The position numbers and the translations under genes are program-made. From assembly GCA_963727895.1 (NCBI GenBank), contig CAVSHT010000018.1, positions 1 through 62,129 of the forward strand: a stretch of 62,129 nucleotides of DNA, written 5' to 3'. This DNA comes from an uncultured Methanosarcinaceae archaeon. Lineage in GTDB: Archaea > Halobacteriota > Methanosarcinia > Methanosarcinales > Methanosarcinaceae. Under the pieces are notes generated by a model. It saw only the letters and a program-made list of their open reading frames with translations. It ran no database searches and was not told where the DNA came from. The stretch's first letter is position 1. Each line of letters begins with the position of its first letter. This document shows, in pieces, positions 1 to 62,129 of this stretch.

Positions 1-1061
1 ATTGGGGTATGCAAAGGTATAAACTGGATAACCAAATCGGTGATTTTCTCGATGTTCGGAAATATTTCCTGGTTTAGCCACATTGCAGGAGTGTTGTTAG
101 TCAGAAAATCAAACTGAATCTGGTGGTTGTACCCATGACAAGCTATTTCCCATCCAGCCGAATGCAATCCATTCAGTTCATCTTTTCAATTCAGCCTGTC
201 GTCGGGTAATTACATATTCACATTTATAGTGCACGTTGCATCATACTTCTGGAAAGATTGGCAAATATTGATAACACGATTGAATATGTGCGGAATCGTC
301 CCATGATAGGGCAATGCCCCATCCTTTGTTATCTAATTTTTGTATACTGCGGATATCACTCGCATATAAATTAAATATCTCAGATGGACTTAATGTTCTG
401 TCATACAAATAAAAAGCATATATTGTCCCATTTAGCCCATACGTACTATCGGGGAATGATCCTATTGTCCAATCTGTGTTATTGCTGGGATCTAAAGCAG
501 CTGCTGTGTAATTTACACCGTTTCCATCAGGAACTCCATTGATGTATAATTGAGCGTGAGAACCATCATATGTCACAATAGCTTCATAATCTTTGTTGGG
601 CTGTATGTAACTTTCACTGTAGTTATAAATAGCATGACCATCTGCATAAACATCATATGTCAGCATTGAATTCGTATGGTCAATGCTGATTCTGAATGCC
701 GTATTTCCTTTGGAAACTAAATATGTATTACGAGCCGGATTGCTGGAGTTATAACGGAAAAATACTCCAAACGTTATATGGGGATCAGTAAATGCAATTG
801 TTCATTATTAGGTATTGTTATCCGGTTTTGCCCGTTAAAATGTCTTGCCGTTTCTCCGGTTGGGAGGATAAAGGTTTTACTGCCATCATTTATTCCATTG
901 TTTCCGTGTCCCGAATTATCAACTATAGTATTTCCAGCATTTTCAGACCAGTTATAATATACGAGTTGGCCTGTACCTGCATGCGCAGTCCCTATCAGAC
1001 TTAGAATGAGTATGATAAATAATCCATGTTTTACACATGCTTTAAGATTTTGAAACTTCAT
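1..1061 (-). pseudogene. Secreted LamG-like jellyroll + polysaccharide deacetylase-like protein, multiply frameshifted, runs off the window end
   Basis: ORF pieces 774..1097 (signal peptide; ATG at 1061) and 241..666 (LamG-like 'LYINGV...WTIG...YDRTLS', then 'ALSWDD' deacetylase-like motif) are in different frames. Confidence 0.55.
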
Positions 1062-1627
1062 TGTATTAGACCTCTCTAATAAAAACAATAAAAGCAATTT
1101 TTTTTATACGGAATTTAAAAAAGCTTTATTTTCTCAAATTCGGGTGCAAAAACCCTTTATTTTTGAGTGAGGTAAGCTAGCGCTCACACAGTTAAATAAA
1201 AACTACACAGTTGGAAATACAACGTTCTAATACTTATAAGTGAGTTAAAATTAGTCAGCATGATAACTATGCATGAATATTCTGCATTCCTGAAAAATCT
1301 ACATATCTAAATGCTTAAACTACAAAAAATATCTTTTATATATTGGAAAATAAACAAGCAAAGTAAAAAAGTTAACCAGAAATAGAATTTGTTGTTATCC
1401 AAAAATTTTTTCCTTTTTCAAAAATAAATTTACTTTTTCGAATCAAATTTGTTGAGTTGTTAATGAAAGTCACCCACTACTTTCAATAAAAACAATTTTA
1501 CTATTGTTATTAGATAGTTCCCCATCTTTACGGTCGGTACAGTGTGTCTCACTGAATTAAAAAATACCAAGATTTAATATCGACCAGTTGATGGGCAAGA
1601 TTAATCTAGTGATTTAAAAAAAGATTT

Positions 1628-1647
1628 GTAGCCTTTTAAAAGGCTAC
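1628..1647. terminator. Perfect 20-bp palindrome downstream of the lipoprotein gene, possible terminator
   Basis: GTAGCCTTTTAAAAGGCTAC. Confidence 0.4.
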
Positions 1648-1693
1648 TTTATATTTCCTTAGATATATTGAGAGATCAAAACTCGTTGGTCCT

Positions 1694-2033
1694 TTACTGG
1701 CTACTGTTTGCTGTGACTGTACCAGAATTCTGTGTGTGACTCCTTGCTATACCTAGTTTGCGCTGAGCATTACTCATGTGAGTAACATTTTGATCTGTGG
1801 TGTTTCCAGTGGTATTTCCAGTGGCGTTGCTTATTACTACAGGTGTTGTTGATGGTGTTCCTGCAGGTGTTGTTGCTACTTCAGGTGTTGATGCTGGTGT
1901 TCCTGCAGATGTCGTTTGGTTTGAAACCTCCTTAACGCTGGTTGTATTTCTCTTTATTAGTTCCAGCACAGCCTGCAGCAAAAACAACGGCAGCAACGAC
2001 AAGGAGCATTACTACAATCTTCAATGTTTTCAT
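1694..2033 (-). pseudogene. Small Thr/Pro-rich lipoprotein, frameshifted near 1950
   Basis: ATG at 2033 gives MKTLKIVVMLLVVAAVVFAAGC (lipobox); the Thr/Pro-rich remainder is in ORF 1694..2002 in another frame. Confidence 0.55.
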
Positions 2034-2403
2034 GATATTTCCTCGAACATTCTCTTCCTCTTAATACCCATTTCATATAAAAAATTCTAAAATTTATATG
2101 ATATATTTATTCATGATTAAGCAATAAGATTAAAGCTTTTCGATTTTAGTTTATTTTATGTATTCAATATATTATATGGAATCAAAAGGATAAAAATATC
2201 TCTATTAATGAATAACCTTACAGATGATAATGTTTCTTAATAGTTTCATCTAATTATTCTTTCAATATGTATCTCCTGACAAATTAACAGAGACCACAAA
2301 ACACACATATATACTGCATGCGAGCGAATTAATAGCTAATTGCCTGTGGTTGACTTGAAATGTCTTCTTAAGAGAAAACATTCCTATTGATTTTTTATTG
2401 AAG

Positions 2404-2481
2404 CGCGCGGGATGGGGTCAGGATCAAGTACGAGATATGGGCTACGCAAGACGCCGTTGGAACTAGGCTAAAGTCCCTGGC
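2404..2481 (-). pseudogene. Possible heavily degraded tRNA-Leu-like remnant
   Basis: Minus strand has a D-arm-like AGCCTAGTTCCAACGGCG, a variable-arm-like TCTCGTA and a 3'-end-like CCCCATCCCGCGC; no intact T-loop or anticodon arm. Confidence 0.3.
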
Positions 2482-2701
2482 GTTACAGGTCTTATCAACC
2501 ATGGGGCTTTCTGGAAAAATAGTGGAAATAAGGGGAAAAATATAGCACCTATCCTTAATAACTCAAGAACGCGCCATTATATAAAAGCGGTAACAAAATC
2601 AGAAGAACTGCGAATTACTCTTCGATTTTTGCCACTTATTCATGGGAAAGAATCCATTACTAAAAATTAAATCTCAAGCGTTGAGCCACAAGCGTTGCGC
2701 C

Positions 2702-2763
2702 GCTTGACCACGCCGTCACGCCGTTTTCGATCAAACCTTTTCTCAAAAGGTTTGCGGTCAAGC
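2702..2763. repeat. Nested inverted-repeat element downstream of pdxS (REP-like or terminator-like)
   Basis: Inner hairpin CAAACCTTTT-CTC-AAAAGGTTTG (2732..2754); outer arms GCTTGACC and GGTCAAGC. Confidence 0.5.
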
Positions 2764-2782
2764 ATTTTTTTCAAGTCTTGTG

Positions 2783-3688
2783 TTACCATCCGCGTTCCTG
2801 AAGTGCTTCTTCTTTAGGAATCATATCTGCGCTGATACCTTTCATCCCTGCGCCCACGCCTTTTGAAATTTCTGCGAGTTTTGCAGGATTATCAAAATTG
2901 TTTACGGCTTCAACAACTGCTTTTGCCATCTTTTCAGGGTTTTCAGCTTTGAAAATTCCTGAGCCTACAAAGACCCCATCTGCTCCAAGGCGCATCATAA
3001 GCGCTGCATCTGCAGGAGTTGCAACTCCACCGGCTGCAAAGTTTACCACAGGTAGACGCTGCATTTTAGAGGTTTCGACTACAAGTTCGATCGGAGCTTC
3101 GATTTCCCTTGCAACCATAATCAGTTCTTCTTTAGTCTTTCCGGCAAGAGCACGGATTTCGCCCTGAATCTGCTTCATGTGCTTGACTGCCTGGCTGACA
3201 TCTCCGGTTCCGGCTTCTCCTTTCGTTCGGATCATAGCTGCCCCTTCGTTAATTCTCCGGAGGGCTTCTCCAAGGTTTCTGGCCCCACAGACAAAAGGAA
3301 CGGTAAACTGTGTTTTGTCTATGTGGAAGTAAGGATCAGCAGGGGTCAGAACTTCGGACTCGTCCACCATGTCGACACCAAGAGCTTCTAAAATTTCGGC
3401 TTCAACAAAGTGCCCTATCCTGGCTTTTGCCATTACAGGAATTGTGACAGTATCAATTATCTGCTGGACAATCTCAGGGTCAGCCATTCGGGCAACTCCA
3501 CCAGTTTTTCTGATATCGGCAGGGACAGCATGAAGGGCCATTACAGCAACTGCACCGGCTTCTTCGGCGATGCGGGCCTGCTCTGGAGTTGTAACATCCA
3601 TGATCACACCCCCTTTCTGCATACGTGCAAATCCACGCTTAATAAGTTCTGTACCATGTCTCAATTGTTCAAAGTCCATGAATGTCAT
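2783..3688 (-). CDS. pdxS: Pyridoxal 5'-phosphate synthase lyase subunit
   Basis: [27 protein letters not shown] and [15 protein letters not shown] motifs. Confidence 0.97.
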
Positions 3689-3866
3689 CCTTGTTTTTCA
3701 GTTATATTTTTAAAAAAGAGATCTAATAAAGTTAAATTAACAATTAAATTGAAAAAACAAAATTACTGAAAATAAATAGATGAGATTACCTCATAAAATT
3801 GTACGTTTTTAATGCCTTTTTCTCGTATTTAAATCTAAATTAGATGCCAGAGATCACCAGTTAAAA

Positions 3867-5159
3867 TTACACTTTATCAAGAGCCTGCTCTATATCTGAG
3901 ATTATATCTTCGATATCCTCAGTACCTATAGAAAGGCGTATATAATCTGGCTTAACTCCATTTGCTTCCTGTTCGACCGGGGTTAATTGCTGGTGTGTGG
4001 TACTTGCTGGATGGATAATAAGACTTTTGGAATCTCCTATATTCGCAACGTGTGAAAGCAGCTTCACAGAGTTAATAAATTTTTTACCTTCTTCCACTCC
4101 ACCCTTCACACCGAACCCTATTAATCCACCATAACCACCTTTAAAGTACTTGGATGCAAGTTCATGGCTTGGATGATCTGGTAAACCGGGATAATTGACC
4201 CAGGAGACCTTAGGATGATTAGACAGATATTCTGCTACCTTGAGGGCATTTTCCGAGTGCCTTGGCATTCTCAGGTGCAGGGTTTCAAGTCCTTGAAGTA
4301 ACAGGAAAGAGTTAAAAGGTGAAATCGCAGCACCTGTATCTCGAAGATATTGCAGCCTTGCTTTGTAGACAAATGCTATGTTTCCAAGCCCAGGGAAGTC
4401 TGAAAATGTGTCCCAGTATTTCAGGCCGTGATACTCTGGATCAGGATCCGTGAATTCCGAGAACTTACCGTTATTCCATGGGAACTTTCCAGAATCAACT
4501 ATGGAACCGGCAATTGAGTTTCCATGCCCGCCAATGTATTTGGTTGCTGAATGCACAACGATATCAACTCCATGTTCAATAGGTTGGACAAGCCCTACAG
4601 CACTTGTGTTGTCTACGATAACCGGAATCCCGGCTTTATGAGCAATGTCTGCGATTGCCTCAAAATCTGGAACATCAAGCTTCGGGTTACCCAGTGACTC
4701 AATATAAACAGCCCTGGTTTTCTCATTAATGGCTTTTCGGTACGCTTCTACATCAGTTGAATCTACAAATATTACTTTTCTTCCCAGCTTGGGGAAAGTG
4801 TATTTAAAAAGCTCATAAGTTCCGCCGTAAAGATTGTTTCCGGATACTATTTCGTCTCCTACTCTGGTAATAGTTAACAGGGCATAGGTTATTGCTGCTG
4901 AACCCGATGCAACTCCAAGGGCTCCAGTCCCACCTTCAATGGCAGCTATGCGCTTTTCGAACACATCAGTAGTGGGGTTCATTATACGTGTGTAAATATT
5001 ACCAAGATCTTTGAGCCCAAAACGATTGGCTGCCTGATCTGCATCCTTAAAAACATACGATGTTGTCTGATATATTGGTACAACACGTGCTCCTGTTGTT
5101 GAATCTGGAATTTGTCCAGCATGGAGGGCAAGTGTTCCTAATTTATAATTATTAGTCAT
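3867..5159 (-). CDS. metY: O-acetylhomoserine/O-acetylserine sulfhydrylase (copy 1)
   Basis: [27 protein letters not shown] (PLP lysine), [17 protein letters not shown]; overlaps the pscS stop. Confidence 0.93.
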
Positions 5160-6534
5160 TGGAATTCTTCTCCTTGTTTACCTGAAGGTTGTATTTTTCA
5201 GCGATTTCCTGGAATGTATCCACTACATAGCGAACTTTATCCCATGAAAGTCCATATGTATTAAGTTTCCAAACGCGTGTCGCTCCTGCAAATTCTCCGA
5301 CAATACCCTTGCGTGAAAGTTCATCTGAAAGGAAAAAACCTCTGCGTTTATGCTCCTGTGCTATAAGATCAAAATTTTTGATGGTGTCAACTTTGGATAG
5401 AGTATGTTTGCGTGGATATTCTGAGACGACTTTACTGCCTTCAATAGCAAGCAAACCATCAATCAGATAGTTCGACTTTTTCACCTCGTCTTCCCAGTTA
5501 TTTACTCTCTCCTTAACTGTAGGGAATGAAGCCATCATACCCAGCAATGTTGAACCCATCAATGTGCAGCCAAGCATCTCTACTTCCTTTATACCGAACT
5601 TTCGTTTGGTTAAGTCACCCGTCATCTGAGTTGTACGGAATATCTTGGGAGCCCATTCATTGGTTGTTGCCAGTACCCCCGAAGGTGCAGGTGATGCCAT
5701 GCTTTTGTGGCCTGAACCTACGATAAAGTCAGCACCGATGTCTTTTCCATCAACTGGCCTTACTCCTACGGTATAAGCTCCATTATATAGGAAAGGAATA
5801 TCATACTGGTGAGCTACTTTCGCAATGCCCTTCACATCATGCTCGTTTGCATACTGGTAATCAAAGTGGTCGATCATGACAAGTACAGGTAATTTGCCTG
5901 TTTCCTGTTTAACAGCTTCAATTTTCTCAGCAGTAGCATCTTCAGTCACAATATTGTGTTCATTTAAGGGTACTTCTCTAACTATTCCTCCTGCTCCTTC
6001 TACGGCAAGAAATTCTGTGTAATGGGCAAGAGCTGAGACTATTACAGAATTACCTTTATTGACTAAAGAGGATGTAACTGCTTGGAACCCTCTTCTCGCA
6101 CCTGGTACTACTCGAGCAACATCCATGTTAACGAAGCTGGCGAGCTGTTCATGAAATGAAGCTACAGGTGGACTGCTTATTTTGTCCAGCCTGAAAGGTT
6201 TGCGGCAGGCATCACAGGTTGAGTAGCCATCGCCATAAGCTATGAGAGCTTTTCTGGCTTCGGGTGTAAGCCTTCCTGCTGCCTGAATTGGCTGTATATT
6301 GATGTATGTTTCTTCTCTGGCTCGGATATCGATATTATCAGCGATTTTCCTTACTTTCGGAGTTCCGGTATTGTTCTCGATATTATCCAGTATTTTTCTG
6401 ATTTTGTTTACACTTTCTTTAATGGTGTGTTCTTCTTCTGGGTTTGTGACATTTGGAAGTCTTTGTCTAAGAGTCTCCCTAATATCTTCAAGGGCAAAAA
6501 GTGCCTCAAATGTTTTTTGTGTTCTTATATCCAT
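5152..6534 (-). CDS. pscS: Sep-tRNA:Cys-tRNA synthase with ~65-aa N-terminal extension
   Basis: [23 protein letters not shown] (PLP lysine) and LGCT motifs; AGGAG RBS at 6541..6545. Confidence 0.92.
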
Positions 6535-6546
6535 GTATTACTCCTA

Positions 6547-6618
6547 AGCTGAGACCCGGAATCGAACCGGGATATAATGGAGTTGCAATCCATCGCGTAG
6601 CCTTTCCGCCATCTCAGC
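6547..6618 (-). tRNA. tRNA-Cys(GCA), A37 type
   Basis: GCTGAGA/TCTCAGC acceptor stem, U73, anticodon arm ATGGA-TTGCAAC-TCCAT, T arm CCCGG-TTCGATT-CCGGG. Confidence 0.95.
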
Positions 6619-6658
6619 ATATTTTATTCTCTTTTATTTTATGCTCAAATTCCGCAGA

Positions 6659-6672
6659 TACACAATTGAGAA
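6659..6672. promoter_or_regulatory. Sulfur-box palindrome variant (2 mismatches)
   Basis: TACACAATTGAGAA, 40 bp upstream of tRNA-Cys/pscS. Confidence 0.6.
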
Positions 6673-6891
6673 GTTCTTTACCTGGCATCAATGTAATCGA
6701 GATTGATTTACAGCGATTCTCATTTTTCAATACAGACATTCTGTTGTGGACTTCTGCGGAAAGTGAATTGCATAGATCTTATTGTGGGTTTTATCGATTG
6801 AATTAGGTCTGTTCATCACAACTGGGAATTTTTCATATTTTTAAGTTGAATTACCTGATGACCTGCATACATGACTTCTTACATACACAAC

Positions 6892-6905
6892 TTTACAATT
6901 GTGAA
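6892..6905. promoter_or_regulatory. Sulfur-box palindrome (1 mismatch)
   Basis: TTTACAATTGTGAA upstream of tRNA-Cys-pscS-metY. Confidence 0.75.
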
Positions 6906-7020
6906 GTATTTATTTTCGTTTCAGTCTTATTAATAGTGTTTTATGTTAAACCTCCTGAAAGGCAAAAGCTCTGAATTTTCTTGTTAAAAGTTTTCTGCTA
7001 AAGTTTGTGAGAAAACTTTA

Positions 7021-7091
7021 AGCCAGAGCCTGGATTTGAACCAGGATAAATGGATCTGCAGTCCACTGCGTAGCCCTTCCGCCACTCTGGC
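7021..7091 (-). tRNA. tRNA-Cys(GCA), G37 type
   Basis: GCCAGAG/CTCTGGC acceptor stem, U73, GTGGA-CTGCAGA-TCCAT, CCTGG-TTCAAAT-CCAGG. Confidence 0.95.
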
Positions 7092-7098
7092 ACGGAGA

Positions 7099-7112
7099 TT
7101 CACAATTGTGAA
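7099..7112. promoter_or_regulatory. Sulfur-box palindrome (perfect)
   Basis: TTCACAATTGTGAA 7 bp upstream of the tRNA; minus-strand TATA-like TTTAAATA at 7140..7147. Confidence 0.85.
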
Positions 7113-7526
7113 CTAACAACACTTCATACTCGTTTTTAATATTTAAACCTGCTTTTTGAGGCAAAATATGTCTTCAAAGCGAACAGAACATGAAATCTCA
7201 CTCAAAAATGGTAACTGAAAAATTATCCATATCCATAGATGAAGAATGAAATTTGCCGGTTTTTGGATAAAAACAGCTATACAACCTTTTTTCTTAAAAA
7301 ATATAATTTTGGGACTATTTTGTGTGCCTATAAAACTTATTTAAGTTTATACGATTCAAAAATATGTTTTTAATGTCCTGGAATCTATAACCTTTCAGAT
7401 CAGAAAAGTATTACATTTACAAGGATTACTAAATTTACAAAACGTATGACATTTATAAAATTTTAGATTTATAGTCAACAATCGTTGATTTGAAACTCCT
7501 GAGTCCTAATAACTCCTAAATCCTAA

Positions 7527-7853
7527 TTATTCATATTTAGATATATCTTTTAAAGCTTCATCAATAAAATATGGAGCTTCTATTGCCTTAATCCCTCTTT
7601 TCCTTAACTCTTCTTGCGGCCTGCTACCAATTCTAGAGCAAAGCAAAGCATCACAATCAGAAATCAAAGCGATTATTCTACTCAAAAGATCGTCTGCATG
7701 TCCTGAATCAGCTGAACCACATAAAGGAGTAGTTTCTCTTACCTCTAAAAACTGTATTTTACCACAATCGACCTCAAATATGAAAAATTTAGATGCTTTT
7801 CCAAAATGCTGGTTGATAACCTTGCCATCACTCGAAACAATTGCGACTTTCAT
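7527..7853 (-). CDS. NifB/NifX-family FeMo-cofactor-binding protein
   Basis: MKVAI...INQHFGKASKFFIFEV...DCDALLCSRIG pattern. Confidence 0.85.
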   Translation of the reverse strand: MKVAIVSSDGKVINQHFGKASKFFIFEVDCGKIQFLEVRETTPLCGSADSGHADDLLSRIIALISDCDALLCSRIGSRPQEELRKRGIKAIEAPYFIDEALKDISKYE

Positions 7854-7943
7854 CGATTTTATCTCCCATTTTACATGAATAAAAAAGAATCAACAACAAT
7901 AGATGTCAACAATAATAGATATTTATGTTTATGAAGAACTCTA

Positions 7944-8014
7944 AGCCAGAGCCTGGATTCGAACCAGAATACATGGGTCTGCAGTCCACTGCGTAGCCCT
8001 TCCGACACCCTGGC
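7944..8014 (-). tRNA. tRNA-Cys(GCA), degenerate duplicate of 7021..7091
   Basis: Same scaffold but U10-C25 and A31-C39 mismatches and extra G-U pairs; possibly non-functional. Confidence 0.8.
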
Positions 8015-8021
8015 ACAAATA

Positions 8022-8035
8022 TTTACAATTGTGAA
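8022..8035. promoter_or_regulatory. Sulfur-box palindrome (1 mismatch)
   Basis: TTTACAATTGTGAA 7 bp upstream of the third tRNA-Cys. Confidence 0.8.
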
Positions 8036-8373
8036 CTAACAACACATTATGTTCATTTCTAATATTTAAGTCTGTTTTTGAGGCAAAATATGTCTTTAGA
8101 GCAAACAGGATATGAAAAAGAGAGCTTCTAAGCTAGAATTTAGAATCGAATTTGAATACCAGCTTTGCTGAAGAGAACGTTTTTCAAGTTTTTCTTAATT
8201 TATATAATGTAGAGTTTCCTTTTCCACAATTTTCCAATATCTACCTAATTAAAAGTGATTATTTATATAATTGTATTATTCAGCATCTTAATTGTGGAAT
8301 ATCTGAAAAATTAAGCCTGTTTTCCGTTTAAATAGGAAAATCCTAGAAACACAAAATTAACTAAGATAAACAA

Positions 8374-8661
8374 TTAGCTAATAACAATCAGCTCAAATGT
8401 CCCATCCAGACATGAGACTGCAAAGTCATGGAAATGCTTCATATTATCTGACATCTCTTCGTAAATTGAGTGAGAAATGTATATTCTCATATGCGGTTTT
8501 TTGTCAGGGTCTTTTTTAAGTTCAAAGTAAAGTTCCTTAAAAACTTCAATTAGAGTTTTCAGGTTAATACGTCTAATTATTCTAATATGGCCTATCCCCT
8601 CCGAATCAATCATAATTCGGTAACTTTTGTTTTGCTTTAGATTTCTCTCATTTAACCCCAT
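8374..8661 (-). CDS. Hypothetical protein (95 aa)
   Basis: ATG start, RBS-like GCGGT, TATA and two sulfur boxes upstream; no family recognised. Confidence 0.7.
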   Translation of the reverse strand: MGLNERNLKQNKSYRIMIDSEGIGHIRIIRRINLKTLIEVFKELYFELKKDPDKKPHMRIYISHSIYEEMSDNMKHFHDFAVSCLDGTFELIVIS

Positions 8662-8704
8662 TATTTCTACCGCAATATATTATTTCAATCTTGCAATTAT
8701 TAAC

Positions 8705-8752
8705 TTTTCAATTGTGAATTTTAGAAATACAAACAGTCTTCACAATTGTGAA
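8705..8752. promoter_or_regulatory. Two sulfur boxes
   Basis: TTTTCAATTGTGAA (8705..8718) and perfect TTCACAATTGTGAA (8739..8752); minus-strand TTTTATAA at 8770..8777. Confidence 0.8.
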
Positions 8753-9156
8753 TAGGGTTATTTCTTAAGTTATAAAAGTGTTTTGTCCATTTACTCAAAT
8801 GAATTACTGAAAAATTTGCAGGCTAAATTGTTTGAAAGAAGAGACTACCCCTCGCAAAAAAAATGAGAAAAGGAGGGGGAAATGCTTCAATGTTCCGCCG
8901 AAAAGCAAGTTTATCGAGTTAAGAGCTGTAAGTTCAAAAACTCCTGCGGAGTAATTTACAACAGGAGTCTGGAATTTACAATAAATTCAAAACTAATTAC
9001 AAAAGTTTTAGATACAAATTTTAGACTTTACAGAAATCCTGTTGTTAAATGAATCTCAATGCCTGTGACTCAAGAACTGATCTGGATTTCAATAATTGAA
9101 TTTGAGATACTTCTGTCGATTTGAAGGGATTTTTCCAAAGTCAAATTTTAAATACC

Positions 9157-10071
9157 TCATGCTTCCGAACTTATTTGCGCTCCTTCTTCAATGATACTGC
9201 TTTTCACTTTTTCTTCATGCCCATGTACTTGTTCACGTTCTCTGAGAAGTATATCTGACCAGCTTTCTGCCCAGGTTTTGAGTTCTTCAGACTCAAGAGG
9301 AGCAGGAACGTATTTTTTATCGTTGTTCAAGATACTCCTTGCAAGCTCTCTATATAACTCAGCCTGCTCAGAATCAGGTGCATGTTCAACTACAGTCTGA
9401 CCCCTTAGCTCACTTCTTGTAACATCCAGTGAACGTGGTACATACCCTACGATTCTGGTTTTTGTCTGCGCTGCAAAGTCATTTGTTATCTCTTTTTGGA
9501 TCGACTGGTTCATCGAGTTTGCGATTATTCCGCTGAAAAGTGCACCACCATTGTTTGCGTATTTTCTGATTCCTTTAAAGAGATTATTTGCTGCATAAAT
9601 TGCCATGAAATCTGAGGATGCTACAGTGTAAACCTGTTCTGCAACACCTTCACGGATAGGAGTTGAAAATCCTCCACATACGACGTCTCCAAGCACGTCA
9701 TAAATTACAACATCAGGCTTAAACTCCTCAAAGACGTTTTTTTGCCTCAGAAGTTCGATTGCAGTAATAATCCCCCTACCTGCACATCCGACTCCAGGTT
9801 CTGGACCTCCTGCTTCCACACAGAGGATCCCATTGAAACCTTCATAGACAACGTCACTGATCTCAATTCTTTTTCTGCTTCTCATAGCATCAAGAACTGA
9901 AGGAATCGATTTTCCTCCCCTCAGGTTATTTGTGGAGTCGCTTTTAGGATCACAGCCGATTTGCATTACTGTAAGGCCCAGGTCCGAAATAGCCGCTGAA
10001 AGATTTGATGAAGTAGTTGATTTTCCAATACCGCCTTTTCCATATATTGCGATGTTTCTTGTTTTTGCCAT
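9157..10071 (-). CDS. Nitrogenase iron protein-like reductase (group IV, MarH-like)
   Basis: [42 protein letters not shown]; '[17 protein letters not shown]' and a C-terminal 'W..SW' resemble MarH more than canonical NifH. ATG at 10071 with GGAG/GGTGA-type RBS. Confidence 0.88.
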
Positions 10072-10400
10072 GTCATCACCATACAGGAAAACAAACAAAT
10101 CTGATTTATAAGCTCACACTTCAGCAATAATTGACATCGAAATTCTGTTTTTCTTAATTTTGCGGCAAAAATCTCCGGGATTTTTAAAATTGTAGATCTG
10201 TATCTTTCAATAGGCTCCACCGCTTAATCGTTCTATTAAACTATTGCCGCAAAAATTCGGATAATGAGAAACTAGGTCCCAATTTTGCTTATTTCCCGAT
10301 TTATATATCCATTAATGTCAATGGAAGAGATGATGCCAAGAGCAAAAAATACTGGAGACAAATTAACTAAGAAAAACAGATCTCTTACGGAGTAATATTA

Positions 10401-11654
10401 ATGTCAGAAAGAGAACTTACTGAAAATGAACTAGTTGAAGAAAGAATTGACCTATCACGGGCTACATGTCCTAACAGAGAACAGAGGGCAAACGGTATAA
10501 ACGTCTGGTATGGAAAAGCCAGCGATCTTGTAAAAGAAGCTCGTTCAGGCTGCTTGAGGCAAAGAGAAAGGAATTTTCAGCAGTCGAGTGGTTGTGTTCT
10601 GAACTTCTATCTTTCAGTAAGGATCGGAACAATCCGTGACGCTGTGGCTATATATCACGCACCTGTTGGCTGCTCGTCTGCAGCACTTGGCTACCGTGAA
10701 CTCTACAGTGAAGTCCCAATAATACATGTAAATACCTCAGGGTTTGCAGGGACCTCATACGATGGCTATGAGTACTTTTTCGATTCTGTAATCGATCAAC
10801 TCCTAGAAAAGACTCCGAAAGAAAAAGGATTGGTAAATGTATTCGGGATAGTTCCCTTCCAGCATATATTCTGGAAGGGAGCAGCAAGGGAAATAAAAAC
10901 ACTACTCGAAAAAATAGGCTTGAAGGCAAATCTGATCGTAGGAGAGTTTGATGCTCTTGAAAACCTAAAAAAAATCCCAGCTGCCGAATATAACATTGTT
11001 CTTTCAAGCTGGATCGGGCATAAAACGGCAGAAAAACTCGAAGAAAAGTTCGAGATTCCTTATATTTCCTTCCCAGGAGTACCGACAGGTCCAAAACAGA
11101 CCTCTGAATTCCTTAGAGTTATAGGAAAAAGACTAGATGTTTCAGCCGATGTCATTGAAGATCTTATTGCCAGAGAGGAAAAGCGTGCTTATAGATTTGC
11201 AGAATACGTTGGCGACATACTTCTGATTACCAGACCGCATCCTTATTTTGCGGTTGTCGCTGACAGTAGTTCAGCTGTGAGCATTACAAAATACCTTGCA
11301 AACGAGATGGGTTATCTGCCTGAAGTTGTTCAGATAACAGATAATCCACCTGAAGAAGCCCGTGAACTGATAAATGAGGAACTAACGACAGGTCTTGAAA
11401 CCCCGGCATGGCCTGAGATTATATACGAAGTGGATGCATATCGGATCCGGGAAAATTTAAAAGATAGAAATTTCCTGTTCCTGCTTGCAAGTTCTCTTGA
11501 AGCTAATATATCAGGTCCAGAATATAACGCTCTGTACGTGACGATTTCATTCCCTTCATATAACCGCGTGATACTCGAACACAATTATGCAGGGTTCAGT
11601 GGAGGGCTTACTCTAGTTGAAGACGTTATGAGTACATATGCAGGGCCTCTGTGA
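10401..11654 (+). CDS. Nitrogenase component-1-like protein; apparent MarD(N-terminal)::MarK(C-terminal) in-frame fusion
   Basis: aa 1-102 alpha-like (REQR..I..W.GKASDL.KE, Cys65, HAPVGC91); aa ~104-417 beta-like (PIIHVNTSGF...YAGFSGGLTLVED). The segment carrying the third P-cluster Cys is missing. Confidence 0.75.
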   Translation: MSERELTENELVEERIDLSRATCPNREQRANGINVWYGKASDLVKEARSGCLRQRERNFQQSSGCVLNFYLSVRIGTIRDAVAIYHAPVGCSSAALGYRELYSEVPIIHVNTSGFAGTSYDGYEYFFDSVIDQLLEKTPKEKGLVNVFGIVPFQHIFWKGAAREIKTLLEKIGLKANLIVGEFDALENLKKIPAAEYNIVLSSWIGHKTAEKLEEKFEIPYISFPGVPTGPKQTSEFLRVIGKRLDVSADVIEDLIAREEKRAYRFAEYVGDILLITRPHPYFAVVADSSSAVSITKYLANEMGYLPEVVQITDNPPEEARELINEELTTGLETPAWPEIIYEVDAYRIRENLKDRNFLFLLASSLEANISGPEYNALYVTISFPSYNRVILEHNYAGFSGGLTLVEDVMSTYAGPL

Positions 11655-11779
11655 GTGGATTTCACTTTTATCCACTCTTTTCATTTTAATTTTGAAGCAA
11701 GAATTTTGAACTCATATGAGAGTTTTAATTATTTTATATTATCAAATAGAAATTCAAAGAAATACCTTTTAATCCATCA

Positions 11780-11918
11780 TTCTCCTGAGGGCTTCTCCAA
11801 GGTATCTGGCCCCGTAGACAAAAAGAACAGTGAACTTATTTAGTCTCTGTGAAAATAGAGGCCAGCAGGAGTCAGAACTCTGACTCATCCACCATGTAAA
11901 TGCCCAAGAGTTCTAAAA
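11780..11918 (-). pseudogene. Decayed internal fragment of pdxS
   Basis: Aligns by eye to 3252..3394 (shared GAGGGCTTCTCCAAGGT, CAGCAGG.GTCAGAACT, TCCACCATGT, TTCTAAAAT). Confidence 0.8.
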
Positions 11919-11995
11919 TCTGTTTTTGAGGCAAAATATGCCTTTTTTAATATTCACTTATTATTATTAATTGAAATCGGCCATAACCTATATAA

Positions 11996-12056
11996 TTCAC
12001 AATTGTTAATAATATTCAGTTCACAACTGTCAATTTGAGTAGTTTACAATTGTAAA
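11996..12056. promoter_or_regulatory. Three tandem sulfur boxes
   Basis: TTCACAATTGTTAA (11996), TTCACAACTGTCAA (12020), TTTACAATTGTAAA (12043), directly after TATA-like CTATATAA. Confidence 0.8.
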
Positions 12057-12129
12057 CACTACATCATCAGTACACAACAACTGTACTGAGCAAATACATC
12101 AAGTATTTCGCTTTCTGAAGTGCATAATT

Positions 12130-13122
12130 ATGGACAAAGAACTTAATGCAAATATTAAGGCATCTCTGCTGAGTATAGGTAGTGCTCAGGTTGATAAATC
12201 CCTCCTTCCTGATCAGAATACCAGCAAGGCTACAGCCGGACCAGGGGCAGGAGGTTCCTCAATCTTTTTAAAGTCCGGAAATCAGAGAGTTAGGCTTACA
12301 ATCAATGATGCTTCTCCTTTGAAAGTAATACAGGAAGATGAACATGTAGTAGTCATTAAAGACGAAAAAGTGATTTCCAGAGGAATACTTGAACATCCAC
12401 TTTGTCATTGTCCGGAACAGGCATATATTACGTTATCTGAAAAATGCATATACGATTGCCAGTTTTGTCCTGTGCCGAAAATGCACGGTGGAATAAAGGA
12501 CAGTACAAAAGTACTCAAGATGATTGAGGAAGCTTATGCAACAGGTGAACTCAAAGCAATTTCTCTTACCAGTGGAGTAGCTGTTTCACCAAAAAAAGAA
12601 GTTGAGAGGGCAGTAGATATAATAAAACAACTTACGCGTGAGTATGATCTCCCAATAGGAGTTTCAGTTTATCCCACAACAGGTTCTTCAGAAGAACTTT
12701 ATTCTGCGGGTGCATGCGAGGTAAAATACAATGTTGAAACGATGGATTCAAACCTTTTCCGCCGATTCTGTCCGGATCTCTCGCTTTATACAGTTCTTGA
12801 TGCTCTCGACAACGCAGTTAATGTTTTCGGCAGAAACAAGGTTTCTTCAAACTTTATAATAGGTCTTGGAGAAAGTGATGAAACCGTTCAAAAGGGTATC
12901 AAGCTACTTACAAGTCGATGTATAATTCCAATTCTCAGACCTATTTCTCCTAGCTCCCTCAGGAAAGATGTGAAGATAACCAGGCCAGATGCTTCACGGC
13001 TTTTAAAACTTGGAGGCATGCTAAAAGATACGCTTGACCATGAGTCACTTTGTGTCGATAAATCCAAAACAATGTGCCTATTCTGCACTGGCTGTGACTT
13101 AACACTTCATAAAGATATTTGA
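12130..13122 (+). CDS. Radical SAM protein (biotin-synthase-related, function unknown)
   Basis: CIYDCQFC motif; YNVET; IIGLGE; C-terminal CxxCxxCD. Confidence 0.85.
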   Translation: MDKELNANIKASLLSIGSAQVDKSLLPDQNTSKATAGPGAGGSSIFLKSGNQRVRLTINDASPLKVIQEDEHVVVIKDEKVISRGILEHPLCHCPEQAYITLSEKCIYDCQFCPVPKMHGGIKDSTKVLKMIEEAYATGELKAISLTSGVAVSPKKEVERAVDIIKQLTREYDLPIGVSVYPTTGSSEELYSAGACEVKYNVETMDSNLFRRFCPDLSLYTVLDALDNAVNVFGRNKVSSNFIIGLGESDETVQKGIKLLTSRCIIPILRPISPSSLRKDVKITRPDASRLLKLGGMLKDTLDHESLCVDKSKTMCLFCTGCDLTLHKDI

Positions 13123-13349
13123 GTGAAACTATTTAATATCAACAAAACTTTTTGAGAAGAATATTTGTTTCTCCATTTTTATCTTGTAAGAATTCAGGCA
13201 AATTATTATTGAAGGAAAAATTATAGATTTAATGTAAGGCATACCCCAAATGTATATTATATTTTCTCAAAAAGGAAATGCTTTTTGACTATTTTGGCTT
13301 TAAAGGTTAATTTGTTTTATTTTACGGAAATGTTTATAAATATTAAATC

Positions 13350-13363
13350 ATCACAATTGTGTA
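13350..13363. promoter_or_regulatory. Sulfur box (2 mismatches) between TATA and start codon
   Basis: ATCACAATTGTGTA; TTTATAAA at 13333..13340; ATG at 13365. Confidence 0.7.
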
Positions 13364-13364
13364 C

Positions 13365-14183
13365 ATGGCAGAACAATTCACTCTTACCATTCAATCTGGA
13401 AAAAACAGATTAGGAAAAAATGAAGGATTTGAAAGCATAGAAATAAGATCAAGAGATACTCTCTCAATTGTCGGCCCAACTGGTTCAGGAAAAACAGCCT
13501 TAATTAATGATATTGAAACCCTCGCACAGGGAGATACTATAACAGGCCGAAGGATTCTTATCAATGGTGAAGAACCTCCTGAATCTTTTATACGGGAGCC
13601 AGCCTTCAAACCAATTGCCATGATAACCCAAAACACACGTTGTCTGGCAGATCTCTCAGTTGAAGAATTCTTGCTCATGCATATAAAAGCAAGAAAACCA
13701 GGCAGGGAAGATTTGGTTGAAGAGACAATGAATCTTGCAAATACTTTTACAGGTGAAGCGATCAGCCTTAAAAGCAGGATGAGTGGCTTGTCGGGAGGGC
13801 AGACTAGATCTCTTATGATTGCAGATGCTCTTGTAATTGGTGACACCCCAATACTTTTGCTTGATGAAATTGAAAATGCAGGCATTTTTAAAGACCGCGT
13901 TATCCAGTCTCTTCAAGGAGGAAATAAAGCAGTTATCCTTGTCACCCATGATCCTTATCTTGCGCTTACAGCAGACAGGCGTATCGTGATGAAAAATGGA
14001 GGAGTTACGTCCGTAATCAAATCTGCCGGGGAAGAGCAGCATCTTATCGAAGACCTTTCTTTAATAGAAGACAAACTCCATCAAATCCGGGAAAAACTCA
14101 GACAGGGAGCTGCTTTTTCATCAACTTCTTCAAAGATTTCAATGATTTCATCAGGCCAAAAAATGCCGTTGAATAGGGTGTGA
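13365..14183 (+). CDS. ABC-type ATPase without adjacent permease
   Basis: GPTGSGKT, LSGGQ, LLLDE, VTHD. Confidence 0.88.
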   Translation: MAEQFTLTIQSGKNRLGKNEGFESIEIRSRDTLSIVGPTGSGKTALINDIETLAQGDTITGRRILINGEEPPESFIREPAFKPIAMITQNTRCLADLSVEEFLLMHIKARKPGREDLVEETMNLANTFTGEAISLKSRMSGLSGGQTRSLMIADALVIGDTPILLLDEIENAGIFKDRVIQSLQGGNKAVILVTHDPYLALTADRRIVMKNGGVTSVIKSAGEEQHLIEDLSLIEDKLHQIREKLRQGAAFSSTSSKISMISSGQKMPLNRV

Positions 14184-14189
14184 GTCAAA

Positions 14190-14894
14190 ATGAAGCTTCT
14201 AATTATTGCCGGCCCTCCAAGTGGAGGAAAAACAGCTGTGATCCGCCAGGTTATAAAAAATCTCCCTGAAGGTTCACTTCCTGCCTTTCTGAAAATCGAT
14301 GTTGTACACGCCACAGAAGATCAGGAACTTGCAGAAGAGTTTGACATTCCTGTCAAAAAGATATATTCAGGAGACGTATGTCCTGACCACATGGGAATTC
14401 TGGTGCTTGAAGAAGCATTACAGTGGGCTGAGAGCATTTCAAGGAATATCTTGATAATTGAAAGCGCAGGACTCTGTCTAAGATGTACCCCTTACACGAC
14501 TTACTCTCTTGGAATTGCGGTTATCAGTGCGATCTCAGGAACTAATTCCCCACTCAAAACAGCACCTTTACTTGCTCTTGCAGACGTGGCGGTTGTTACC
14601 AAGACCGACCTTGTATCACAGGCAGAAAAAGAGGTTTTCAGGGAAAGTATCCGTAAAGTGGTCCCGAATATTGACATTGTAGAGACAAACGCAATTCAAG
14701 GAACAGGTTTAAGATACCTGATGAGGCGGATCGCCGATCATCCAGATATAGGATTTGACCCAATTGTGTTAAGAGGTGCCCCTCCGCTTGGTGTATGTAC
14801 TGTATGTATTGGGAAAAAAGAAATTGGATGGAAAAACCACTTTGGAGTCATTCGGCCGCTGGATATGCCAGAACCCTTATACAGAGGCGACTGA
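14190..14894 (+). CDS. HypB/UreG-like GTPase (metallochaperone)
   Basis: GPPSGGKT, CPDH, ESAGLCLRC, TKTD. Confidence 0.85.
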   Translation: MKLLIIAGPPSGGKTAVIRQVIKNLPEGSLPAFLKIDVVHATEDQELAEEFDIPVKKIYSGDVCPDHMGILVLEEALQWAESISRNILIIESAGLCLRCTPYTTYSLGIAVISAISGTNSPLKTAPLLALADVAVVTKTDLVSQAEKEVFRESIRKVVPNIDIVETNAIQGTGLRYLMRRIADHPDIGFDPIVLRGAPPLGVCTVCIGKKEIGWKNHFGVIRPLDMPEPLYRGD

Positions 14895-14896
14895 TA

Positions 14897-15565
14897 ATGA
14901 ATAAATGGAGCCCCCCTAGTAAAAACTGCGGAGCTTGTGGCTCTCAGACATGTTCGGACTTTGTTTCCAGGCTTGAAACCGGATTAACAGAGTTGGAAAT
15001 GTGTCCGTTCTATAGTATAGAAAACACCGTAGAAAAGACAGTGAATCCGGAGAAAATTGCAAGCCGGAAATATCCAGAAATCCAGGCAAAAAACATCACT
15101 TACTCCGGTGTATATGTGGCTGGAAAAGAATACGACTTCGTCCTCCTTCCATTTCCGGATGAACCATCAGCCAGAAAGTTCATAGTACCTTTCAGAGCAG
15201 ATCTTGTGGAAAAATGGAATATTAAAAAGGGAGATCTTGTGACTGGTCGCCCAGCAGGTCCAGGTTGTCCAGTATGTCACGCTTTGAGAGTTCTGAGTGC
15301 AAATCCAGTTACAGGTGTAATTGAATGCCATACTGTAGGTCCAATGGCCGCAAGAAAGGAAGATGTCCATGATGTTCAGGCTTATCACGTCCATGCTTTC
15401 GAAGGGATTGCCAGTACTATAAAAAAGCCTCCTATATTCGGAACCCGCCAGTATTTCCTGCCAGGCAATTGCATGATAGGACTTGCACATACGGCTCTTG
15501 TGAATATGTGTTTCCAAAAGCCTTCCGGACTTCATGTCAGGCTTGAGGATATCAGGATATTGTAA
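14897..15565 (+). CDS. (Fe-S)-binding protein
   Basis: N-terminal NCGACGSQTC...CP motif; GRPAGPGCPV; ATG at 14897 follows the upstream stop. Confidence 0.8.
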   Translation: MNKWSPPSKNCGACGSQTCSDFVSRLETGLTELEMCPFYSIENTVEKTVNPEKIASRKYPEIQAKNITYSGVYVAGKEYDFVLLPFPDEPSARKFIVPFRADLVEKWNIKKGDLVTGRPAGPGCPVCHALRVLSANPVTGVIECHTVGPMAARKEDVHDVQAYHVHAFEGIASTIKKPPIFGTRQYFLPGNCMIGLAHTALVNMCFQKPSGLHVRLEDIRIL

Positions 15566-15611
15566 CGACTATTGAGTTGGATATATAACGACTATTAGAA
15601 GTCGAGATACT

Positions 15612-16856
15612 ATGAAAACTATTGAAGAGATAAATAAGAAAATCGCTTCCAAAGAAGCGATAATCTTGACTGCTTCTGAACTTAAGTCCATGGTACGTGA
15701 TGGAAAAGATGTGACTGTTGATGATGTGGATGTGGTCACTACCGGGACATTTGGCGTGATGTCAGGCACAATGGCAGTTATGATGGTGCCAGTAGCCGAA
15801 AAGTGCAGTTTTGAAAGGGCAGACGCCATCTGGCTAAATGGAGTACCTGCGCAACCAGGTCCCTGTCCTAACGAAAGACTTGGGGTTGTAGACCTCGTGA
15901 TAAATGGAACTGCTCATGCCGATGACCAATATGGTGGAGGGCACCTTTTCCGGGACCTTGTAAAAGGCAAAACCATTGATGTGCTTGTGGAAGCTCATGG
16001 CAGGCGTTATGAAAATCAGGTTATGCTTGACGAGATTGAATTTGCCAGGATTATTACAACAAGACTTGCATTTAAAAATTACCACGCACTGATTAACCCT
16101 ACTTCCTCTACAATTAGCACTATATTTTCTGTAACAGGCTTAACAGGTCCTTTTACAGAAACAACAGTATCAGGATGCGGTGAAATAAATCCGCTGCAAA
16201 ATGATACTTCTCATAGATCAATAGGAGTGGGCACAAGGGTTCTATTAAATGGCGCACCTGGTTATATCATGGGAAAAGGAACTAGAACAAGTCCTGATAA
16301 GCCGAATGTATCTGCTTATGCAGACATGAAAAAGATGGACCCAACCCTGATGGGTGGAATGAAGACCTCACATGGGCCTGAATGTCTGACATCACTTACA
16401 GTTCCTATCCCTGTCCTTGATGAAGAGATTCTTTCGGGATTAAAAATCCTGGACCAGAATGTTTCATTATCCGTATCAGACATAAACGGACGCACTGAAC
16501 ACGCAAAAGTTAATTACGGAAATGTATGGGGAGGTACTGATAAGGTTATCCGTGTTGAAAAAGAAAAGTGCTTGCATCATCCAGACTGTGCCGCAATGCG
16601 CACATGTCCTATGGAAGCAATTTCAAATAATTGTGTTATCAACAGAGATCTCTGTATTAATTGTGGAACCTGTACACTTCAATGTTCTGAAGGTGTATTC
16701 CGTGCAAAGCTTGGGTCGATAAAGCTGGCTGAAGGAGTTTTACCCATATCTTTGAGGCAGTCAGACAGGGCAAGGGCAGAAAGACTCTGTACTATGCTTA
16801 AAAACCGGATTTTGAAGCAGAAGTTTGTACCTACAAAAATGTTGGAGCCTCTCTAA
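15612..16856 (+). CDS. DUF39/homocysteine-biosynthesis family protein with ferredoxin domain (methanogenesis marker 16-like)
   Basis: KTIEEINKKI, DVVTTGTFGVMSG, GPCPNE, SGCGEINPLQND; C-terminal CxxCxxC ferredoxin. Confidence 0.85.
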   Translation: MKTIEEINKKIASKEAIILTASELKSMVRDGKDVTVDDVDVVTTGTFGVMSGTMAVMMVPVAEKCSFERADAIWLNGVPAQPGPCPNERLGVVDLVINGTAHADDQYGGGHLFRDLVKGKTIDVLVEAHGRRYENQVMLDEIEFARIITTRLAFKNYHALINPTSSTISTIFSVTGLTGPFTETTVSGCGEINPLQNDTSHRSIGVGTRVLLNGAPGYIMGKGTRTSPDKPNVSAYADMKKMDPTLMGGMKTSHGPECLTSLTVPIPVLDEEILSGLKILDQNVSLSVSDINGRTEHAKVNYGNVWGGTDKVIRVEKEKCLHHPDCAAMRTCPMEAISNNCVINRDLCINCGTCTLQCSEGVFRAKLGSIKLAEGVLPISLRQSDRARAERLCTMLKNRILKQKFVPTKMLEPL

Positions 16857-16896
16857 CAAATTTCAAATTTGTGGATTTTCTATGAAAATGGATTAA

Positions 16897-17117
16897 TGGT
16901 ATCACGTTAGTTATGTATCATTATATTACTTATCATTATATTACTTATCATTATATTACTTATCATTATATTACTTATCATTATATTACGTATCATTATA
17001 TTACGTATCATTATATTATGTATCATTATATTATGTATCATTATAGAATATAGACTAAATAAATATTCAAAGTTTCTGGACAATCTTATAAGGAACTTCT
17101 GGATTAACGTGATACCA
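16897..17117. mobile_element. Possible MITE-like element, 221 bp
   Basis: 13-bp perfect terminal inverted repeat TGGTATCACGTTA (16897..16909) and TAACGTGATACCA (17105..17117); no clear target duplication. Confidence 0.45.
16911..17045. repeat. 15-bp tandem repeat, ~9 copies
   Basis: Unit TATCATTATATTA(CT/CG/TG). Confidence 0.95.
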
Positions 17118-17220
17118 GTTCATATGACTGAAAAAACATTTTATTTTTCTGGGAAAATCATTTTATTTTTTTGAAATAATGGATTTTTAGGAAAATTCAT
17201 TAATATAGCTGGTATTTTTC

Positions 17221-18507
17221 ATGGTAAAAGAAAAAATCGAATCTCGCATTCATACCCGTCAGGGAAACAAACGCACCCAAAAAGATTATGCTGGACAATG
17301 TGATTGCTCAGGTCAGTCTTCTTCCGAGTCTGAAACTCAATCTGATGTTGTTATAGTTCGGTATGGCGAACTTGCTCTTAAAAGTACAGGAGTTCGAAAT
17401 TGGTATGAGAAAATCCTCATAAAGAATATATCATCAATGCTTGACTCAAGAGAAATTCCATATTCGCAGATCCGTCGGGAATGGGGCAGGATATTTATTG
17501 AGACAAAGGATGAACGTGCAGCTGAAGCCGCTTCTGATGTTTTTGGGATTGTCTCAACGTCTCCTGCGTTGACAGCAGAGTCAACCCTTGAGAACGCTGC
17601 AAGTGTGTGTGCTACCCTTGCCAGGGACCTTATTTTAGAAAGCGAATCATTTGCTATCAGGGCCAGAAGAAGTGGAAACCACATATTTTCTTCAACGGAC
17701 ATCGGCAGAACGTGTGGAGATGCTGTATGGGAGGCCCTGGAAAAAGAAGGAAAACATCCAAAAGTAAACCTGACTTCCCCTGATAAGGAAATATATGTTG
17801 AAATGAGGCAGAGTCTGGCTTATATCTATCTTAAAACATTTAAAGGAGTAGGAGGCCTTCCCCTCGGCACTCAGGGAAGTATGATAGTTTTAATGTCTGG
17901 TGGGCTTGACTCGCCGGTTGCAGCCTGGCTTATGATGAAACGGGGAGTTATGATTATTCCTGTCTATTGCAATAATTCCCCTTATGCAGAAGATGCAGCA
18001 AGAGAGAGGGCTTTTGACTGTATCCGACAACTTCAGAAATGGGCTCCAGGACATCAATTTACAACTTATGAGATTCCTCATGGACCAAATCTTAAGACTT
18101 TTATCGATATATGTAACCGGAAAAATACCTGTCTTCTCTGCAAACGCACTATGTACAGAGAAGCTTATGAAATTATGAAAAAAGAAGGCGCAACTGGAAT
18201 TATTACCGGGTCTTCTCTGGGACAGGTAGCTTCACAGACTGCTGCGAATATGTATGCTGAAATCTATCAGCTTGCTATGCCCATATATCACCCTTTGATT
18301 GCTTTAGACAAAATTGAAATAATGGATATAGCCCGCAAAATTGGAACCTATGATATATCAAATAGAGCAGCAGGAGGCTGCACTGCTGTTCCTGAGAAAC
18401 CTGAAATAGGAGCCAAATATGATCTTATTGTGCTTGAGGAACGAAAAATGGATATAGAAACTATGGTTTCAAATGCTATGAAAGAGGCAAAAATCCATAA
18501 ACTTTGA
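17221..18507 (+). CDS. thiI: tRNA 4-thiouridine synthase
   Basis: VRYGELALKS, THUMP domain, GGLPLGTQG, SGGLDSPVA, CLLCKR, SLGQVASQT. Confidence 0.95.
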   Translation: MVKEKIESRIHTRQGNKRTQKDYAGQCDCSGQSSSESETQSDVVIVRYGELALKSTGVRNWYEKILIKNISSMLDSREIPYSQIRREWGRIFIETKDERAAEAASDVFGIVSTSPALTAESTLENAASVCATLARDLILESESFAIRARRSGNHIFSSTDIGRTCGDAVWEALEKEGKHPKVNLTSPDKEIYVEMRQSLAYIYLKTFKGVGGLPLGTQGSMIVLMSGGLDSPVAAWLMMKRGVMIIPVYCNNSPYAEDAARERAFDCIRQLQKWAPGHQFTTYEIPHGPNLKTFIDICNRKNTCLLCKRTMYREAYEIMKKEGATGIITGSSLGQVASQTAANMYAEIYQLAMPIYHPLIALDKIEIMDIARKIGTYDISNRAAGGCTAVPEKPEIGAKYDLIVLEERKMDIETMVSNAMKEAKIHKL

Positions 18508-18616
18508 ATGAATATTCAAATTTTTCTTGCCCCATAATTGAGGAATAAAACTCTATTAAGCCTTTCTTGAGAACTATTCTGAATTTTGGGATCAAATTTA
18601 TATATAAAAAATAATC

Positions 18617-18637
18617 AAAGGAGAGGAACTCTCCTTT
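18617..18637. terminator. Hairpin between convergent genes
   Basis: AAAGGAGAG-GAA-CTCTCCTTT. Confidence 0.5.
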
Positions 18638-18650
18638 TGTGCTTAAAACT

Positions 18651-20227
18651 TCATTTTACTGTAATACAATTAGATACTGTTTTGGAATTACTTCCAGCAA
18701 CATTGGTTACTGTCAATTTGACCGTATAATTTCCTGCTTTTGAATACATATGAGTTGGATTTTGTGAGGTCTTTACTGCTCCATCTCCAAAGCTCCATTT
18801 CCATGAAGTAGGTGAGCCTGTACTTTTGTCAGTAAACTTCACACTCAATGGAGCTTTTCCGGAAGTAGGGGTTGCAGAAAAAACAGCAACTGGTTTTCCT
18901 ATTACTTTTATATAATTTGTTTTTGTTGTTGTGTTGCTACCTGCAGCATTTGTTACTGTCAGTTTAACAGTATAACTACCTGCTTTTGAATATGTATGAA
19001 CTGGATTTTGTGAGGTCTTCGTTGATCCATCTCCAAAGCTCCATTTCCAAGAAGTTGGAGAGCCATTACTTTTGTCTTTAAAAGAAAATGTTAGTGGTGC
19101 TTTTCCTGATGTTACATTGCTGGTAAAGTTTGCAACAGGAAGGACTGGTTGTATGTTAAGAGAGCCTATAAACAGCCCGAAAGATGACGGCCGGCGACCT
19201 ACATTTACCGTGGCTATAACTTTATTTGTAGCTGTATCAATAACAGAAACATTGTCGTTAGCGGACCTAGGTAAAAATGAGCTACTATCAAAGTTCACTA
19301 TATATGCTTTTGTTCCATCTGGAGTAACTGAAACTCCATAAGGTTCTGTGCCTACTTTCACCGTAGCTACAACTTTATTTGTTGCCGTGTCAATTACAGA
19401 GACAGTGTTTCCTGGATTATTGTAGGTGCCTGAGTTTGTCACATATACCTTTTTCCATCCAACGTGACTGAAACTCCGTGAGGACCCTGTCCTACGTTCA
19501 CCGTAGCTATAACTTTGTTTGTTGCCGTGTCAATTACAAAGACAGTGTTTCCTAGAACACTATCATTTCCACAGTTTGCTACATATACCTTTGTTCCATC
19601 CGGACTTACTGCAACTCCATAAGGCCCCTGTCCTACATTTACCGTGGCTGTAACTTTGTTTGTTGCCGTGTCAATTACAGAAACAGTATTGCTTATTAAG
19701 TTTGTCACGTAAACCTTTGTTCCCTTTGGGTTAACTACTACTCCCCGAGGATTACTCCCAACAGTCACATTGGATATAATATTATTCGTGGCTGTGTCAA
19801 TTACATGGACAGATTGAGTTCTAGAGTCTACTATATACACTTTTGTTCCATCTGGAGAAGCTGCAACTCCATGATTACCTTCTTGAACCTCATCAGAAGG
19901 ATATCCATTACTAAATCTAGAAATACTATATGTAGTGGTGTTAAGAACATAGAATTCATTATAACCACTACTTGTTATATACACATTTTTTCCATTTGGG
20001 TTGACTGCAACTCCATCAGGAGAGTATAAGCCAGAAGAAATCGTGGCTGTAACATTACCTGTAGCTGTGTCAATTACAGACATACTGTCATCTAAACCAT
20101 TGGAAATATAGGCAAATGGCGTTGCATCTGTAATATTTACTAACACTAAAAGTACAAGTGCCATTATTCCTAAGACTTTAATGAGATCATGTTCTCTTCG
20201 TGTTTTATTGAATTTAATTTTGTCCAT
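18651..20227 (-). pseudogene. YVTN beta-propeller + 2 PKD surface protein, one frameshift near 19450
   Basis: YVTN/SVIDTATNKV repeats in both ORFs; WKWSFGDG PKD motifs; the repeat at 19445 is 1 nt shorter than its sister repeat at 19585. Confidence 0.85.
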
Positions 20228-20569
20228 ATTAAGCCTTCTTGAATTTAATTAACCAATTAGTTTCAATCTTTTTAGTCTGTTTTTGCCAAAATTTATTATA
20301 AGGCTATTATTATTTCACATAGTTTGCATACATAAATATTGATTATTTAATATTTATAGAAAAATTGTATAAACCAATCCAAAAAGCCGAAAATTAAAAC
20401 ATAAAAAGAGATCACTGTATCAAGTTTAAAGAATCTGGATAATTTATGGTCAAGGATTTTTACAAAGCCAAAATATCAGAAATAAGAGTTAGCTTTTCTA
20501 AAAAACCACATTATTAAAAAACTAGGTCAAAGTTTTTATGAATTAACAGCGTTAACTTTTTGGATAAAT

Positions 20570-22430
20570 ATGAGACTTTATTGGATTGACACCTTAAAAG
20601 GAATTGGAATTATGCTAGTGGTGCTTGCACACTATAGTTTACAGATAGCATTTGACACTTACATATTTTCATTTCATATGCCGCTCTTTTTTTTCATTTC
20701 AGAATTTCTATTTGATTTTGGTAAATACACAGGATCAGCTTCAACCTTTGTGAAAGGAAGATTCAAGTCTCTTATCGTACCTTATTTCTGTTTTGCAGTA
20801 ATAACCTGTGTTTTTTGCTTTTTGCTGGATGAATTATATACGCCAGAAATCACAAGTATTAAGTTTTTTGAAAACAGCATAATTCATGGAATTTCTCATA
20901 TTCTTGTTGCTTTCGGTCCTGCTATTTCTTATAATCCACCTCTGTGGTTCCTGACCTGTCTTTTTGTAACTGAACTTCTCTTTTATGGACTGGCAAAGAA
21001 GTACTATGGAGAACCAAAAAAACTTGTATTCTGGCTTATTATAGCCGGAGTAATCGGGTACCTTTACCCAGTTTACGTGTCTTTTAGGAGACTCTGGAAT
21101 GTAGATGTAGCTCTGGCTGCAATAGTTTTTTATGGAGCTGGAAATCTATTCAGACAGGTTACAGAATCGGAATCAGAATCAGAAACAGAATCAAGTTTCA
21201 GCTTGAAATTGAATTCTGGATTTATAGAGAAGTTTTCTAGCGTTGAAAAATATCTACCTGTTATTGCTGTTCTTTTGAGTCTGCTATATCTAGGATACCT
21301 TCTGAAGTTTCCAACAGCTGACAAAGTTAACATGAATGTTCTGAAATATGGAGCTTTCTTTTCGTTTTATCTGTTGGCTTTCGCAGGAATATTTACCTTT
21401 GTCTACCTTTCCAAGAGAATTGTGAGCTCAAAAGTTTGAGTATTATGGGAGAAATAGTTTGATAATACTTGCATTTCATTTTCCTCTAAAAGATGTCTTG
21501 ATAAAGCTTGCAATAATCATTTTAGGCATTGTTAATTAAACATAGTTAACTCTTTATTTCTGTATTTCATCAATAGAATAACCGAGTACTTTAGCATTTC
21601 AAGACTTTTTGTATAACACTTTGTCTTTCTTCTCAATCTTGCTAGAAAATGCCTCAATATGCTGTTATATCCCTCAACTGTAAATGTTTCTGCTTTTGAT
21701 TGAGTATGGATCTTTTTTGGAATAAACTCTGCATATGCTCTCCAGTGATCTGTCATTACTTCTCCAATCTCTTTTTTCTTCACTTTTTCCCAGAGTAGTT
21801 TTCCAGTTTCTGTTCCTCTGCTACCAAAAGAGCAATTGATGAACTTTTTCCCAACTCTATCAACAGCAATCCAGATCCAGCAATATTTTTTTTGTTACCG
21901 ATGTAAGTGTGCATTTCATCCATTTCAACAATAGATATCTCATTTTCACTTTTTAGGTCCTCTAACTCCTGACCAAATTTCTTTATCCATCTTTGGACAG
22001 AAACATGACTCACCCCTAAAAATCGTCCTATTGAACGAAAGCCCAATCCTTCAAGATAGAGTTGTAAAGCCTGTCTTTTTACAAAAGCGGAAAAAGCAGT
22101 TGATTTTAGCTCTACTGTATAGTTATAGCCACAATCAGAGCATTTGTACCGTTGACGCCCGCCAACTATACCGTTCTTTTTGTGACTGGAACTATTGCAT
22201 CTGGGGCAGTTCATGAAGAAATATACTTTCTAATAGTATATAACTATGTTTAAGTATCAAAGCCTCATTTTTTAGGTGTTGACATTGAATATATTCATTA
22301 CAATGCTGTGTTTGCGCTGGGCTTAACTGTTCTGAGCCTTATTCTCTTAGTGCCTGTTATCTATATTATTAACAATTATTTTCCCTTTTTACTAGGTAAA
22401 AAAGGATTATACAAGATTTTGAGAGTATAA
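20570..22430 (+). pseudogene. Acyltransferase family 3 membrane protein, frameshifted and IS-interrupted
   Basis: WIDTLKGIGI, FHMPLFFFIS, LWFL motifs; YGRNSL in a shifted frame; C-terminus resumes after 22264. Confidence 0.8.
21525..22264 (-). mobile_element. IS1-family insertion sequence (740 bp)
   Basis: InsA-like CxxC/HTH ORF and InsB-like ORF joined by an A-run slippery site; ends GGCATTGTTA.../GGCTTTGATA...; flanks TCATTTTA and TCATTTTT. Confidence 0.92.
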
Positions 22431-22665
22431 AAGCACGTTTTAGGAAGTCTATATATTAGATCCTGCTCAAAAATGATTAAAAATCTTAGTTAACCTTCAG
22501 TATGAAGAGCAGACCATAGAATCCATTACTTTTCGCCTTTGCTTAAAGTTCTTAATTTCTTCTTTGCTTAAAATTCTTAATTTATAAATTTTTCAAAATA
22601 ATTTTTTTGCATAAAGCCTCTCGAGTTTAGGAAGCTTACATTTTTGATCGTTCCTATCCATTTCA

Positions 22666-24174
22666 TCAGGCTTGAAATTCTTTCAGTATTTTATTCACAT
22701 TTTTATCGGTTTTCAAAATATACAGATAATAAATGCCGATAAACAAGCCAGAAAAGATAACTAACAGAATCGGGTTTACTTTGGTAATTTTCATAGCAAG
22801 AAGAATAATTCCTGCAGGAACAAAAAGAATAAAATTTGAGAATACGATGTTTAAGGCTCTTGAAATTTTTACTCCGGAATAAGACATCATCTTCAGGCAA
22901 AGATAGCCATATACCACAATTCCTGAGATTGAAAACAGGATCAGTGCTATACGTGCGTTTCCGAGCAATCCGCCGATAAAAAGTGAAAGAAACCGCGTAA
23001 CTAAATTAAAAAAGTTATAGCGAAAACCAAAATTATATTCTTCAACTACAAGGTATATTCCGGTTAGTGGAGACGAGATAAACCAGACAAAAGCCCAAAA
23101 TCCAAGGATTTGAGTATAAATTCCTGCTTCTGCCCAGGCTTTTCCAAAAACCACAGTAAAAACATCACTTCCTACAATCGTCAGGATTAGTATAGGAAAC
23201 ATACCAATTATCACAAGGACTTTAAATACATTTTCCACAAGTATTGGGAGATTCCCGTCAGATGAGGCTCTTGATGCCCTCTGGAAAAACACCTGTGAAA
23301 TAGAACTACCAATTAAACTCATTGGCATCTGAAGAAGTCGAAATCCAAGAGAATAAAAACCGACTACTGTAGGAGAAAAAAAGACTGCAAGAAGGAAGGC
23401 TGGAAGTTGCCAGGAGATAGAATTCATGAGGGCTGAAAATGAATCTACAAGTGGAAATTTACTGTATCTCTTAAGTCCCTCATACATTTTTTTCCAACTA
23501 AGGCTTTTTCTGATAAGGTTTACATCATCTCTCCAGATCTGCCCCGCAAGTATAACTGTTGCTACAGACTGACCAATAAGACTGCCAGCTATTAGACCAG
23601 TTGGGTTCTTTTTACCAAATATTCCAAAAATCATCTGGGTTGTAGTAGTAGAAATAGAACTTGATATCCTTGAAAAGGACAATCGTTTGAAAAGTTTAGT
23701 TCTTGAGTTCCAGCTATTCAAGGCAAGAAATATTCCATTTACAAATGCAAATGGAGGTACAAGCCAGAGGTAATTTACTAATTGAGGAGAATTTAAGACC
23801 CCTACTATAAGTTCTTCAACTATAAGATCTTTAAAAAACCACATTATGATCAGGGTACAAACGGTTACAGCCCCTATTGCAAGAAAACTCACTCCTAAGA
23901 GATTTATGGCATCTTCATCCAATTCAGGCAACATGATTGAGTACTCATATCGCATGCAAATTATAACGCTAATAATGCTGGTTATAGAGCTATAGAGCGC
24001 CCATACCCCAAAATTATCAGGCTGGTATAAGCGGGTTAGTACAGGAACTGATAAAATTGTAAGAATTTGAGCAAAAGTTGTCCCTCCCGTAAGTGTCAGC
24101 ACATCAAAAGCAAAGCTTTTCTTCTTGCTATTATCAAAGCTTTTCTTTGCTTCATTTACTGTTGTTTTATCCAT
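22666..24174 (-). CDS. Oligosaccharide flippase (Wzx/MOP family)
   Basis: Multi-TM; PVLTRLY.P.NFG, RYEYSI, VGFYSLGFR patterns. Confidence 0.85.
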   Translation of the reverse strand: MDKTTVNEAKKSFDNSKKKSFAFDVLTLTGGTTFAQILTILSVPVLTRLYQPDNFGVWALYSSITSIISVIICMRYEYSIMLPELDEDAINLLGVSFLAIGAVTVCTLIIMWFFKDLIVEELIVGVLNSPQLVNYLWLVPPFAFVNGIFLALNSWNSRTKLFKRLSFSRISSSISTTTTQMIFGIFGKKNPTGLIAGSLIGQSVATVILAGQIWRDDVNLIRKSLSWKKMYEGLKRYSKFPLVDSFSALMNSISWQLPAFLLAVFFSPTVVGFYSLGFRLLQMPMSLIGSSISQVFFQRASRASSDGNLPILVENVFKVLVIIGMFPILILTIVGSDVFTVVFGKAWAEAGIYTQILGFWAFVWFISSPLTGIYLVVEEYNFGFRYNFFNLVTRFLSLFIGGLLGNARIALILFSISGIVVYGYLCLKMMSYSGVKISRALNIVFSNFILFVPAGIILLAMKITKVNPILLVIFSGLFIGIYYLYILKTDKNVNKILKEFQA

Positions 24175-24418
24175 TAGAATACCTTAAACTACGTTTTCTT
24201 TTGAGCTGAGCTTTGGTTCTTAATCTTCATAGTTAATTAAGTTACAAGGTTATATCATTAACTGATTTACCCAAGTACATGCAGGATAAACTTGACATTA
24301 AATATTAGAAAGCTCAACTTCACCCACAAAAATTGTGGCACAAAAAGTTTCGATCACTTATTCATTTCTTTAATTCTGAACAAAAAGTATTAATTACTAT
24401 AATATTCATTTCAGCACA

Positions 24419-24432
24419 TTCACAATCGTGAA
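24419..24432. promoter_or_regulatory. Sulfur box (1 mismatch)
   Basis: TTCACAATCGTGAA upstream of larE-sufS-fdhD. Confidence 0.75.
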
Positions 24433-24497
24433 TTCTCTTCAAAAATTTAATATTTTCAATTCAGTCAAAATAAAACCCAAAAGGGCGGTATTTTTTC

Positions 24498-25295
24498 ATG
24501 GAAAAAGAAAATGTGCAGGGTACGTTGCTCAAAGAACTTGAAGGATTAGATTGCTTACTTGTTTCATATTCTGGAGGAATAGACAGTACTTTACTTGCGT
24601 TACTTGCACAAAAAGCACTCCAAGACAAGGTAAAATGTATACTTTTTGATACGCCTCTTGTCCCCAGAAAAGCTGTCAAGGATGCAAAGGAAACCGCACG
24701 CAAGTTTGGATTATCCTGTTCTATAATCCCTTTTCCTATTCTGGAAAATAAAGAATTTACAAAAAACAGCCCCAATCGCTGTTATATATGCAAAAAACAA
24801 TCTGCTAAGATGCTAAAAGCTCAGGCTGAAAAACTGGGAATTTCAAAAATAGCTGATGGAATCAATGCTTCTGATAGCAATGAATACCGACCCGGACTTC
24901 AAGCAAGTAATGAAGAAAGAATTCTCCATCCTTTTCTGTCACTTGGAATTCAAAAGAAGTAGATCAGGCAAATGGCTCAGGACTGTGGCTTTGATTTCTG
25001 GGATAAACCGTCAGCTTCATGTCTTGCATCACGAATTCCATATGGGGATGAAATAACAATTGAAAAGCTGCAAAATATAGAAAAAGCAGAGAATTTGTTG
25101 CATGATATGGGGTTTTCAAATCTGTGTGTAAGACTGTATGATAAAATTATAAGAGTTGAGTTGATAGCTGAGGAAATTGAAAAAGCAGTAAACATGCGAG
25201 ATCAAATTGTAGAGGCATTGCAGGTATGTGGCTTTTCTTATATTACTCTTGACCTTAAAGGATACAGAAGCGGGAGTATGGATGAAGTGTTATGA
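24498..25295 (+). CDS. larE: ATP-dependent sulfur transferase LarE, interrupted by an in-frame TAG at 24960..24962
   Basis: SYSGGIDS PP-loop, RCYICK, YRPG, PSASCLASRIPYG, GYRSGSM; both ORF halves are in the same frame. Confidence 0.85.
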
Positions 25296-26473
25296 GTTTA
25301 GAAGACCTTCTTGCTGATTTTCAAATACTCAGGTACCTCCATTATATGGATAGTGCAGCAACAAGCCTTGTTCCTGAACCTGTTATAGCTGCAATGAATG
25401 AATATGACCGCCAGTACCGTGCCAACGTTGGCAGGGGAATGCACAGGCTCACAAGAGTTGCAACACAGAAATATCAGGATGCACATGAGTTAGTTAGCGG
25501 TTTTATTGGTGGGAACAAGGGCACTACAGTATTTACAAAAAATACGACGGAAGCTATCAACATGGTTGCCTATGGGCTTGACTGGTACCCAGGAAACAGG
25601 ATAGTAACAACAGTTGTAGAGCATCATTCCAACCTTCTTCCCTGGCTTCGACTGCGCCAAAAAGGTGTTGAGGTTATCATTCTCCAGCCTGATGAAACCG
25701 GGATTTTTGATATTGAGAGATTTGGAGAAGCAATTACAGCTAATACAAAGCTTGTTGCGGTTAGCCATGCCTCAAACATACTTGGCACTGTGCAACCTGT
25801 CAGGAAGATTGCTGAGATTTGTAAAGAGCAGGGAGCATATTTTCTGGTTGATGGAGCACAGTCCGTTCCCCATTTTCCTATAGATGTTCGGTCTATTAAA
25901 TGCGATTTTTTATGTTTTTCAGGTCACAAGATGCTCGGACCGACTGGCACTGGAATACTGTGGATGCGAGATCAGCTTATTTCTCCATCTATTCTTGGTG
26001 GAGGCACAGTTGAAGATGCCACTACTGAAGGATATACCTTAACTGACGGTTACCAGAGATTTGAGGGAGGAACCCCAAATATTTCAGGTGCAATCGGACT
26101 TGGACAAGCTGTGAAATATCTTGAAAGCCTTGAGATGGACGTTATCTTCAAGCATGAACAGAAATTGACTGAACATCTTCTCAAAGGGCTTTCTGAAATC
26201 GAAAATGTTACTATCTATGGACCTCAAACTACAAAAAACAGAATAGGAGTAGTCTCATTTACCATAGAAGGAATTCATCCCCATGAGGTAGCCTATTTGC
26301 TTGACGAAAGAGCAGCAATTCTTGTCCGTTCTGGAGATCATTGCTGTATCCCTTTAATGAAACACCTGGGACTCCAAAGCGGTAGTGTCAGAGCAAGCCT
26401 TTACATATATAATACCCTGGAAGAAATTGACCTTCTTCTTGAATCAATTGAAGAAATCGCACGCATGGCATAA
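25292..26473 (+). CDS. Cysteine desulfurase, SufS-like
   Basis: DSAATS, EHHSN, SGHKMLGPTG, RSGDHCC. Confidence 0.92.
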   Translation: MSLEDLLADFQILRYLHYMDSAATSLVPEPVIAAMNEYDRQYRANVGRGMHRLTRVATQKYQDAHELVSGFIGGNKGTTVFTKNTTEAINMVAYGLDWYPGNRIVTTVVEHHSNLLPWLRLRQKGVEVIILQPDETGIFDIERFGEAITANTKLVAVSHASNILGTVQPVRKIAEICKEQGAYFLVDGAQSVPHFPIDVRSIKCDFLCFSGHKMLGPTGTGILWMRDQLISPSILGGGTVEDATTEGYTLTDGYQRFEGGTPNISGAIGLGQAVKYLESLEMDVIFKHEQKLTEHLLKGLSEIENVTIYGPQTTKNRIGVVSFTIEGIHPHEVAYLLDERAAILVRSGDHCCIPLMKHLGLQSGSVRASLYIYNTLEEIDLLLESIEEIARMA

Positions 26474-26496
26474 GGAGTTATAATAAGGAGTATGCT

Positions 26497-27318
26497 ATGA
26501 GGATGTACAGCATGGTTCCCTGCATTAAATATGCTAGCGGGTCAATGGTTTCTTCGTTTCACGAAGTCGTAATGGAAGTTCCTCTTGCAGTTTTTGTTAA
26601 TGGGCGACATGCTTTAACCGCTATGGTAAGCCCGATAATGCTTGAAGAGTTTATAACAGGTTTTTTATATACAGAGAGGATTATCCGCAAACTTGAGGAT
26701 ATTGAATCGCTTCACATAGAAAAAAGTAGAGAAAAAGATAAAAATAATATCGATAACAGCGAAAAAATGGATGATATCAGCCCGCTAAGTGCCAGTGTCC
26801 TGACAAAAGACCCATTTTCAATCATGTTATCAGAAAAAACTGTCCTTTCAGGATGTGGAGGAGATTCCTCATATATTGATTCAGACCGTATCCCCAAAAT
26901 CCAGTCAGATCTGGTCACCGATATTTCAACAATTAAGAGTATAATGAAAGAAACACTTGTCTCAGATCTTCATACCAGAACAGGCGGTATACATATTGTA
27001 GGGCTTTTCGGACCTGAAGGAAAGATCTGTGTAATAGAAGATATTGGTAGGCATAATGCTCTTGATAGGGTAATAGGCTACGGACTGAAACATGGCGTAG
27101 ATTTTTCAAGGACAATTGTGACATGTTCTGGAAGGCTTTCTTCAGAGATGGTAAGGAAATGTCTTGTAGCTAATATTCCTGTTATCGCATCCAGAGGTGC
27201 AACCACGACGCTTGCCATAAGCATGGGAGAGAAAGCCGGCCTTACTATTATTGGCTTTGTCCGAAGCCAGAAGATGAACATTTATACAGGTGCAGAAAGG
27301 ATCAAGAATCCAAAGTAA
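26497..27318 (+). CDS. fdhD: Formate dehydrogenase accessory sulfurtransferase
   Basis: SGCG, TGGIH, EDIGRHNALD, SGRLSSEMV. Confidence 0.92.
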   Translation: MRMYSMVPCIKYASGSMVSSFHEVVMEVPLAVFVNGRHALTAMVSPIMLEEFITGFLYTERIIRKLEDIESLHIEKSREKDKNNIDNSEKMDDISPLSASVLTKDPFSIMLSEKTVLSGCGGDSSYIDSDRIPKIQSDLVTDISTIKSIMKETLVSDLHTRTGGIHIVGLFGPEGKICVIEDIGRHNALDRVIGYGLKHGVDFSRTIVTCSGRLSSEMVRKCLVANIPVIASRGATTTLAISMGEKAGLTIIGFVRSQKMNIYTGAERIKNPK

Positions 27319-27475
27319 AATATAATTACAAGTTTTTAATGCTTATTACGTATTTTTAACGCTTAATTTGCCCTAATATTTCCCATATTAATATTTGCTA
27401 ATCAATAGACTATGTATAATTTTAATTACTCTTAACTAAAAAACATAGAATTCAAAACGTTTATGAGGAAATGAA

Positions 27476-28261
27476 ATGAAGAATCCATTAAAAACAGTAA
27501 GAGAAACAAAACCACTCATACATCATATAACGAATTGGGTAACTATTTACGAATGTGCAAACATAACAAGAGCTTTTGGCGCGCTACCTGTAATGGCACA
27601 TGCTCCTGAGGAATGTGCTGAAATGACAGGAATCTCATCGGCTCTTGTTCTTAACATCGGTACTCTGACATCAGAAATCATTGATTCTATGCTTCTCTCT
27701 GCTGACGCTGCAAACGAAAAGAAAATTCCGGTTGTGCTCGATGCCGTAGGGGTTGGGGCTACAAAATTCAGGGACGAGATGGCTGCAAAAATTCTTGGTT
27801 CTGTCCGTATCGATATTATAAAAGGTAATTACTCGGAAATTGCGAAACTTGCAGGCGAAAGCGCTAAAACAAGAGGTGTTGAAGCAACTTCTATCGATGC
27901 GGATCCTGTGAAAATTGCTAAAGAACTTGCAAAATCGAGCTCTTCTATTGTCGTGATGACAGGAAAAGAAGACATTATAAGTGATGGAGAAAGGATATTT
28001 ATTGTAAAGAACGGGCATGAGTTAATGGGCTCAATTGTCGGTACAGGTTGTATGGCTGCATCGGTAATAGGGTCATTTGCTGCCGTTAATCCGGATTACT
28101 GCGAAGCGTCCAGAGATGCTTTATGCTGCTTTGGAATTGCAGGGGAACTTGCAGCCAGAAAGTCAAATGGTCCCGGAAGTTTCAAGGTTAACCTGTACGA
28201 TGAGGTGTTTAATCTGTCGGATGAGATAGTAGAAAATATGATGAATTTTGAAAAACAGTAA
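27476..28261 (+). CDS. thiM: Hydroxyethylthiazole kinase
   Basis: [27 protein letters not shown]. Confidence 0.95.
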
Positions 28262-28367
28262 GTTCCAAAGAATTTCAGTTTATATAACAATTCTTGTGTA
28301 TCAATTCTATATGTGAATTTCATACATAAATTAATATATTTTTTACAAACAATTTTTTTAAAAATAC

Positions 28368-29051
28368 ATGCCGAATGGAGTAAGCATTATGAACCAGAAA
28401 GGCTTCAGCCAGAAAAGTTCCCTTCTTAAAGAAATAGACTTCTATCTTGTGACAGATTCCGGGCTTTCAAAGAAAGGAACTTTATCTGATGTTAGGGAGG
28501 CAGTTGAATCAGGCTGCAGGATTGTGCAATATCGGGAAAAAAATAAGAGTACTAAAGAGATGGTCGAAGAAGCTTCCGAAATTAAAAAAATATGTAATGG
28601 TAAAGCAATATTTCTAGTAAATGACAGGATCGATGTTGCTCTGGCAGTCGATGCTGACGGGGTTCATATCGGCCAGGATGATATGCCTATCGAAATAGCA
28701 CGAAAGCTACTTGGTGATAATAAGATAATCGGCCTCAGTGTAAATAACAAGGAAGAAGCAGTTTTGGCAGAAAAATCCGGTGCTGACTATATAGGCCTTG
28801 GTCCCATATTTGATACTGCTACAAAAAAAGATGCTGGAGAAGGAATAGGTCCCCTTAAAATAAGAGAAGTTAAAGATGCGATAAAGATTCCTGTAGTTGC
28901 AATTGGTGGAATAAACAAGGAAAATTGTGAAAATGTTATTCAAAATGGAGTTGACAGCCTGGTAGCAATTTCTGCAGTTGTATGCAGTGACGATGTAAAA
29001 AGGGAAACAAAATACTTTATTGATATAATCCGAAAAATCAAAAAGGCATAA
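28368..29051 (+). CDS. thiE: Thiamine-phosphate synthase (start may be 28389)
   Basis: [28 protein letters not shown]. Confidence 0.95.
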
Positions 29052-29216
29052 GAAAAACAGAATCAAAAAGATAACATTTGATTAAAAAATAAAAGTAAAG
29101 TTAAACATAAGAATCATATTATAAAATGAAAACTGAGTTAAAAAGACATAAAAAAGATATATTCTTCTTTCTCCTTTAAGCCAGGATTTTTAAAATGGTA
29201 GAATTTTAAAAAATCG

Positions 29217-29956
29217 GGCATTGTTAATTAAACATAGTTAACTCTTTATTTCTGTATTTCATCAATAGAATAACCGAGTACTTTAGCATTTCAAGACTTT
29301 TTGTATAACACTTTGTCTTTCTTCTCAATCTTGCTAGAAAATGCCTCAATATGCTGTTATATCCCTCAACTGTAAATGTTTCTGCTTTTGATTGAGTATG
29401 ACTCTTTTCTGGAAGAAACTCTGCATATGCTCTCCAGTGATCTGTCATTACTTCTCCAATCTCTTTTTTCTTCACTTTTTCCCAGAGTAGTTTTCCAGTT
29501 TCTGTTCCTCTGCTACCAAAAGAGCAGTTGATGAACTTTTTCCCAACTCTATCAACAGCAATCCAGATCCAGCAATATTTTTTTTGTTACCGATGTAAGT
29601 GTGCATTTCATCCATTTCAACAATAGATATCTCATTTTCACTTTTTAGGTCCTCTAACTCCTGACCAAATTTCTTTATCCATCTTTGGACAGAAACATGA
29701 CTCACCCCTAAAAATCGTCCTATTGAACGAAAGCCCAATCCTTCAAGATAGAGTTGTAAAGCCTGTCTTTTTACAAAAGCGGAAAAAGCAGTTGATTTTA
29801 GCTCTACTGTATAGTTATAGCCACAATCAGAGCATTTGTACCGTTGACGCCCGCCAACTATACCGTTCTTTTTGTGACTGGAACTATTGCATCTGGGGCA
29901 GTTCATGAAGAAATATACTTTCTAATAGTATATAACTATGTTTAAGTATCAAAGCC
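29217..29956 (-). mobile_element. IS1-family insertion sequence (740 bp)
   Basis: Near-identical to 21525..22264; perfect 8-bp target duplication AAAAATCG. Confidence 0.95.
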
Positions 29957-29967
29957 AAAAATCGTAT

Positions 29968-30915
29968 TCAATAATCTGCTTGACTTTTGAATAGATTCCC
30001 TTTCCAGGGTTCATCAAGAATATTGACATTGACTTTTTCTATCCCGCTCATACTAAGGATTTTTCGCCTTACCTGGTCTTTAAGGTAATCAATCATAGGG
30101 CAGGCATTTGTTGTTAATACAAGGTTTACATCTACATTTGACCCATTAACTACTACTTCTTTTACAAGTCCCAGTTTGACTATATCCATACCGACTTCAG
30201 GGTCAACCACACCTTTTAGCAGAGAATAAATTTGCTCATCTTTAAGAACAGTTCCTTGTGTAGTAGTGTTTCCGTGTCCAGAAACTAGTTCTTCATGAGC
30301 TTTAAATTGCTCTTCCAATCTACTAAGCCGGTCAAGAAGCTGTCCCATAACAGTAAGTACAGGGTCAGGAAGCTTGTTATGATCAAGTTGCCCTACAGAA
30401 ACCGAGGGTTCTGGCTCTGCTATCTTTGCAGGCACTCCAACGACCGTAGCTCCAGGTGGAACTGACCGAATCACAACTGAACCTGCGCCTATTTTAGCGC
30501 CTCTTCCAACCTTAATTGGTCCAAGTACAGATGCTCCTGAGCCAATGACTACGTCATTTTCGATTGTAGGATGACGTTTTGTCTTTTCAAGAGCTGTCCC
30601 CCCTAACACAACTCCCATATATATCAAAACGTCGTCACCTACCTCAGCGGTTTCTCCGATCACTACTCCTGATCCATGATCTATGAAAACTCGTTTTCCA
30701 AGCTTTGCACCTGGGTGTATTTCAATACCTGTTAACATCCTTGAAATGTGAGATAGCAGACGGGCTAGAAAATAGAAGTGTCGATTCCATAGTGAATGAG
30801 ATATCCTATGTATCCAGACAGCATGCAGGCCCGGATAGCAGCAGATTACTTCAAGCTTAGACCTTGCTGCAGGGTCTTTTTCAAAAACAGTCCTGATATC
30901 TTCCCTGATTCCCAT
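29968..30915 (-). CDS. cysE: Serine O-acetyltransferase with C-terminal DUF59 (Fe-S assembly, SufT/MIP18-like) domain
   Basis: [24 protein letters not shown]; then [16 protein letters not shown]...LTTNACP...EPW. Confidence 0.92.
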
Positions 30916-30962
30916 TCGAAATCATCCGGTATTAATTATTAAATCGGTCTGTCAGCCATTTT

Positions 30963-31162
30963 AAATAAATCAATTAAACAGTTACTGATGAGTAAGTCAA
31001 ACAGTTGCTGATAAATCAGTCAAAAAGCTGCTGATAAATCAGTCAAAAAGCTGCTGATAAATCAGTCAAAAAGCTGCTGATAAATCAGTCAAAAAGCTGC
31101 TGATAAATCAGTCAAAAAGCTGCTGATAAATCAGTCAAAAAGCTGCTGATAAATCAGTCAAA
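30963..31162. repeat. 23-bp tandem repeat between cysK and cysE
   Basis: GCTGATAAATCAGTCAAAAAGCT: six perfect copies from 31007, one partial, and ~2 degenerate copies to the left. Confidence 0.95.
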
Positions 31163-32080
31163 CAGGTCAGTACTCAGATAACGCTCTCCTGTATCAGGCA
31201 GGATCGCAATAATGGTCTTCCCTTTCATTTCGTCTCTGGATGCAACTTGCAGAGCAGCATAAGTAGCAGCACCTGAAGATATTCCTGCAAGGATACCTTC
31301 TTCCTTTGCCAGACGTCGGGCTGTGGCAGCAGCATTGTCTCCAGTTACTTTGATTATCTCATCGATCAGTTTAAGTTGAAGTACATCTGGAACAAAACCT
31401 GCACCGATACCCTGAATTTTATGTGGAGCCGGGCTTCCACCGCTTAGAACTGGAGATTCAGCAGGTTCGACTGCAATTGCCTTAAAAGAAGGCTTCCGTT
31501 TTTTGATTGCACTGGCAATACCTGTAATAGTTCCACCTGTTCCCACACCCGCTACAATGACATCTGCTTTTCCGTCCGTATCTCTCCAGATTTCTTCGGC
31601 TGTTGTTCTACTGTGGATCTCAGGGTTTGCAGGGTTCTGAAACTGTTGGGCTACGTAGTAAAGCGAAGGGTTGTCAGCAACCATCTGCTCGGCTTTATTT
31701 ACTGCACCTTTCATTCCTTCTGCTCCGGAGGTAAGTACTAGCTCTGCTCCAAGAGCTTTCAGTAGTTTTCTTCGTTCTATTGTCATTGTTTCAGGCATAA
31801 CCAGTATGAGTTTATATCCACGAGCAGCAGAGATGCAGGCGAGCCCAATGCCGGTGTTGCCGCTGGTTGCTTCAATAATAGTGGTACCCTTTTTTATTTT
31901 TCCTTCAAGTTCGGCTTTTTCAATCATTGCCAGCCCTATTCTGTCCTTCACACTTCCCATAGGATTGAAGGACTCTACCTTAACCAATACGTCTGCTTGC
32001 AGACCTTCTGTTAAGCGGTTTAACCTGATAAGAGGTGTATTTCCAATTGTCCAGGTTATATCAGAATATATTCGTGACAT
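31154..32080 (-). CDS. cysK: Cysteine synthase A
   Basis: [42 protein letters not shown]. Confidence 0.97.
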
Positions 32081-32260
32081 TTTATCTACCGTCTTTTACA
32101 GTCTATTTTACTCCAGGCTCTATGTGATTTTTAATTTAGTTTTTAGTTCGGTTTTACAGTTATCTGAGGAAATTTCTATTCGCCTGAAATCCAGAATTGA
32201 GTAGCCAATACTACTTTGAATCTCCAGTACTGCTGCAATATGCAGGCAATATACCGAAAA

Positions 32261-32274
32261 TTCACAATTGTGAA
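32261..32274. promoter_or_regulatory. Sulfur box (perfect; extends to 20-bp AAATTCACAATTGTGAATTT)
   Basis: Upstream of cysK-cysE. Confidence 0.85.
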
Positions 32275-32405
32275 TTTCTTTTATGTTTAATATAGTTTTG
32301 TATTGAGGAACTATGACAAAGAACAAAAAAAGTCCAGAAACTAATTTAAAATCAATGGAGTTTAACAGAATTTAGAAAAGCAGGAGAAACCGATAAAATT
32401 CGGCT

Positions 32406-32810
32406 TTATGCTCCAGATTTTTCGTTATCTTCAACTTTATCTGTCATTTTATTTTCCTTTATATCATCGGCCTGGGTTTTTGAACCACAGCTGCTATTGC
32501 ATCTATTTTCAATACCTCTTGCACTTACGCAGATATCACAGATTCTTACTACAAAATCCGAGACATTGTTGTCTATCAGGTCCTGAGCGAGTTTTTCAAC
32601 TAATTCTTTTGTTTCGCCCTGAAACTCGATTCTGTATCCTCTTTTTCCCGAAATATACTGAGAAACTGCAGATGGTGCAATTCCGAGCAATTTTGCGGCT
32701 GCTGCCTGCGACTGCCCTTTTTTTACAAGTTCAATTGCAAGACTGGCTCTTATTGCAGGGACCAGATCCCACACAATCTTCTGACATGGAGTTTCCACAA
32801 TAATCATCAC
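32406..32810 (-). CDS. Archaeal HTH transcriptional regulator with Cys residues
   Basis: PC..IVW..VPAIRA.LA, SQAAAAKLLGIAPSAVSQYISGKRG HTH, ICDIC. Confidence 0.85.
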   Translation of the reverse strand: MMIIVETPCQKIVWDLVPAIRASLAIELVKKGQSQAAAAKLLGIAPSAVSQYISGKRGYRIEFQGETKELVEKLAQDLIDNNVSDFVVRICDICVSARGIENRCNSSCGSKTQADDIKENKMTDKVEDNEKSGA

Positions 32811-32820
32811 TTTTTGAGAT

Positions 32821-32834
32821 ATTACAATTGAGAA
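32821..32834. promoter_or_regulatory. Weak sulfur box (3 mismatches) at the regulator promoter
   Basis: ATTACAATTGAGAA between the minus-strand TATA (~32845..32860) and the start codon. Confidence 0.55.
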
Positions 32835-33000
32835 CGAATATACCTTATATACATATAAATTATTATCAGACTAAAAAATTCTGACATTTTTACATTAGTA
32901 TGGTTATTTGAAAAACGACATCTATATTTTTTAGTTGTCAAAATGACTCTTTAAAGGATTAGGCTAGAATTACTTACCGTTAAAAATTAGGGTAAAAGTC

Positions 33001-36000
33001 TCAGTGATATCCATTTACTCCAGTTTTTTCAAAAACTGTAGGATACTTCTCTTTTAATTGTGTGGCCTTGTCGTAAGCTCCCATAGAACGATAGAGTGCT
33101 GCGAGATTGTTTAGTGAATTTGCAACATCTGGGTGTTCAGGTCCCAGAACCTTTTCACGAATGTTAAGTGCTCTTTGAGAAAGTGGGAGTGCTTTGTCGT
33201 AAGAGCCCATAAAACGATAGAGTCCTGCGAGATTGTTTAGTGAATTTGCAACATCTGGGTGTTCAGGTCCTAAAACCTTTTCATAGATTTCCAGTGCCCT
33301 TTGAGAAAGTGGAAGTGCTTTCTCATAAGATCCAATATTATAATAGAGTCCTGCAAGATTGTTTAGGGTTGTTGCAACATCTGGGTGTTCAGGTCCCCAA
33401 ACATTTTCATAGATTTCCAGTGCCCTTTGAGAAAGTGGAAGTGCTTTTTCGTATTTTCCTACATTGTTATAAAGTAATGCGAGATTGTTTAGGGTTGATG
33501 CAACATCTGGGTGTTCAGGTCCCCAAACATTTTCATAGATTTCCAGTGCTCTTTGAGAAAGTGAGAGTGCTTTTTCGTATTCTCCCATATTGTTATAAAG
33601 TAATGCAAGATTGTTTAGGGTTGTTGCAACATTTGGGCGTTCAGGTCCCAGAACTTTTTCACTAATGTCAAGAGCCTTTTGATAAAGTGGAAGTGCTTTT
33701 TCGTATTCTCCCATATTGTCATAGAGTCCTGCAAGATTGTCTAGAGTTGTTGCAACATATGGGTGTTCAGGTCCCAGACAATTTTCTATTATATTCAGCG
33801 CTCTTTGATAAAGTGGAAGTGCTTTTTCGTATTCTCCCATATTGTCATAGAGTCCCACAAGATTGTTTAAGGTTGTTGCAACATATGGGTGTTCAGATCC
33901 CCAAACATTTTCATAGATTTCCAGTGCTCTTTGATAAAGTGGGAGTGCTTTTTCGTATTCTCCCATATTGTCATAGAGTCCTGCAAGGTTGTTTAGGGTT
34001 GTTGCAACAGATGAGTGCTCAGGTCCCCAAACATTTTCAATTATTTCCAGTGCCTTTTGATAAAGTGGGAGTGCTTTGTCGTAAGAGCCCATAAAACGAT
34101 AGAGTCCTGCGAGATCGTTTAGGATTGTTGCAACATCTGGGTGTTCAGGCCCAAGAACTTTCTTTCTTATATCCAGAGCGTGATTCAAAAACTGTTCACA
34201 GTCTTGGAAGCTTGCACGTTCATACAGATAGCAACCTGTAGAATTTAGCAATTTTGCAGCCTCTTCAGTCTCAATATCCCATTTTTTGAGATATTCTTCA
34301 CATGTTTGAATATGTGGAAGAAGCTTGTTACATAGTTCCCAATTTTCATACTCAGCTTCTGGAAATACACGGTTCAAAGCTTTAACAACACGTTCAGCCC
34401 AGAGTTTCTGTGTGTTTTCATTTATTCTATCTCTAATAACAGCTTGTACAAGGCGGTGAATGTCATACGTATAATTGTCTATATCACGAGTAATTAAGGA
34501 ATATTGTATAAGTGGTTCAAGAATTTCATCTAAAACTAGATGATCATTTTCAATATCTTCGAGAGCTGAAAACATTTTAGGTCCCAATTCTTTTGAACCT
34601 TTTATAAAAATATCAACTGGAATTTGAGAGGGACTGAGAAAAGCACTTACAAATAATATTTCCGCTGAAGCCTTTGAAATGTGTTCTACCTGTTCAAAGT
34701 TCAAAATCCATGTTGTAGCTACTGATTTTGGATATTTATTTGGTACAATTTGATATTTTTCCAGTAACTTCAATCCTCTTTTTTTGTAGCTTGAAAGATA
34801 ATCTTCAAAACTACATTCTATTTTTCGAATATAGGCTCCAGCTTGCTCAATTGCCAATGGCAGGTAATCAAGTTCATATGTAAGTTCGTCAAGTGCTTTA
34901 AGTTCTGAGGGCTTTAAGTTTTTACGTCCAGTACGCTTTATAAAAAACTCTCGAGCCTCGTCAGGGGTCATTTTTTCCATTTCAATCTGGTTTGTGATAT
35001 CTAATTCTTCAAAAAAATGTGCTCTTGAAGTTAGTAATACATGTCCTTTAGGATCAAAAAGCATTAAATTTTTTAGGACTGACGGTTCATCTGCATTGTC
35101 GAAAACCAGCAACCAGTTTTCGTTAGTTTTAAGCCAGTTTAATACAGCAGAAACTATAAGGTTCTGGTCAGAGTCGTTTTTCACAGGCAGATCTAATAAA
35201 TTTGCTATACTCACATAGCCTGAAATAACTGAATCTTCCGAATCAGCTGTTACCCATAATATATATTCATATTCAGAACAATAACTATAAGTGTATTCAA
35301 CCGCAGTTTGTGTTTTACCAATACCTCCAAGTCCGCATACTGCTATTGGTTGAGATACAGCAACTGAATTATCTGAAAGAAGAGTCTCATGGATTTGTTT
35401 TAATTTGTCTTCACGCCCTGTAAAACGAGTATTCCTTGAGTAGGGAACATTTGAAATTGTGGTTTTTGATTTCTGGTCATGCTTAGATGAAATATTAGAA
35501 TTAGAAGAAGAGTTTTCTTCATTTTTTCATCAAGAACAGCAGTTATTTCAGGTGGAAACTTCTCAGCACGGGGATGAACCACAACATCAGATTTGTTATC
35601 AATTATAATGGGAATTCTTTCTCCAACAATGACATCTAAAACAGGTTTATTCTTGTTTATAAAATTAGTAACATAATCTTCACGCACAAAGGAACCATAT
35701 AATTTAAAGTCCTCAGGACACAAATCAACTTTTAAACAGACCTTGTTAGAATCAACAAAATTGATTTTGGTATAGTTATGTAACCACCAGTAAACACTAT
35801 TCTCACGGGTTATAGAAAATATCTTTACAGTATTGATTTTTACACGTGTACTGCTTATATCAAGTTCATCAGCAAAACGTAGAAGTGAAGCAACCAGCTT
35901 TTTGCGACTATTAGGATCACCACTGAAATAATCAGGACAATCATTAATTGATAATTTAGAGTGGAATTTACATACATCCATTAAATCGTCCACAAGATCA

Positions 36001-36125
36001 AAAGGTATGCTTTTGATCCCATGAGACAACACTGGATCTTTTCATTCATATAAATAGTCAATCCAGGCTGCTGAAAGAAGATGATGATTCTTACGAATTT
36101 CTTTCTGTTGTTCAAAAGAATATTC
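33001..36125 (-). pseudogene. HD-like domain + NB-ARC NTPase + TPR protein, disrupted
   Basis: 42-aa TPR repeats (GPEHPDVA..LNNLA); upstream open frame with FTGRE and GLGGIGKT; frameshift ~35525; LLRFADELD HD-like motif; in-frame TGA ~36043; 5' end cut by IS. Confidence 0.8.
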
Positions 36126-36865
36126 GGCATTGTTACTTAACTAGATCTAGTTCTTTATTTCTGTATTTCATCAATAGAATAACCGAGTACTTTAGCATTT
36201 CAAGACTTTTTGTATAACACTTTGTCTTTCTTCTCAATCTTGCTAGAAAATGCCTCAATATGCTGTTATATCCCTCAACTGTAAATGTTTCTGCTTTTGA
36301 TTGAGTATGACTCTTTTCAGGAAGAAACTCTGCATATGCCCTCCAGTGATCTGTCATCACTTCTCCAATCTCTTTTTTCTTCACTTTTTCCCAGAGTAGT
36401 TTTCCAGTTTCCGTTCCTCTGCTACCAAAAGAGCAGTTGATGAACTTTTTCCCAACTCTATCAACAGCAATCCAGATCCAGCAATATTTTTTTTGTTACC
36501 GATGTAAGTGTGCATCTCATCCATTTCAACAATAGATATCTCATTTTCGCTTTTTAGGTCCTCTCACTCTTGATCAAATTTCTTGATCCGTCTTTGGACA
36601 GAAACATGACTCACCCCTAAAAACCGCCCTATTGAACGAAAACCCAATCCTTCAAGATAGAGTTGTAAAGCCTGTTTTTTGACAGAAGCAGAGATAGCAG
36701 TTGATTTTAACTCTACTATATAGTTATAGCCACAATCAGAGCATTTGTACCGTTGACGCCCGCCAACTATACCATTCTTTTTGTGACTGGAACTATTACA
36801 TCTGGGGCAGTTCATGCAGAAATATACTTTCTAATAGTATATAACTATATTTAAGTATCAATACC
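36126..36865 (-). mobile_element. IS1-family insertion sequence, premature stop in InsA-like ORF
   Basis: Same ends and length as the other copies; flanks GAATATTC and TTATTTTT do not match. Confidence 0.9.
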
Positions 36866-37163
36866 TTATTTTTATATATAAATAATTCTTGAAATCTCAA
36901 TGCTGTATATCTTCTCATTTCTCTATAGAGATGGCCCTTGATGAAAAATCAATCTTTTTTGGAGATGAAATATTTTACCAGAGTGGTGTGATAATCGGGG
37001 ATTTCTTTAATATCAATGACTATCAAAAAATGTATAATTGCATTTTTCTATTTTTCTTTAATTTTAGCTCTTATTTCTCAAATTTTGTTATTCATTTTGT
37101 CATTTAAGATTTACTATAAAGTACTCATAGAAATATAGAACATGTTCTCACATATTAAAAAAT

Positions 37164-37583
37164 TTATTTAATATCAGTCTCACTTTCTTTTTCAGCTTTT
37201 TTCTTTTCGGCTCTATGCTTATGGAGTGCCATTTCTATATTGCTGTGTAGGTCTTCTTCTTTAAAGGGTTTTGATATATATCCCGCAGGTTCTGTTGTTT
37301 TTGCCCTTTCCAAGGTCTCGTCATCAGTATATGCGGTGAGATATAGTACTGGAATTTGGAGCTTGTTTTTAATTTCAAGAGCAGCTTCAATTCCATCCAT
37401 TTCTCCTTTTAACATAATATCCATCAAAACAAGATCTGCATTTGTCAACTCTGCTTTTCTTATGGCTTCTTCTCCTGTAGATGCAGTACCTGGTACAGTA
37501 TAACCAAGATTCTTTAGTTTATTTCTTATATTAAGAGCCACGATATTCTGATCTTCAACAACCAGAATTTTTGCTTTTTTCAT
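37164..37583 (-). CDS. Single-domain response regulator
   Basis: ILVVED, LVLMDI, LTAY, KPF. Confidence 0.93.
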   Translation of the reverse strand: MKKAKILVVEDQNIVALNIRNKLKNLGYTVPGTASTGEEAIRKAELTNADLVLMDIMLKGEMDGIEAALEIKNKLQIPVLYLTAYTDDETLERAKTTEPAGYISKPFKEEDLHSNIEMALHKHRAEKKKAEKESETDIK

Positions 37584-37603
37584 TGAATCTCCCCTTTTGT
37601 ATA

Positions 37604-37810
37604 GGATAAGCCTCCGGATGATCAGTGGATTTCCTCACAATATTTTGAAAGTAGTCTATACACCTTTTTGAAGTTCAATCATTCTTTAACTTATTCTATA
37701 AAAATTTTTAAAAGTTATCAACTCAAAGGAACTAGTATTCCTGAATCAAAGCTTTCCGGAAAACCCAACCCATTATTCGAAACTACCAGTGAATATTGAC
37801 TACTTTTATC
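37604..37810 (-). pseudogene. Possible remnant of a histidine kinase HATPase C-terminus
   Basis: Minus-strand 'LVVSNNGLGFPESFD' and 'TTFKI' fragments just upstream of the response regulator. Confidence 0.4.
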
Positions 37811-38415
37811 AACTGAGCTATTTGAACCAATATTATTGGTGCTATTACTTATACTTTTATTCTCTAATCTATACTTTATTTCTTTACATTCTTCAGCCCT
37901 GTAAAATTTGATTCATATTTCTCTTTTCTGCTCTAGAAAAACATATGTCAAATAATTGGATACAAGCTTGGCTCTTATGAAAGTGGAGAAGCCATTATTA
38001 TTGAAAAGAAATGGATGGAAACATTCCATATACAAAAATAGAAAATATGGTCTGAGATTTACAAACTTACGATAAATTAGCAGGTAAAAATTAGACAATT
38101 ATTTAATACTATTCGTAACCAGTATTTTTCACATGTTTATATAGTATTCTATACATATGTTACTAATTTTATATATAAAGGATTCATTTTTTATATATAT
38201 TTTCCTTTTCAATTTTTTGTTTAACAATCTCTGGCTCACAGGATTATTTTTATAGATTTTAACTTTTAAGCCTATGATGTCTGATGTATCCAAAAAATCA
38301 TGATCAAAAGCTTTTTCATTTATTGCATACTTTTATGTTTGCAAAGCAAAAAATGTAAATATGGGAACTTTTTTACGAGCTTTCTGTAAGAGTTTTTGAT
38401 TAAGGGAGTATAAAA

Positions 38416-39399
38416 GTGTCTAAAATGACCTCAAACTCAGTTAAGAATGGAAACGGCAAGTACAAGGCTTCTACATACTTAAATGAGATAGCTTTATGCA
38501 ACGCTTTAGAGATGGCAAAGAAGCTTATCTCAGTAATAAATAAAGTTCCTGTCACGGTTTTTCTCTGGAAACCAGAAAAGTACTGGCCTGCTGAGTTTGT
38601 CTCTGAAAACATAAAGCAATTTGGATATACTACTGAAGAATTTACATCCGGGAAGCTTCTTTATGGTAATATCATACACCCTGATGACATGGAAATGGTC
38701 GAAAGGGAACTCTCAAGAAGAATAGAAGAAAATTATGTGGACTATTCTCAAGAGTATCGAATTCTGACAAAATCAGGAGAGATACGCTGGGTTGATGAAA
38801 GGACTTTCATTGAAGCCGATAAGAATGGAGTTGTAAAGTACCTTATGGGAATAGTCATGGATGTTACTGAGCGGAAGAGAAGAGAAAAGTTGCTCTATAT
38901 CCAGAGGGATCTTGGTATTGCACTAAGCTCTTCAAATTCCTTGATCGAAACTCTTGAAATATTGCTGGACTCCTGTCTCCAAATAGATGAAATCGATGCC
39001 GGAGGCATTTACATACTGGATGAAGAAACTGGAGACATGGATCTTGCCTTTCAACGCGGCTTTTCCCCTAATTTTGTCAAGTACGCCTCACATTACAGTG
39101 TGAATTCTCCTAATACAAGACTAATTATGATAGGGCAACCTGTCTACAAACAACATGTCGATCTTCTCCTAACATCAAGAGATGAAGCACTCAGACATGA
39201 AAGCCTCAGAGCTACTGCAATTATCCCCGTAAAATCAGGAAATGAGGTTATTGCAGCTTTTTATCTTGCTTCGAATATGGAATACGAAATTCCAGATAGT
39301 GTGCGTACTGCCATCGAAACCATTTCAACGCATTTTGGAGGTTTCATTTCCCGTATCCGCTTGGAAGATAAAATAAAAGAATATAAAAAGAAGAGTTAG
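38416..39399 (+). CDS. PAS + GAF sensor protein
   Basis: IIHPDD, EYRILTKSGEIRWV, DVTERKR; GAF-like C-terminal half; no kinase domain. Confidence 0.85.
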   Translation: MSKMTSNSVKNGNGKYKASTYLNEIALCNALEMAKKLISVINKVPVTVFLWKPEKYWPAEFVSENIKQFGYTTEEFTSGKLLYGNIIHPDDMEMVERELSRRIEENYVDYSQEYRILTKSGEIRWVDERTFIEADKNGVVKYLMGIVMDVTERKRREKLLYIQRDLGIALSSSNSLIETLEILLDSCLQIDEIDAGGIYILDEETGDMDLAFQRGFSPNFVKYASHYSVNSPNTRLIMIGQPVYKQHVDLLLTSRDEALRHESLRATAIIPVKSGNEVIAAFYLASNMEYEIPDSVRTAIETISTHFGGFISRIRLEDKIKEYKKKS

Positions 39400-39830
39400 T
39401 TATAAGGAAGAACGATATTTTTCCCTTTCTATTATTTTTAACTCTATTAAGTTATTTTTAAATTGTTTACTTTTGAATAATTCTAAGGAACGAAGACAGT
39501 TTTCAGTAGAATCCGAAAAAAATAAATATAAAATTCATGAAAACAAGGATTTTATTAGATATTTTCTCCTTTGAGATCTTCATCCTCCAAACTACTTCTA
39601 ATATAAATTATGTAACTATTATATTTATATTCCAGCTGAATGCATATATAAGTAAAATTTATAAATTTTGTTCCTTTAAATTATAAAGGGAAAGACAAAA
39701 TTGATCAAGGATTGGGTAATAATCTTAGGGGGTTATAAAAACTGTTATGGAGTAAGTATCCTATAACACTGATGTAAAACCCAATCAAAAAGAGTTTTAA
39801 CTTATAGTTATAAAATTGTTGGTGGGAATT

Positions 39831-40271
39831 ATGACAGAAGAGCTTGAAGATAAGATTTACGAGTACCTTTCAACCCATTACTACCTGAACCTTGCAACAG
39901 TAAGCCCGAAGGGAAGGCCAATGGCTCATACCCTAGCATATGTATCCAAAGGTTATGTTGTGTATATGGCAACTAATAAGAATACTCGAAAAGTCCAGAA
40001 TATTATGCAGAATCCTTATGTGGCATATACTGTTGATGAAGATGATCCTGACTGGTTTAATATGCAAGCCCTCCAAATTGAAGGCAAAGCATCAATAATT
40101 ACGGATGAAAAAGAGATGCGAGAAATTGGGGAAATATTGGTAGCCAAATTTCCGGTTGCTGCAGACATGCCACCTGACCCAGATGGTATCATGATAAAAA
40201 TTGAGCCAGAAGTCATCTATTATCTGGATTACAGCGTTGAGTTCGGGTATAGAAAACAGGTGAACCTCTAA
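39831..40271 (+). CDS. Pyridoxamine 5'-phosphate oxidase-like FMN-binding protein
   Basis: LATVSPKGRP, TRKVQNI..NPYV, IEGKA. Confidence 0.85.
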   Translation: MTEELEDKIYEYLSTHYYLNLATVSPKGRPMAHTLAYVSKGYVVYMATNKNTRKVQNIMQNPYVAYTVDEDDPDWFNMQALQIEGKASIITDEKEMREIGEILVAKFPVAADMPPDPDGIMIKIEPEVIYYLDYSVEFGYRKQVNL

Positions 40272-40349
40272 AACCATTGCTGTAAGCAAAAAACTTAATA
40301 AATTTATCAATAACTTTAGTATACTTATTTTATACCAATAGGAATTGGT

Positions 40350-40388
40350 TTGCTCCTTATTTTCGTGAAAACAAAAAATAAGGAGCAA
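40350..40388. terminator. Hairpin downstream of 39831..40271
   Basis: TTGCTCCTTATTTT...AAAATAAGGAGCAA. Confidence 0.45.
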
Positions 40389-40625
40389 TTTTAAATCTTA
40401 TTTTTAGATACTTTTGGGTAAAACAATAACTTGGAGAATTTCTACAGAACTAAATTCTTGAACTTTTATGTCTCTAGAGGATAAAATCATATTGGGAAAA
40501 GCTCATTCAAAGAACAACTGTTTGGTAAATATTCCTGAAATTAGAAGCTAAGATGTATCGATTATATAGATAATTATTTAGTATGTTAAAGCACTAACTT
40601 AACAAGAAAAATATAAAGAAAAACG

Positions 40626-43268
40626 TTGATCTCAATGACAAACAAAGGAAGTATGAGAGAAAAAACCCTTAAAGTAGAGAGGCTTGTAAGCTACCTTCTG
40701 CCAGTAGCTATATTCTGCCTGGCTTTGTGGACCTTGGATAAACAGGTCCATCATTTGCAATCGATGTATATTGTCAAGCATATTTCTAATACTCCCCTGA
40801 AACATATAGAACTTGCATTTTTTTTGACTTTCTTAAGCTATTTTGCTTTAACAGGTTACGATTACCTGGCATTTCGTCATATTAATTATTCTTTACCTTA
40901 TAAGCAGACTGCTAAGGCTTCTTTTATAAGCACGTCGATAAGTTATAGCATTGGATTTAATATCTTAACAGGCAGTTCTCTCAGATACAGATTATATTCA
41001 AAATATGGACTGGAATTGAGTCCGATATGGGAAATTATAGTTTTCTGCATTTCCACCTTCTGGATAGGTTTTTGTTTTGTTGGAGGACTTCTTTTTACAT
41101 TTTATCCCGTCAAGATCTCTAACTATGCACCCGAGATTCCTATCCAGCTAAACGTTGTTGGAATTCTGTTACTGCTATTCGTTGCTGTTTATTTTGTTTT
41201 CTCATTCAAGAAGCAAACTCTAAAAATTAAAAAATATAAAATAAGGATTCCTGAACCAAAAATAGCTTTTTTACAGCTTGCTTTATCTTCAGTAGATTAC
41301 CTGCTTTCAGGAAGCATTATCTATTTTCTTCTTCCATCAAATCCACAGCTTACCCTGCTACATGTACTCGTATTCTTTGCACTGGCACAGATCATAGGCC
41401 TTATAAGCACTGTACCTGGTGGGCTTGGAGTCTTTGAAACCCTCATGTTGTTTATGCTGGACCCTTATTTTTCCGTAGTTGACATAGTAAGACCGCTTCT
41501 TCTCTTTAGGGCAATCTACTATTTTGTTCCTTTCCTAATCGGGTTTTTGGCTCTTATTTTCTATGAATATGAAGAGAGAGAAGAATTACTTAAGAAAGTT
41601 GGAAAAGCTACGTATTTAAATATCTCAGAACTAGCACCTCAAATCTTTTCTGTCCTTACTTTTCTTGGAGGTATTTCTCTTCTTTTTTCCGGCGCCTTGC
41701 CTTCAAATCCCAGGTATCTTCATGATCTTACTTACTTTGTCCCTCTACCCATTATAGAAGTCTCCAGATTTTTTGGCAGCATAATGGGTGTATTACTGCT
41801 GATCCTTTCAAATGGACTCTGGAAAAGAATCGATGGAGCCTATATTATCTCTCTTGGCGTTCTTTTCATGGGCGGAATTTTTGCTCTCCTCAAAGATTTT
41901 GATTATGCTGAAGCTCTTATTCTTTTTGCTATATTTTTCTTTTTGCTTCCGTGCAGAAAATACTTTTACAGAAAATCCTCGCTTATGCACCAGTCGTTTA
42001 GCATAAAGAATATAATTGCTATAACTCTGGTGTTTGTAAGCTTTGTCTGGCTTGGTTTTTTTTCATACAGGAATGTAGAATATTCAAACGAATTATGGTG
42101 GCAGTTTGGTATTAATTCTCAAGCATCCAGCTTTTTAAGAGCGACAGTTGGAGTTTCCTTCATGTTGCTGATTTTCGGAACCGCAAAAATGCTAAGCCCC
42201 TTCTCAAATATTCAGAGACCAGGAAAAGAAGAAATTGAACTTGCAAAAACAATTCTCAATCAAAGTCCTGAAACATCTGGAAATCTTGTTTTTACAGGGG
42301 ATAAATACCTGCTCTTCGATGACGACAAAAAAGCTTTTTTGATGTATGGTATTTCCGGAAAAACATGGGTTGCAATGGGAGATATAGTTGGAGCCAGTGC
42401 TCAGGCAAAAGAGCTTATTTGGGATTTTTATGAAATGAGTAGACTAAACCAGGGATGGACTGCTTTTTATGAAGTGAGTGAAAAATATATTCCTGTCTAT
42501 CTTGACCTTGGCTTGACCTTGATAAAAATCGGGGAAGAGGCAAAGGTTCCCCTTGAGACTTTTACTCTGGAAGGAAGTGCAAACAAAGATTTCCGCTATA
42601 CAGTCAGGAATGTAGAAAAAAAAGGATACAGGTTTGAAATTGTCTCTCCTGAAGAAGTTATAGAACTTATGCCTGAGTTAAAACGGATTTCAGATGCCTG
42701 GCTGGAATTAAAAGCTGGAAAGGAAAAAAGATTCTCAATTGGATCTTTTGATAAAAAATATTTGAGCAATTTCCCGGTAGCCCTTGTCAGAAACGAAGCT
42801 GAAATCGTTGCCTTTGCAAATATATGGACCACAGAAGAGAAAGAAGAACTTAGCGTGGACCTCATGCGTCATAGTCCTGCTGCTCCTGACAGGACAATGG
42901 AATACCTTTTTGTCAAGCTTATGCTCTGGGGAAAAGAACAAGGTTACAAACGTTTTTCCCTTGGAATGGCTCCCCTTTCAGGACTTGAAAATCGACAGTT
43001 TGCCCCACTATGGAATAAAATTGGGTCTCTAATTTTTACTCATGGAGAGCACTTTTATAATTATAAAGGACTGCGAGATTTTAAAGAGAAATTCAATCCT
43101 GTATGGAGCCCTAAATATGTTGCACTTCCTAAAGGGTTCAAGCAGGGCGTTGCTTTAAAGGATATATCAACTCTTATTTTAGGAGGAATGAAAGGGATTT
43201 TCTCAAAAGAAAGCAAGGGTACAGCAAGTCATATAGGTCATCAGGTCCCGGAAAAAATTCCAGAGTAA
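40626..43268 (+). CDS. mprF: Bifunctional aminoacyl-phosphatidylglycerol flippase/synthase
   Basis: TGYDYLA, LRYRLYS, VPGGLGVFE, GDK, IGEEA, DLMR, LGMAPLSG, YNYKGLRDFKEKFNP.W. Confidence 0.93.
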   Translation: MISMTNKGSMREKTLKVERLVSYLLPVAIFCLALWTLDKQVHHLQSMYIVKHISNTPLKHIELAFFLTFLSYFALTGYDYLAFRHINYSLPYKQTAKASFISTSISYSIGFNILTGSSLRYRLYSKYGLELSPIWEIIVFCISTFWIGFCFVGGLLFTFYPVKISNYAPEIPIQLNVVGILLLLFVAVYFVFSFKKQTLKIKKYKIRIPEPKIAFLQLALSSVDYLLSGSIIYFLLPSNPQLTLLHVLVFFALAQIIGLISTVPGGLGVFETLMLFMLDPYFSVVDIVRPLLLFRAIYYFVPFLIGFLALIFYEYEEREELLKKVGKATYLNISELAPQIFSVLTFLGGISLLFSGALPSNPRYLHDLTYFVPLPIIEVSRFFGSIMGVLLLILSNGLWKRIDGAYIISLGVLFMGGIFALLKDFDYAEALILFAIFFFLLPCRKYFYRKSSLMHQSFSIKNIIAITLVFVSFVWLGFFSYRNVEYSNELWWQFGINSQASSFLRATVGVSFMLLIFGTAKMLSPFSNIQRPGKEEIELAKTILNQSPETSGNLVFTGDKYLLFDDDKKAFLMYGISGKTWVAMGDIVGASAQAKELIWDFYEMSRLNQGWTAFYEVSEKYIPVYLDLGLTLIKIGEEAKVPLETFTLEGSANKDFRYTVRNVEKKGYRFEIVSPEEVIELMPELKRISDAWLELKAGKEKRFSIGSFDKKYLSNFPVALVRNEAEIVAFANIWTTEEKEELSVDLMRHSPAAPDRTMEYLFVKLMLWGKEQGYKRFSLGMAPLSGLENRQFAPLWNKIGSLIFTHGEHFYNYKGLRDFKEKFNPVWSPKYVALPKGFKQGVALKDISTLILGGMKGIFSKESKGTASHIGHQVPEKIPE

Positions 43269-43678
43269 TTTTTCAAGTTTTTGCTGGATGGAGTTTTTAA
43301 ATAATCTGTTGGCTGAATCTCGGAATTAGTTTGTAATCAAAAATTAAATTGTTCACTCAAAATACGAGATTCAAAGAAATTTTAAGTTTTGAGAGTCTGG
43401 TTATTCGATCTCGAAGTGGAGGTTCTGTTGGAAATACCACATAACACGTATTCTTTCCATCTATAAGGTAGAAGTGCGCACTATAAGAGCTCTCCAACAT
43501 ACCACTTTATAGTGTTACAGAATTTCACGAAAATTACTCACTGGACTCAGATTAGAAATAAAATATCATTCTCAACACATGTAGGCGTTTAATTATCTCT
43601 TAAGCTGGCAACTCAATTTAGAGCTAACTTAGGGAAACCATCAGGCTGTAAACTTGTTAGAAGATGTAGATACGTCTA

Positions 43679-44553
43679 TTATTTAGAATTTAAATTAAAT
43701 GGCCTACTCAAGTTAATCGAATTGTATTTAGGGTTTTCAAAGATAAGTCTATAATGACCAATAGGCAAAGAAGTAGTATTATTTAGAGAAATTAAATAAT
43801 CTCCTGTTTCTAACGCATTACCAATCAAAGTACCATTAAACTGCGTACTAGTATTATTAGAATATAATATAACAGAGGAGATTTCCTTTAAACCATTTAA
43901 ATCATCACTTAATAGAGTAACAGACAATCCAGTATCAGGACCACCTATTTTGACAGGAATTGAATTCATATCACCCACAATGTACTCAGATTTAACGTTA
44001 GCTGAAATATGCCCATAAGTTACATTAGTATCCGAAGGTACTATTGAATATGCATCCAAGAGCGCCATAAAAGATAAAGTAAAACATAAACATATAATAG
44101 TCACAACATTAAGCACTTTAAGTATTAATTCATTCTCAACGTGAAACACTGAATCGTAATCCATGCCTTTAAACAAACAAATTAACCCAATACAACAGTT
44201 AAAATCGCGAAAGCGCCCATTAACTTCATAGAACCAAATTTATCAGGAATGGAAAAACCTAAAAGTCTCCAAAAGGCTCCAAATAAAACAAAAACAATGG
44301 CATAAACAAAAAAGAAATAACTCAAATTTAAAATAGGTAGAATCATATCTTGAGAATTGAATACATACCTGAAGAAAAACAATTTTAGCAGCAAGTGAAC
44401 TAGGTACAAAAATATACCTAACATTAAAATGCCAATCAGCGCAATGAAATAAATATGCCACTTTTCTAAATACAAGTAATAAGATTCTGGTAACGAAATT
44501 TTTTGGAAATAAGTGAATAGTTGCTGAAATGTTTCAACATCCAAAAATGACAT
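43679..44553 (-). CDS. Hypothetical membrane protein(s): two adjacent ORFs, possibly one frameshifted gene
   Basis: ORFs 44182..44553 and 43679..44176, both hydrophobic, 5 bp apart, different frames. Confidence 0.45.
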
Positions 44554-44708
44554 AATAAAAATTAATCAAATTTTATAGTAATAAGTCTTTTGTTTTTATT
44601 TTATTTCATTGTACAACTGCGAGCTTAAGTTTCATTTTGGTGATGTCAGACCAGAGACTATTTCAGTCATTTTCGTAAGTTTTTCCAGCAATAAAAACAT
44701 AAATTCCT

Positions 44709-45448
44709 GGTATTGTTACTTAAATATATCTAGTTCTTTATTTTTTTATTTCATCAATAGAATAACCGAGTACTTTAGCATTTCAAGACTCTTCGTATAA
44801 CACTTTGTCTTTCTTCTCAACCTTGCCAGAAAGTGCCTCAATATGCTGTTATATCCTTCAACAGTATACGTTTTTGCTTTTGATTGAGTATGGATCTTTT
44901 CTGGAAGAAACTCTGCATATGCTCTCCAGTGATCTGTCATCACTTCTCCAATCTCTTTTTTCTTCACTTTTTCCCAGAGTAGTTTTCCAGTTTCTGTTCC
45001 TCTGCTACCAAAAGAGCAGTTGATGAACTTTTTCCCAACTCTATCAACAGCAATCCAGATCCAGCAATATTTTTTTTGTTACCGATGTAAGTGTGCATCT
45101 CATCCATTTCAACAATAGATATCTCATTTTCACTTTTTAGGTTCTCTCACTCTTGACCAAATTTCTTGATCCATTTTTGGACAGAAACATGACTTACCCC
45201 TAAAACTCTTCCTATTGAGCGAAAACCCAATCCTTCAAGATAGAGTTGTAAAGCCTGTCTTTTTGCAGAAGCGGAAAAAGCAGTTGATTTTAGCTCTACT
45301 GTATAGTTATAGCCACAATCAGAGCATTTGTACCGTTGACGCCCGCCAACTATACCGTTCTTTTTGTGACTGGAACTATTGCATCTGGGGCAGTTCATGA
45401 AGAAATATACTTTCTAATAGTATATAACTATGTTTAAGTATCAATGCC
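44709..45448 (-). mobile_element. IS1-family insertion sequence with premature stops
   Basis: 740 bp; AATTCCT on both flanks; inserted in the 3' end of the GATase gene. Confidence 0.9.
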
Positions 45449-46102
45449 AATTCCTTTGTACCCGTCAGATATTCTTTCTGCCCGAGCATTTCCTGTTTTT
45501 TCTGGACAAAAGGTCCATTAGCCATTTGGTCTTTAAATCGCTGGATCAAAGATATGATCCTTTCTTCATTAATTTCAGGATAGAATTGAAGCGCCACAAC
45601 CCTGCCGTTATAGATAAACCCCTGATTCTTGCAGCTCTCGCTTTCATAAAGGTGAACAGCTTCTGCCGGAAGATCAAAAGTCCGCGAATGCCAGTGAAAA
45701 ATTGTTATTTCGTCCGAGCCCTTCAAGAAATTCCGGCTTATTATCTCCCCCGGATGCCCTTACAGGAAACCAACCCATCTCAGTATATCTGTTTTCATAA
45801 ACACGTGCCCCAAGAATATCGGCAAGCAATTGAGCACCAAGGCAGATTCCCAGGATCGGTTTTCCTGCTTCAATTGCCTGTTTGATAAACGCTTTTTCAT
45901 CTCTCAGCCAGGGGTTTTCTTCGTAATCATAGATTCCTATAGAGCCGCCCATGATGATAAGAATGTCAAATGAATCAAGTTCTTGAGGGCATTTTGCTTC
46001 GTAAAAACGGATTGATTCAAGCCTGTGGTTTTTAATTTTTGCATATTCTTCAATAGTGCCGAGGGTGTTCGTGGAGGAATGCTGGAGAACATGGATTTTC
46101 AT
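45449..46102 (-). pseudogene. Type 1 glutamine amidotransferase, frameshifted (~45720) and IS-interrupted
   Basis: ILGICLGAQL, EMGW, FHWH..TFDLP, QFYPE; C-terminus (EFMFLLLEKL) continues left of 44709. Confidence 0.85.
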
Positions 46103-46174
46103 GAAAGTCGAGAATGTATCCAAATGAAATAAACTTATTTATATTTAGGAATACAGTTATAAAACTGATCAAGA

Positions 46175-46447
46175 ATGAGGTTGGACACATTAATACGCAG
46201 TTTTTTGATAGCTATTTTAGTACCAATTATAGTAGTAATTATAGAGGCAGCTTACTATGGATTACATCCTGCTAAGACGTCTGCCATCAATAGTGCTGGT
46301 TATTATTCCGTCACCAGTCCATTTTTCAATCATTACTCAGATCTAACCAGTTCTGTAAACCTGACAATACTGGCTATAATATTCATATGTACCTTTGTAA
46401 TAACCTTAATTAAAATATCTAAACAAGGACACAAAAGATATGGATAA
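46175..46447 (+). CDS. Small hypothetical membrane protein
   Basis: Two hydrophobic segments, ATG start. Confidence 0.5.
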   Translation: MRLDTLIRSFLIAILVPIIVVIIEAAYYGLHPAKTSAINSAGYYSVTSPFFNHYSDLTSSVNLTILAIIFICTFVITLIKISKQGHKRYG

Positions 46448-46702
46448 ACCCAGCAATAAATAGTGTAGGCAAGAGCTAATAATATGAGAATATGAGGTAA
46501 TAACGACAAAAAGGCATTAACAAAGCTGCTTTTGTATAGTATAAGTTGATCAAACAAAAATCTATTAGTTGATTAATCAAAAATCTATTAACTTTAACTT
46601 AAAACTGAAACTTAAAAAAATAGATGAAAGAGGAAATTCTGCATTTTAATCCAGTTTCTGAAAGTTAACTGAAATTTCCTGAATTAATTGAACTTTTCTT
46701 AG

Positions 46703-48256
46703 TTAACCGAACCTTCCAATAAGTGCGCTTATGCTTTCACTCGTAACCATGCCTATTACGTGGTTTTCAGAGTCAATTACAGGAAGCGCGGAAATCGAAT
46801 AATCTTCCATTATAGAGGATGCAATTTCTATTTTTTCACCTGCATATACGTATTTTACGTCACGGGTGATTATCTCATCTAATCCAGTAATTTTGCAGGC
46901 AACGGCTTTTGTAATATCCCATGAAGTGACTATACCTTCAAGCTTTCCGTCCTCAGATACTACAGGTAAATGATTTACTTTCTTTTTTACCATGAGTACT
47001 GAGGCATTTTCGATTGTTTCATTTCTGGAAACCGAATAGAAATTCTGGTACATGATGTCCCCTACAAGAATCTGAGAGAGAAAACCCCTTATAAGGTAGT
47101 TAAGCTGCCCTTCTTCGAGCAGAAAAGCATCATGTCCATACTGGGATCTGATTTCCTCGTATTTTGCATCAACCCCGTTTGCAGTAAGTGCAGACACGAT
47201 TTCCTGGGATTGATATGGAGGGTATAACCAGTCTGAGGTTATGGAAATCACAAGGTATTTTGCAGTAACCCCTGAAAGACCCTCTATAAGAGACTCGTTC
47301 TTTGAAAGGTCAAAGAAATCAACTGATTTTGTAATATAAAGATAAGAATTTGCATCAAAACGCTTAGTAAAGGTATTTCCCTGGTGATTCAGATAGCTTT
47401 CAACCTGAAAATTTGAGAAATGATCTGGAAAGGTCTCTGAAGAAATTTCAGGCAGATTCGAATCTTCTTTTTCCTGCTGGTCTCTTCCGAACTTCTTCTG
47501 CATCGAAGCATCGCTCAGATATGTAATGTGGCCTATCATGCGGGCAAGCGCTAAGCCTTGTGCAGGGATTTCCTTTCCGTAATAATTTCCTCCGTTCCAT
47601 TTTGGATCGTCAGTTATAGCTTTTCTGCCAATTGCCCCGAATGCGATTTGCTGAGGAGTTGAAGATGCAGTTGTTGCGATTGCAATAGCCTTTTTAACCA
47701 TTTTGGGATAACTAACCGTCCATTGAAGCACCTGCATTCCACCCATTGAGCCGCCTGCAACTGCAAAAAGCTGTTTTATTTCCAGGTGCTCAACAAGCTT
47801 TTTCTGCGCATTTACCATGTCCGCGATAGTAAGTATGGGAAAAGAAATACCGTAGGGTTTTCCTGTTTCAGGGTCAATTGAAGAAGGACCTGTAGAACCT
47901 TTACAGCTTCCGATTATATTTGAACAAATGATACAATATTTTTCTGTATCAAAGGCTTTATTAGGGCCGATTACGATGTTCCACCAGCCTGGTTTTTTGT
48001 CGCCTGCATGAAATCCGGCAGCATGGGAATCGCCTGTAAGAGCATGGCAGATCAGGATAACATTACTCTTATCCACGTTCATCTTCCCATACATCTCGTA
48101 CTCGATCTTAACGTGGGAGAGTGTCTTTCCACTTTCGAGCCTGAAAATTCCGGGGATTTCATAGTTCATTGAACGGACTATCCCAAGATTCTGGCCTTTT
48201 TTTCCCGAAAAAAAGTTTTTAAAGGAAGGAATCTGGATAGAAGTTCCCATGCTCAA
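46703..48256 (-). CDS. metX: Homoserine O-acetyltransferase with C-terminal CBS pair
   Basis: [29 protein letters not shown] motifs [14 protein letters not shown]. Confidence 0.95.
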
Positions 48257-49608
48257 ACCCCTGAAAGTGCCTGCTCAATATCGGCAATAAGGTCTTTTTC
48301 ATCCTCAATTCCTATAGAAAGCCTGATAAAGTCCTCAGTTACTCCACAGGCTGCCTTTTCGTCTTTTGATAGCTGTTCATGAGTGGTTGAAGAAGGATGG
48401 ATTACAAGGCTTTTTGCATCCCCTATATTTGCAAGATGGGAAAATATCTCAAGTCCTTCAATAAACTTTTTGCATTCTTTTTCTCCGCCTTTGATTCCAA
48501 AGCCTATTAGTGCACCATATCCTGATTTCAGGTATTCCTTTGCAAGTTTATGGCTGCCGTGAGATTTAAGTCCAGGATAGGAAACCCAGGAAACTTTAGG
48601 ATGATTTTCCAGGAATTTTGCAATTTCAAGAGCGTTATCACAGTGTTTTTTCATTCTGAGTGGTAGAGTTTCAAGCCCCAGGGTAAACAGGAAAGAGTTG
48701 AAAGGAGAAATACATGCTCCTGTATCCCTGACGAACTGCACTCTGGCTTTTGTAATAAAGGCTGCTTTTCCAAAGGTTTCCTTGTATTTCATGCCGTGAT
48801 ATCCTGAATCAGGCTCGCAGATTTCAGGGAATTTTTCAGGGTTCCAGTCAAAATTTCCAGAGTCAACAATAACTCCACCTATAGAAGTTCCATGGCCGCC
48901 AATGAATTTGGTTGCCGAATACACAACAATATCAATTCCATGTTCGATTGGCTTTAAGATTAGGGGAGACACCGTATTGTCCACAACAAGAGGAATTCCT
49001 GCGGCATGAGCAATCTTTGCTAGTTTCTCAAAATCAGGTATATCAAGCCCGGGATTTCCTATTGATTCCACATAAATGGCTTTTGTTTTTTCGGAAATTG
49101 CGTTTTTGAATTCCTCCGGATTACAGGTATCTACGAATTTTACATTTCTTCCAAGTTTTGGGAAAGTGTAATTGAAAAGCTCGTAGGTTCCTCCATAAAG
49201 CTTGTCCCCTGAAACGATCTCATCCCCAGGCCTTGTAAACGTGAGCAAAGCAGTTGTAATTGCAGCCATTCCTGAGGCTACTGCAAGGGCGCCTATACCT
49301 CCATCGAGAGCAGCTATCCTTTTCTCAAACACGTCGGTTGTGGGGTTCATAAGGCGTGTATAAATATTGCCTTCTTTCCTGAGCCCGAAAAGGTCGGCAG
49401 CTTCCTCAGCGTCCTTAAATACATAAGCTGCGGTTTGATAAATCGGAACTGACCTTGCTCCTGTGGTCGGGTCAGGTTTTGCACCTGCATGCACGGCAAG
49501 GGTAGAAGCTCCAGGGCTTTTAAACTTCTTTTTTGTACTGCATTTCTTTTTTTCTTTACATTTTTCTTCACATTTTTCTTCATTCTGGTTTCTTTTTTCT
49601 TTCGTCAT
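48253..49608 (-). CDS. metY: O-acetylhomoserine sulfhydrylase (copy 2)
   Basis: [30 protein letters not shown]; overlaps the metX start. Confidence 0.93.
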
Positions 49609-49695
49609 TTTATCTAACCTCAATACTAAATTTTCCTGCTATCCCGCCGCCTATATCTAAGGGTCTTCTATTCGATTATTTCAATGGTTTTGGTA

Positions 49696-49767
49696 ATTAT
49701 GGAGTGGGAATCAAACTCATGCATCTTCTGGTTGCAGTCGGAGGCATATCCTCTCTGCCATCCTGAC
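49696..49767 (-). pseudogene. Decayed tRNA-Cys(GCA)-like element in the metY-metX leader
   Basis: Gapless 72-nt alignment to tRNA 6547..6618: GTCAGGA-TG-GCAG-AGAGGAT-ATGC-C-TCCGA-CTGCAAC-CAGAA-GATGC-ATGAG-TTTGATT-CCCAC-TCCATAA-T. Confidence 0.7.
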
Positions 49768-49811
49768 ACTCGAAATGTTTTTCATATGGACACAATTGAA
49801 TAAATAACTTA

Positions 49812-49825
49812 TTCACAATTGTGAC
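49812..49825. promoter_or_regulatory. Sulfur box (1 mismatch)
   Basis: TTCACAATTGTGAC next to TATA-like 49831..49840; weak second site at 49789..49802. Confidence 0.8.
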
Positions 49826-49957
49826 TCCGGTATATATAATTATTATTAATAAATTGAAAAAACCACTATATATATAAATATTACCAATGGTAATATTTAT
49901 ATCTGTTTCACAAAAAAGTCAGGGAAAAGACTCTATAAAGTATTTCCCTTTATTACT

Positions 49958-50890
49958 TCAGTTTCCGCTAATCTCAAGCATCCTGTCCAGAGCTTTTCCG
50001 GCTTTCACCCTTATGTATTCTGGAACATGGATTTCATATTCCATGTTCTGCAAACTATTAAGAATAGACTCAAGAGTAACTTTCTTCATATTATAGCAAA
50101 AAGTCTTTTCCGATGCAGGATATAATTTCTTATCTGGATATTTCGTTCTCATGCTTCGGACTATTTCTCTCTCGGTTCCTATTATAAATTCCGTAGACTC
50201 TGAACTATCTACATCTTTTATAATGCCTGAAGTGCTGAAAATCCCATCTGCAAAACTCAAGACTTCAGGCCTGCATTCGGGATGTGCAAGAAATTCAGCA
50301 TTCGGGTACAGATTTTTTAGTTCCTGTATATCCTCAGCACCAATGTTATCATGAACATGGCAAAATCCAGGCCAGAGATGTATCTTCTTATCGGTATGAA
50401 GGGATACAAAAGCTCCAAGATTCTTGTCCGGAATAAATATAATCTCCTGGTCTTCAATTGAATTTACCACATTTATCGCATTTGCCGATGTACAGCAGAT
50501 ATCAGATTCTGCCTTTACGGCTGCCGAGCTGTTCACGTAACATACAACTGCGGCTTCAGGATGTTTTTCTTTTGCATCTCGCAGAGATTCAGCAGTAACC
50601 ATTTCCGCCATTGGGCAGCCTGCATCTGGTACGGGTAAGATGACTGTTTTTTGAGGAGAAATTATTGCTGCCGATTCCGCCATAAAATGAACACCTGCAA
50701 AAACTATGACATCAGCTTCTGAATTAACTGCAGCTTTACAAAGAGAAAGGGAATCCCCAACGAAATCCGCAACTTCCTGTACTTCGTTTCGGGTGTAAAA
50801 GTGAGAAAGAATTACTGCATTCCTTTCAGCTTTGAGTTTTTTTATTTCTTCGATAATTAACTCGTTTTTCATAACGATCTTATTCCTCAT
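49958..50890 (-). CDS. nadA: Quinolinate synthase
   Basis: VGDSL, GVHFMAE, AGCPMA, YVNS, CHVH, AHPEC, CYNMK. Confidence 0.95.
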   Translation of the reverse strand: MRNKIVMKNELIIEEIKKLKAERNAVILSHFYTRNEVQEVADFVGDSLSLCKAAVNSEADVIVFAGVHFMAESAAIISPQKTVILPVPDAGCPMAEMVTAESLRDAKEKHPEAAVVCYVNSSAAVKAESDICCTSANAINVVNSIEDQEIIFIPDKNLGAFVSLHTDKKIHLWPGFCHVHDNIGAEDIQELKNLYPNAEFLAHPECRPEVLSFADGIFSTSGIIKDVDSSESTEFIIGTEREIVRSMRTKYPDKKLYPASEKTFCYNMKKVTLESILNSLQNMEYEIHVPEYIRVKAGKALDRMLEISGN

Positions 50891-51159
50891 AATGCAGGGA
50901 TTTCGTTCATCTTAAAGGAATAGCCTGCAAAAAACATTATCCTTATTTCTGGACCTATTTATGTTCTTACCACAAACACAGGATGTTTTAAAATTTTTAA
51001 AATTAATGGTGAATGGATCACTCCAGGGAATACCTGAAAGAATAATTACAAATTTAGAGACAAATGAACGACAAATAAGAAATTCAGGAGTAAATGAAAG
51101 AAACATGAAAGACAAAATCACAAGTTACTTCATTTTCGTTTATTACTCTCATAGACACT

Positions 51160-51888
51160 TCATTTTTTATTACTCCCACAAACCGGACAATTTTCGGTTT
51201 TATTAATCATCAGTTCACTGAAAGAGCATGAAAATCCATCCCATAATAACAGGCGATTTTCCAAGAGCTTTCCCTGACCTGTTAGATATTTAATTGCTTC
51301 ATTAGCCTGTATCGAGCCAATTACCCCTGGAGTTGTTCCAATTATTGGAAATACTTCTTTTTTAAAGGAAGTTGGGAAAATACAACAAAGACATGGAGTC
51401 TTTCCCGGAATTATTGTTGTTGCCTGGCCTCTGTATCCTGAGACTGCTCCATGAATTAAAGGTATATTTCGTTTCACTGCAAGTCTGTTCAGTACATGCC
51501 TTGTATCAAAATTGTCCAGAGCATCTATTATCAGGTCACATGGAGGAACGACTAAATCTGCGTTTTTATCGGTAATTTTTTCCCTGATTATCTCGACTTT
51601 TATTTCTGGATTCAAGGAGAGGAGCTTTTCCTCTGCTGATTTGACCTTCTCTTTCCCAACGTCCTTTTCATGATGGAGAAACTGCCTGTTGAGGTTGCTG
51701 AGTTCTACAGAATCAAAGTCTGCAATTATTAGTGTTCCAATACCTGCAACTGCAAGGTAAGTGGAAACAGGAGATCCTAGTCCTCCTGCTCCGGCAACAA
51801 ACACTTTTGCTTTTTTTAATTTTTCCTGACCTTCGTCCCCAAAAAGCATTGTCTGTCTGATATACTTTTCTTCTGTATATTTCTCCAT
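51160..51888 (-). CDS. ThiF/MoeB-family E1-like adenylyltransferase
   Basis: GAGGLG, SNLNRQ, DNF, CxxC pairs. Confidence 0.92.
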   Translation of the reverse strand: MEKYTEEKYIRQTMLFGDEGQEKLKKAKVFVAGAGGLGSPVSTYLAVAGIGTLIIADFDSVELSNLNRQFLHHEKDVGKEKVKSAEEKLLSLNPEIKVEIIREKITDKNADLVVPPCDLIIDALDNFDTRHVLNRLAVKRNIPLIHGAVSGYRGQATTIIPGKTPCLCCIFPTSFKKEVFPIIGTTPGVIGSIQANEAIKYLTGQGKLLENRLLLWDGFSCSFSELMINKTENCPVCGSNKK

Positions 51889-51979
51889 TTATATGCTCCG
51901 GGATTCATACTTATTTTAAGGTATATTTTTAAGATGTATTTTTAAGATATATTTTAAAAGCTGTTCATAAGATCCGGGA

Positions 51980-52369
51980 TTAATTTTCCCATGGCTCAAG
52001 CCCTTTTTTCGTGAGATAATCATTAATTGCTTCGTGAATTGCCTCTTCAGCAAGCATTGAGCAATGCATTTTTATTGGAGGAAGTCCGTCAAGGGCTTCG
52101 GCAACGGCTTTGTTTGAAAGTTTCCAGGCTTCTTCAAGGGTTTTTCCTTTAATCATTTCAGTTGCCATGCTGCTGGAGGCAATTGCAGCTCCACATCCGA
52201 AAGTCTGGAACTTAACATCCACAATCTTGTCGTCCTCAACCTTGAGATAGATTTTCATTATATCTCCACAAGCAGGGTTTCCAACCTCTCCTACGCCATC
52301 ACTGTTTTCAATGCTTCCCATATTTCTTGGGTTTGAAAAATGATCCATTACTTTAAGGCTGTAATCCAT
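51980..52369 (-). CDS. iscU: Fe-S scaffold protein
   Basis: DHFSNPRNMG, ACGD, FGCG, KMHCS. Confidence 0.95.
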   Translation of the reverse strand: MDYSLKVMDHFSNPRNMGSIENSDGVGEVGNPACGDIMKIYLKVEDDKIVDVKFQTFGCGAAIASSSMATEMIKGKTLEEAWKLSNKAVAEALDGLPPIKMHCSMLAEEAIHEAINDYLTKKGLEPWEN

Positions 52370-52516
52370 AAGTTTCTCTCCAATTCTATTTTTCAATAAT
52401 AGGATTTCTTTAAGATTGCTTCAACACAGATCTTTAGAATATATTTTGTTCAAGTTTCGTTAAAACGCTCTTGAATCCCTTTTACATAGTGCGCTGCTAC
52501 TTTTCTTAAATTTAGC

Positions 52517-53701
52517 TTAAACAGTTCTGTACTCTGTTGGAGTAAGTGGAGACATATTTCTCAGTCTCTGAACTATATCAGGCAGAATTTCAAGTACCCT
52601 GTCTACATCTTTTTCGGAATTCATACTTCCAAGGCTAAGCCTGAGTGAACCGTGAACGATTTCATGTGGGACTCCACAGGCTGTAAGCACGTGGGAAGGT
52701 TCAAGAGAAGAAGAATTGCACGCACTTCCGGTAGATGCGAAAATTCCTTTTGCGTTCAGCAGCAGTAGAAGCGATTCACCTTCTATGTATTCAAACGTAA
52801 TATTCACGTTATTTACAAGCCTCTTTGTGGGATGCCCGTTAAGATGAGTTTTTGAGATATTCAGAAGTCCTTTGATAAGGCGTTCTCTCAGCTCCAGAAG
52901 ATTTTTATTCGATTCTTCAATTTCAGCTGTTGCAAGCTCTATAGCTTTTCCAAGACCTACTATAGCAGGTACATTTTCTGTTCCAGCCCTGCGCTTCCTT
53001 TCCTGGGCTCCGCCGTGTAGAAGGTTTTCTATTTTTGTTCCTTTTCGGATGTAAAGGGCTCCACAGCCTTTTGGACCCCCGAATTTGTGTCCTGAAAGGG
53101 AAAGAAGATCAATATTCATTTTATTAACATCAATAGGAACATGACCAATTGCCTGTACTGCATCCGTATGGAAATAGATCTTTCTCTCTTTAGCAATTTT
53201 TCCGATTTCTTCTACTGGCTGGATTGTTCCTATTTCGTTGTTTGCAAGCATTATGGAAATAAGAATAGTGTCATCTCGAATCGCATTCTTCAGTTCATCA
53301 GGAGATACCATTCCGTACTTGTCCACAGGCAGGTATGTTATCTCAAATCCCTGTCCTTCCAGCCAGGCACAGGTATGTAGTACTGCGTGGTGTTCTGTGG
53401 AGGAGGTAATTATGTGCCTTCCTTTTTCCTTTTTTGCAAAAGCTACCCCTTTAATTGCCCAATTATCGGATTCCGTGCCTCCTGATGTGAAATATATCTC
53501 GTTTTCTTCAGTCCCGAGAGCATCGGCAATCTTTTTTCTTGCATTGTCTATTGCATGTTTTGAGATTTTTCCTATCTCATAAATAGAAGAGGGGTTTCCG
53601 AAATTCTCGGTCAAGTAAGGGACCATCTCTTCAACAACTTCCTTTCTTACAGGCGTTGTAGCCGAGTTGTCCATGTAAATGGTCTTGTCTTGAACTGTCA
53701 C
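52517..53701 (-). CDS. iscS: Cysteine desulfurase NifS/IscS
   Basis: DNSATT, TSGGTE, SGHKFGGPKG, STGSAC; likely GTG start at 53701 after a GGTG RBS. Confidence 0.95.
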   Translation of the reverse strand: MTVQDKTIYMDNSATTPVRKEVVEEMVPYLTENFGNPSSIYEIGKISKHAIDNARKKIADALGTEENEIYFTSGGTESDNWAIKGVAFAKKEKGRHIITSSTEHHAVLHTCAWLEGQGFEITYLPVDKYGMVSPDELKNAIRDDTILISIMLANNEIGTIQPVEEIGKIAKERKIYFHTDAVQAIGHVPIDVNKMNIDLLSLSGHKFGGPKGCGALYIRKGTKIENLLHGGAQERKRRAGTENVPAIVGLGKAIELATAEIEESNKNLLELRERLIKGLLNISKTHLNGHPTKRLVNNVNITFEYIEGESLLLLLNAKGIFASTGSACNSSSLEPSHVLTACGVPHEIVHGSLRLSLGSMNSEKDVDRVLEILPDIVQRLRNMSPLTPTEYRTV

Positions 53702-53710
53702 ACTTACACC

Positions 53711-53724
53711 TTCACAATTGTGAA
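53711..53724. promoter_or_regulatory. Sulfur box (perfect)
   Basis: TTCACAATTGTGAA between TTATATAA (53742..53749) and the iscS RBS. Confidence 0.85.
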
Positions 53725-53892
53725 TATTCATGACATTAGGATTATATAAGTTTTATTGTCGAATCAGCTATCTATAAAAATAGCTCATGTGTAAACTAAA
53801 AAACCTATGTCGAAAGTTGAGATATTTTCAACAGAATAATATAGATAAGTTTAACTATAGTATTTATATTCAAATATTGTATAAATATGTTA

Positions 53893-54633
53893 GGCTTTGA
53901 TAATTAACTATAGTTATTTATTATGAGAACCTATATTTCTTCATGAACTGCCCAAAATGTAATAGTTCCAGTCACAAAAAGAATGGTATAGTTGGCGGGC
54001 GTCAACGGTACAAATGCTCTGATTGTGGCTATAACTATACAGTAGAGCTAAAATCAACTGCTTTTTCCGCCTCTGTTAAAAAACAGGCTTTACAACTCTA
54101 TCTTGAAGGATTGGGTTTTCGCTCAATAGGAAGAGTTTTAGGGGTAAGTCATGTTTCTGTCCAAAAATGGATAAAGAAATTTGGTCAAGAGTTAGAGGAT
54201 CTAAAAAGTGAAAATGAGATATCTATTGTTGAAATGGATGAAATGAACACTTACATTGGTAACAAAAAAAATATTGCTGGATCTGGATTGCTGTTGATAG
54301 AGTTGGGAAAAAGTTCATCAACTGCTCTTTTGGCATCAGAGGAACAGAAACTGGAAAACTACTCTGGGAAAAATTGAAGAAAAAATAAATTGGAGAAATG
54401 ATGACAGATCACTGGAGAGCATATGCAGAGTTTTTTCCAGAAAAGATCCATACTCAATCAAAAGCAGAAACGTATACTGTTGAAGGAGATATAACAGCAT
54501 ATTGAGGCACTTTCTGGCAAGGTTGAGAAGAAAAACAAAGTGTTATACGAAGAGTCTTGAAATGCTAAAGTACTCGGTTATTCTATTGATGAAATAAAGA
54601 AATAAAGAGTTAACTATGTTTAGTTAACAATTC
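53893..54633 (+). mobile_element. IS1-family insertion sequence, degenerate, opposite orientation
   Basis: InsA-like ORF 53943..54377; InsB part broken; right end eroded. Confidence 0.88.
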
Positions 54634-54736
54634 AATTTTTATTAATCGGTTTTCGTAGTAAAATGAAGTGAAAAACAGAATATGGAAAGGAACTATGAAG
54701 ACCCAGAGCCAGTATGAGGAATACAATAAAAAGAAA

Positions 54737-55135
54737 TTATTGGATATTCATATCCTGCTGCATAACCCCAAATATGTTTCTTTCTGTATCGAGGCAATAT
54801 GCATACCAGCCAACACCTCGTATGGGACTTTTTTCCATAGTCACTTTGCCGCCGTGCTTCTGTACCTTACTCAGGTATTCATCAATATCCGGGACATCTA
54901 TTGTGCAGACATAAGTACTTATAGGAGTGTCGGCTCCAGGTTCCTTTCCTTGCCTTTTGATTAAGCCGCCGTCGATACCTGATTCGTATTGTTTGCCTGT
55001 GATTATATTCCAGTATTCCATAGAACTTTCCGATCTCTCTATCTTCCAGCCAAACACATTTTCATAGAACTTTTTAGCCCTTGGGACGTCTTTTGCATAA
55101 ATCTCAAAATGGATTACTCTTGGCGTAAGAATCAA
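54737..55135 (-). CDS. VOC/glyoxalase family protein
   Basis: VIHFEI..D..RAKKFY..VFGW; DTERNIFG. Confidence 0.88.
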   Translation of the reverse strand: MILTPRVIHFEIYAKDVPRAKKFYENVFGWKIERSESSMEYWNIITGKQYESGIDGGLIKRQGKEPGADTPISTYVCTIDVPDIDEYLSKVQKHGGKVTMEKSPIRGVGWYAYCLDTERNIFGVMQQDMNIQ

Positions 55136-55534
55136 CCCCTGTTTTAATTAGATAGTTTGGATGGTATTTATATATTAATTTAGGCTTTGCTTTTAGACAT
55201 TTGCCTTACTCAATTTAAGGATGTATAGAGAGATCATATGCAAAATATTCGTGCCAAAATAAACTCCCAAAAGCTCGTAAACTCATGAAAACTTAAACTA
55301 TCGAGCTAGTAGTATCAAGCCTTAAAACATTACAATTGTCACCAAAACTTCGCATATTATCAACCGTGTTACTCTGTTTTATAATTTTGTTATAAATTTT
55401 GAAAAAAAGTAAAGAATGTTTTCAATTTAAGCCGCGTCTGTGCAGAAGATTTTAATAAGTATTGCCTCTTATACTACATACTAAAAAAATTAAACACCAT
55501 TTGATTAGATAAGGAAATTAATCAGGAAATTAAT

Positions 55535-55840
55535 ATGTTATTGCTAGGTATAACAACATTTGACTCTGAAGATACCATGGAGCTATTTAAACGGTGGGAA
55601 CAGTTGAATCAAACTGAGTCTCCAAAGGGTTTGAAAATTATTAATCAGTGGTTTGACGCAGGTGGGGGGCGTGTGGTTACCCTATTTGACGTAGAAACTG
55701 TTAAAGATTATCTAGCTTATAATTTGTCATTTCCTAATTTATGTCAGGTTGATGTGTTTCCTGTAATAGATGCAGAGGAATTTAAAATATTTGCAGCATA
55801 CCAGATGAAAAAATATAATAGTCCAGATATTTATCCGTAA
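55535..55840 (+). CDS. DUF3303-like small protein
   Basis: PKGLKIINQWFDAGGGR...VDVFPV pattern. Confidence 0.65.
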   Translation: MLLLGITTFDSEDTMELFKRWEQLNQTESPKGLKIINQWFDAGGGRVVTLFDVETVKDYLAYNLSFPNLCQVDVFPVIDAEEFKIFAAYQMKKYNSPDIYP

Positions 55841-55937
55841 TAAGCAAAAATCTATCGTTCTAGTTTTTTAGTGTTTTTAACTCTAAATATTACTTTTATT
55901 GCTACTTTTGAAGATATTTTGTCACATGATCTTTTTT

Positions 55938-56588
55938 TCATTTATGAGAGAATGCAAGTTTTATACCGATACATGTATAAATGCCAGCCTTTCCCCATTT
56001 AATATATCTGCCAATTCCTGGCTTCTGTATTGTTCTCTCACCAACTGTTCCAGCAAAAATAGAAATTGCAGAAAAGATTAGCCAGGCCTGAACCATGAAA
56101 ATAATTCCCAGAAAAATCATCTGCATTGGGACATTTTCTGAATTTATATTTACAAACTGGGGTAGGAAGGCTAAGAAGAAGAGGGCAACTTTAGGATTTA
56201 ATATATTCATAAAAATCCCGCGTTTATAAAGGGCAAAAGTATTGGCCTGAACAGGAATAGAAGATACCAGTTCTCCACTTTCTTTTAAGGAACTCCAGGC
56301 AAGATAGAGTAAATAAGCTGCACCTGCATATTTTACGATTTCAAAGGCAAGGGCGGACTTATATACAATGGCAGAAATTCCGAGTGCTGCTGCAGTTGTA
56401 TGAGCAAGTACACCCGTACAGAGGCCTGATGCAGTTGCAATTCCTGCTTTCTTGCCTTGCGAAATGCTCTGGGTAACTACAAATAGAATATCAGGACCCG
56501 GAAGAAGTGTAAGCGCTACAGAGGCTGCAATAAAATAGATTAACTGGGAATATTCAACCAAATTTCTCACTTTTCCTTTATTTAACAA
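55938..56588 (-). CDS. LysE/RhtB-family translocator
   Basis: PGPD, GAAYLLYLAW, NILNPKVALFFLAFLPQF. Confidence 0.92.
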   Translation of the reverse strand: MLNKGKVRNLVEYSQLIYFIAASVALTLLPGPDILFVVTQSISQGKKAGIATASGLCTGVLAHTTAAALGISAIVYKSALAFEIVKYAGAAYLLYLAWSSLKESGELVSSIPVQANTFALYKRGIFMNILNPKVALFFLAFLPQFVNINSENVPMQMIFLGIIFMVQAWLIFSAISIFAGTVGERTIQKPGIGRYIKWGKAGIYTCIGIKLAFSHK

Positions 56589-56615
56589 TTCATTATTCTA
56601 ACAATTCTTTTTTGT

Positions 56616-57413
56616 TTAAATCTCATTCTCCAATAAATTGTAAAATTTATCCCTTGACTCTCTCTCAATCCACGGTTGGTGACCACATTTTCCCAGCAAA
56701 AAAAACCTGAAATTCTTCAAAACCCTGGAAAGAGGTTCTTTAACTCCTTCAAAAAGATGGAGATCATAGTCTCCATGAATCGCAACTACCCGACAGTGAA
56801 TTCCCTTTCCGAATTCAAGTAATTTTCCTTTTTTTCTCAGTTGGCTGGCTTCTTCCCATACACCTTTAAAGCTCTCGTAGTTGCACTCAAGAACTTCATC
56901 TTCATGGGGAAGAGGGTCATAAGTATCAACTTTCGACATTAACTTCCCAAAGTCACATAGGGCTTCATTTCGGTTTTTGGTTGAAGGATTGTTCAGGATT
57001 TCGGTAAGGCGAATGAAGTTTTCTTCATCATCTTTTCCGAACCGATTTATCCTGGTTTTCATTATATTTGCAGCATATTTTTCTTCGTAGGGACCGCTTC
57101 CAATAATTATGAGCTTTTTTACTAATTTGGGATACCGGGCAGTAAATATAAAGCTAAGCATTGCACCCCAGGAAAAACCAATTAATGTAACTGGCAGATC
57201 GCCATGCTTTTCCAGAACATCTCTGAGTTCGTCTATCTGCCCTTCAATAGTCACACCGGTTTGGATAGGTTCAAGTACGCCTCCAAAAACAGAAAGTTCT
57301 CTTGCAACTGGCGCCATTTCTCCCGGTGCTCCCGGACCACCGTGAATTACAGCAACAGCAAATGGAGAAGATCCATAAGTTCTCAGGATTTCCATATTAG
57401 AAAAATAATTCAT
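56616..57413 (-). CDS. Alpha/beta hydrolase
   Basis: HGGPG, GFSWG, HGDYD, CGH.PW.E. Confidence 0.88.
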   Translation of the reverse strand: MNYFSNMEILRTYGSSPFAVAVIHGGPGAPGEMAPVARELSVFGGVLEPIQTGVTIEGQIDELRDVLEKHGDLPVTLIGFSWGAMLSFIFTARYPKLVKKLIIIGSGPYEEKYAANIMKTRINRFGKDDEENFIRLTEILNNPSTKNRNEALCDFGKLMSKVDTYDPLPHEDEVLECNYESFKGVWEEASQLRKKGKLLEFGKGIHCRVVAIHGDYDLHLFEGVKEPLSRVLKNFRFFLLGKCGHQPWIERESRDKFYNLLENEI

Positions 57414-57423
57414 TTTGTATAAG

Positions 57424-58359
57424 TCAGCTTTTAATGAGATCAAAAACCCATCTGTTAATCCCCGGAGCAATATTTCCAACTCGTCTATAGAGTTCTAACT
57501 CAAGCCCCATTTTTTTGTATTCATCAATCAGCCCTGGGATCTGAGATTCGGCTTTAAAGGTATAGAAGTGAATATATCCTCCTTTTCTGATAAGTATTGA
57601 GACTTCTCTAAGAAAATGGTCCATACCATAAGGCGTAGGCACAATGGCTCTATCAAAACCAGCCTCCGGAACCTTAAAACTTTTACCTTCATCTTTTTTA
57701 GGACTCAAACATACTGACCGATCAAAAAAAGCCATATTTCCTAGATCTTCATTGCTTTTTTCAGAATTAAGCATACGAAAAAGGCTCTCAAAATCTTCCT
57801 GAATAACGGTTATTTGGTCTTCGAGCCTGTTAATTCGGATATTTTCCTGCAGACAAGTACAAGCATCGGGATTTATTTCAATGGCACAGACTTTTGCCCC
57901 TTTTCCCGCGGCAGGAAGCACAAAAGGACCAACTCCGGCAAAAGGAATTATGATATGTTCTCCAAACTGAGTTTTTGAAGCTATCCTCCCTCGCTCCGAG
58001 TATAGTCTGGGATTAAAAAAGACTTTTTTGACATCCAGATTATAAGTATAGCCGTTTTCCCTATGAATGGTCTCAGTAGTTTCCCCAAGAAGAAGCTCAA
58101 AATGTGCAACTCTGTGTTCTCCTTCGAGTTTGCTCATTTTATTAAGCACAGCTCGTGTATTGCCTCGCATAGAAAACAATTTTGAAGCAATTGTCTCTTT
58201 ATAAGCTGCAAGCTCTGGAGGAATCGAGATTACGGCCACATCACCGATATAATCAAAACTTTTTGGAACCATCTGAAGCAGGGGTTCTTCAATTATTCCT
58301 TTCATTTTATCTTGCAAGCTCACTCTCTTTCGAAAACTCATTTGGGACACCTCTGCCAA
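57424..58359 (-). CDS. Trm5/TYW2-like class I SAM-dependent methyltransferase
   Basis: FDYIGDVAV, TIHRENG, FFNPRL..ER, FAGVGPF, EINP. Confidence 0.85.
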   Translation of the reverse strand: MAEVSQMSFRKRVSLQDKMKGIIEEPLLQMVPKSFDYIGDVAVISIPPELAAYKETIASKLFSMRGNTRAVLNKMSKLEGEHRVAHFELLLGETTETIHRENGYTYNLDVKKVFFNPRLYSERGRIASKTQFGEHIIIPFAGVGPFVLPAAGKGAKVCAIEINPDACTCLQENIRINRLEDQITVIQEDFESLFRMLNSEKSNEDLGNMAFFDRSVCLSPKKDEGKSFKVPEAGFDRAIVPTPYGMDHFLREVSILIRKGGYIHFYTFKAESQIPGLIDEYKKMGLELELYRRVGNIAPGINRWVFDLIKS

Positions 58360-58515
58360 TCAGATTATAAACTTTCATTTAATTATCGAGTTTCGCATTA
58401 AAGAAGCATTTTTAATATATGCTTTTTGGGAAGATTATAAAAGCATGGAAAAAAGATAAAACCCAGAAGAAAGCTTAAAAGATTATTTCCTAATAGCGTA
58501 GACGGGATAATTCCA

Positions 58516-58923
58516 ATGAAAATTATTATAGAGACTCCAAAATACAGTTTCTGGAAATATAATAAGACCAAAAAAGGATATGAAAGAGCATTCTTTTCCC
58601 CTCTTCCAACAATTTTTAACTACGGATTTGTAGAGGGAACAGAAAGTGCAGACGGCATGGAAGAAGACGTGGTAGTACTTGGGCCCCGCCTGCCAAAAGG
58701 AAGCTCACTTAAAAGAGATGCTTTTGACGGAATAGTAAAATTCCTTGACGATTCGGTCAGAGACGATAAGAAAGTCGTATACATCAGCGGTTTTCGCTCT
58801 CCTGTCCTGCTTGCTTATTACTTCAGGCTTTATGCTCTTTTTAAAGTCTTTCTCTATGCTTTCCGTGAGAGAAGAATTGCAGCTTGCAGGTTTGAAGGAA
58901 TTGAATTCAGAAAATCACATTGA
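58516..58923 (+). CDS. Short inorganic pyrophosphatase-like protein
   Basis: IETPKYS..KY, NYGFVEGT..ADG..EDVVVL, DDK. Confidence 0.7.
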   Translation: MKIIIETPKYSFWKYNKTKKGYERAFFSPLPTIFNYGFVEGTESADGMEEDVVVLGPRLPKGSSLKRDAFDGIVKFLDDSVRDDKKVVYISGFRSPVLLAYYFRLYALFKVFLYAFRERRIAACRFEGIEFRKSH

Positions 58924-59107
58924 TGTTTTTTATATCAGTTGCATTCAAAATCATCCATTCAAATCATATAAGAACAACATTAAGATCCATAAATATAATA
59001 GACAGAGAACTATAAAATATTACAGAGTTGTTTGATATTAATTATCTCATGAAAACTTAGAAAAATACTAATAATTTAAAGAAGCTTAAAAAAAAGGTGC
59101 TTTGAAT

Positions 59108-60253
59108 ATGCCTTTTCATATGATGCTGATTCCGACCCTTGGTTGCCCTGCTAACTGCAGCTATTGCTGGAGTTCCGAAGAAAAGTCCCCGATAATGAGC
59201 ATCGAAACTATGAAAGAAGTGGTTGAGTGGCTTAAAACTTTCAGGGGAGATTCAGTTACTTTTACTTTCCATGGAGGGGAACCACTCCTGGCAGGAGCAG
59301 AATTTTATAGGGAAGCATTTCCGCTTATAGTTGAGGGTTTAAGCCCCAGGAAAATAGCTTTTGCGATACAGACAAACCTGTGGAGAATGACCCCTGAAAT
59401 AGCTGAAATTTTTGCGGAATATGGGGTTCCGATAGGTTCAAGCTTGGACGGGCCAAAAGAACTCAATGATTCACAAAGGGGAAAAGGATACTACGATAAA
59501 ACCATGAGAGGCTATGAAATTGCCAGGGAGCATGGGCTTGATGTAAGATTTATTACCACTTTCACATCTCATTCTGTAAAATACAAAGAAGAAATATTCA
59601 ATTTTTATCTTGAGAAAGGTCTCACGCTCAAACTACATCCTTGTCTACCTTCATTAAAAGGAGATAACCCTGAAAAATGGACTCTTGACCCAAAAGAATA
59701 CGGTGAACTCTTAATTTATCTTCTTGACAAATATCTAGAAAATCTGGGCCAAATTGACGTAATGAATATTGATCACCTGTGTAAATGCGTATTTACAGGC
59801 AGGGGAACAGTATGTACTTATGTTGATTGTATGGGAGATACTTTTGCAGTCGGTCCAGAAGGAAACATATATCCCTGCTATCGATTTGTTGGAATGCCTG
59901 AATATGTTATGGGAAATGTTTGTGACCGGCCAACCATGGCAGATCTTGCACAATCTGAAGCCTGGAAGCAGATGCATAGGTTTAAAGAATACGTAGACAC
60001 TGCATGCGGCAAATGTGCCCATATTAAATATTGTAGAGGTGGATGTCCTTACAATGCCATAGTACCCACAAATGGCGAAATAAAGGGAATTGATCCACAC
60101 TGCTCTGCCTACAAAATGATTTTTGATGAAATAAATAATCGTGTTAACGAGGAAATGTTCAGCAATTCTTCTGGAATGGACAATATGTTTATGCCACAGA
60201 CTATGAAGCCTTCAAAACCAGGAATAATGTATATTATGCTTAAAAAACTCTGA
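59108..60253 (+). CDS. Radical SAM/SPASM protein (TIGR04083-like putative peptide maturase)
   Basis: CPANCSYC, FHGGEPL, SLDG, IYPCYRF, CxxC...CRGGCP. Confidence 0.85.
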   Translation: MPFHMMLIPTLGCPANCSYCWSSEEKSPIMSIETMKEVVEWLKTFRGDSVTFTFHGGEPLLAGAEFYREAFPLIVEGLSPRKIAFAIQTNLWRMTPEIAEIFAEYGVPIGSSLDGPKELNDSQRGKGYYDKTMRGYEIAREHGLDVRFITTFTSHSVKYKEEIFNFYLEKGLTLKLHPCLPSLKGDNPEKWTLDPKEYGELLIYLLDKYLENLGQIDVMNIDHLCKCVFTGRGTVCTYVDCMGDTFAVGPEGNIYPCYRFVGMPEYVMGNVCDRPTMADLAQSEAWKQMHRFKEYVDTACGKCAHIKYCRGGCPYNAIVPTNGEIKGIDPHCSAYKMIFDEINNRVNEEMFSNSSGMDNMFMPQTMKPSKPGIMYIMLKKL

Positions 60254-60810
60254 AACAAAACAAAAATGGAAGAAATTTATGAATAAATTATAGTTTTTAG
60301 CGTTAATTCTGAGATATATGCCTTGAAAAGGCACTGATCTAAAATTTCATAATTTATCACGGATAAATTAACGTTTGAACACATATGAATTTTTAATTTT
60401 TTTACGTAATTATGGATTAAAAAGTAGACTATAAGACCATAATATAAATAATACAGAGATCATTACCTTTTAAAATAACTACTTCAAAATAATAGATCAA
60501 AAAATATCACATGCAAATAAAATATGTAGTTAGTTAAATTAGTGATACAGTAAACATATTTAAAGATATCCTGTCACAATCTTTTGCTTCTTTATTGTCT
60601 AATTTTTATAGAAAAAGATCAGGATTAAAAATAAAATCATGAGACTACATATTTTAATTTTTGTGCTTTGTATATTATAAATATTATTAATCATACGTGA
60701 CTTCACAAAATACTTCTACTTTTTAATAAATTCTTTTATGTACTAATTAATTAATTAATTAATTATAAATATGAACTGATGAGTTTGTGTTTATATTGGA
60801 GATATTAAAA

Positions 60811-61596
60811 ATGAAAAAGAATTTTATTTCACTATTCCTTGCCTTGATAATATTAATGGCGAGCACAGGTTTTGGTTCCGCAGCTGAGAGTATTGCAAAT
60901 AATACTTCTTCAATTCAAGCAGCAGCAAACAATTCAACGTCAAATGGAACCATTATTGATAATAATGGGATATATATACCAATAAATGAAAATAATTCAA
61001 CTTTGAATGGGACTATTATTGACAATAATGGAACACATGTGCCAATAATTGACAATAAAACCCCCATAAAGAATATTACTATTCTGCCTTACACACATAA
61101 AGACTGTAATATTCTGGCAAAAGAAGTCGCATATGCCGATGTTATATGTGGGGAAAACACTACATTTAATTTCACAAAGAACTTGACCTGCGTTGAGTCA
61201 CTAACATTCATAACAAACAAGACGTTGGGCAATACTTCAGCAACCGTAGAAGAATTAAAGAATAAAGATGCTTCAATTACCGACTCCCCAGTTGGAGAGA
61301 TCTATAAGTTCTTCAATGTGTTAATTGGAAATGGTGACATAGGATGTATTAGAAATGCATCAATTAATTTTAGTGTTAACAATTCCTGGATCCAGGAGAA
61401 CAACATAAATCAGTCATCTATTGTTCTGAATGAATATAACAATACATCAAAAGAATGGGAACAGCTACCTGTAAATCTCACTGGAAATGACTGTCAAAAG
61501 TTGCACTTTGTAGGTAATGTTTCAAACTATTCTTCCTTTGCAATCACAGGAAACGAATCTACAAACGAATCTACAAACGAATCTGATGTATGTTAA
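60811..61596 (+). CDS. Secreted PGF-pre-PGF domain surface protein
   Basis: Signal peptide; VEELK, IYKFFNV, F.V..SWI, YSSFAITG. Confidence 0.75.
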   Translation: MKKNFISLFLALIILMASTGFGSAAESIANNTSSIQAAANNSTSNGTIIDNNGIYIPINENNSTLNGTIIDNNGTHVPIIDNKTPIKNITILPYTHKDCNILAKEVAYADVICGENTTFNFTKNLTCVESLTFITNKTLGNTSATVEELKNKDASITDSPVGEIYKFFNVLIGNGDIGCIRNASINFSVNNSWIQENNINQSSIVLNEYNNTSKEWEQLPVNLTGNDCQKLHFVGNVSNYSSFAITGNESTNESTNESDVC

Positions 61597-61800
61597 AATA
61601 AAAAATATTAAAATTTCATAAAAATTTACTATAACACAGATCACTACCAATATAAGATAGTTGACCTGTGTTACTATTTTGGTTGTGCCCGTGAGTAATT
61701 GATCAATTCCAAAAGTAATCTGTATTTGAGTAAAATATAGAGATCCTTATGGTTTTCAATAACTCACGCCCATTACCTATATTTTACAAAATTCAATAGT

Positions 61801-62129
61801 TTTTATTTTAACATACATCAGATTCGTTTGTAGATTCGTTTGTAGATTCGTTTCCTGTGATTGCAAAGGAAGAATAGTTTGAAACATTACCTACAAAGTG
61901 CAACTTTTGACAGTCATTTCCAAGTGAGATAATAGGTAGTTGTTCCCAGTCTTTTGATGTATTGTTATATTCATTCAGAACAATAGATGACTGATTTTGT
62001 CTCCTGGATCCAGGAATTGTTAACACTAAAATTAATTGATGCATTTCTAATACATCCTATGTCACCATTTCCAATTAACACATTGAAGAAAAACTATAGA
62101 TCTCTCCAACTGGGGAGTCGGTAATTGAA
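61801..62129 (-). repeat. Inverted, slightly diverged copy of the 3' part of the PGF-pre-PGF gene (~61272..61605), running off the window end
   Basis: Same C-terminal peptide on the minus strand, with substitutions and indels. Confidence 0.85.

Follow-up and report, generated by a model that had tools for sequence, protein, structure and literature searches.

A palindromic, probable operator motif shared by sulfur-supply and tRNA-Cys genes of Methanosarcina and its putative helix-turn-helix repressor

A shared palindrome in front of sulfur genes and tRNA-Cys genes

Sequence comparisons indicate that the 14-base palindrome TTCACAATTGTGAA is probably the operator of a genus-wide sulfur-supply regulon in Methanosarcina, with the protein P0004 as the most likely binding partner and as a putative repressor that senses sulfur or Fe-S. 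The palindrome is present in excess over chance, occupies a characteristic place within promoters, is conserved at orthologous promoters, is linked to the P0004 protein family and has a conserved counterpart upstream of the regulator gene.

The analysed window, i.e., the whole 62,129-nt contig of an uncultured member of the Methanosarcinaceae, contains four perfect copies (7099, 8739, 32261, 53711), five copies with one mismatch (6892, 8022, 11996, 24419, 49812) and five with two (6659, 8705, 12020, 12043, 13350), and all of these counts and coordinates from the first-pass annotation were correct. Perfect copies are not expected in shuffled versions of the window, and none of 100 shuffles contained any. 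For copies with up to two mismatches, 14 were observed versus 0.77 ± 0.89 expected; the shuffle maximum was 4 and none of the 100 shuffles reached 14. At up to three mismatches, 23 matches were found compared to 8.5 expected and, therefore, the nine three-mismatch matches are close to background.

The corresponding genome (G000, 3.67 Mb, 19 contigs) harbors 4 perfect, 6 one-mismatch and 31 two-mismatch copies in total, and all of the perfect and five of the six one-mismatch copies are located on this 62-kb contig. The 27 copies outside the contig do not exceed the chance expectation, and those annotated lie within ORFs or before unrelated genes, e.g., Toprim, cas or polysaccharide genes. An exception is a weaker copy at C4:142409, which precedes a duplicated ABC-like/HypB-like operon. 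In a position weight matrix scan of the genome, the nine best scores were all located within this contig before sulfur genes or tRNA-Cys genes. The motif is thus not equally common before unrelated genes, supporting the earlier reading as a sulfur/cysteine regulon, which in this genome is concentrated in one island alongside second-copy enzymes. No copy with up to two mismatches was found before the PKD/surface, PAS/GAF, response-regulator or mprF genes of the window, as had been claimed, and the identities of the listed downstream genes were upheld by Pfam, NCBIfam and ARAGORN. A description of the TTCACAATTGTGAA motif was not found in the literature searched.

Putative targets within the window and position of the sites

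Two operators are separated by 7 nt from the mature 5' end of a tRNA: the perfect copy at 7099..7112 precedes tRNA-Cys 2 (7021-7091, -), and the one-mismatch copy at 8022..8035 precedes tRNA-Cys 3 (7944-8014, -). The Rfam score of tRNA-Cys 3 was only 37 bits. This module of operator, 7-nt spacing and tRNA-Cys is kept in G004, G005, G053 and G006. A further one-mismatch operator (6892..6905) is positioned at the head of a leader of about 270 nt that runs into tRNA-Cys 1 and pscS-metY, an arrangement also occurring in G004, G005 and G053. The target unit (3867..6618, -) comprises tRNA-Cys 1 (6547-6618, A37), located 12 nt before the start of pscS (5152-6534), a second-copy SepCysS, and metY1 (3867-5159), encoding an O-acetylhomoserine sulfhydrylase. 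For the two-mismatch copy at 6659..6672, located within the conserved leader 40 nt before tRNA-Cys 1, the deviations are conserved and pairing with a CACAA block further upstream is predicted; the copy may function as an operator or belong to a leader RNA helix.

Two sites 34 bp apart (8705..8752; 8739 perfect, 8705 with two mismatches) precede an ORF for an unknown protein of 95 aa (8374-8661, -), and ORF and upstream sites recur in G004, G005 and G053. In other genomes, this ORF is followed by a gene for an 88-aa winged-helix protein. Three tandem operators (11996..12056, at 11996, 12020 and 12043, hence 24 and 23 bp apart) are located before a radical SAM gene (12130-13122, +), the first of them abutting a TATA-like box, and tandem sites also occur before the radical SAM orthologue in G004, G005, G006 and G053. 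The two-mismatch operator at 13350..13363 lies between a TATA-like box and the start of an operon (13359-16856, +) encoding ABC-ATPase-like, HypB/CobW-like and FeS proteins and a paralogue of methanogenesis marker 16 (MMP16), the last being the final gene of what had been annotated as the DUF39 operon. Orthologous sites were found in G004, G005 and G053. Like pscS, the MMP16, radical SAM and ABC/HypB-like genes of the window are second, accessory copies.

The remaining sites precede genes of Fe-S, cysteine and homocysteine metabolism. The one-mismatch operator at 24419..24432 is located before larE (24498-25295), sufS and fdhD (to 27318, +), and perfect sites occur before larE in G004 and G053 and before sufS in G006. 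The larE gene of the window contains an in-frame TAG. A perfect operator (32261..32274) precedes cysK (31154-32080, -) and a cysE-SufT fusion (29968-30915, -), and another one (53711..53724) iscS (52517-about 53690, -) and iscU (51980-52396, -). As the NCBIfam matches to iscS start from residue 15-18 in the longest ORF, the true start of iscS is placed downstream of the latter site, and orthologous iscSU sites were found in other genomes. The one-mismatch operator at 49812..49825 precedes metY2 (48253-49623, -) and metX-CBS (46703-48256, -), sitting 5-7 nt after a TATA-like box. At the metY2-metX promoter, paired sites 19-20 bp apart occur in G004, G006, G014, G031, G043 and G053 and a single site with up to two mismatches in G002; G005 has a site pair before metX.

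The earlier proposal that the sites are located just downstream of a TATA-like box holds for most promoters, where the box ends 0-24 nt before the promoter-proximal site, as judged by visual inspection and a crude custom pattern in AT-rich DNA. The tandem arrays extend to 47-60 nt past the TATA-like box, and one operator ends 1-2 nt before a start codon. When the cysK promoter was compared in 11 genomes, only CGAYAACTATAT (BRE/TATA) and the 14-mer were invariant.

Conservation across the genus

In 55 of 59 genomes of the genus, for which the name Methanosarcina is taken from the source names of the closest homologues, at least one copy with up to one mismatch was detected. The 50 regulator-bearing genomes contain 3-18 motif copies apiece, compared to 0-4 matches per genome for a reversed-pattern control. 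The half-site in the genus is TTCAC/GTGAA with the spacer AATT. Of 12 genomes from the order's other families, three gave one or two matches, and the three matches inspected were located within ORFs. Orthologous promoters were compared in G002, G004, G005, G006, G014, G031, G043 and G053. Sites were found before cysK, iscS, metY2/metX, larE or sufS, the radical SAM gene, the ABC-like operon, pscS/tRNA-Cys and the 95-aa ORF wherever these were present. Conservation at orthologous promoters, set beforehand as a test that could refute the regulon, was observed across the genus.

None of the targets looked for in the five motif-poor genomes (cysK, metX, orthologous iscS, island SepCysS) was present, with the searches for iscS and cysK covering those other than G044 and G061. 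These genomes possess only iscS copies of 61-62% identity (none in G008) and SepCysS copies of 41-44% identity. Since the targets are missing along with the motif, this joint absence says little on which protein binds.

The candidate regulator P0004

P0004 (32406-32810, -) is a 134-aa helix-turn-helix protein encoded between iscS and cysK. Its gene is the HTH gene which, based on sequence, had been listed among the targets, and is probably that of the regulator itself. Judged by gene order, its counterpart in M. acetivorans is MA2719. The protein has a marginal Pfam match to HTH_3 (23.8 bits at a cut-off of 23) and no further Pfam match; matches of the Rrf2 or ArsR/DeoR type were absent at E values up to 1. 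A structural model of P0004 matched solved structures only over the HTH of about 50 residues (best Z 6.3). Its cysteines are arranged as C9, C91-x2-C94 and C104-x3-C108. Among 79 family sequences, the recognition helix AAVSQYxSGKRG is conserved, as are C9 (87%), C91 (85%), C94 (99%) and, to a lesser extent, C104 (66%).

Close orthologues of P0004 are present in 50 of the 59 genomes, all of them with at least three motif copies, and are absent from all four motif-free genomes. At the 16 loci compared, the gene is always located between operator-bearing promoters. The weak copy reported at 32821 does exist (ATTACAATTGAGAA, 32821..32834, ending 10 nt before the regulator start); with three mismatches it does not by itself rise above chance, and its support as a putative autoregulatory operator comes from its conserved position elsewhere. 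A site with up to three mismatches was found upstream of the regulator start in 13 of the 16 loci, with a gap of 8-11 nt in 12 and of 27 nt in the 13th.

The link between protein and palindrome extends beyond the genus. In another family, ATAACAATTGTTAA is located about 30 nt upstream of the start of an orthologue that shares 40% identity with P0004. In 31 of the 46 archaeal loci among 80 fetched using an alignment of distant family members, the 200 nt upstream of the homologue contain the dyad TT[A/C]AC-N3-5-GT[T/G]AA, allowing up to one mismatch in 10 positions, compared to a background of 0.043 per 210 nt (about 4%) elsewhere in those loci. The commonest distant form, TTAACAAT[TC]GTTAA, differs from the window motif solely in the symmetric positions 3 and 12. 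In two genomes of a neighbouring family, the homologue directly follows iscS-iscU as the third gene.

Some genomes keep sites in the absence of P0004. G005 (99% complete, 10 contigs) has seven perfect and five one-mismatch copies, and G015 (75% complete) has 11 copies, both without a P0004 orthologue. In G005, cysK and the orthologous iscS are missing as well, and the two sites before metX are retained despite the loss of metY2. The G005 sites therefore either have another reader or are recent relics. The apparent absence of P0004 in G043 and G053 is explained by contig breaks exactly at the iscS/HTH/larE junction.

Alternative explanations

That the operator and regulon are as proposed but read by a different protein, with P0004 as just one of the targets or as an additional regulator at these sites, appears possible but unlikely. 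Tentative candidates for such a reader are a P0004 paralogue (G000:C12:355536-355811) and the 88-aa winged-helix protein (C8:26911-27153 in this genome), both of which are present in G005 and G015 with their 11-12 sites. The paralogue is 37% identical to P0004, shares with it C9, the CxxC motif and a nearly identical recognition helix (AAVSQYxSxKRG), and was found in 18 of 18 sampled genus members; however, it is also retained in genomes without any motif, and its own promoter lacks such a palindrome in 13 loci. The winged-helix gene is placed behind strong double sites and occurs in 23 of 59 genomes, including most of the genomes richest in sites. Almost all of these 23 genomes contain 8-18 sites, with one at 6, compared to 3-9 in most genomes lacking the gene. 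Against this protein, the gene is missing from 36 of the 59 genomes, among them nine single- or two-contig genomes with conserved cysK, iscS and metY sites, it has no site nearby in this genome, and its homologues in another family are located behind a different palindrome, TTGTTGCNGCAACAA. The palindrome at the genes' own promoters across the family rather fits P0004-type genes.

It is improbable that the palindrome is a positive element, i.e., a site for an activator or an element, promoter-proximal or initiator, for an alternative basal factor. Several perfect copies do occur at strong-looking promoters. Archaeal activators usually bind upstream of BRE/TATA, whereas repressors such as MDR1, LrpA, Phr and NrpR act downstream of TATA or across the start, which is where the sites and their long tandem arrays are located; the weaker site at the regulator's own gene likewise fits negative autoregulation. 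A function in RNA, as a short hairpin or protein site in 5' or pre-tRNA leaders that affects processing or stability, is very improbable. In its favor, the tRNA-Cys boxes are so close to the mature 5' end that they are probably part of the precursor, and the 6659 copy has its predicted pairing partner. However, the boxes at metY2 and the ABC-like operon begin 5-10 nt after the TATA-like box and thus cannot be fully transcribed, and the stem would be merely 5 bp and AU-rich. The box pairs and the long conserved stem of the leader helices are invariant in four of four sequences and so provide no supporting covariation, and the strict dyad with both halves conserved, together with the tie to a DNA-binding family, fits DNA recognition. 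Finally, the contig carries at least five IS1-like copies, but an origin of the sites as chance matches or remnants of such mobile repeats can practically be dismissed given the shuffling results, the flanks, which in the window are unrelated to each other apart from the duplicated tRNA units, and the occurrence of sites at orthologous promoters despite otherwise diverged intergenic DNA.

Proposed regulation and comparison with known systems

Under the preferred reading, P0004 would bind as a dimer, often at two or three sites 18-24 bp apart, to operators located between the TATA box and the transcription start or spanning the start, and would repress by blocking polymerase recruitment. The conserved C9, C91, C94 and often C104 may be ligands of an Fe-S cluster or reactive towards sulfide or persulfide. 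DNA binding would then report sulfur or Fe-S sufficiency, and the genes would be released when sulfur is short; sign and signal are deduced from position and cysteines only. The putative regulon would cover the synthesis of cysteine (cysK-cysE) and homocysteine (metY-metX, metY1), the mobilisation of Fe-S and persulfide (iscSU, larE-sufS-fdhD), the accessory second-copy set (SepCysS, MMP16 paralogue, radical SAM, ABC/HypB-like), dedicated tRNA-Cys genes and the gene of the regulator itself.

Two SepCysS genes occur in some archaea, with some SepCysS genes accompanying a tRNA-Cys gene and a small number of genes for sulfur metabolism, and the extra SepCysS has been suggested to possibly strengthen the pathway in particular conditions (Mukai et al., 2017, PMC5424206). 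Here, the extra SepCysS and the tRNAs carry a shared putative operator, whereas the parts of that study available to us mention neither an operator nor a regulator (Mukai et al., 2017). This arrangement provides a candidate for such a condition, and operator and candidate repressor together offer a first testable handle on the control of sulfur supply in methanogens.

Binding just downstream of the TATA box is known from the archaeal repressors MDR1 (Archaeoglobus), LrpA and Phr (both Pyrococcus) and NrpR (Methanococcus). The proposed system resembles them in the palindromic operator between TATA and start, the tandem sites, the weaker site at the regulator's own gene and a single nutrient-related regulon; it differs in protein family, operator sequence and the presence of tRNA genes among the targets. 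IscR, SufR and CymR with CysK regulate Fe-S and cysteine genes in bacteria. Similar to these, P0004 is a small cysteine-bearing putative repressor encoded beside iscSU or cysK and linked to Fe-S and cysteine genes, but it is not of the Rrf2 or ArsR/DeoR type, its cysteine pattern is different and its cluster binding is putative. SurR, the sulfur-response regulator of Thermococcales, uses a CxxC switch, recognizes GTT-N3-AAC and controls hydrogenase and S0-reduction genes. No homology between P0004 and SurR was detected. Both are archaeal and sulfur-linked and combine a CxxC motif with a short dyad of the GT..AC type; however, SurR is a larger, double winged-helix protein, whereas P0004 is a single HTH protein of 134 aa whose putative targets are assimilation and Fe-S genes.

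Copies of the putative operator in the window and in the genome

The 14-mer TTCACAATTGTGAA, a perfect palindrome and putative operator of a sulfur-supply regulon, occurs in four perfect copies in the window, where 0 were expected and none of 100 shuffled sequences yielded any. At up to two mismatches 14 copies were found against an expectation of 0.77 ± 0.89, and a pattern rescan returned exactly the positions that the first-pass annotation had assigned to all of them. All 14 copies are intergenic or located at gene starts. Allowing three mismatches gave 23 copies in the window against 8.5 expected; the nine copies added are close to background, so that count alone gives the weak copy at 32821 no significance.

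The source genome, G000 (3.67 Mb, 19 contigs), contains 4 perfect, 6 one-mismatch and 31 two-mismatch copies in total, and all four perfect and five of the six one-mismatch copies lie on the contig that forms the window (C18). A weight matrix was built from 81 sites taken from other genomes and then scanned over G000. The nine top-scoring sites were all located in C18, which also accounted for 14 of 31 sites at or above 12 bits. Annotated high scorers outside C18 were found within ORFs or before Toprim, cas, restriction or polysaccharide genes, with the exception of a site at C4:142409, directly upstream of an IS1-flanked duplicate of the ABC-like/HypB-like genes. With the nine best sites in C18 and the annotated weak sites elsewhere at unrelated genes, the scan bears out the proposed enrichment of the motif before sulfur genes. 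The contig also carries at least five IS1-like elements (21532-22214, 29224-29906, 36133-36815, 45147-45398 and 53943-54377), made up of an HTH_23 ORF and a DDE_Tnp_IS1 fragment and with further copies on C12 and C4, which probably account for the breaks between contigs and for the duplication of the ABC/HypB-like genes.

Genes behind the sites and promoter placement

Pfam and NCBIfam identified the protein-coding genes preceded by sites as SepCysS (pscS) with O-acetylhomoserine sulfhydrylase, a radical SAM protein, an operon of ABC-ATPase-like, HypB-like, FeS and methanogenesis-marker-16 (MMP16; HcyBio-domain) genes, larE-sufS-fdhD, cysK with cysE fused to a SufT-like domain, metY-metX(CBS) and iscS-iscU, and ARAGORN identified three tRNA-Cys genes in the window. 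These identities confirm the initial observation that the motif precedes sulfur and tRNA-Cys genes, and the target set is functionally coherent, comprising cysteine, homocysteine, Fe-S, sulfur-transfer and tRNA-Cys genes. At most promoters the promoter-proximal site begins 0-24 nt past a TATA-like box, the boxes being crudely called; one site ends 1-2 nt ahead of a start codon, and at two tRNA-Cys genes the site ends 7 nt before the mature 5' end. Tandem sites occur before the radical SAM gene, at spacings of 24 and 23 bp, and before a 95-aa ORF, at a spacing of 34 bp.

Several genes of this cluster have features of their own. The cysE product (29968-30915, minus strand) carries a C-terminal FeS_assembly_P/SufT-like domain (residues 227-298), so that a serine acetyltransferase is joined to an Fe-S assembly domain. 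The larE-like gene (24498-25295, plus strand) has an in-frame TAG at 24960-24962, where the orthologues in the relatives G004 and G053 have Gln or Glu; as a tRNA-Pyl is present in G000, the TAG would be either a nonsense mutation or a pyrrolysine codon. Genes for a NifX/NifB-C-like protein (7527-7853, minus strand), a NifH/CfbC-like protein (9157-10098, minus strand) and a NifD/E-like protein (10401-11654, plus strand) lie inside the sulfur island without any copy at up to two mismatches upstream of them, and four more nifH-like genes are present elsewhere in G000.

tRNA-Cys genes, the leader and second gene copies

G000 has six tRNA-Cys genes, and the motif is present at only the three on C18; a site set 7 nt before a tRNA-Cys gene was also found in G004, G005, G006 and G053. 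The first of the three, tRNA-Cys 1 (6547-6618, minus strand), ends 12 nt upstream of the pscS start codon and has A37, the other five tRNA-Cys genes of the genome having G37. The island genes, including those at 7021-7091 and 7944-8014, are strongly diverged from the three housekeeping copies on C4 and C12, and tRNA-Cys 3 reaches just 37 bits in Rfam compared to about 59 for each of the other two, beyond which Rfam detected nothing. The tRNA-Cys 2 orthologue of G053 reads as a tRNA-Tyr with the anticodon GTA.

A leader of about 270 nt (6619-6891, minus strand) extends from the operator at 6892 to tRNA-Cys 1 and contains the blocks GATGAACAGAC, AAAACCCACAA, CTTTCCGCAGAA and CATCTGCGGAA, which are invariant in four genomes. 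A long-range helix is predicted in which TTTCCGCAGA pairs with TCTGCGGAA and CACAA with the TTGTG of the 'site' at 6659; no covariation supporting it was found, the long-stem and box pairs being invariant in all four sequences.

Counterparts of the island genes at 5152-6534 and 12130-16856 are located on C9, C11, C4 and C3, with overall identities of 39-94%. The other copies in G000 are 40% identical for pscS, 46% for the MMP16 paralogue, 51% for the radical SAM gene and 87-94% for the ABC/HypB-like pair. As the island SepCysS, MMP16-like, radical SAM and ABC/HypB-like genes are all second copies, the regulon would govern an accessory, parallel set of sulfur enzymes.

Conservation of the sites across relatives

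Methanosarcina species are named as the source of the closest homologues. Thirty relatives were sampled, and copies at up to one mismatch were carried by 16 of the 18 genomes of the same genus and by three of 12 from other families of the order, the latter with one or two matches each, and the three matches inspected fall inside ORFs. When the genus was covered more widely, 55 of 59 genomes had at least one copy, with counts of up to 18 compared to 0-4 for a reversed-pattern control.

Orthologous promoters were compared in G002, G004, G005, G006, G014, G031, G043 and G053, using tblastn annotation with the window proteins. Sites were located upstream of cysK, of iscS (usually as a pair, 18-20 bp apart), of metY2/metX, metY2 being the second O-acetylhomoserine sulfhydrylase gene (mostly as a pair, 19-20 bp apart), and of larE or sufS; they were also present in tandem before the radical SAM gene and before the ABC-like operon, tRNA-Cys/pscS, the 95-aa ORF and the HTH gene. 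The same genes are thus preceded by sites in the compared genomes, as conservation at orthologous promoters would have it. When the cysK promoters of 11 genomes were aligned, two blocks proved invariant amid diverged DNA, the BRE/TATA-like CGAYAACTATAT and, 15-27 nt further downstream, the 14-mer. In the complete genome G031 the six sites are distributed as pairs at metY-metX and at iscSU and as single sites at the regulator gene and at cysK-cysE. In addition, a perfect site lies 134-143 nt before the start of a CooS-type CO dehydrogenase (671 aa, His-rich N-terminus) in G005 (L064:16494-18509) and G006 (L077:3286-5301).

The HTH protein P0004 as candidate regulator

P0004, a 134-aa HTH protein (32406-32810, minus strand), is the candidate reader of the sites, and its gene always lies among site-bearing promoters, those of iscS, the HTH gene itself and cysK. 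A close orthologue is present in 50 of the 59 genus genomes, each of which has at least three motif copies, and the four motif-free genomes of the genus (G010, G012, G044 and G061) all lack it. Thirteen of 16 genus loci have a site at up to three mismatches, typically TTCTCAATTGTAAA, just upstream of the P0004 start; the gap is 27 nt at one of them and 8-11 nt at the other 12. The weak copy at 32821, which did not stand out by count, thus gains support from its place before the HTH gene, where comparable sites recur. A conserved site before a regulator's own gene is the usual signature of autoregulation, and may have this meaning here.

The helix-turn-helix of P0004 is GQSQAAAAKLLGIAPSAVSQYISGKRG, and its version of the family recognition helix AAVSQYxSGKRG is SAVSQYISGKRG. 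Among 79 family sequences, S50, Y52, R57 and G58 are each at least 90% conserved. P0004 has cysteines at C9, C91, C94, C104 and C108, in keeping with a family pattern of one N-terminal cysteine and a C-terminal CxxC, often with a fourth cysteine; conservation in the same 79 sequences is 87% for C9, 85% for C91, 99% for C94 and 66% for C104. The family comprises 863 clusters (50% identity) at E ≤1e-3 and 85 at E ≤1e-10, and is nearly all archaeal as listed in the Atlas.

P0004 matches Pfam HTH_3 marginally (23.8 bits at a cut-off of 23, over 29 residues only), and neither an NCBIfam match at E ≤0.001 nor a Pfam match to the Rrf2 (IscR, CymR, NsrR) winged-helix domain at E ≤1 was obtained. Its AlphaFold model (pLDDT 83.8) has five helices. 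A Foldseek search of the model against the PDB returned no match at E ≤0.001, while VIA-align matched the HTH region only, with a best Z of 6.3 over 49 residues; the structures matched share the generic three-helix HTH fold (DeoR/SorC, ParB, sigma region 4; Z 5-6.3), and a PDB sequence profile search likewise gave just generic HTH proteins and designed repeats. Homodimer prediction for residues 1-112 scored 0.01, which neither supports nor opposes a dimer.

The dyad outside the genus

The deciding comparison on the binder was made independently of the genus. In another family, ATAACAATTGTTAA lies some 30 nt upstream of the start of a 40%-identical P0004 orthologue. The best 80 loci with family members (46 archaeal, 34 green-sulfur-bacterial) were retrieved with an alignment of 14 distant members as query, and TT[A/C]AC-N3-5-GT[T/G]AA, with at most one mismatch in the 10 fixed positions, was sought within 200 nt upstream of each homologue. 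This dyad was found at 31 of the 46 archaeal loci, compared to 0.043-0.051 per 210 nt in the rest of the same loci, and at only five of the 34 green-sulfur-bacterial loci, mostly as GTTAAC-N3-GTTAAC. Loci from Chlorobiaceae with regulator-family homologues are those on the L175-L218 contigs. The commonest form is TTAACAAT[TC]GTTAA, from which the window motif differs solely at positions 3 and 12, which are symmetric. A hybrid form, TTAACAATTGTGAA, occurs in a Methanosarcinales MAG. In G025, which encodes a 40%-identical orthologue, TTAACAATTGTTAA exhibited no genome-wide excess (6 copies compared to 8 for the control). In two genomes of a neighbouring family (L041 in G024, L042 in G019) iscS and iscU are directly followed, on the same strand, by the regulator homologue as third gene, an arrangement that, from gene order, looks like an iscSU-regulator operon.

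Genomes that do not fit and other possible binders

The P0004 orthologue is absent from nine genus genomes. Besides the four that are motif-free, G008 has just four one-mismatch copies. The absence from G043 and G053 is attributable to assembly, as their contigs end in or just past iscSU and the next contig opens at the site usually located after the HTH gene. G015 (75% complete) has 11 copies, and G005 (99% complete, 10 contigs) has seven perfect and five one-mismatch copies, neither with a P0004 orthologue at E ≤1e-5. Neither cysK nor the orthologous iscS is present in G005; its metY2 is gone too, the promoter with both sites being retained before metX. Either the sites of G005 are read by another protein, or the loss of P0004 was recent. 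None of metX, cysK, the orthologous iscS and the island SepCysS was found in the five motif-poor genomes, within the searches made for each gene, which indicates that the whole module is accessory and that co-absence cannot tell the candidate binders apart.

A second HTH protein, 37% identical to P0004, might read the sites in its place, as its recognition helix is almost the same and it is present in all 18 sampled members of the genus. However, it is retained in the motif-free genomes, and the dyad is absent from its own promoter. Perfect TTAAC-N3/4-GTTAA copies, sought in G000 as signs of a separate regulon of the paralogue, numbered 7 and 9, not in excess of the 5-11 obtained for control dyads. 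The paralogue is encoded at G000:C12:355536-355811 (minus strand), just 3' of a gene resembling a SUI1-type translation factor, the 3' end having been read by eye. The palindrome TAAGAAACTTTCTTA, located before it in G000, is not conserved in the other 12 paralogue loci. The other candidate is an 88-aa winged-helix protein encoded after the 95-aa ORF and found in 23 of the 59 genomes, including most of those with the highest site counts; its gene is, however, missing from many complete genomes that retain the cysK, iscS and metY sites, and its homologues in another family stand behind a different palindrome, TTGTTGCNGCAACAA, for which the corresponding loci in this genus gave no match. As sole binder, either the 95-aa ORF product or the winged-helix protein is ruled out by distribution, the former occurring in 7 of 18 relatives and the latter in 23 of 59 genomes. 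The 95-aa ORF (8374-8661, minus strand; further loci L070, L065, L128 and L059-L061) belongs to no family in Pfam, NCBIfam or the Atlas. Its pairing with the winged-helix gene recurs behind TTGTTGCNGCAACAA in another family of the order, and in G000 the winged-helix gene sits away from it, on C8.

Discussion

P0004 as reader of the sites would be expected to act as a repressor. Known archaeal repressors act by occlusion from positions past the TATA box and across the start site, and the placement of the sites there, their tandem arrangement and the weaker site at the regulator's own gene would be consistent with this mode of action. The conserved cysteines suggest that an Fe-S cluster or a thiol/persulfide switch may serve as sensor, and the target set suggests genes that would be released when sulfur or Fe-S supply runs short. 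Methanogens have a very high demand for both sulfur and Fe-S clusters.

Public RNA data consisted of assembled contigs only, to which 0.05-0.33 of words matched and which are blind to start sites. The transcriptome in the supplement of PMC12068725 has small changes (absolute log2 of at most about 1.3) and covers one sulfide level, with no bearing on the regulon. The same supplement lists MA2719 of M. acetivorans, which lies between MA2718 and MA2720 (cysteine synthase A), as a 'transcriptional regulator', and because of this gene order MA2719 was taken as the counterpart of P0004. MA2717 and MA2718 are IscU2 and IscS2 (Deere et al., 2020, PMC7585200), and second SepCysS copies as well as SepCysS loci with tRNA-Cys and sulfur genes have been described (Mukai et al., 2017, PMC5424206); the available excerpts of both papers do not mention regulation. 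Our literature search, with most subscription journals outside its scope, found no account of this operator or regulator and no regulator of methanogen cysteine, homocysteine or Fe-S assembly genes.

The putative operator defines a concrete, small regulon and points to a single named gene in a genetically tractable model, MA2719. Sharing of the operator would also explain why the second-copy SepCysS, the MMP16-like enzyme and others travel together in one island, and would place tRNA genes under the control of a specific metabolic regulator, which is rarely seen. A wider reading, which we put forward tentatively and with the balance tilted somewhat against it, is that a pan-archaeal family of small, Cys-rich HTH proteins acts as master regulator of sulfur and Fe-S supply through the operator class TT[A/C]AC-N4-GT[T/G]AA, in the role of the bacterial IscR, CymR or CysB, and in Methanosarcina also switches on dedicated tRNA-Cys genes and a second SepCysS. 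If this is true, transcription of one tRNA species would be tied directly to the supply of the element that its amino acid requires. Repressor-operator regulons as such are already known; this one would involve an uncharacterised regulator family and an unusual class of targets, tRNA genes.

Follow-up and report, generated by a model that had tools for sequence, protein, structure and literature searches.

Methylthio-alkane reductase (MAR) activity consists in splitting DMS, EMS or MT-EtOH so that methanethiol is set free along with methane, ethane or ethylene. Its minimal gene set is marB (or nifB) together with marH, marD and marK, and the Mar proteins are characterized by a P-type (mar1) cluster held by six cysteines, half of them in D and half in K, and by a mar2 (L-like) cluster held by the Cys/His pair MarD Cys270 and His428. 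The MarH/MarD/MarK structures from R. rubrum correspond to PDB entries 9FMG and 9D9U, as identified from the accessible portion of PMC13474568. According to the accessible text of a recent study (mBio 2026, PMC13753814), only Group IV-C of the nitrogenase-like (NFL) proteins has MAR activity, non-IV-C groups having given none in R. rubrum. No archaeal nitrogenase-like enzyme with an assigned function beyond CfbCD is named in the accessible parts of that paper or of a 2026 Chem Rev review, a term search of the supplements of PMC13753814 returned no archaeal entry, and an archaeal Mar-like clade is not described in the literature searched, as far as its accessible text extends.

The window considered here is the whole stretch of 62,129 nt from an uncultured Methanosarcinaceae archaeon (GCA_963727895.1 CAVSHT010000018.1:1-62129), and all coordinates are counted from its first letter. 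The original prediction placed NifX-like, NifH-like and component-1 genes among sulfur genes in this window, and all of them are found there. The NifX/NafY-family (NflX-like) gene at 7527-7853 (minus strand) scores well above the Pfam gathering score for PF02579 (81.7 vs. 26.3 bits), the NifH-like ORF at 9157-10098 (minus strand) matches PF00142 with 339.9 bits, and the component-1 ORF at 10401-11654 (plus strand) matches PF00148 with 162.1 bits. The sulfur genes include MetY (O-acetylhomoserine sulfhydrylase; 3867-5159, minus strand; TIGR01326, 655.8 bits vs. a cut-off of 495.1) and SepCysS (Sep-tRNA:Cys-tRNA synthase; 5152-6534, minus strand; NF006810, 632.1 bits vs. a cut-off of 301), as well as methanogenesis marker 16 (Mmp16, HcyBio family; 15612-16856) and ThiI (17221-18507), both of which pass their curated NCBIfam cut-offs. 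Three tRNA-Cys genes lie within 6547-8014, and the NifX-like gene sits between copies 2 and 3. Downstream of the NifH-like gene there is a 95-aa ORF (8374-8661, minus strand) that has no match in Pfam, NCBIfam or the ESM Atlas and is conserved in relatives, where tblastn detects it at 81-90% adjoining H in three loci (L022, L024 and L027) and at 49-55% in four Methanomicrobiales-type loci.

In the component-1 ORF, both catalytic genes are joined into one D/K deletion chimera. Residues 1-102 of its 417 aa are the N-terminus of a D subunit and residues 104-417 equal K residues 136-449. At the DNA level, the D (alpha-like) remnant spans 10401-10708 (plus strand; codons 1-102 plus two bases), and the K (beta-like) remnant (10709-11654, plus strand) continues in the same frame, beginning with the final base of codon 135 and ending at the stop. 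A three-way DNA alignment and the block ends place the junction between 10708 and 10709 (region 10702-10715, plus strand), where 1653 bp (551 codons) are missing in frame relative to the intact loci L029, L022 and L023, and 4 nt upstream of the junction there is an imperfect microhomology (GAACTCT). Blastn comparison with Methanosarcina-type loci places the break at the same point, the window splitting into two blocks against 14/14 of them, D ending at ~10708 and K starting at ~10709: the first (10240-10717) covers the upstream region and the 5' end of D, and the second (10709-11654) covers K nucleotides 405-1350. The translated D remnant is the same as L029 D residues 1-102, differing only near the start (tblastn, 94% over residues 1-107), and the K remnant is 92% identical to L029 K residues 113-449 by tblastn and 83% to P0004 residues 113-449 by BLASTP. 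The PF00148 match is limited to ORF residues 104-412 (profile positions 106-397 of 399), and it is because of the chimeric nature of the ORF that only its N-terminus looks MarD-like. A tblastn search with intact D and K for a second copy in the genome (84% complete) gave nothing above 33% identity elsewhere. The module is thus very probably the decayed remnant of a three-gene, Group IV NFL H-D-K set. The original prediction held that this lineage has or had an organosulfur system; with D and K fused by the 1653-bp deletion, "had" is the appropriate tense, and for annotation purposes the "nitrogenase component 1" of this locus is a fused pseudogene.

The deletion removes six of the eight cluster-ligand cysteines, leaving D Cys65 and Cys91 alone in the chimera. 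Intact relatives conserve D Cys65, Cys91, Cys159 and Cys275 and K Cys24, Cys49 and Cys114, and they keep the six cysteines of the P-type (mar1) cluster, a set that is broken in the chimera by the absence of one of the three D P-cluster cysteines and all three K P-cluster cysteines. Also gone are the cofactor cysteine of D and the entire C-terminal pocket for the cofactor. Without these ligands and this pocket the chimera is unable to bind either metal cluster, and the catalytic component is dead. Even in the intact relatives the mar2 site appears to depart from that of Mar. The counterpart of MarD Cys270 is probably Cys275, the motif of which occurs in 68/72 D sequences, and the MarD His428 column seems, from the alignment, to be occupied by Pro434, which follows Cys433, while the [TS]CPFQ motif is found in 69/72 D sequences. 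The Cys/His pair is therefore apparently not retained in the relatives, and both positions are deleted in the window. Concerning the minimal mar gene set, the genome has an intact H and a NifB elsewhere, on contig C9 (360.7 bits vs. a cut-off of 343.65), and the set is left incomplete by the fusion of D and K.

It might be supposed that joining D and K in frame has created a new functional protein, such as a single-chain scaffold that partners NflH, given that its frame is open for 417 codons, its dN/dS is low and H is intact. Such a protein is scarcely credible. The two parts are joined at non-homologous positions, as D residue 102, whose K counterpart is residue ~60, is followed by K residue 136, so that ~75 residues of domain I are absent along with six of the eight ligand cysteines. 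An in-frame outcome arises by chance in one of three deletions, a recent deletion would in any case leave pairwise dN/dS low, and no other record of a fused form was found, the near-identical proteins among 120 relatives listed being 449-aa K subunits.

A separate question is whether the organism truly has an intact H-D-K set and the deletion is an artefact of assembly. Among public sequencing runs, none contains a share above 0.56 of the window's sampled words (RNA runs ≤0.13). Four runs were aligned with the window, and the junction is bridged in none of them (0/4), while in 4/4 runs the contigs of relatives, 95-99% alike, leave the window exactly at the junction and continue into intact D or K. 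In addition, H and both remnants have dN/dS values (0.00-0.08) no different from those of pairs of intact orthologues, with no relaxation, which means that the deletion is either very recent or an assembly error, and the assembly itself (84% complete, 19 contigs) contains several frame-broken nitrogenase paralogues. However, the D/K homology at the junction is ~7 nt long and imperfect, which is too short for assembler collapse, and the same locus carries other changes that are not assembler inventions, namely a diverged pdxS relic, the loss of a methyltransferase gene and the relocation of the PdxS-MetY-SepCysS-tRNA block. The relic (11779-11919, minus strand) lies just downstream of the chimera, shares 81% identity with the pdxS of the window itself (3252-3394; 144 nt aligned) and 73-80% with the pdxS of the loci L023, L028 and L075, and is a sign of further rearrangement here. 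Furthermore, a ~750-bp repeat crowds the genome, suggesting real instability, and broken orthologues have arisen independently in at least three further genomes of the genus (G082, G103 and G073). Taken together, an assembly artefact is unlikely.

The Fe protein gene of the module, NflH (9157-10071, minus strand), is intact. Its likely start is the ATG at 10071, upstream of the P-loop, although the ORF reaches a TTG at 10098. NflH scores below the curated cut-offs of both the nifH model (390.1 vs. 394.35 bits) and the CfbC model NF033200 (355.6 vs. 402), it is 46% identical to the genome's own CfbC-type copy on contig C13, and its dN/dS against orthologues is 0.06-0.08. The N-terminus resembles, by eye, entries of Table S1 of PMC13753814 for NflH Group II, which that paper defines as the Fe-protein type of R. 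rubrum MarH. Among solved structures the best match is MarH (9fmg_D, 406 bits, ~64% identity), the best NifH chain reaching 291 bits.

The best solved-structure matches of the other two subunits are likewise Mar proteins, with 262 bits for MarD (108 for Nif) and 273 bits for MarK (97 for Nif). None of the curated Nif, Vnf, Anf, NifEN, Cfb or Bch cut-offs is reached: D and K score 37-161 bits against the curated Mo, V and Fe nitrogenase models, whose cut-offs are 427-874 (nifD, 132 vs. 653.55; nifK, 73.7 vs. 427.3), and D scores 54.2 bits against the CfbD model TIGR03282 (cut-off 268.4). In NCBIfam, no Mar-specific model was matched by the module proteins. An IQ-TREE D phylogeny of 51 sequences, anchored for Mar by P0133 (616 bits to MarD, 9fmg_A), recovers a Group IV clade of 40 sequences (support 91/95) that leaves Nif, NifE and CfbD outside. 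The PF00142 and PF00148 matches, together with the branching among NFL sequences apart from Nif/NifE, are those of Group IV NFL. Within this clade, the D subunits of the relatives form a mostly methanogen clade of their own (100/100), outside the 100/100 clade that unites the Mar anchor with IV-A-like and IV-E-like sequences (labels by eye), and an AU test rejects their grouping with the Mar anchor (p = 1.3e-39; the group was defined with the tree already in view). The backbone is unresolved by IQ-TREE, in which an IV-F-like clade (P0131 and others) is separate from the relatives' lineage, whereas the two adjoin in FastTree. The tree labels A, D, E and F come from N-terminal sequences matched by eye to Table S1 of PMC13753814, the IV-F label resting on one such N-terminus and on Geobacter/Geotalea names among the relatives of P0131, whose homologue search gave Firmicutes and Geobacter-type names and no alphaproteobacteria.

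Motif and amino-acid composition screens did not single out a Mar representative. Four candidates for the Mar cluster, P0130 (197 bits), P0125 (270), P0145 (204) and P0147 (146), were ruled out by their PDB scores, and the only plasmid matches by tblastn were to Chlorohelix (46.5%), Treponema saccharophilum (29.6%), Nostoc and Clostridium.

By sequence comparison, then, the module is assigned to Group IV NFL, distinct from Nif/Vnf/Anf, from CfbC/D and from Mar (IV-C). The expectation that it would separate from Nif and Cfb in a phylogeny was borne out, and its description as Mar-like stands insofar as the nearest structures are MarH, MarD and MarK; membership in IV-C is contradicted by the D tree, the AU test and the proline at the His428 column. 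The N-termini of Group IV-C in Table S1 of PMC13753814 are also like the Mar anchor and unlike the relatives' lineage. Since MAR activity is seen solely in Group IV-C, as the accessible text of PMC13753814 reports, cleavage of DMS, EMS or methylthioethanol is not inferable for the window's lineage, and the predicted Mar-type organosulfur cleavage is not upheld. That Mar gives the highest-scoring solved structures for H, D and K is no ground for predicting cleavage of DMS or methylthioethanol. The presence of NifB and a NifX-like gene in the genome, and of MetY, which is able to take up methanethiol, as a recurrent neighbour, would suit a Mar-type enzyme, but the local D/K is destroyed and an ABC importer beside the module in 6/77 loci suits a non-volatile substrate better, and with the evidence from the D lineage this makes a Mar-type reading of the module very unlikely.

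The sulfur linkage of the module recurs in intact homologous loci, as had been anticipated. A MetY homologue (≥50% identity) is present in the fetched flank of 15/77 loci, and where at least 6 kb is available on both sides, MetY is near the module in 13/35 loci from at least six families; in Geobacteraceae it directly adjoins the module. SepCysS is near the module in 5/77 loci and a NitT/TauT-type binding protein in 6/77. In 16/77 loci the module has a NifX-like gene next to it; 12 of these loci are Methanobacteriaceae and none is Methanosarcina-type, and the link of the window's NifX-like gene to the module is uncertain. Archaea account for 69/77 loci. The search for intact homologues was successful within the genus, where the module is patchy, with 15 intact orthologues among 58 other genomes (the genus-wide search found 21/58), while a sample of 60 genomes of the family had no match to the K query at E ≤ 1e-60. 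A genome search at E ≤ 1e-10 did not find the AbrB-like, CdhD-like, ferredoxin, 311-aa, methyltransferase, SBP and permease genes of the relatives. The picture is that of a widespread methanogen NFL lineage with sulfur-assimilation neighbours, no orthologue of Mar, and so dispensable that it has been lost repeatedly within one genus.

The conservation of ligands suggests that an intact H-D-K set may act in a nitrogenase- or MAR-like manner. An ATP-driven Fe protein would pass electrons to the P-type cluster at the D/K interface, and from there to a NifB-derived cluster in D. Its likely role would be to free usable sulfur reductively from an organosulfur compound, which may be imported in some lineages by the NitT/TauT-type ABC transporter, and the product would feed MetY. 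Gene context and homology to MAR are what point to this role, and the substrate need not be a methylthio-alkane. It is tentatively proposed that the intact relatives may represent a novel class of nitrogenase-like C-S bond reductases, found chiefly in archaea, in which the Cys of [TS]CPFQ or the invariant His450 replaces the Mar histidine ligand, and by which methanogens of sulfide-poor habitats pass the sulfur of imported organosulfur to MetY, the remnant and the three broken copies reflecting repeated loss.

Compared with known systems, the Mo, V and Fe nitrogenases (NifHDK, VnfHDGK and AnfHDGK) share the PF00142 and PF00148 folds and the P-cluster ligand positions, although the genome's own Nif proteins are ≤33% identical to the D/K of the module. 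CfbCD (IV-B, F430 reductive cyclase) is also a nitrogenase-like system of methanogens, and the genome has its own copy on C13; CfbD, however, is homomeric, in contrast to the D/K pair of the window's system. NfaBHDK (IV-A), IV-D and IV-E have the Group IV set of H, D and K with the P-cluster cysteines, as do the relatives, but IV-A and IV-E (labels by eye) cluster with the Mar anchor (100/100) to the exclusion of the window's lineage, and IV-D (labelled by eye) is represented by the Treponema saccharophilum plasmid gene, which is 29.6% identical to archaeal D and absent from the tree. The isethionate reductase IsrHDK of Rhodobacter capsulatus (Group IV-F) is likewise a Group IV NFL that serves the anaerobic acquisition of organosulfur-derived sulfur, according to the accessible portion of PMC11423573. 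The NitT/TauT-type ABC transporter beside some of the relatives' modules is as suits sulfonates, but the IV-F-like clade (labelled by eye) is separate from their lineage in the IQ-TREE tree. MarBHDK (R. rubrum, Group IV-C; 9FMG, 9D9U) resembles the window's family in its two-component architecture of H and D/K, and has in common with the intact relatives the six P-cluster cysteines, the cofactor cysteine (MarD Cys270), and a sulfur-gene context including O-acetylhomoserine sulfhydrylase; NifB is available in the window's genome. It differs in that the relatives form a separate, mostly archaeal (69/77) D lineage, with Pro434/Cys433 aligned at the His428 column, and the window locus is without marB, its D and K fused and dead.

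The genes of the nitrogenase-like (NFL) module and its sulfur neighbours are present as the original prediction had described them, and this observation is confirmed by Pfam and curated NCBIfam matches. The minus strand carries a NifX-like gene (7527-7853; PF02579, 81.7 bits), a 95-aa ORF without known family (8374-8661) and the gene of the NifH-like Fe protein, H (9157-10098; PF00142, 339.9 bits), from which the component-1 ORF of 417 aa diverges on the plus strand (10401-11654; PF00148, 162.1 bits). PdxS (2783-3688), the O-acetylhomoserine sulfhydrylase MetY (3867-5159), SepCysS (5152-6534), methanogenesis marker 16 of the HcyBio family (15612-16856) and ThiI (17221-18507) pass their curated NCBIfam cut-offs. 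SepCysS is followed directly by three minus-strand tRNA-Cys(GCA) genes (6547-6618, 7021-7091 and 7944-8014), the second and third of which flank the NifX-like gene; copy 3 scores 37 bits, compared to ~60 for the others. A 30-nt motif is found upstream of copies 2 and 3 (7146-7175 and 8068-8097) and again at 11916-11945, beside a pdxS relic. In addition, the window encodes a second MetY paralogue (48256-49503, minus strand, 66% identity), and a second pdxS copy resides on another contig of the genome (G000:C5:337487-338419; 99% protein and 94% DNA identity). A five-gene run 3' of the component-1 ORF (12130-16856, plus strand) encodes a radical SAM protein, an ABC-type ATPase, a HypB/CobW-like GTPase, an FeS-domain protein and methanogenesis marker 16. 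Its ATPase-GTPase pair (13294-14994) shares 85% DNA identity with C4:142353-144047 (within locus L103, G000:C4:133000-149000), where the copy adjoins an IS1 transposase and a frame-broken NifEN-like/NifH-like cluster.

The component-1 ORF is best read as an in-frame deletion chimera of D and K, the alpha-like and beta-like component-1 subunits. Its Pfam match is confined to residues 104-412 (profile positions 106-397 of 399), and its nearest database relatives, 449 aa in length, span just 79% of the ORF; by BLASTP, residues 90-417 correspond to 113-449 of P0004, a database representative from Methanosarcina sp., at 83% identity. In each of the 14 Methanosarcina-type loci compared, the DNA matches the window as two blocks, the first (10240-10717) comprising the region upstream of D and the first ~308 nt of D, and the second (10709-11654) K from nucleotide 405 to the stop. 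Relative to loci L022, L023 and L029, the last being the closest relative, the window lacks exactly 1653 bp (551 codons), and the translation runs through D residues 1-102, a hybrid Ser codon and K residues 136-449. The junction falls between 10708 and 10709, and in both parental sequences an imperfect GAACTCT repeat precedes it by 4 nt.

Such a junction might also have been created during assembly, as it is bridged by none of the four public runs aligned to the window, and run contigs 95-99% alike exit the window exactly at 10708 or 10709, running on into intact D or K. The dN/dS values of H and both remnants (0.00-0.08) are the same as those of intact pairs, and frame breaks also affect other nitrogenase clusters of the assembly. 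However, the locus bears further signs of decay. The methyltransferase that follows K in relatives has no match in the genome at E <= 1e-10, and the same is true of the AbrB-like, CdhD-like, ferredoxin, 311-aa, SBP and permease genes of some relatives; a 141-nt pdxS relic at 11779-11919 shares 81% identity with the pdxS gene of the window. Moreover, the PdxS-MetY-SepCysS-tRNA block comes before H in the window but after K in relatives, independent breaks affect the orthologues of three further genomes in the genus (G082, G103 and G073), and a ~750-bp repeat is abundant throughout the genome. On balance, an assembly artefact appears improbable, and a genuine, recent deletion is the preferred reading.

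The ~750-bp repeat occurs five times in the window (21508-22274, 29217-29956, 36120-36873, 44709-45448 and 53893-54631) and, at 90-99% identity, in very many copies on nearly every contig among the matches listed; it may explain the fragmentation of the genome and its many broken genes. An intact nifHDKEN cluster is found on contig C11, and H, D or K are frame-split or contain stop codons in further nitrogenase-family clusters on C3 (204-213 kb), C4 (135-140 kb), C7 and C13, which can be read either as pseudogenes or as assembly errors.

Intact relatives conserve D Cys65, Cys91 and Cys159 together with the cofactor Cys275, which aligns with Cys270 of MarD, from the methylthio-alkane reductase (Mar) of R. 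rubrum, in the PDB alignment; K Cys24, Cys49 and Cys114 are likewise conserved and invariant in a further alignment (A1). D Cys65 and Cys91 are the sole cluster-ligand cysteines left in the chimera, D and K are joined at non-homologous positions, and ~75 domain I residues are absent even for a hybrid fold. As predicted from its sequence, the catalytic component would be unable to bind either cluster. A tblastn search of the whole genome (84% complete) with intact D and K revealed no other copy above 33% identity; at this completeness, a second D/K copy is unlikely. A truncated-type NifB is encoded on contig C9 (360.7 bits, cut-off 343.65). The proposal that this lineage has or had a nitrogenase-like system is borne out by the presence of the module genes, including an intact H, but not with regard to a working enzyme, as D and K are fused by deletion and the catalytic component is presumably dead.

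The module had also been likened to Mar rather than to Nif or Cfb, and this holds in terms of the nearest solved relative. The window's H matches PDB 9fmg_D with 406 bits (~64% identity, hand-counted on the alignment match line) and any NifH with at most 291, the D of L029 matches 9fmg_A with 262 bits (next match 108), and the K of a relative matches 9d9u_C with 273 bits (next match 97). According to the legend of figure 29 in a 2026 Chem Rev review (PMC13474568), 9FMG is R. rubrum MarH-MarDK and 9D9U is MarDK. Furthermore, none of the module proteins reaches the curated Nif, Vnf, Anf, NifEN, Bch or Cfb cut-offs.

Membership in the Mar clade, by contrast, is not supported by the D tree. A search of 1.84 billion representatives with the L029 D yielded 1671 matches at E <= 0.001 and 109 at E <= 1e-30, and trees were built from full-length representatives with FastTree (122 sequences) and IQ-TREE (LG+G4, 51 sequences, 487 columns). 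In the IQ-TREE tree, the bootstrap of which was not fully converged, the window's relatives form a 100/100 clade, joined by P0123 (97/90), P0122 (100/99) and P0124 (99/95), and the Mar anchor P0133 (616 bits to R. rubrum MarD, full length) falls into a separate, ten-sequence clade (100/100); the entire Group IV is supported at 91/95, with an unresolved backbone. Forcing the window's clade together with the Mar anchor lowers the log-likelihood by 135 units (AU p = 1.3e-39, for a group chosen post hoc with the tree already known).

Published group labels were transferred by eye, without computation, as N-terminal matches to the DNA cells of Table S1 of PMC13753814. By this comparison, Group IV-C entries (Rhodomicrobium, Selenomonas and Sporomusa sp. 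KB1) have an N-terminus of the Mar-anchor type, those of IV-A are similar to P0142 and that of IV-E to P0150 and P0156 (these three representatives are all in the Mar anchor's clade), and the IV-F entry is similar to P0131, which has named relatives in Geobacter and Geotalea. The IV-D entry (Treponema saccharophilum) matched no tree representative, and its plasmid gene shares 29.6% identity with the archaeal D; none of the IV-A, IV-C, IV-D, IV-E or IV-F entries compared by eye resembles the window's lineage. No archaeal lineage of this type is described in the literature found on methylthio-alkane reductase, NflD/methanogens and Group IV nitrogenase-like genes, and the available portions of the Chem Rev review, the mBio paper (PMC13753814), the Nat Catal paper (PMC12552129) and Dos Santos 2012 (PMC3464626) do not mention such a clade; published supplementary tree and source data may include archaeal sequences relevant to the group label.

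Related loci number 77, including 69 archaeal (31 Methanobacteriaceae, 13 Methanosarcinaceae, 8 Methanospirillaceae and others) and 8 bacterial ones (Sporomusa aerivorans, Geobacteraceae, Myxococcales/Polyangiaceae and Bacillota). The sulfur linkage recurs in their flanks, with a MetY homologue (>=50% identity) at 15 of the 77 and SepCysS at 5; H is found at 48, a NifX-like gene at 16 (12 of them Methanobacteriaceae) and a NitT/TauT-type binding protein, permease and ATPase at 6, figures that are plain counts rather than statistical tests because related genomes are non-independent. Of the 35 loci whose flanks extend for at least 6 kb on both sides of K, 13 have a MetY homologue, in at least six families and in varied positions and orientations. 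This gene context supports a sulfur role without singling out a particular substrate, since Group IV NFL genes are generally associated with sulfur genes, as stated in the Chem Rev review (PMC13474568).

Within the genus, the L029 D is matched at E <= 1e-60 in 21 of 58 other species genomes, 15 of which have a full-length orthologue (89-100% identity, no stops); in the remaining ones it is cut at a contig end (one), represented by a 74% type only (one) or by 35-37% paralogues only (one), or broken (three). Intact loci L024 (1937-6175, Methanosarcina hadiensis), L067 and L055 contain five genes between H and D, encoding an AbrB/MazE-like protein, a CdhD-like protein, a ferredoxin, an HdrD-like CCG-domain protein and a 311-aa protein without family, which could together supply the module with electrons. 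Eight genomes (G067, G076, G087, G088, G101, G102, G108 and G112) encode one to three extra D-like proteins each, of ~490 aa and 35-39% identical to the module D; therefore, some species would possess several different Group IV-type systems.

To conclude, the original interpretation is partly supported: the window appears to hold a dead copy of a mainly methanogen Group IV nitrogenase-like module, of a family hitherto uncharacterised. The family merits experiments, and the copy in the window chiefly records the loss of the module. MAR activity, the cleavage of C-S bonds, is reported in 15 of 20 IV-C systems, the group of Mar, and no such activity at physiological level in IV-A, D, E and F, according to PMC13753814. 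In an L-INS-i alignment, the column of the cofactor ligand His428 in the Mar anchor is occupied by Pro434 in the window's lineage, with Cys433 just before it, and an invariant His450 sits in an insertion; a [TS]CPFQ motif is shared by 69 of 72 locus-derived D sequences. Mar is the nearest studied relative, yet the module is not a Mar orthologue.

Follow-up and report, generated by a model that had tools for sequence, protein, structure and literature searches.

The question raised by this locus is whether a small, cysteine-bearing helix-turn-helix (HTH) protein could be the regulator of the sulfur genes that surround it in a 62,129-nt stretch of DNA from a methanogen, a Methanosarcina (hereafter the window, by which the whole stretch is meant). 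The regulator gene, designated REG here, is located on the minus strand at 32406..32807 and is the ortholog of M. acetivorans MA2719. The ORF spans 32406..32810 and encodes 134 aa when read from a GTG codon and 133 aa when read from the ATG at 32807; judging by the orthologs, however, translation may in fact begin at the GTG at 32798, in which case the product starts with M-E-T-P-C. Directly downstream on the same strand are cysK (31154..32080), assigned by its Pfam/NCBIfam matches, and cysE (29968..30915), which carries a C-terminal SufT-like FeS_assembly_P domain. MA2719 is flanked by MA2718 (iscS2) and MA2720 (cysK) (PMC12068725, table S4). No other DNA-binding Pfam family was matched among the window ORFs apart from the HTH ORFs of IS1-type transposases. 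Two statements of the original prediction, that the HTH gene directly precedes cysK-cysE and that it is the sole DNA-binding regulator in the window, were hence borne out. Small shares of the stretch were present in 15 metatranscriptome runs, and the interior of the REG ORF was covered by two RNA contigs from two studies (32504-32778 and 32519-749, three differences each); since these contigs give no strand, start or level and may stem from DNA carry-over, they were not counted as proof of expression.

A Pfam search identified the Cro/C1-type (XRE) domain HTH_3 (PF01381) at REG residues 29-57 (E 4.5e-5; score 23.8 bits, cut-off 23), a marginal and partial match covering profile positions 6-34 of 55; the NCBIfam profile search gave no match. 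HTH_3 was matched by 38 of 43 family members, with a best E of 7e-9. The AF2 model of REG (pLDDT 82) displayed helices at residues 7-29, 34-41 and 45-53. A wide comparison of this model by VIA-align returned generic HTH domains only (Z <= 6.3, residues 2-63), among them the DNA-binding domains of DeoR, ParB, KorB and SorC, which aligned over residues ~11-63 with middling scores (Z 5.2-6.3). Foldseek found nothing in the PDB at E <= 1e-3, and PDB sequence searches yielded only designed repeat proteins, generic HTH or HigA-type matches, the profile matches of the HTH core to HigA reaching E values down to 1e-3. Residues 64-107, which comprise two C-terminal helices and the Cys loop, had no PDB match by sequence or by fold, and a search of the ESM Atlas retrieved only unnamed archaeal HTH_3 clusters. 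The likeness to generic Cro/C1 (XRE) HTH proteins, among them HigA antitoxins and, as the best structural match (Z 6.3), the DNA-binding domain of DeoR, is confined to the HTH core at residues ~2-63.

Assignment of REG to the Rrf2 proteins (PF02082; IscR, CymR, NsrR, RirA) was rejected, there being no match at E <= 0.01 among the seven Pfam families listed for the protein, and Rrf2 does not figure among the 25 families with the most matches to the 43 relatives. An ArsR/SmtB-type sensor of the SurR, BigR, SqrR class was also rejected, as evidenced by the lack of a PF01022 HTH_5 match at E <= 0.01; weak HTH_5 matches occurred in only 7 of the 43 relatives. The anticipated N-terminal PC, CxxC and two further Cys were located, counting from the ATG, at C8 (after Pro), C90 and C93 (the CxxC), C103 and C107, and the expectation that the family would differ from that of CymR and IscR held as well, with Cro/C1-type HTH_3 found in place of Rrf2. 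C107 was seen only in Methanosarcina orthologs and at one other locus, L006, and the set made up of C8, C90, C93 and C103 was complete in every ortholog of two sets (21 of 21; 80 of 80). Its spacing in REG (C8 ... C90-x2-C93-x9-C103; Cys-x81-Cys-x2-Cys-x9/10-Cys in the family) differs from the three close C-terminal Cys plus His of an IscR-type ligand set, which was consequently discarded. Among 106 full-length representatives of the wider family, 76 possess the N-terminal Cys motif and 81 the CxxC. Judged by these profiles and motifs, REG belongs to an archaea-wide, uncharacterised family that joins a Cro/C1-type HTH to a conserved four-Cys set.

The candidate operator is the 14-base palindrome TTCACAATTGTGAA, of which the window holds four perfect and five one-mismatch copies. 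Nine of the ten sites with at most one mismatch in the 3.67-Mb assembly fall inside this 62-kb sulfur island, and with two mismatches allowed, 14 of 41 sites lie within the window, which represents 1.7% of the assembly. The lone outside site with one mismatch (C11:192295) is within an ORF, and the outside two-mismatch sites that were inspected fall in coding or unrelated regions. One two-mismatch site outside the window (C12:139526) precedes a 514-aa gene.

The genes that follow these boxes make up the predicted regulon. A perfect copy of TTCACAATTGTGAA at 32261..32274 is located 181 nt before the cysK ATG, and the TATA-like CTATATTAAA of cysK-cysE (32286-32295) ends 11 nt upstream of it; this arrangement recurs at L001, L002 and L004. 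Three minus-strand tRNA-Cys(GCA) genes at 6547-6618, 7021-7091 and 7944-8014 are preceded by boxes at 6659-6672 (40 nt upstream), 7099-7112 (7 nt) and 8022-8035 (7 nt), respectively, and an extra box among them (6892-6905) has no obvious target. The three tRNA-Cys genes of the window are divergent. The boxed tRNA-Cys at 6547-6618 is directly followed by a SepCysS paralog (5152-6534, minus) and then by an O-acetylhomoserine sulfhydrylase gene (3867-5159, minus). Three boxes spaced 24 and 23 nt apart (11996..12056) directly follow the TATA-like CCTATATAA upstream of a radical-SAM gene (12130-13122), and a two-mismatch box at 13350..13363 stands directly before the ATG of an ABC-ATPase gene; HypB-like, FeS-domain and MMP16 (15612-16856) genes follow that gene in a row. 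A one-mismatch box at 24419..24432 is upstream of split LarE-like genes (24498-24962 and 24972-25295), which are followed by a SufS-type desulfurase gene (25292-26473), fdhD, thiM and thiE. Another one-mismatch box (49812..49825), 6 nt after the TATA-like TTATATATA, is upstream of metY2 (48253-49623) and metX (46703-48256), and a perfect one (53711..53724) is at the 5' end of iscS2 (52517-53680/53731), behind which lie iscU2, thiF and nadA. Two further boxes (8705-8718, two mismatches; 8739-8752, perfect) are upstream of an unannotated 95-aa ORF on the minus strand (8374-8661) that has no Pfam or NCBIfam match. The nif-like pair nflH/nflD (9157-11654) was rejected as a target, its divergent intergenic region containing no box at up to three mismatches. 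The predicted regulon would comprise cysK-cysE, metY-metX, iscS-iscU, the second SepCysS, the three tRNA-Cys genes, the LarE-like/fdhD/thiM/thiE genes and the cluster running from the radical-SAM gene to MMP16.

Similar gene sets carry the box in other methanogens, where it precedes cysK, iscS2, metY, SepCysS and nadA. It was found before tRNA-Cys at 12 of the 13 Methanosarcinales loci that have this tRNA and at five of six Methanomicrobiales loci, and the boxed tRNA-Cys/SepCysS/metY/metX unit recurs in other genera. Control of iscS2 in the Methanomicrobiales is uncertain, since 150-180 nt lie between the single box there and the start of iscS2.

The box was also anticipated, in degenerate form, between the TATA element and the start codon of REG itself. 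The putative operator ATTACAATTGAGAA occupies exactly this position at 32821..32834 (reading TTCTCAATTGTAAT on the gene strand), and a TATA-like element recognized from the sequence (32844..32859, minus) ends 10 nt upstream of it, so that the promoter runs TTTATATGTATATAA, 10 nt, TTCTCAATTGTAAT, 10 nt, GTGATG. This copy has three mismatches to TTCACAATTGTGAA and is weak evidence when taken alone, because the window holds 23 sites with up to three mismatches against 8.5 expected. The orthologs are more informative. Within 120 nt upstream of the Methanosarcinales orthologs, a box with at most two mismatches was present in 15 of 21 and with at most three in 18 of 21, compared with a background of 0.05% and 1.0%, respectively, in 120-nt segments drawn at random from this genome; no box was found in that interval for L006, L007 and L013, and the copy in G000 has three mismatches. 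Of 38 additional Methanosarcina(ceae) loci, 29 show the box at the same position with no more than two mismatches, one of them perfect, and two have decayed copies with five and six mismatches. At the Methanomicrobiales REG loci the box is perfect in 34 of 41 and within two mismatches in 40 of 41. The operator of the predicted target genes is thus also found in the promoter of REG, the arrangement expected of an autoregulated gene.

A second line of evidence came from 34 sampled Methanosarcinaceae genomes, 29 with an ortholog (E <= 7.5e-26) and five with the paralog only (E >= 5.6e-12). The genomes bearing an ortholog contained 145 sites with at most one mismatch, and the reversed pattern used as a control yielded 29; in the five paralog-only genomes the corresponding figures were six and five; the lineages involved number roughly eight, and the counts overstate independence because the genomes compared are relatives. 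The five ortholog-free genomes have kept SepCysS genes and four of them iscS (G067 has none), and no box at up to three mismatches was found upstream of their iscS or SepCysS genes, nor does any of their few sites lie beside a reference sulfur gene. The original prediction had named persistence of the motif without the gene as evidence against it, and in these five genomes the motif does not persist; this co-absence, together with the box in REG promoters of two orders, supports its proposal that the HTH protein is an autoregulated sulfur-box factor. Part of the co-absence reflects loss of the island, since the ortholog-free G067 also lacks a close iscS2. Joint loss of the regulator and another unseen factor would yield the same phyletic pattern. 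The site is almost confined to the sulfur genes, and it co-occurs and is co-located with the REG gene in two orders.

These data also bear on the possibility that REG is simply a member of the regulon and that a different factor binds the palindrome and controls the REG promoter. Boxes precede many sulfur genes, so one more within the island does not prove autoregulation, and the phyletic co-absence could represent joint loss of the whole module. Such a reading has to accommodate the fact that the box stays with the REG promoter as its neighbours change: REG adjoins cysK in Methanosarcina and at a few other loci, and is found elsewhere next to iscS2, SepCysS or LarE-like genes, or with no reference gene beside it. 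It must also find another binder, and the window contains no second candidate of this kind; the paralog is not that binder, because it is present in the five genomes that show no enrichment of the box. Further discrimination was provided by the recognition helix. The helix APSAVSQY(I/L)SGKRGYRIE is near-identical in the two orders, whose box is also the same, and in the diverged family f3, with the helix TQAAVSQYVSNKRGSKI, the box is TTAACAATTGTTAA in place of TTCACAATTGTGAA. The exact 14-mer TTAACAATTGTTAA occurs in four copies in 121 genomes, three of which sit 27-28 nt upstream of an ortholog, and in genus g10 the sole exact genomic copy of the variant palindrome precedes the REG ortholog. 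Box specificity thus appears to co-vary with the recognition helix of the protein itself, and we consider it very unlikely that REG is a bystander in its own regulon. We are highly confident that the REG protein would prove to bind TTCACAATTGTGAA, and it is very probably a sulfur-regulon factor that controls, through this site, its own promoter and the sulfur-trafficking genes. Binding would be as a dimer, as the palindrome by itself suggests; homodimer prediction with residues 1-112 and alignment A1 gave scores of 0.27 and 0.01, the mark being 0.42.

The direction of control was considered from the placement of the boxes. At nine window promoters a TATA-like element lies 0-25 nt upstream of the box, a distance that puts the box over the expected transcription start. 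Repression is suggested because most boxes are in this position or 7 nt before a mature tRNA-Cys, and REG probably acts as a repressor. Archaeal activators usually bind upstream of the BRE/TATA elements, and in genus g5 and at one g6 locus the box of the REG promoter immediately precedes the TATA element; repression fits the g5 arrangement less cleanly. These loci, together with the 150-180 nt that separate the Methanomicrobiales box from the iscS2 start, would suit an activator or a dual regulator that turns sulfur genes on under limitation. We regard that alternative as unlikely in view of the nine window promoters, the boxes placed 7 nt ahead of the mature 5' ends of two tRNA-Cys, the three tandem boxes that span the region after the radical-SAM TATA element, and the Methanomicrobiales REG promoters, which run in the order TATA, box, second box, ribosome-binding site. 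As a repressor, REG would recognise TTCACAATTGTGAA in its own promoter and before the genes for cysteine and homocysteine synthesis, ISC assembly, the second SepCysS with its dedicated tRNA-Cys isodecoders and the LarE-like/FdhD/thiamine functions, with the MMP16 cluster as an additional target in this genome. Its DNA binding would report sulfur or Fe-S sufficiency, and a shortage would derepress the regulon.

How sulfur status is read may depend on the four cysteines, which could carry an Fe-S cluster or another sulfur-dependent modification. That they hold a cluster gating DNA binding is a tentative proposal, to which we give somewhat less than an even chance. A box-binding REG with a structural zinc site, in which sulfur would be read through a small ligand (O-acetylserine) or a partner protein, is a possibility that we take seriously but would not favour. 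The N-terminal Cys and the CxxC are kept family-wide, including in paralogs of non-sulfur context such as those beside SUI1, and a structural zinc site therefore fits as well as a sensor. REG also abuts cysK in Methanosarcina, and the partner protein of CymR in Bacillus is CysK; this adjacency is not general, however, as the iscS2, SepCysS and LarE-like neighbours at other loci attest. The usual zinc ribbon is built from paired CxxC motifs, and one CxxC with two lone Cys does not resemble it. The loop bearing C103 was modelled with low confidence (pLDDT < 50 at residues 103-115), as would be expected if a cofactor ordered it, and the occurrence of the paralog in iscS-iscU-paralog operons of two genera ties the family to Fe-S assembly.

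Known regulators resemble this REG-box system in part. IscR is a small autoregulated factor encoded beside iscS-iscU, as REG would be at some loci; the Cys ligands of REG could likewise report Fe-S status, and REG would repress Fe-S assembly when clusters are replete. It is a bacterial Rrf2 protein with three Cys and one His as ligands, whereas REG is archaeal, of the Cro/C1-type HTH_3 class without a PF02082 match, has a C-x81-CxxC-x9/10-C set, and would add Cys/Hcy synthesis, SepCysS and tRNA-Cys to the regulon. NrpR is a lineage-wide methanogen repressor, as REG would be, and its palindromic operators closely follow the TATA boxes of genes for assimilating a nutrient, but it is from another family, senses 2-oxoglutarate and governs nitrogen rather than sulfur genes. 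SurR of the Thermococcales is an archaeal sulfur-responsive regulator with a CxxC; its two-winged-helix fold, CxxC redox switch, GTTn3AAC motif and targets (hydrogenase versus S0-reduction genes) set it apart from REG in fold class and motif. The repressor CymR (PMC13689551) is the master regulator of cysteine and sulfur metabolism in Bacillus and Staphylococcus, with a palindromic operator and a link to cysK function, and REG would be alike in these respects. CymR is not known to have sensing cysteines and relies on CysK as co-repressor, unlike REG, which is of a different family and has four conserved Cys.

A search of the open literature, subscription journals being outside its scope, found no prior description of REG or its box, no text joining CACAATTGTG with Methanosarcina, and no regulator that governs how methanogens assimilate sulfur or build Fe-S clusters. 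A wide-ranging review of methanogen Fe/S pathways does not contain the words transcriptional regulator, transcription factor, regulon, IscR or helix-turn-helix. Within literature text, as far as it could be accessed, MA2719 was mentioned only in PMC7585200, in material outside the main text. Table S4 of PMC12068725 lists MA2719 as a 'transcriptional regulator' with a log2 change of ~1.2-1.3 (q ~0.05-0.08) in a CoM-starved mutant, a change that says nothing on sulfur control.

Methanogens have an exceptional need for sulfur and Fe-S clusters. Taken to its furthest extent, the proposal would make the REG family the missing master sulfur/Fe-S sensor of at least two methanogen orders, in which a Cro-type HTH would carry a new C-x81-CxxC-x9/10-C module whose cluster gates binding to TTCACAATTGTGAA, a lack of sulfur would redirect Cys-tRNA synthesis through transcription of the dedicated tRNA-Cys isodecoder genes that share the regulon with the second SepCysS, and the paralogous branch in iscS-iscU operons would be an archaeal analogue of IscR; this full form is speculative, and we consider it rather unlikely. 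More immediately, a named candidate in the genetically tractable M. acetivorans (MA2719), an exact operator and a regulon prediction are now in hand for the Methanosarcinales and Methanomicrobiales, which opens methanogen sulfur sensing to routine experiments. The predicted regulon joins pathways that have been studied apart, namely CysK/CysE, OAH sulfhydrylase, ISC, the second SepCysS, LarE-like/FdhD sulfur transfer and MMP16 (CoM synthase). That particular tRNA-Cys genes should be controlled by transcription, as predicted here, would be unusual, and the REG proteins would constitute a new sequence family among metal- and sulfur-sensing transcription factors.

The candidate regulator gene occupies positions 32406–32810 on the minus strand and encodes 134 aa if translation begins at its GTG and 133 aa if it begins at the ATG at 32807; since the orthologs mostly begin with M-E-T-P-C, the GTG at 32798 is another possible start. 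On the same strand it is followed by cysK (TIGR01139, E 1.6e-140) and cysE (TIGR01172). The CysE protein (29968–30915, minus strand) carries a C-terminal FeS_assembly_P/SufT-like fusion at residues 227–298. Read on the gene strand, the regulator promoter consists of TTTATATGTATATAA, 10 nt, TTCTCAATTGTAAT, 10 nt and GTGATG, and the site at 32821–32834, which the original prediction gave as ATTACAATTGAGAA, has three mismatches to the 14-base palindrome TTCACAATTGTGAA, here called the sulfur box. The sequence thus confirmed a Cys-bearing HTH gene ahead of cysK-cysE, with a degenerate box between a TATA-like element and the start codon. Directly upstream, at 33001–35214 (minus strand), is a gene whose 737-aa product combines a DUF7779 domain with ten TPR_10/TPR_12 repeats that are almost identical; iscS2 takes this place in other Methanosarcina. 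There the regulator gene is divergent from iscS2 at a distance of about 200 bp; in the window the two are 20 kb apart with IS copies between them, so the sulfur island appears to have been rearranged. At least five IS1-family copies were found (21532–22214, 29224–29906, 36133–36815, 44746–45398 and 53943–54377), and in each of them an InsA-like zinc-ribbon/HTH ORF accompanies a DDE_Tnp_IS1 fragment.

A Cro/C1-type HTH is the sole recognisable module of the protein. The Pfam HTH_3 match is marginal (residues 29–57, E 4.5e-5, scoring 23.8 bits where the cut-off is 23), and none of the NCBIfam profiles matched. The best 120 of 272 relatives from a word-indexed search (72–100% identical) were either unnamed or named 'transcriptional regulator', and the organisms named among these 120 were all Methanosarcina except for one Euryarchaeota MAG. 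HMMER, run exhaustively over cluster representatives, identified 863 proteins at E <= 1e-3, mostly of 100–140 aa. When 43 of them were aligned, HTH_3 was matched in 38, P7 and C8 were invariant, and C90 and C93, which form a CxxC, were conserved in at least 90%. Of 106 full-length representatives, the N-terminal Cys motif occurred in 76 and the CxxC in 81, and the commonest spacing from the CxxC to the next Cys was 10 residues. The full set of N-terminal Cys, CxxC and fourth Cys was present in 21/21 Methanosarcinales orthologs and in all 80 loci kept from a wider scan; the fourth Cys lay 9–11 residues past the CxxC in 97 of these 101 orthologs, the four exceptions being at 2, 12, 12 and 14. 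An AlphaFold2 model was confident over approximately residues 5–100 (mean pLDDT 82), with helices at 7–29, 34–41, 45–53, 64–78 and 85–97; the loop holding the fourth Cys (residues 103–115) was poorly modelled. Searches of the PDB by sequence and by fold returned relatives of the generic HTH core only, and no solved relative of the Cys-bearing half. The protein resembles IscR, CymR and SufR in its predicted function. According to Pfam, however, it does not belong to the Rrf2 or ArsR-type families, and the absence of an Rrf2 match bears out the original prediction that the regulator is not of the CymR/IscR family. This is an uncharacterised Cys-bearing HTH family.

The window, which is the entire 62,129-bp contig C18, belongs to a Methanosarcina assembly of 3.67 Mb in 19 contigs (84% complete). 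It contains 23 sites with at most three mismatches to TTCACAATTGTGAA, a number never reached in 100 dinucleotide shuffles (8.5 +/- 3.1 sites). Across the assembly, nine of the 10 sites with at most one mismatch are in C18 (a reversed control pattern gave 3), as are 14 of 41 with at most two, although the window makes up only 1.7% of the assembly; the inspected sites elsewhere lie in ORFs or ahead of unrelated genes. The sulfur box is therefore real and nearly confined to this sulfur island. Perfect boxes precede cysK-cysE and iscS2-iscU2-thiF-nadA. Boxes are also found upstream of metY2-metX and of a LarE-like gene split in two, which is followed by a SufS-type desulfurase, fdhD, thiM and thiE. 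Three tandem boxes precede a radical-SAM gene, after which an ABC-ATPase gene has its own box and is followed by HypB-like, FeS-domain and MMP16 genes. In M. acetivorans, MMP16 was reported to be the principal coenzyme M synthase (PMC12068725). The MetX protein (homoserine O-acetyltransferase; 46703–48256, minus strand) has a C-terminal pair of CBS domains, likely an allosteric module. The LarE-type PP-loop sulfur transferase (TIGR00268) consists of two consecutive plus-strand ORFs, 24498–24962 and 24972–25295, matching profile positions 5–151 and 157–258. Separate matches for the two parts recur in 37/41 Methanomicrobiales and several Methanosarcinaceae loci, so the split looks conserved and not a local frameshift.

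Three tRNA-Cys(GCA) genes in the window are also boxed (6547–6618, 7021–7091 and 7944–8014, all minus strand), one of them heading a SepCysS paralog and a second O-acetylhomoserine sulfhydrylase. No other tRNA in this assembly has as many copies as tRNA-Cys(GCA), which accounts for six of the 53 tRNA genes. The three genes lacking a box are on other contigs (C4:187652–187723, C12:163999–164070 and C12:164135–164206), and the boxed ones are divergent isodecoders that differ clearly from these and from each other. Downstream of a boxed tRNA-Cys lies a gene for a 108-aa NifX/NifB-C-terminal-like protein (7527–7853, minus strand). Close by is a divergent nitrogenase-like NflH/NflD pair (9157–10098, minus strand; 10401–11654, plus strand), with no box found in its intergenic region. 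Two further good matches lack an annotated target: 6892–6905, between two tRNA-Cys units, and a pair at 8705 and 8739 (8705–8752), 44–78 nt ahead of a 95-aa ORF (8374–8661) that gave no family match in profile searches. A small unannotated gene or RNA behind these boxes is possible.

The box is retained in the regulator's own promoter even as its neighbours vary by genus (cysK, iscS2, SepCysS, LarE-like or none of the reference genes). Within 120 nt upstream of the Methanosarcinales orthologs (20 fetched loci and the window), 15/21 had a box at up to two mismatches and 18/21 at up to three, the corresponding background being 0.05% and 1.0% in 20,000 segments of 120 nt drawn at random from the rest of this genome. 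When one genome per species was scanned, 495 relatives emerged, from which 80 loci were kept, 39 from Methanosarcina(ceae) and 41 from Methanomicrobiales. At 38 usable loci of the former, the site kept a constant position, 10 nt after TATA and 10 nt before GTGATG, with up to two mismatches in 29 and up to three in 35; one was perfect and two had decayed. Given this fixed position, the three-mismatch site of the window belongs to a series of homologous operators, of which it is a weak member, and is not a chance match. The Methanomicrobiales orthologs (Methanoregula, Methanolinea, Methanosphaerula; 51–66% identity) had a perfect TTCACAATTGTGAA within 160 nt upstream in 34/41 loci, at most one mismatch in 37 and at most two in 40, typically 13–16 nt past a TATA-like element and often with a second, weaker box following it. 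Both orders have an almost identical recognition helix, APSAVSQY(I/L)SGKRGYRIE. A diverged Methanosarcinales family has the helix TQAAVSQYVSNKRGSKI and the variant site TTAACAATTGTTAA, an exact 14-mer occurring only four times in 121 genomes, three of them 27–28 nt upstream of an ortholog (G018, G053 and G065). As a single event, this apparent co-variation of helix and box is only suggestive.

The predicted regulon is likewise conserved across Methanosarcinales and Methanomicrobiales. The usual Methanomicrobiales layout is thiF-iscU2-iscS2, box, and the regulator gene with both LarE-like parts and fdhD, nadA lying further on (iscS2 in 32/41 loci, LarE-like parts in 37/41); an alternative is tRNA-Cys-SepCysS-metY-metX, two boxes and the regulator gene. 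At loci with tRNA-Cys, a box with at most two mismatches lies 8–43 nt before the mature 5' end in 12/13 Methanosarcinales, and a perfect box 6–7 nt before it in 5/6 Methanomicrobiales. That one SepCysS clade is associated with sulfur genes and a tRNA-Cys gene was noted previously (Mukai et al., 2017; PMC5424206); the main text of that paper gives no regulator or motif for this association.

Genomes lacking the ortholog were informative about the link between gene and box. The protein query matched in 67 of 121 sampled Methanosarcinales genomes, and the comparison was made in Methanosarcinaceae (33 genomes plus the window's own), where the matches fell into two classes with a clear gap: orthologs (E <= 7.5e-26), present in 29 genomes, and a paralog (E >= 4.9e-15). 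Paralog copies are 33–38% identical to the regulator; the one in the window genome (C12:355443–355832, minus strand) is flanked by SUI1 and a Cys-rich 408-aa gene. Five genomes, each 99% complete, have the paralog only (G067, G004, G099, G105 and G116). Boxes with at most one mismatch numbered 145 in the 29 ortholog-bearing genomes against 29 for the control pattern, and 6 (4, 2, 0, 0, 0) against 5 in the five paralog-only genomes, where they were isolated and away from all 27 reference sulfur genes. At up to three mismatches, no box was found upstream of SepCysS in any of the five or of iscS-iscU in four, G067 having no iscS-iscU match. The motif thus shows no enrichment where the ortholog is missing, and since all five box-poor genomes have the paralog, it is not the box binder. 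Because G067 also lacks a close iscS2, the co-absence partly reflects loss of the island. What we observed is a transcription-factor-like gene whose promoter contains the rare palindrome that also precedes a coherent group of sulfur genes, the phyletic distributions of gene and palindrome matching; together with the box in the gene's own promoter, this co-occurrence strongly reinforces the proposed regulator-box link.

The palindromic 14-mer suggests that the regulator would bind as a dimer. At nine window promoters (radical-SAM, ABC, LarE-like, cysK, the regulator, metY2, iscS2 and two tRNA-Cys), TATA-like elements end 0–25 nt upstream of the boxes, which therefore lie over the expected transcription start. 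In archaea, a site in this position usually blocks RNA polymerase recruitment, and the placement points to repression; exceptions exist, among them one genus where the box immediately precedes the TATA element. Four Cys are invariant, iscS-iscU genes dominate the neighbourhoods, and in two genera without the ortholog the paralog is the third gene of iscS-iscU operons (L039:705–1058; L040:3044–3391). For these reasons an Fe-S cluster on the four Cys would be the most parsimonious way of sensing that sulfur and iron are sufficient, with the holo form binding the box and repressing. The family-wide conservation of the Cys agrees equally well with a structural zinc site, the signal then being read another way. 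Persulfide-type sensing fits less well, as known sensors of this type dissociate from DNA at high sulfur levels, a poorer match to the logic of an assimilation regulon.

In the openly accessible full-text literature searched, we found no description of the protein, motif or regulon; the M. acetivorans ortholog, MA2719, is labelled no more than 'transcriptional regulator' in a supplementary table. The finding is real, and comparative sequence evidence strongly reinforces the original prediction that this protein is the autoregulated factor of the sulfur box. As a member of a Cys-bearing HTH family that is so far uncharacterised, it would be a nutrient-status repressor, a role predicted from box placement. 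It opens the control of sulfur and Fe-S metabolism in methanogens to experiment in a genetic system that already exists.

Follow-up and report, generated by a model that had tools for sequence, protein, structure and literature searches.

The window analyzed here is the entire 62,129-nucleotide stretch of DNA. It carries intact metY and metX genes preceded by a 5′ leader that contains a 72-nt tRNA-Cys-like element. nadA ends at 49958, upstream of the element, and the features that follow it are listed below.

49830..49846, minus strand: putative archaeal TATA/BRE region, AATAATTATATATAC on the minus strand, with a presumed promoter role
49813..49824, no strand assigned: exact copy of the palindromic operator box TCACAATTGTGA ("sulfur box")
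49788..49800, no strand assigned: degenerate second box, TTCAATTGTGTCC on the minus strand, with two mismatches to CACAATTGTG
49696..49767, minus strand: tRNA-Cys(GCA) relic, 72 nt, a probable pseudogene on the basis of homology and broken stems
49609..49695, minus strand: spacer of 87 nt that separates the relic from the metY start codon (ATG), with a GAGGT Shine-Dalgarno-like site and a clade-conserved motif
48253..49608, minus strand: metY, O-acetylhomoserine sulfhydrylase-type PLP enzyme, intact (Pfam Cys_Met_Meta_PP, E 1.9e-138)
46703..48256, minus strand: metX, alpha/beta-hydrolase homoserine acyltransferase type with C-terminal CBS domains, intact (Pfam Abhydrolase_1 and CBS)

An earlier note on this DNA, made from the sequence alone, had placed the element between a sulfur box and metY; the exact box TCACAATTGTGA at 49813-49824 bears this out, and the metY ATG (49608) lies 87 nt downstream of the element. 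The degenerate box aligns with the second box of relatives, in which box TCACAATTGTGA likewise lies upstream of intact leader tRNAs, and the TATA/BRE region is kept as GATAATTAT(T/A)TATAC in six clade relatives. The window has retained the TATA-like box, one exact and one degenerate box, metY, and metX. In the clade alignment the spacer motif reads ..AGA(A/T)ATAG..GGATAGCAG.., and no stable fold was predicted for the 87-nt spacer (z +1.42). A clade-wide conserved motif, ..GCT(G/A)AGAAATAG..GG(A/T)(G/A)GGATAGCAG.., was observed at 49630-49665 of the window and in the spacers of loci L002, L003, L031, L033, L086, and L087. Just downstream of nadA is an AT-rich perfect inverted repeat, AATATTACCATTGGTAATATT (49869-49905), which is kept in relatives as ATATTAC..GTAATAT and gave rise to a spurious miRNA match and a self-match. 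It may be a protein-binding site or act like a terminator.

tRNA-Cys genes and operator boxes

ARAGORN and the Rfam tRNA model identified three intact tRNA-Cys genes elsewhere in the window, here t1 to t3, and Pfam identified two genes after t1.

6547..6618, minus strand: t1, intact A37-type tRNA-Cys (ARAGORN; Rfam, 59.9 bits)
5152-6534: SepCysS-like ORF directly after t1 (Pfam)
3867-5159: second metY, after the SepCysS-like ORF (Pfam)
7021-7091: t2, tRNA-Cys (ARAGORN/Rfam)
7944-8014: t3, tRNA-Cys (ARAGORN/Rfam)

The layout of box, t1, SepCysS-like ORF, and second metY, which the earlier note described as mirrored at the element, is present in the window. The assembly, which is 84% complete, holds six intact tRNA-Cys genes, three of them box-linked in the window and three box-free on other contigs; it also encodes tRNA-Pyl. 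The element had been proposed as a fourth tRNA-Cys, a count that does not hold: with six intact genes in the assembly, it would be the seventh.

Several further observations concern these genes. t3 scores 37 bits in Rfam, versus 59 to 60 bits for t1 and t2, and has T at position 10 (D-stem), where t2 has G; the variant may be an early decay step or a tolerated variant. Two identical tandem tRNA-Cys(GCA, G37) genes lie 64 nt apart at G000 C12:163999-164206, with no boxes. The order of one or more boxes, tRNA-Cys, and SepCysS-like ORF is kept in other genera of the family (L210, L216, and L219); the tRNA of that module is of the G37 type in these three loci and of the A37 type in t1 of the window (module at 5152-6618).

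Exact copies of box TCACAATTGTGA number 7 across the 3.67-Mb assembly and 5 on the 62-kb contig alone; with up to one mismatch allowed, the counts are 18 and 10, respectively, compared with 11 to 17 genome-wide in shuffled sequences. The box is a real, enriched motif. Its 12-mer starts in the window at 6893, 7100, 8023, 8740, 11997, 13351, 24420, 32262, 49813, and 53712. Boxes precede the three tRNA-Cys genes and metY-metX, as well as an operon of a radical-SAM protein adjoining NifH/NifD-like genes, an ABC/CobW/FeS/HcyBio operon, an operon of a PP-loop protein, IscS, and FdhD, and the CysK-CysE and IscS-IscU operons. Judged by the genes that it precedes, this set of boxes fits a candidate sulfur-responsive regulon. 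The tRNA-Cys/metY-metX and tRNA-Cys/SepCysS-like/second-metY arrangements share this 62-kb sulfur-assimilation island and the same operator. In the literature searched, with subscription journals outside its scope, neither the CACAATTGTG box nor a tRNA-Cys in a methanogen metY-metX leader is described, and a term search of PMC9499178, PMC5424206, and PMC7585200 gave nothing on the box-tRNA-Cys-metY arrangement.

Retained and broken features of the element

Aligned without gaps, the element (49696..49767) and t1 (6547-6618, minus strand) are identical at 39 of 72 positions. This is the top non-tRNA match to t1 in the window; the runners-up reach 34 on the plus strand and 33 on the minus strand, and a window-wide maximum of at least 39 was obtained with 2 of 300 shuffled t1 queries. 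The gapless alignment previously reported between the two is thereby upheld against a background maximum of 34. The closest relative of the element is not t1 but the orthologous leader tRNA of congeners (61/72).

The retained features named in the earlier note are all present in the sequence: the D-loop GG, the GCAAC anticodon loop, U73, and a near-intact T-loop. The full anticodon loop is CTGCAAC, with U33, the GCA anticodon, and a purine at position 37, as in a tRNA-Cys, and the element ends in T, so that the discriminator U73 is kept. The T-loop reads TTTGATT versus TTCGATT in intact copies; the C that has become T is universally conserved in tRNAs and is in a column that is invariant in 20 intact sequences. 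The D-stem (GCAG/ATGC) forms 3 of 4 pairs, as many as in intact tRNAs. Its retention agrees with the earlier note, which had also taken the G-C to A-T difference from t1 as a compensatory change in the element; that difference predates the element and is ancestral to the whole leader-tRNA type. The acceptor, anticodon, and T stems are largely broken, as had been claimed, with 4/7, 2/5, and 3/5 pairs, respectively. Over the entire cloverleaf, 12 of 21 pairs remain, versus 20 of 21 in intact copies.

ARAGORN called no tRNA at the element, and the Rfam tRNA model (RF00005; gathering threshold, 29 bits) gave no match to it at an E value of ≤10 in a search of 49500-50000, nor did it match the other relics described below at that cutoff. 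Intact orthologs score 53.6 to 60.9 bits with the same model. R1, a lineage-specific covariance model built from 20 intact sequences, assigns 44.6 bits to the element (E 2e-11 in 87 kb), compared with 101 to 105 bits for intact copies and 39.5 to 76 bits for other relics. The covariance check suggested in the earlier note is thus split, being negative with the general tRNA model and positive with the lineage model.

The minimum free energy (MFE) of the element is −15.2 kcal/mol (z −0.21), 81 of 200 shuffled sequences fold at least equally well, and no cloverleaf is formed; an intact ortholog reaches −28.9 kcal/mol (z −2.84) and folds as a cloverleaf. In the MFE structure of the element, positions 1 to 31 form a 10-bp hairpin, within which the change of G30 to A converts a U-G pair into a U-A pair. 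The GCA anticodon is itself paired, within a UGCA/UGCA stem, and the acceptor and T stems are both unformed. The whole 201-nt leader is not unusually structured (z +1.23). Apart from its retained anticodon loop and U73, the element fails the tests of a functional tRNA.

Intact orthologs across the genus

A search of 41 related genomes with a 401-nt leader query gave matches in 23, the strongest of which centered on the 72-nt element. At the corresponding position, ARAGORN called an intact tRNA-Cys(GCA) in all 16 loci examined. When the intact tRNA was used as a query across the genus, the leader tRNA type was detected in 49 of 59 genomes, and 66 elements were tabulated and classed by tRNA call, box, and metY/metX as follows.

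Intact tRNA preceded by a box at a distance of up to 130 nt and followed by metY or metX: 38
Intact tRNA and box, no met gene in the fetched DNA: 6, two of which were ended by contig ends
Intact tRNA standing alone, without a box: 14
Not called as tRNA: 8

The eight rows without a tRNA call comprise the window element, G048, G053, G005, G009 (in two pieces), G064, and one row cut by a contig end. The comparison of orthologous leaders that the earlier note had called for thus yielded 38 loci of the genus in which an intact tRNA is accompanied by a box and metY or metX. In relatives, the layout consists of a TATA-like box, one or two CACAATTGTG palindromes, the tRNA, a spacer of approximately 60 to 250 nt, and metY-metX. 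The intact leader tRNA reads GTCAGG...CTGCAAC... and has A37. In the named genome collection, this tRNA type occurs in records with Methanosarcina or Methanosarcinales as their title. In some other species the leader tRNA lies directly before metX, and in L080, L083, and L084 (genomes G046, G009, and G005, respectively) only a C-terminal metY remnant (aa 395/408-451) is left ahead of metX, after the leader tRNA or its relic.

The nearest relatives of the window locus are four genomes and two metagenome contigs; in the four genomes, MetY is 91 to 93% identical to that of the window. All six keep the order of TATA, box or boxes, tRNA, spacer, and metY, with alignable flanks, and no T-run follows the leader tRNA in this nearest clade. 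Their intact tRNAs share 61 of 72 positions with the element and differ from one another by 0 to 2 of 72, while the flanks differ among the six at 15 to 28 of 130 upstream positions and 6 to 29 of 90 spacer positions. The clade-wide synteny speaks against the alternative that the intact orthologs are recent insertions. A genus-wide arrangement, with an A37-type tRNA-Cys between a palindromic operator and metY-metX, is marked in the window by the element, and operator-controlled tRNA-Cys genes would be tied to sulfur amino-acid operons across Methanosarcina.

Decay of the element

The element differs from its nearest relatives at 11 to 12 of 72 positions. Of 11 changes, 10 are at columns that are invariant in the 20 intact sequences; 8 of the 11 fall in stems, and none is compensatory. 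Among the 20 aligned intact sequences, acceptor-stem pairs covary in a compensatory manner (G6-C with A6-T).

Contigs from other metagenome runs (X1 records 6 and 7 and X3 record 18) cover the element and carry the same decayed sequence. The near-strain differences listed, 37 of 56 for the X3 contig and 12 of 14 for X1 record 6, include two in the relic, at 49727 (ancestral G, anticodon stem) and 49705 (a further T-stem change). The shared decayed sequence, together with these two differences, indicates that most of the decay is older than the split of the near strains and that it went on afterwards. Among the differences listed, the relic has 2 in 72 nt, the adjoining spacer 10 events in 86 nt, and the upstream region 24 events in 96 nt; allowing for the unlisted differences, the contrast between relic and flanks has a Fisher p of 0.08 to 0.57 and is not significant at the worst case. 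Divergence from the nearest clade is 15% for the relic and 20 to 33% for the flanks, as expected if constraint was lost mid-branch; residual constraint fits this difference too. A scan of metagenome contigs for clade-specific copies returned two loci, both with an intact tRNA and neither decayed. The sole RNA run (X20) provided one contig, which lies within the coding part of metY and leaves the leader uncovered.

Relics in other lineages

Relics of the leader tRNA were also found in G048, G053, G064, the pair G005 and G009 (which have changes in common), and G018, where two such loci precede metX. The presence of relics in at least five other lineages points to repeated loss of the leader tRNA in separate lineages, with the boxes and met genes usually kept. 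Changes in each relic were counted relative to the nearest intact copy, for positions 1 to 37 and 38 to 72, respectively.

Window relic: 2 and 9 (Fisher p 0.02)
G048 relic: 2 and 4
G064 relic: 3 and 14
G053 relic: 1 and 6
G009 relic: 6 and 6

Pooled over these five relic lineages, the counts are 14 and 39 (binomial p 2e-4). In the window relic, 9 of 35 positions of the 3′ half are changed, approximately the rate of the flanks, versus 2 of 37 in the 5′ half. This asymmetry is not predicted by uniform neutral decay. The two G018 relics have no 3′ excess (6:6 and 8:5). Between the G005 and G009 copies of their shared relic there are 4 events in the 5′ half and 2 in the 3′ half, and the 5′ acceptor strand has been replaced in both. 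The G053 relic has a 2-nt deletion in the anticodon loop. When the relics are listed by locus, the 3′-half decay bias is seen among those at window 49696-49767, L078, L081, L082, L083/L084, and L208/L209 and is not seen in G018/G009.

Interpretation

The element is homologous and positionally orthologous to the intact leader tRNAs and has lost tRNA structure. Very probably, it is a pseudogene, the decayed ortholog of a leader tRNA-Cys(GCA, A37) gene. The intact positional orthologs in 38 loci of the genus mark it as the fossil of a gene and not as an RNA device of recent origin. A fossil tRNA-Cys was one of the two origins offered in the earlier note, and it is this one that the comparative data favor, with 38 intact orthologs in the same slot and 11 uncompensated changes, 10 of them at invariant positions.

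In the ancestral arrangement, still seen in the genus, the tRNA gene lies inside the metY-metX leader, behind a TATA box followed by one or two CACAATTGTG boxes. A single box-controlled promoter would have produced a tRNA-metY-metX co-transcript, from which RNase P and tRNase Z would have cut out the tRNA. In the window lineage selection apparently ceased to constrain the tRNA gene, plausibly owing to redundancy with the six tRNA-Cys genes that remain. Eleven substitutions have since disrupted three stems (acceptor, anticodon, and T) and the T-loop C, leaving no tRNA fold. The relic is most likely just carried within the metY 5′ leader of about 200 nt, and the putative promoter, boxes, metY, and metX are kept. 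The leader would be transcribed, and the relic would be unprocessed and presumably neutral.

Repeated independent loss shows the leader tRNA to be dispensable while the promoter and operon are kept. The relic lineages are natural "knock-outs" of the leader tRNA, which bears on the many tRNA-Cys genes of methanogens.

tRNA pseudogenes, the decayed copies of tRNA genes, are found in many genomes. The element resembles them in its tRNA homology, in the uncompensated loss of the cloverleaf, in being undetected by tRNA finders, and in the presence of redundant functional copies. It differs from the usual cases in lying within a 5′ leader that belongs to a biosynthetic operon, behind a shared operator, in the intact orthologs kept at the same slot genus-wide, and in the comparable decay repeated in separate lineages. 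In the mitochondrial tRNA "punctuation" model, tRNAs are part of tRNA-mRNA co-transcripts. The relatives' intact order of promoter, tRNA, short spacer, metY, and metX would by analogy work as such punctuation; the window differs in that its tRNA is dead and no punctuation is expected. The thrS operator and T-box leaders are bacterial tRNA-mimic operators and tRNA-sensing leaders. They share with the element the leader of an amino-acid-related operon and an anticodon-loop-like sequence, but the element has no anticodon stem, no specifier/antiterminator architecture, and no Rfam match, and its host is an archaeon. Haloferax-type t-elements are, according to PMC4326828, likewise tRNA-derived or tRNA-like sequences in an archaeal precursor, upstream of another gene product. 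As described there, t-elements have a tRNA-like acceptor/T-arm fold and are cleaved; the element, with 4/7 acceptor and 3/5 T-stem pairs, has no such fold.

Alternative explanations

An unlikely alternative to simple decay is that, after the death of the tRNA, selection retained part of the relic for a cis-acting role in the metY leader. The part kept would be mainly the 5′ half (the D-arm, the 5′ strand of the anticodon stem, and the anticodon loop), and it could serve as an RNA hairpin, a protein-binding site, or an anti-Shine-Dalgarno CCUCC segment. The excess of 3′ changes in the window, G053, G064, and G048 relics and in the pooled counts argues for such retention, as do the location of both listed near-strain differences in the 3′ half, next to far more variable adjoining flanks, and the 10-bp hairpin of positions 1 to 31 with its new U-A pair. 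However, the asymmetry is absent from the G018 and G009 relics, and the shared G005/G009 relic differs more in its 5′ half than in its 3′ half. The hairpin is not conserved, since the 5′ acceptor strand has been replaced in G005/G009, and neither the relic nor the 201-nt leader folds better than shuffled sequences. The near-strain contrast, moreover, is one among the differences listed. The more specific claim that selection holds the 5′ half as a metY-metX cis element independently in several Methanosarcina lineages that lost the leader tRNA-Cys is a little more doubtful still; if true, it would describe a route by which co-transcribed tRNA genes can repeatedly turn into leader elements of mRNAs.

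The second origin offered in the earlier note, reuse in the leader of a tRNA mimic that is processed by RNase P/tRNase Z, as haloarchaeal t-elements are, or bound by CysRS/SepRS, in the manner of the thrS operator, is very improbable. The kept CTGCAAC anticodon loop, D-arm, and U73 would suit a mimic, feedback control would be fitting in the leader of a sulfur amino-acid operon, and several relics keep the 5′ half unusually well. The broken acceptor stem and T stem and the changed T-loop C leave no acceptor-stem/T-arm minihelix, of the kind that defines t-elements, as a processing substrate. Likewise, with 2 of 5 anticodon-stem pairs and the GCA buried in the MFE stem, the element has no stable stem to present a GCA loop to a synthetase. 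The folding z score, the lack of an Rfam match at an E value of ≤10, and the zero compensatory changes also speak against a mimic, as does the breakage of other relics in different parts, such as the anticodon-loop deletion in G053.

Even less credible is that the element still works as an unusual tRNA, or that it is one half (5′) of a split tRNA with the 3′ half encoded at another locus. Several relics are conserved to position 37 and decayed from positions 38 to 41, near the canonical intron or split site. Against this, no second, intact-type 3′ half was found in the 84%-complete assembly, in which the best matches were 11 to 18 nt long with E values of ≥0.25; no complementary leader/trailer or bulge-helix-bulge motif was seen; and the G018 relics are decayed in both halves. 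Chance resemblance or an assembly artifact, for which the moderate significance of the t1 match taken alone (2/300 shuffles, uncorrected for three query tRNAs) could be cited, is already refuted on sequence grounds by the 61/72 identity to positional orthologs, the R1 E value of 2e-11, the conservation of flanks on both sides, and the same sequence in contigs from two other runs.

Rejected candidates and additional observations

The 13-mer GATGGCAGAGAGG of the relic has nine copies elsewhere, all in copies of one transposase gene, and was rejected as a chance match. The gene is present as nine near-identical copies (..MAERGVEVDHSTIMRWVHQYSPEI..) on G000 contigs C3, C4, C5 (five copies), C16, and C17 and is, by its look, presumably of an IS6-like family.

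A 22-codon uORF for a candidate leader peptide, MKNISSVRMAERICLRLQPEDA (49785-49717, minus strand), opens just upstream of the relic and runs through its 5′ half. It was ruled out by a 1-nt insertion just after the ATG in near strains, by relatives that read ATG-TAA at the same spot, and by the lack of a Shine-Dalgarno site preceding it.

A bacterial origin of the tRNA type was also rejected, as the many bacterial matches to the anticodon-arm 17-mer are, among the loci read, not tRNAs. The 17-mer occurs at at least 120 loci, and a tRNA is present in 22 of the 80 loci read. All 22 are in methanogen-titled records, namely, Methanosarcina, Methanosarcinales, Methanosarcinaceae, one "Methanobacteriota archaeon," and one titled only "metagenome."
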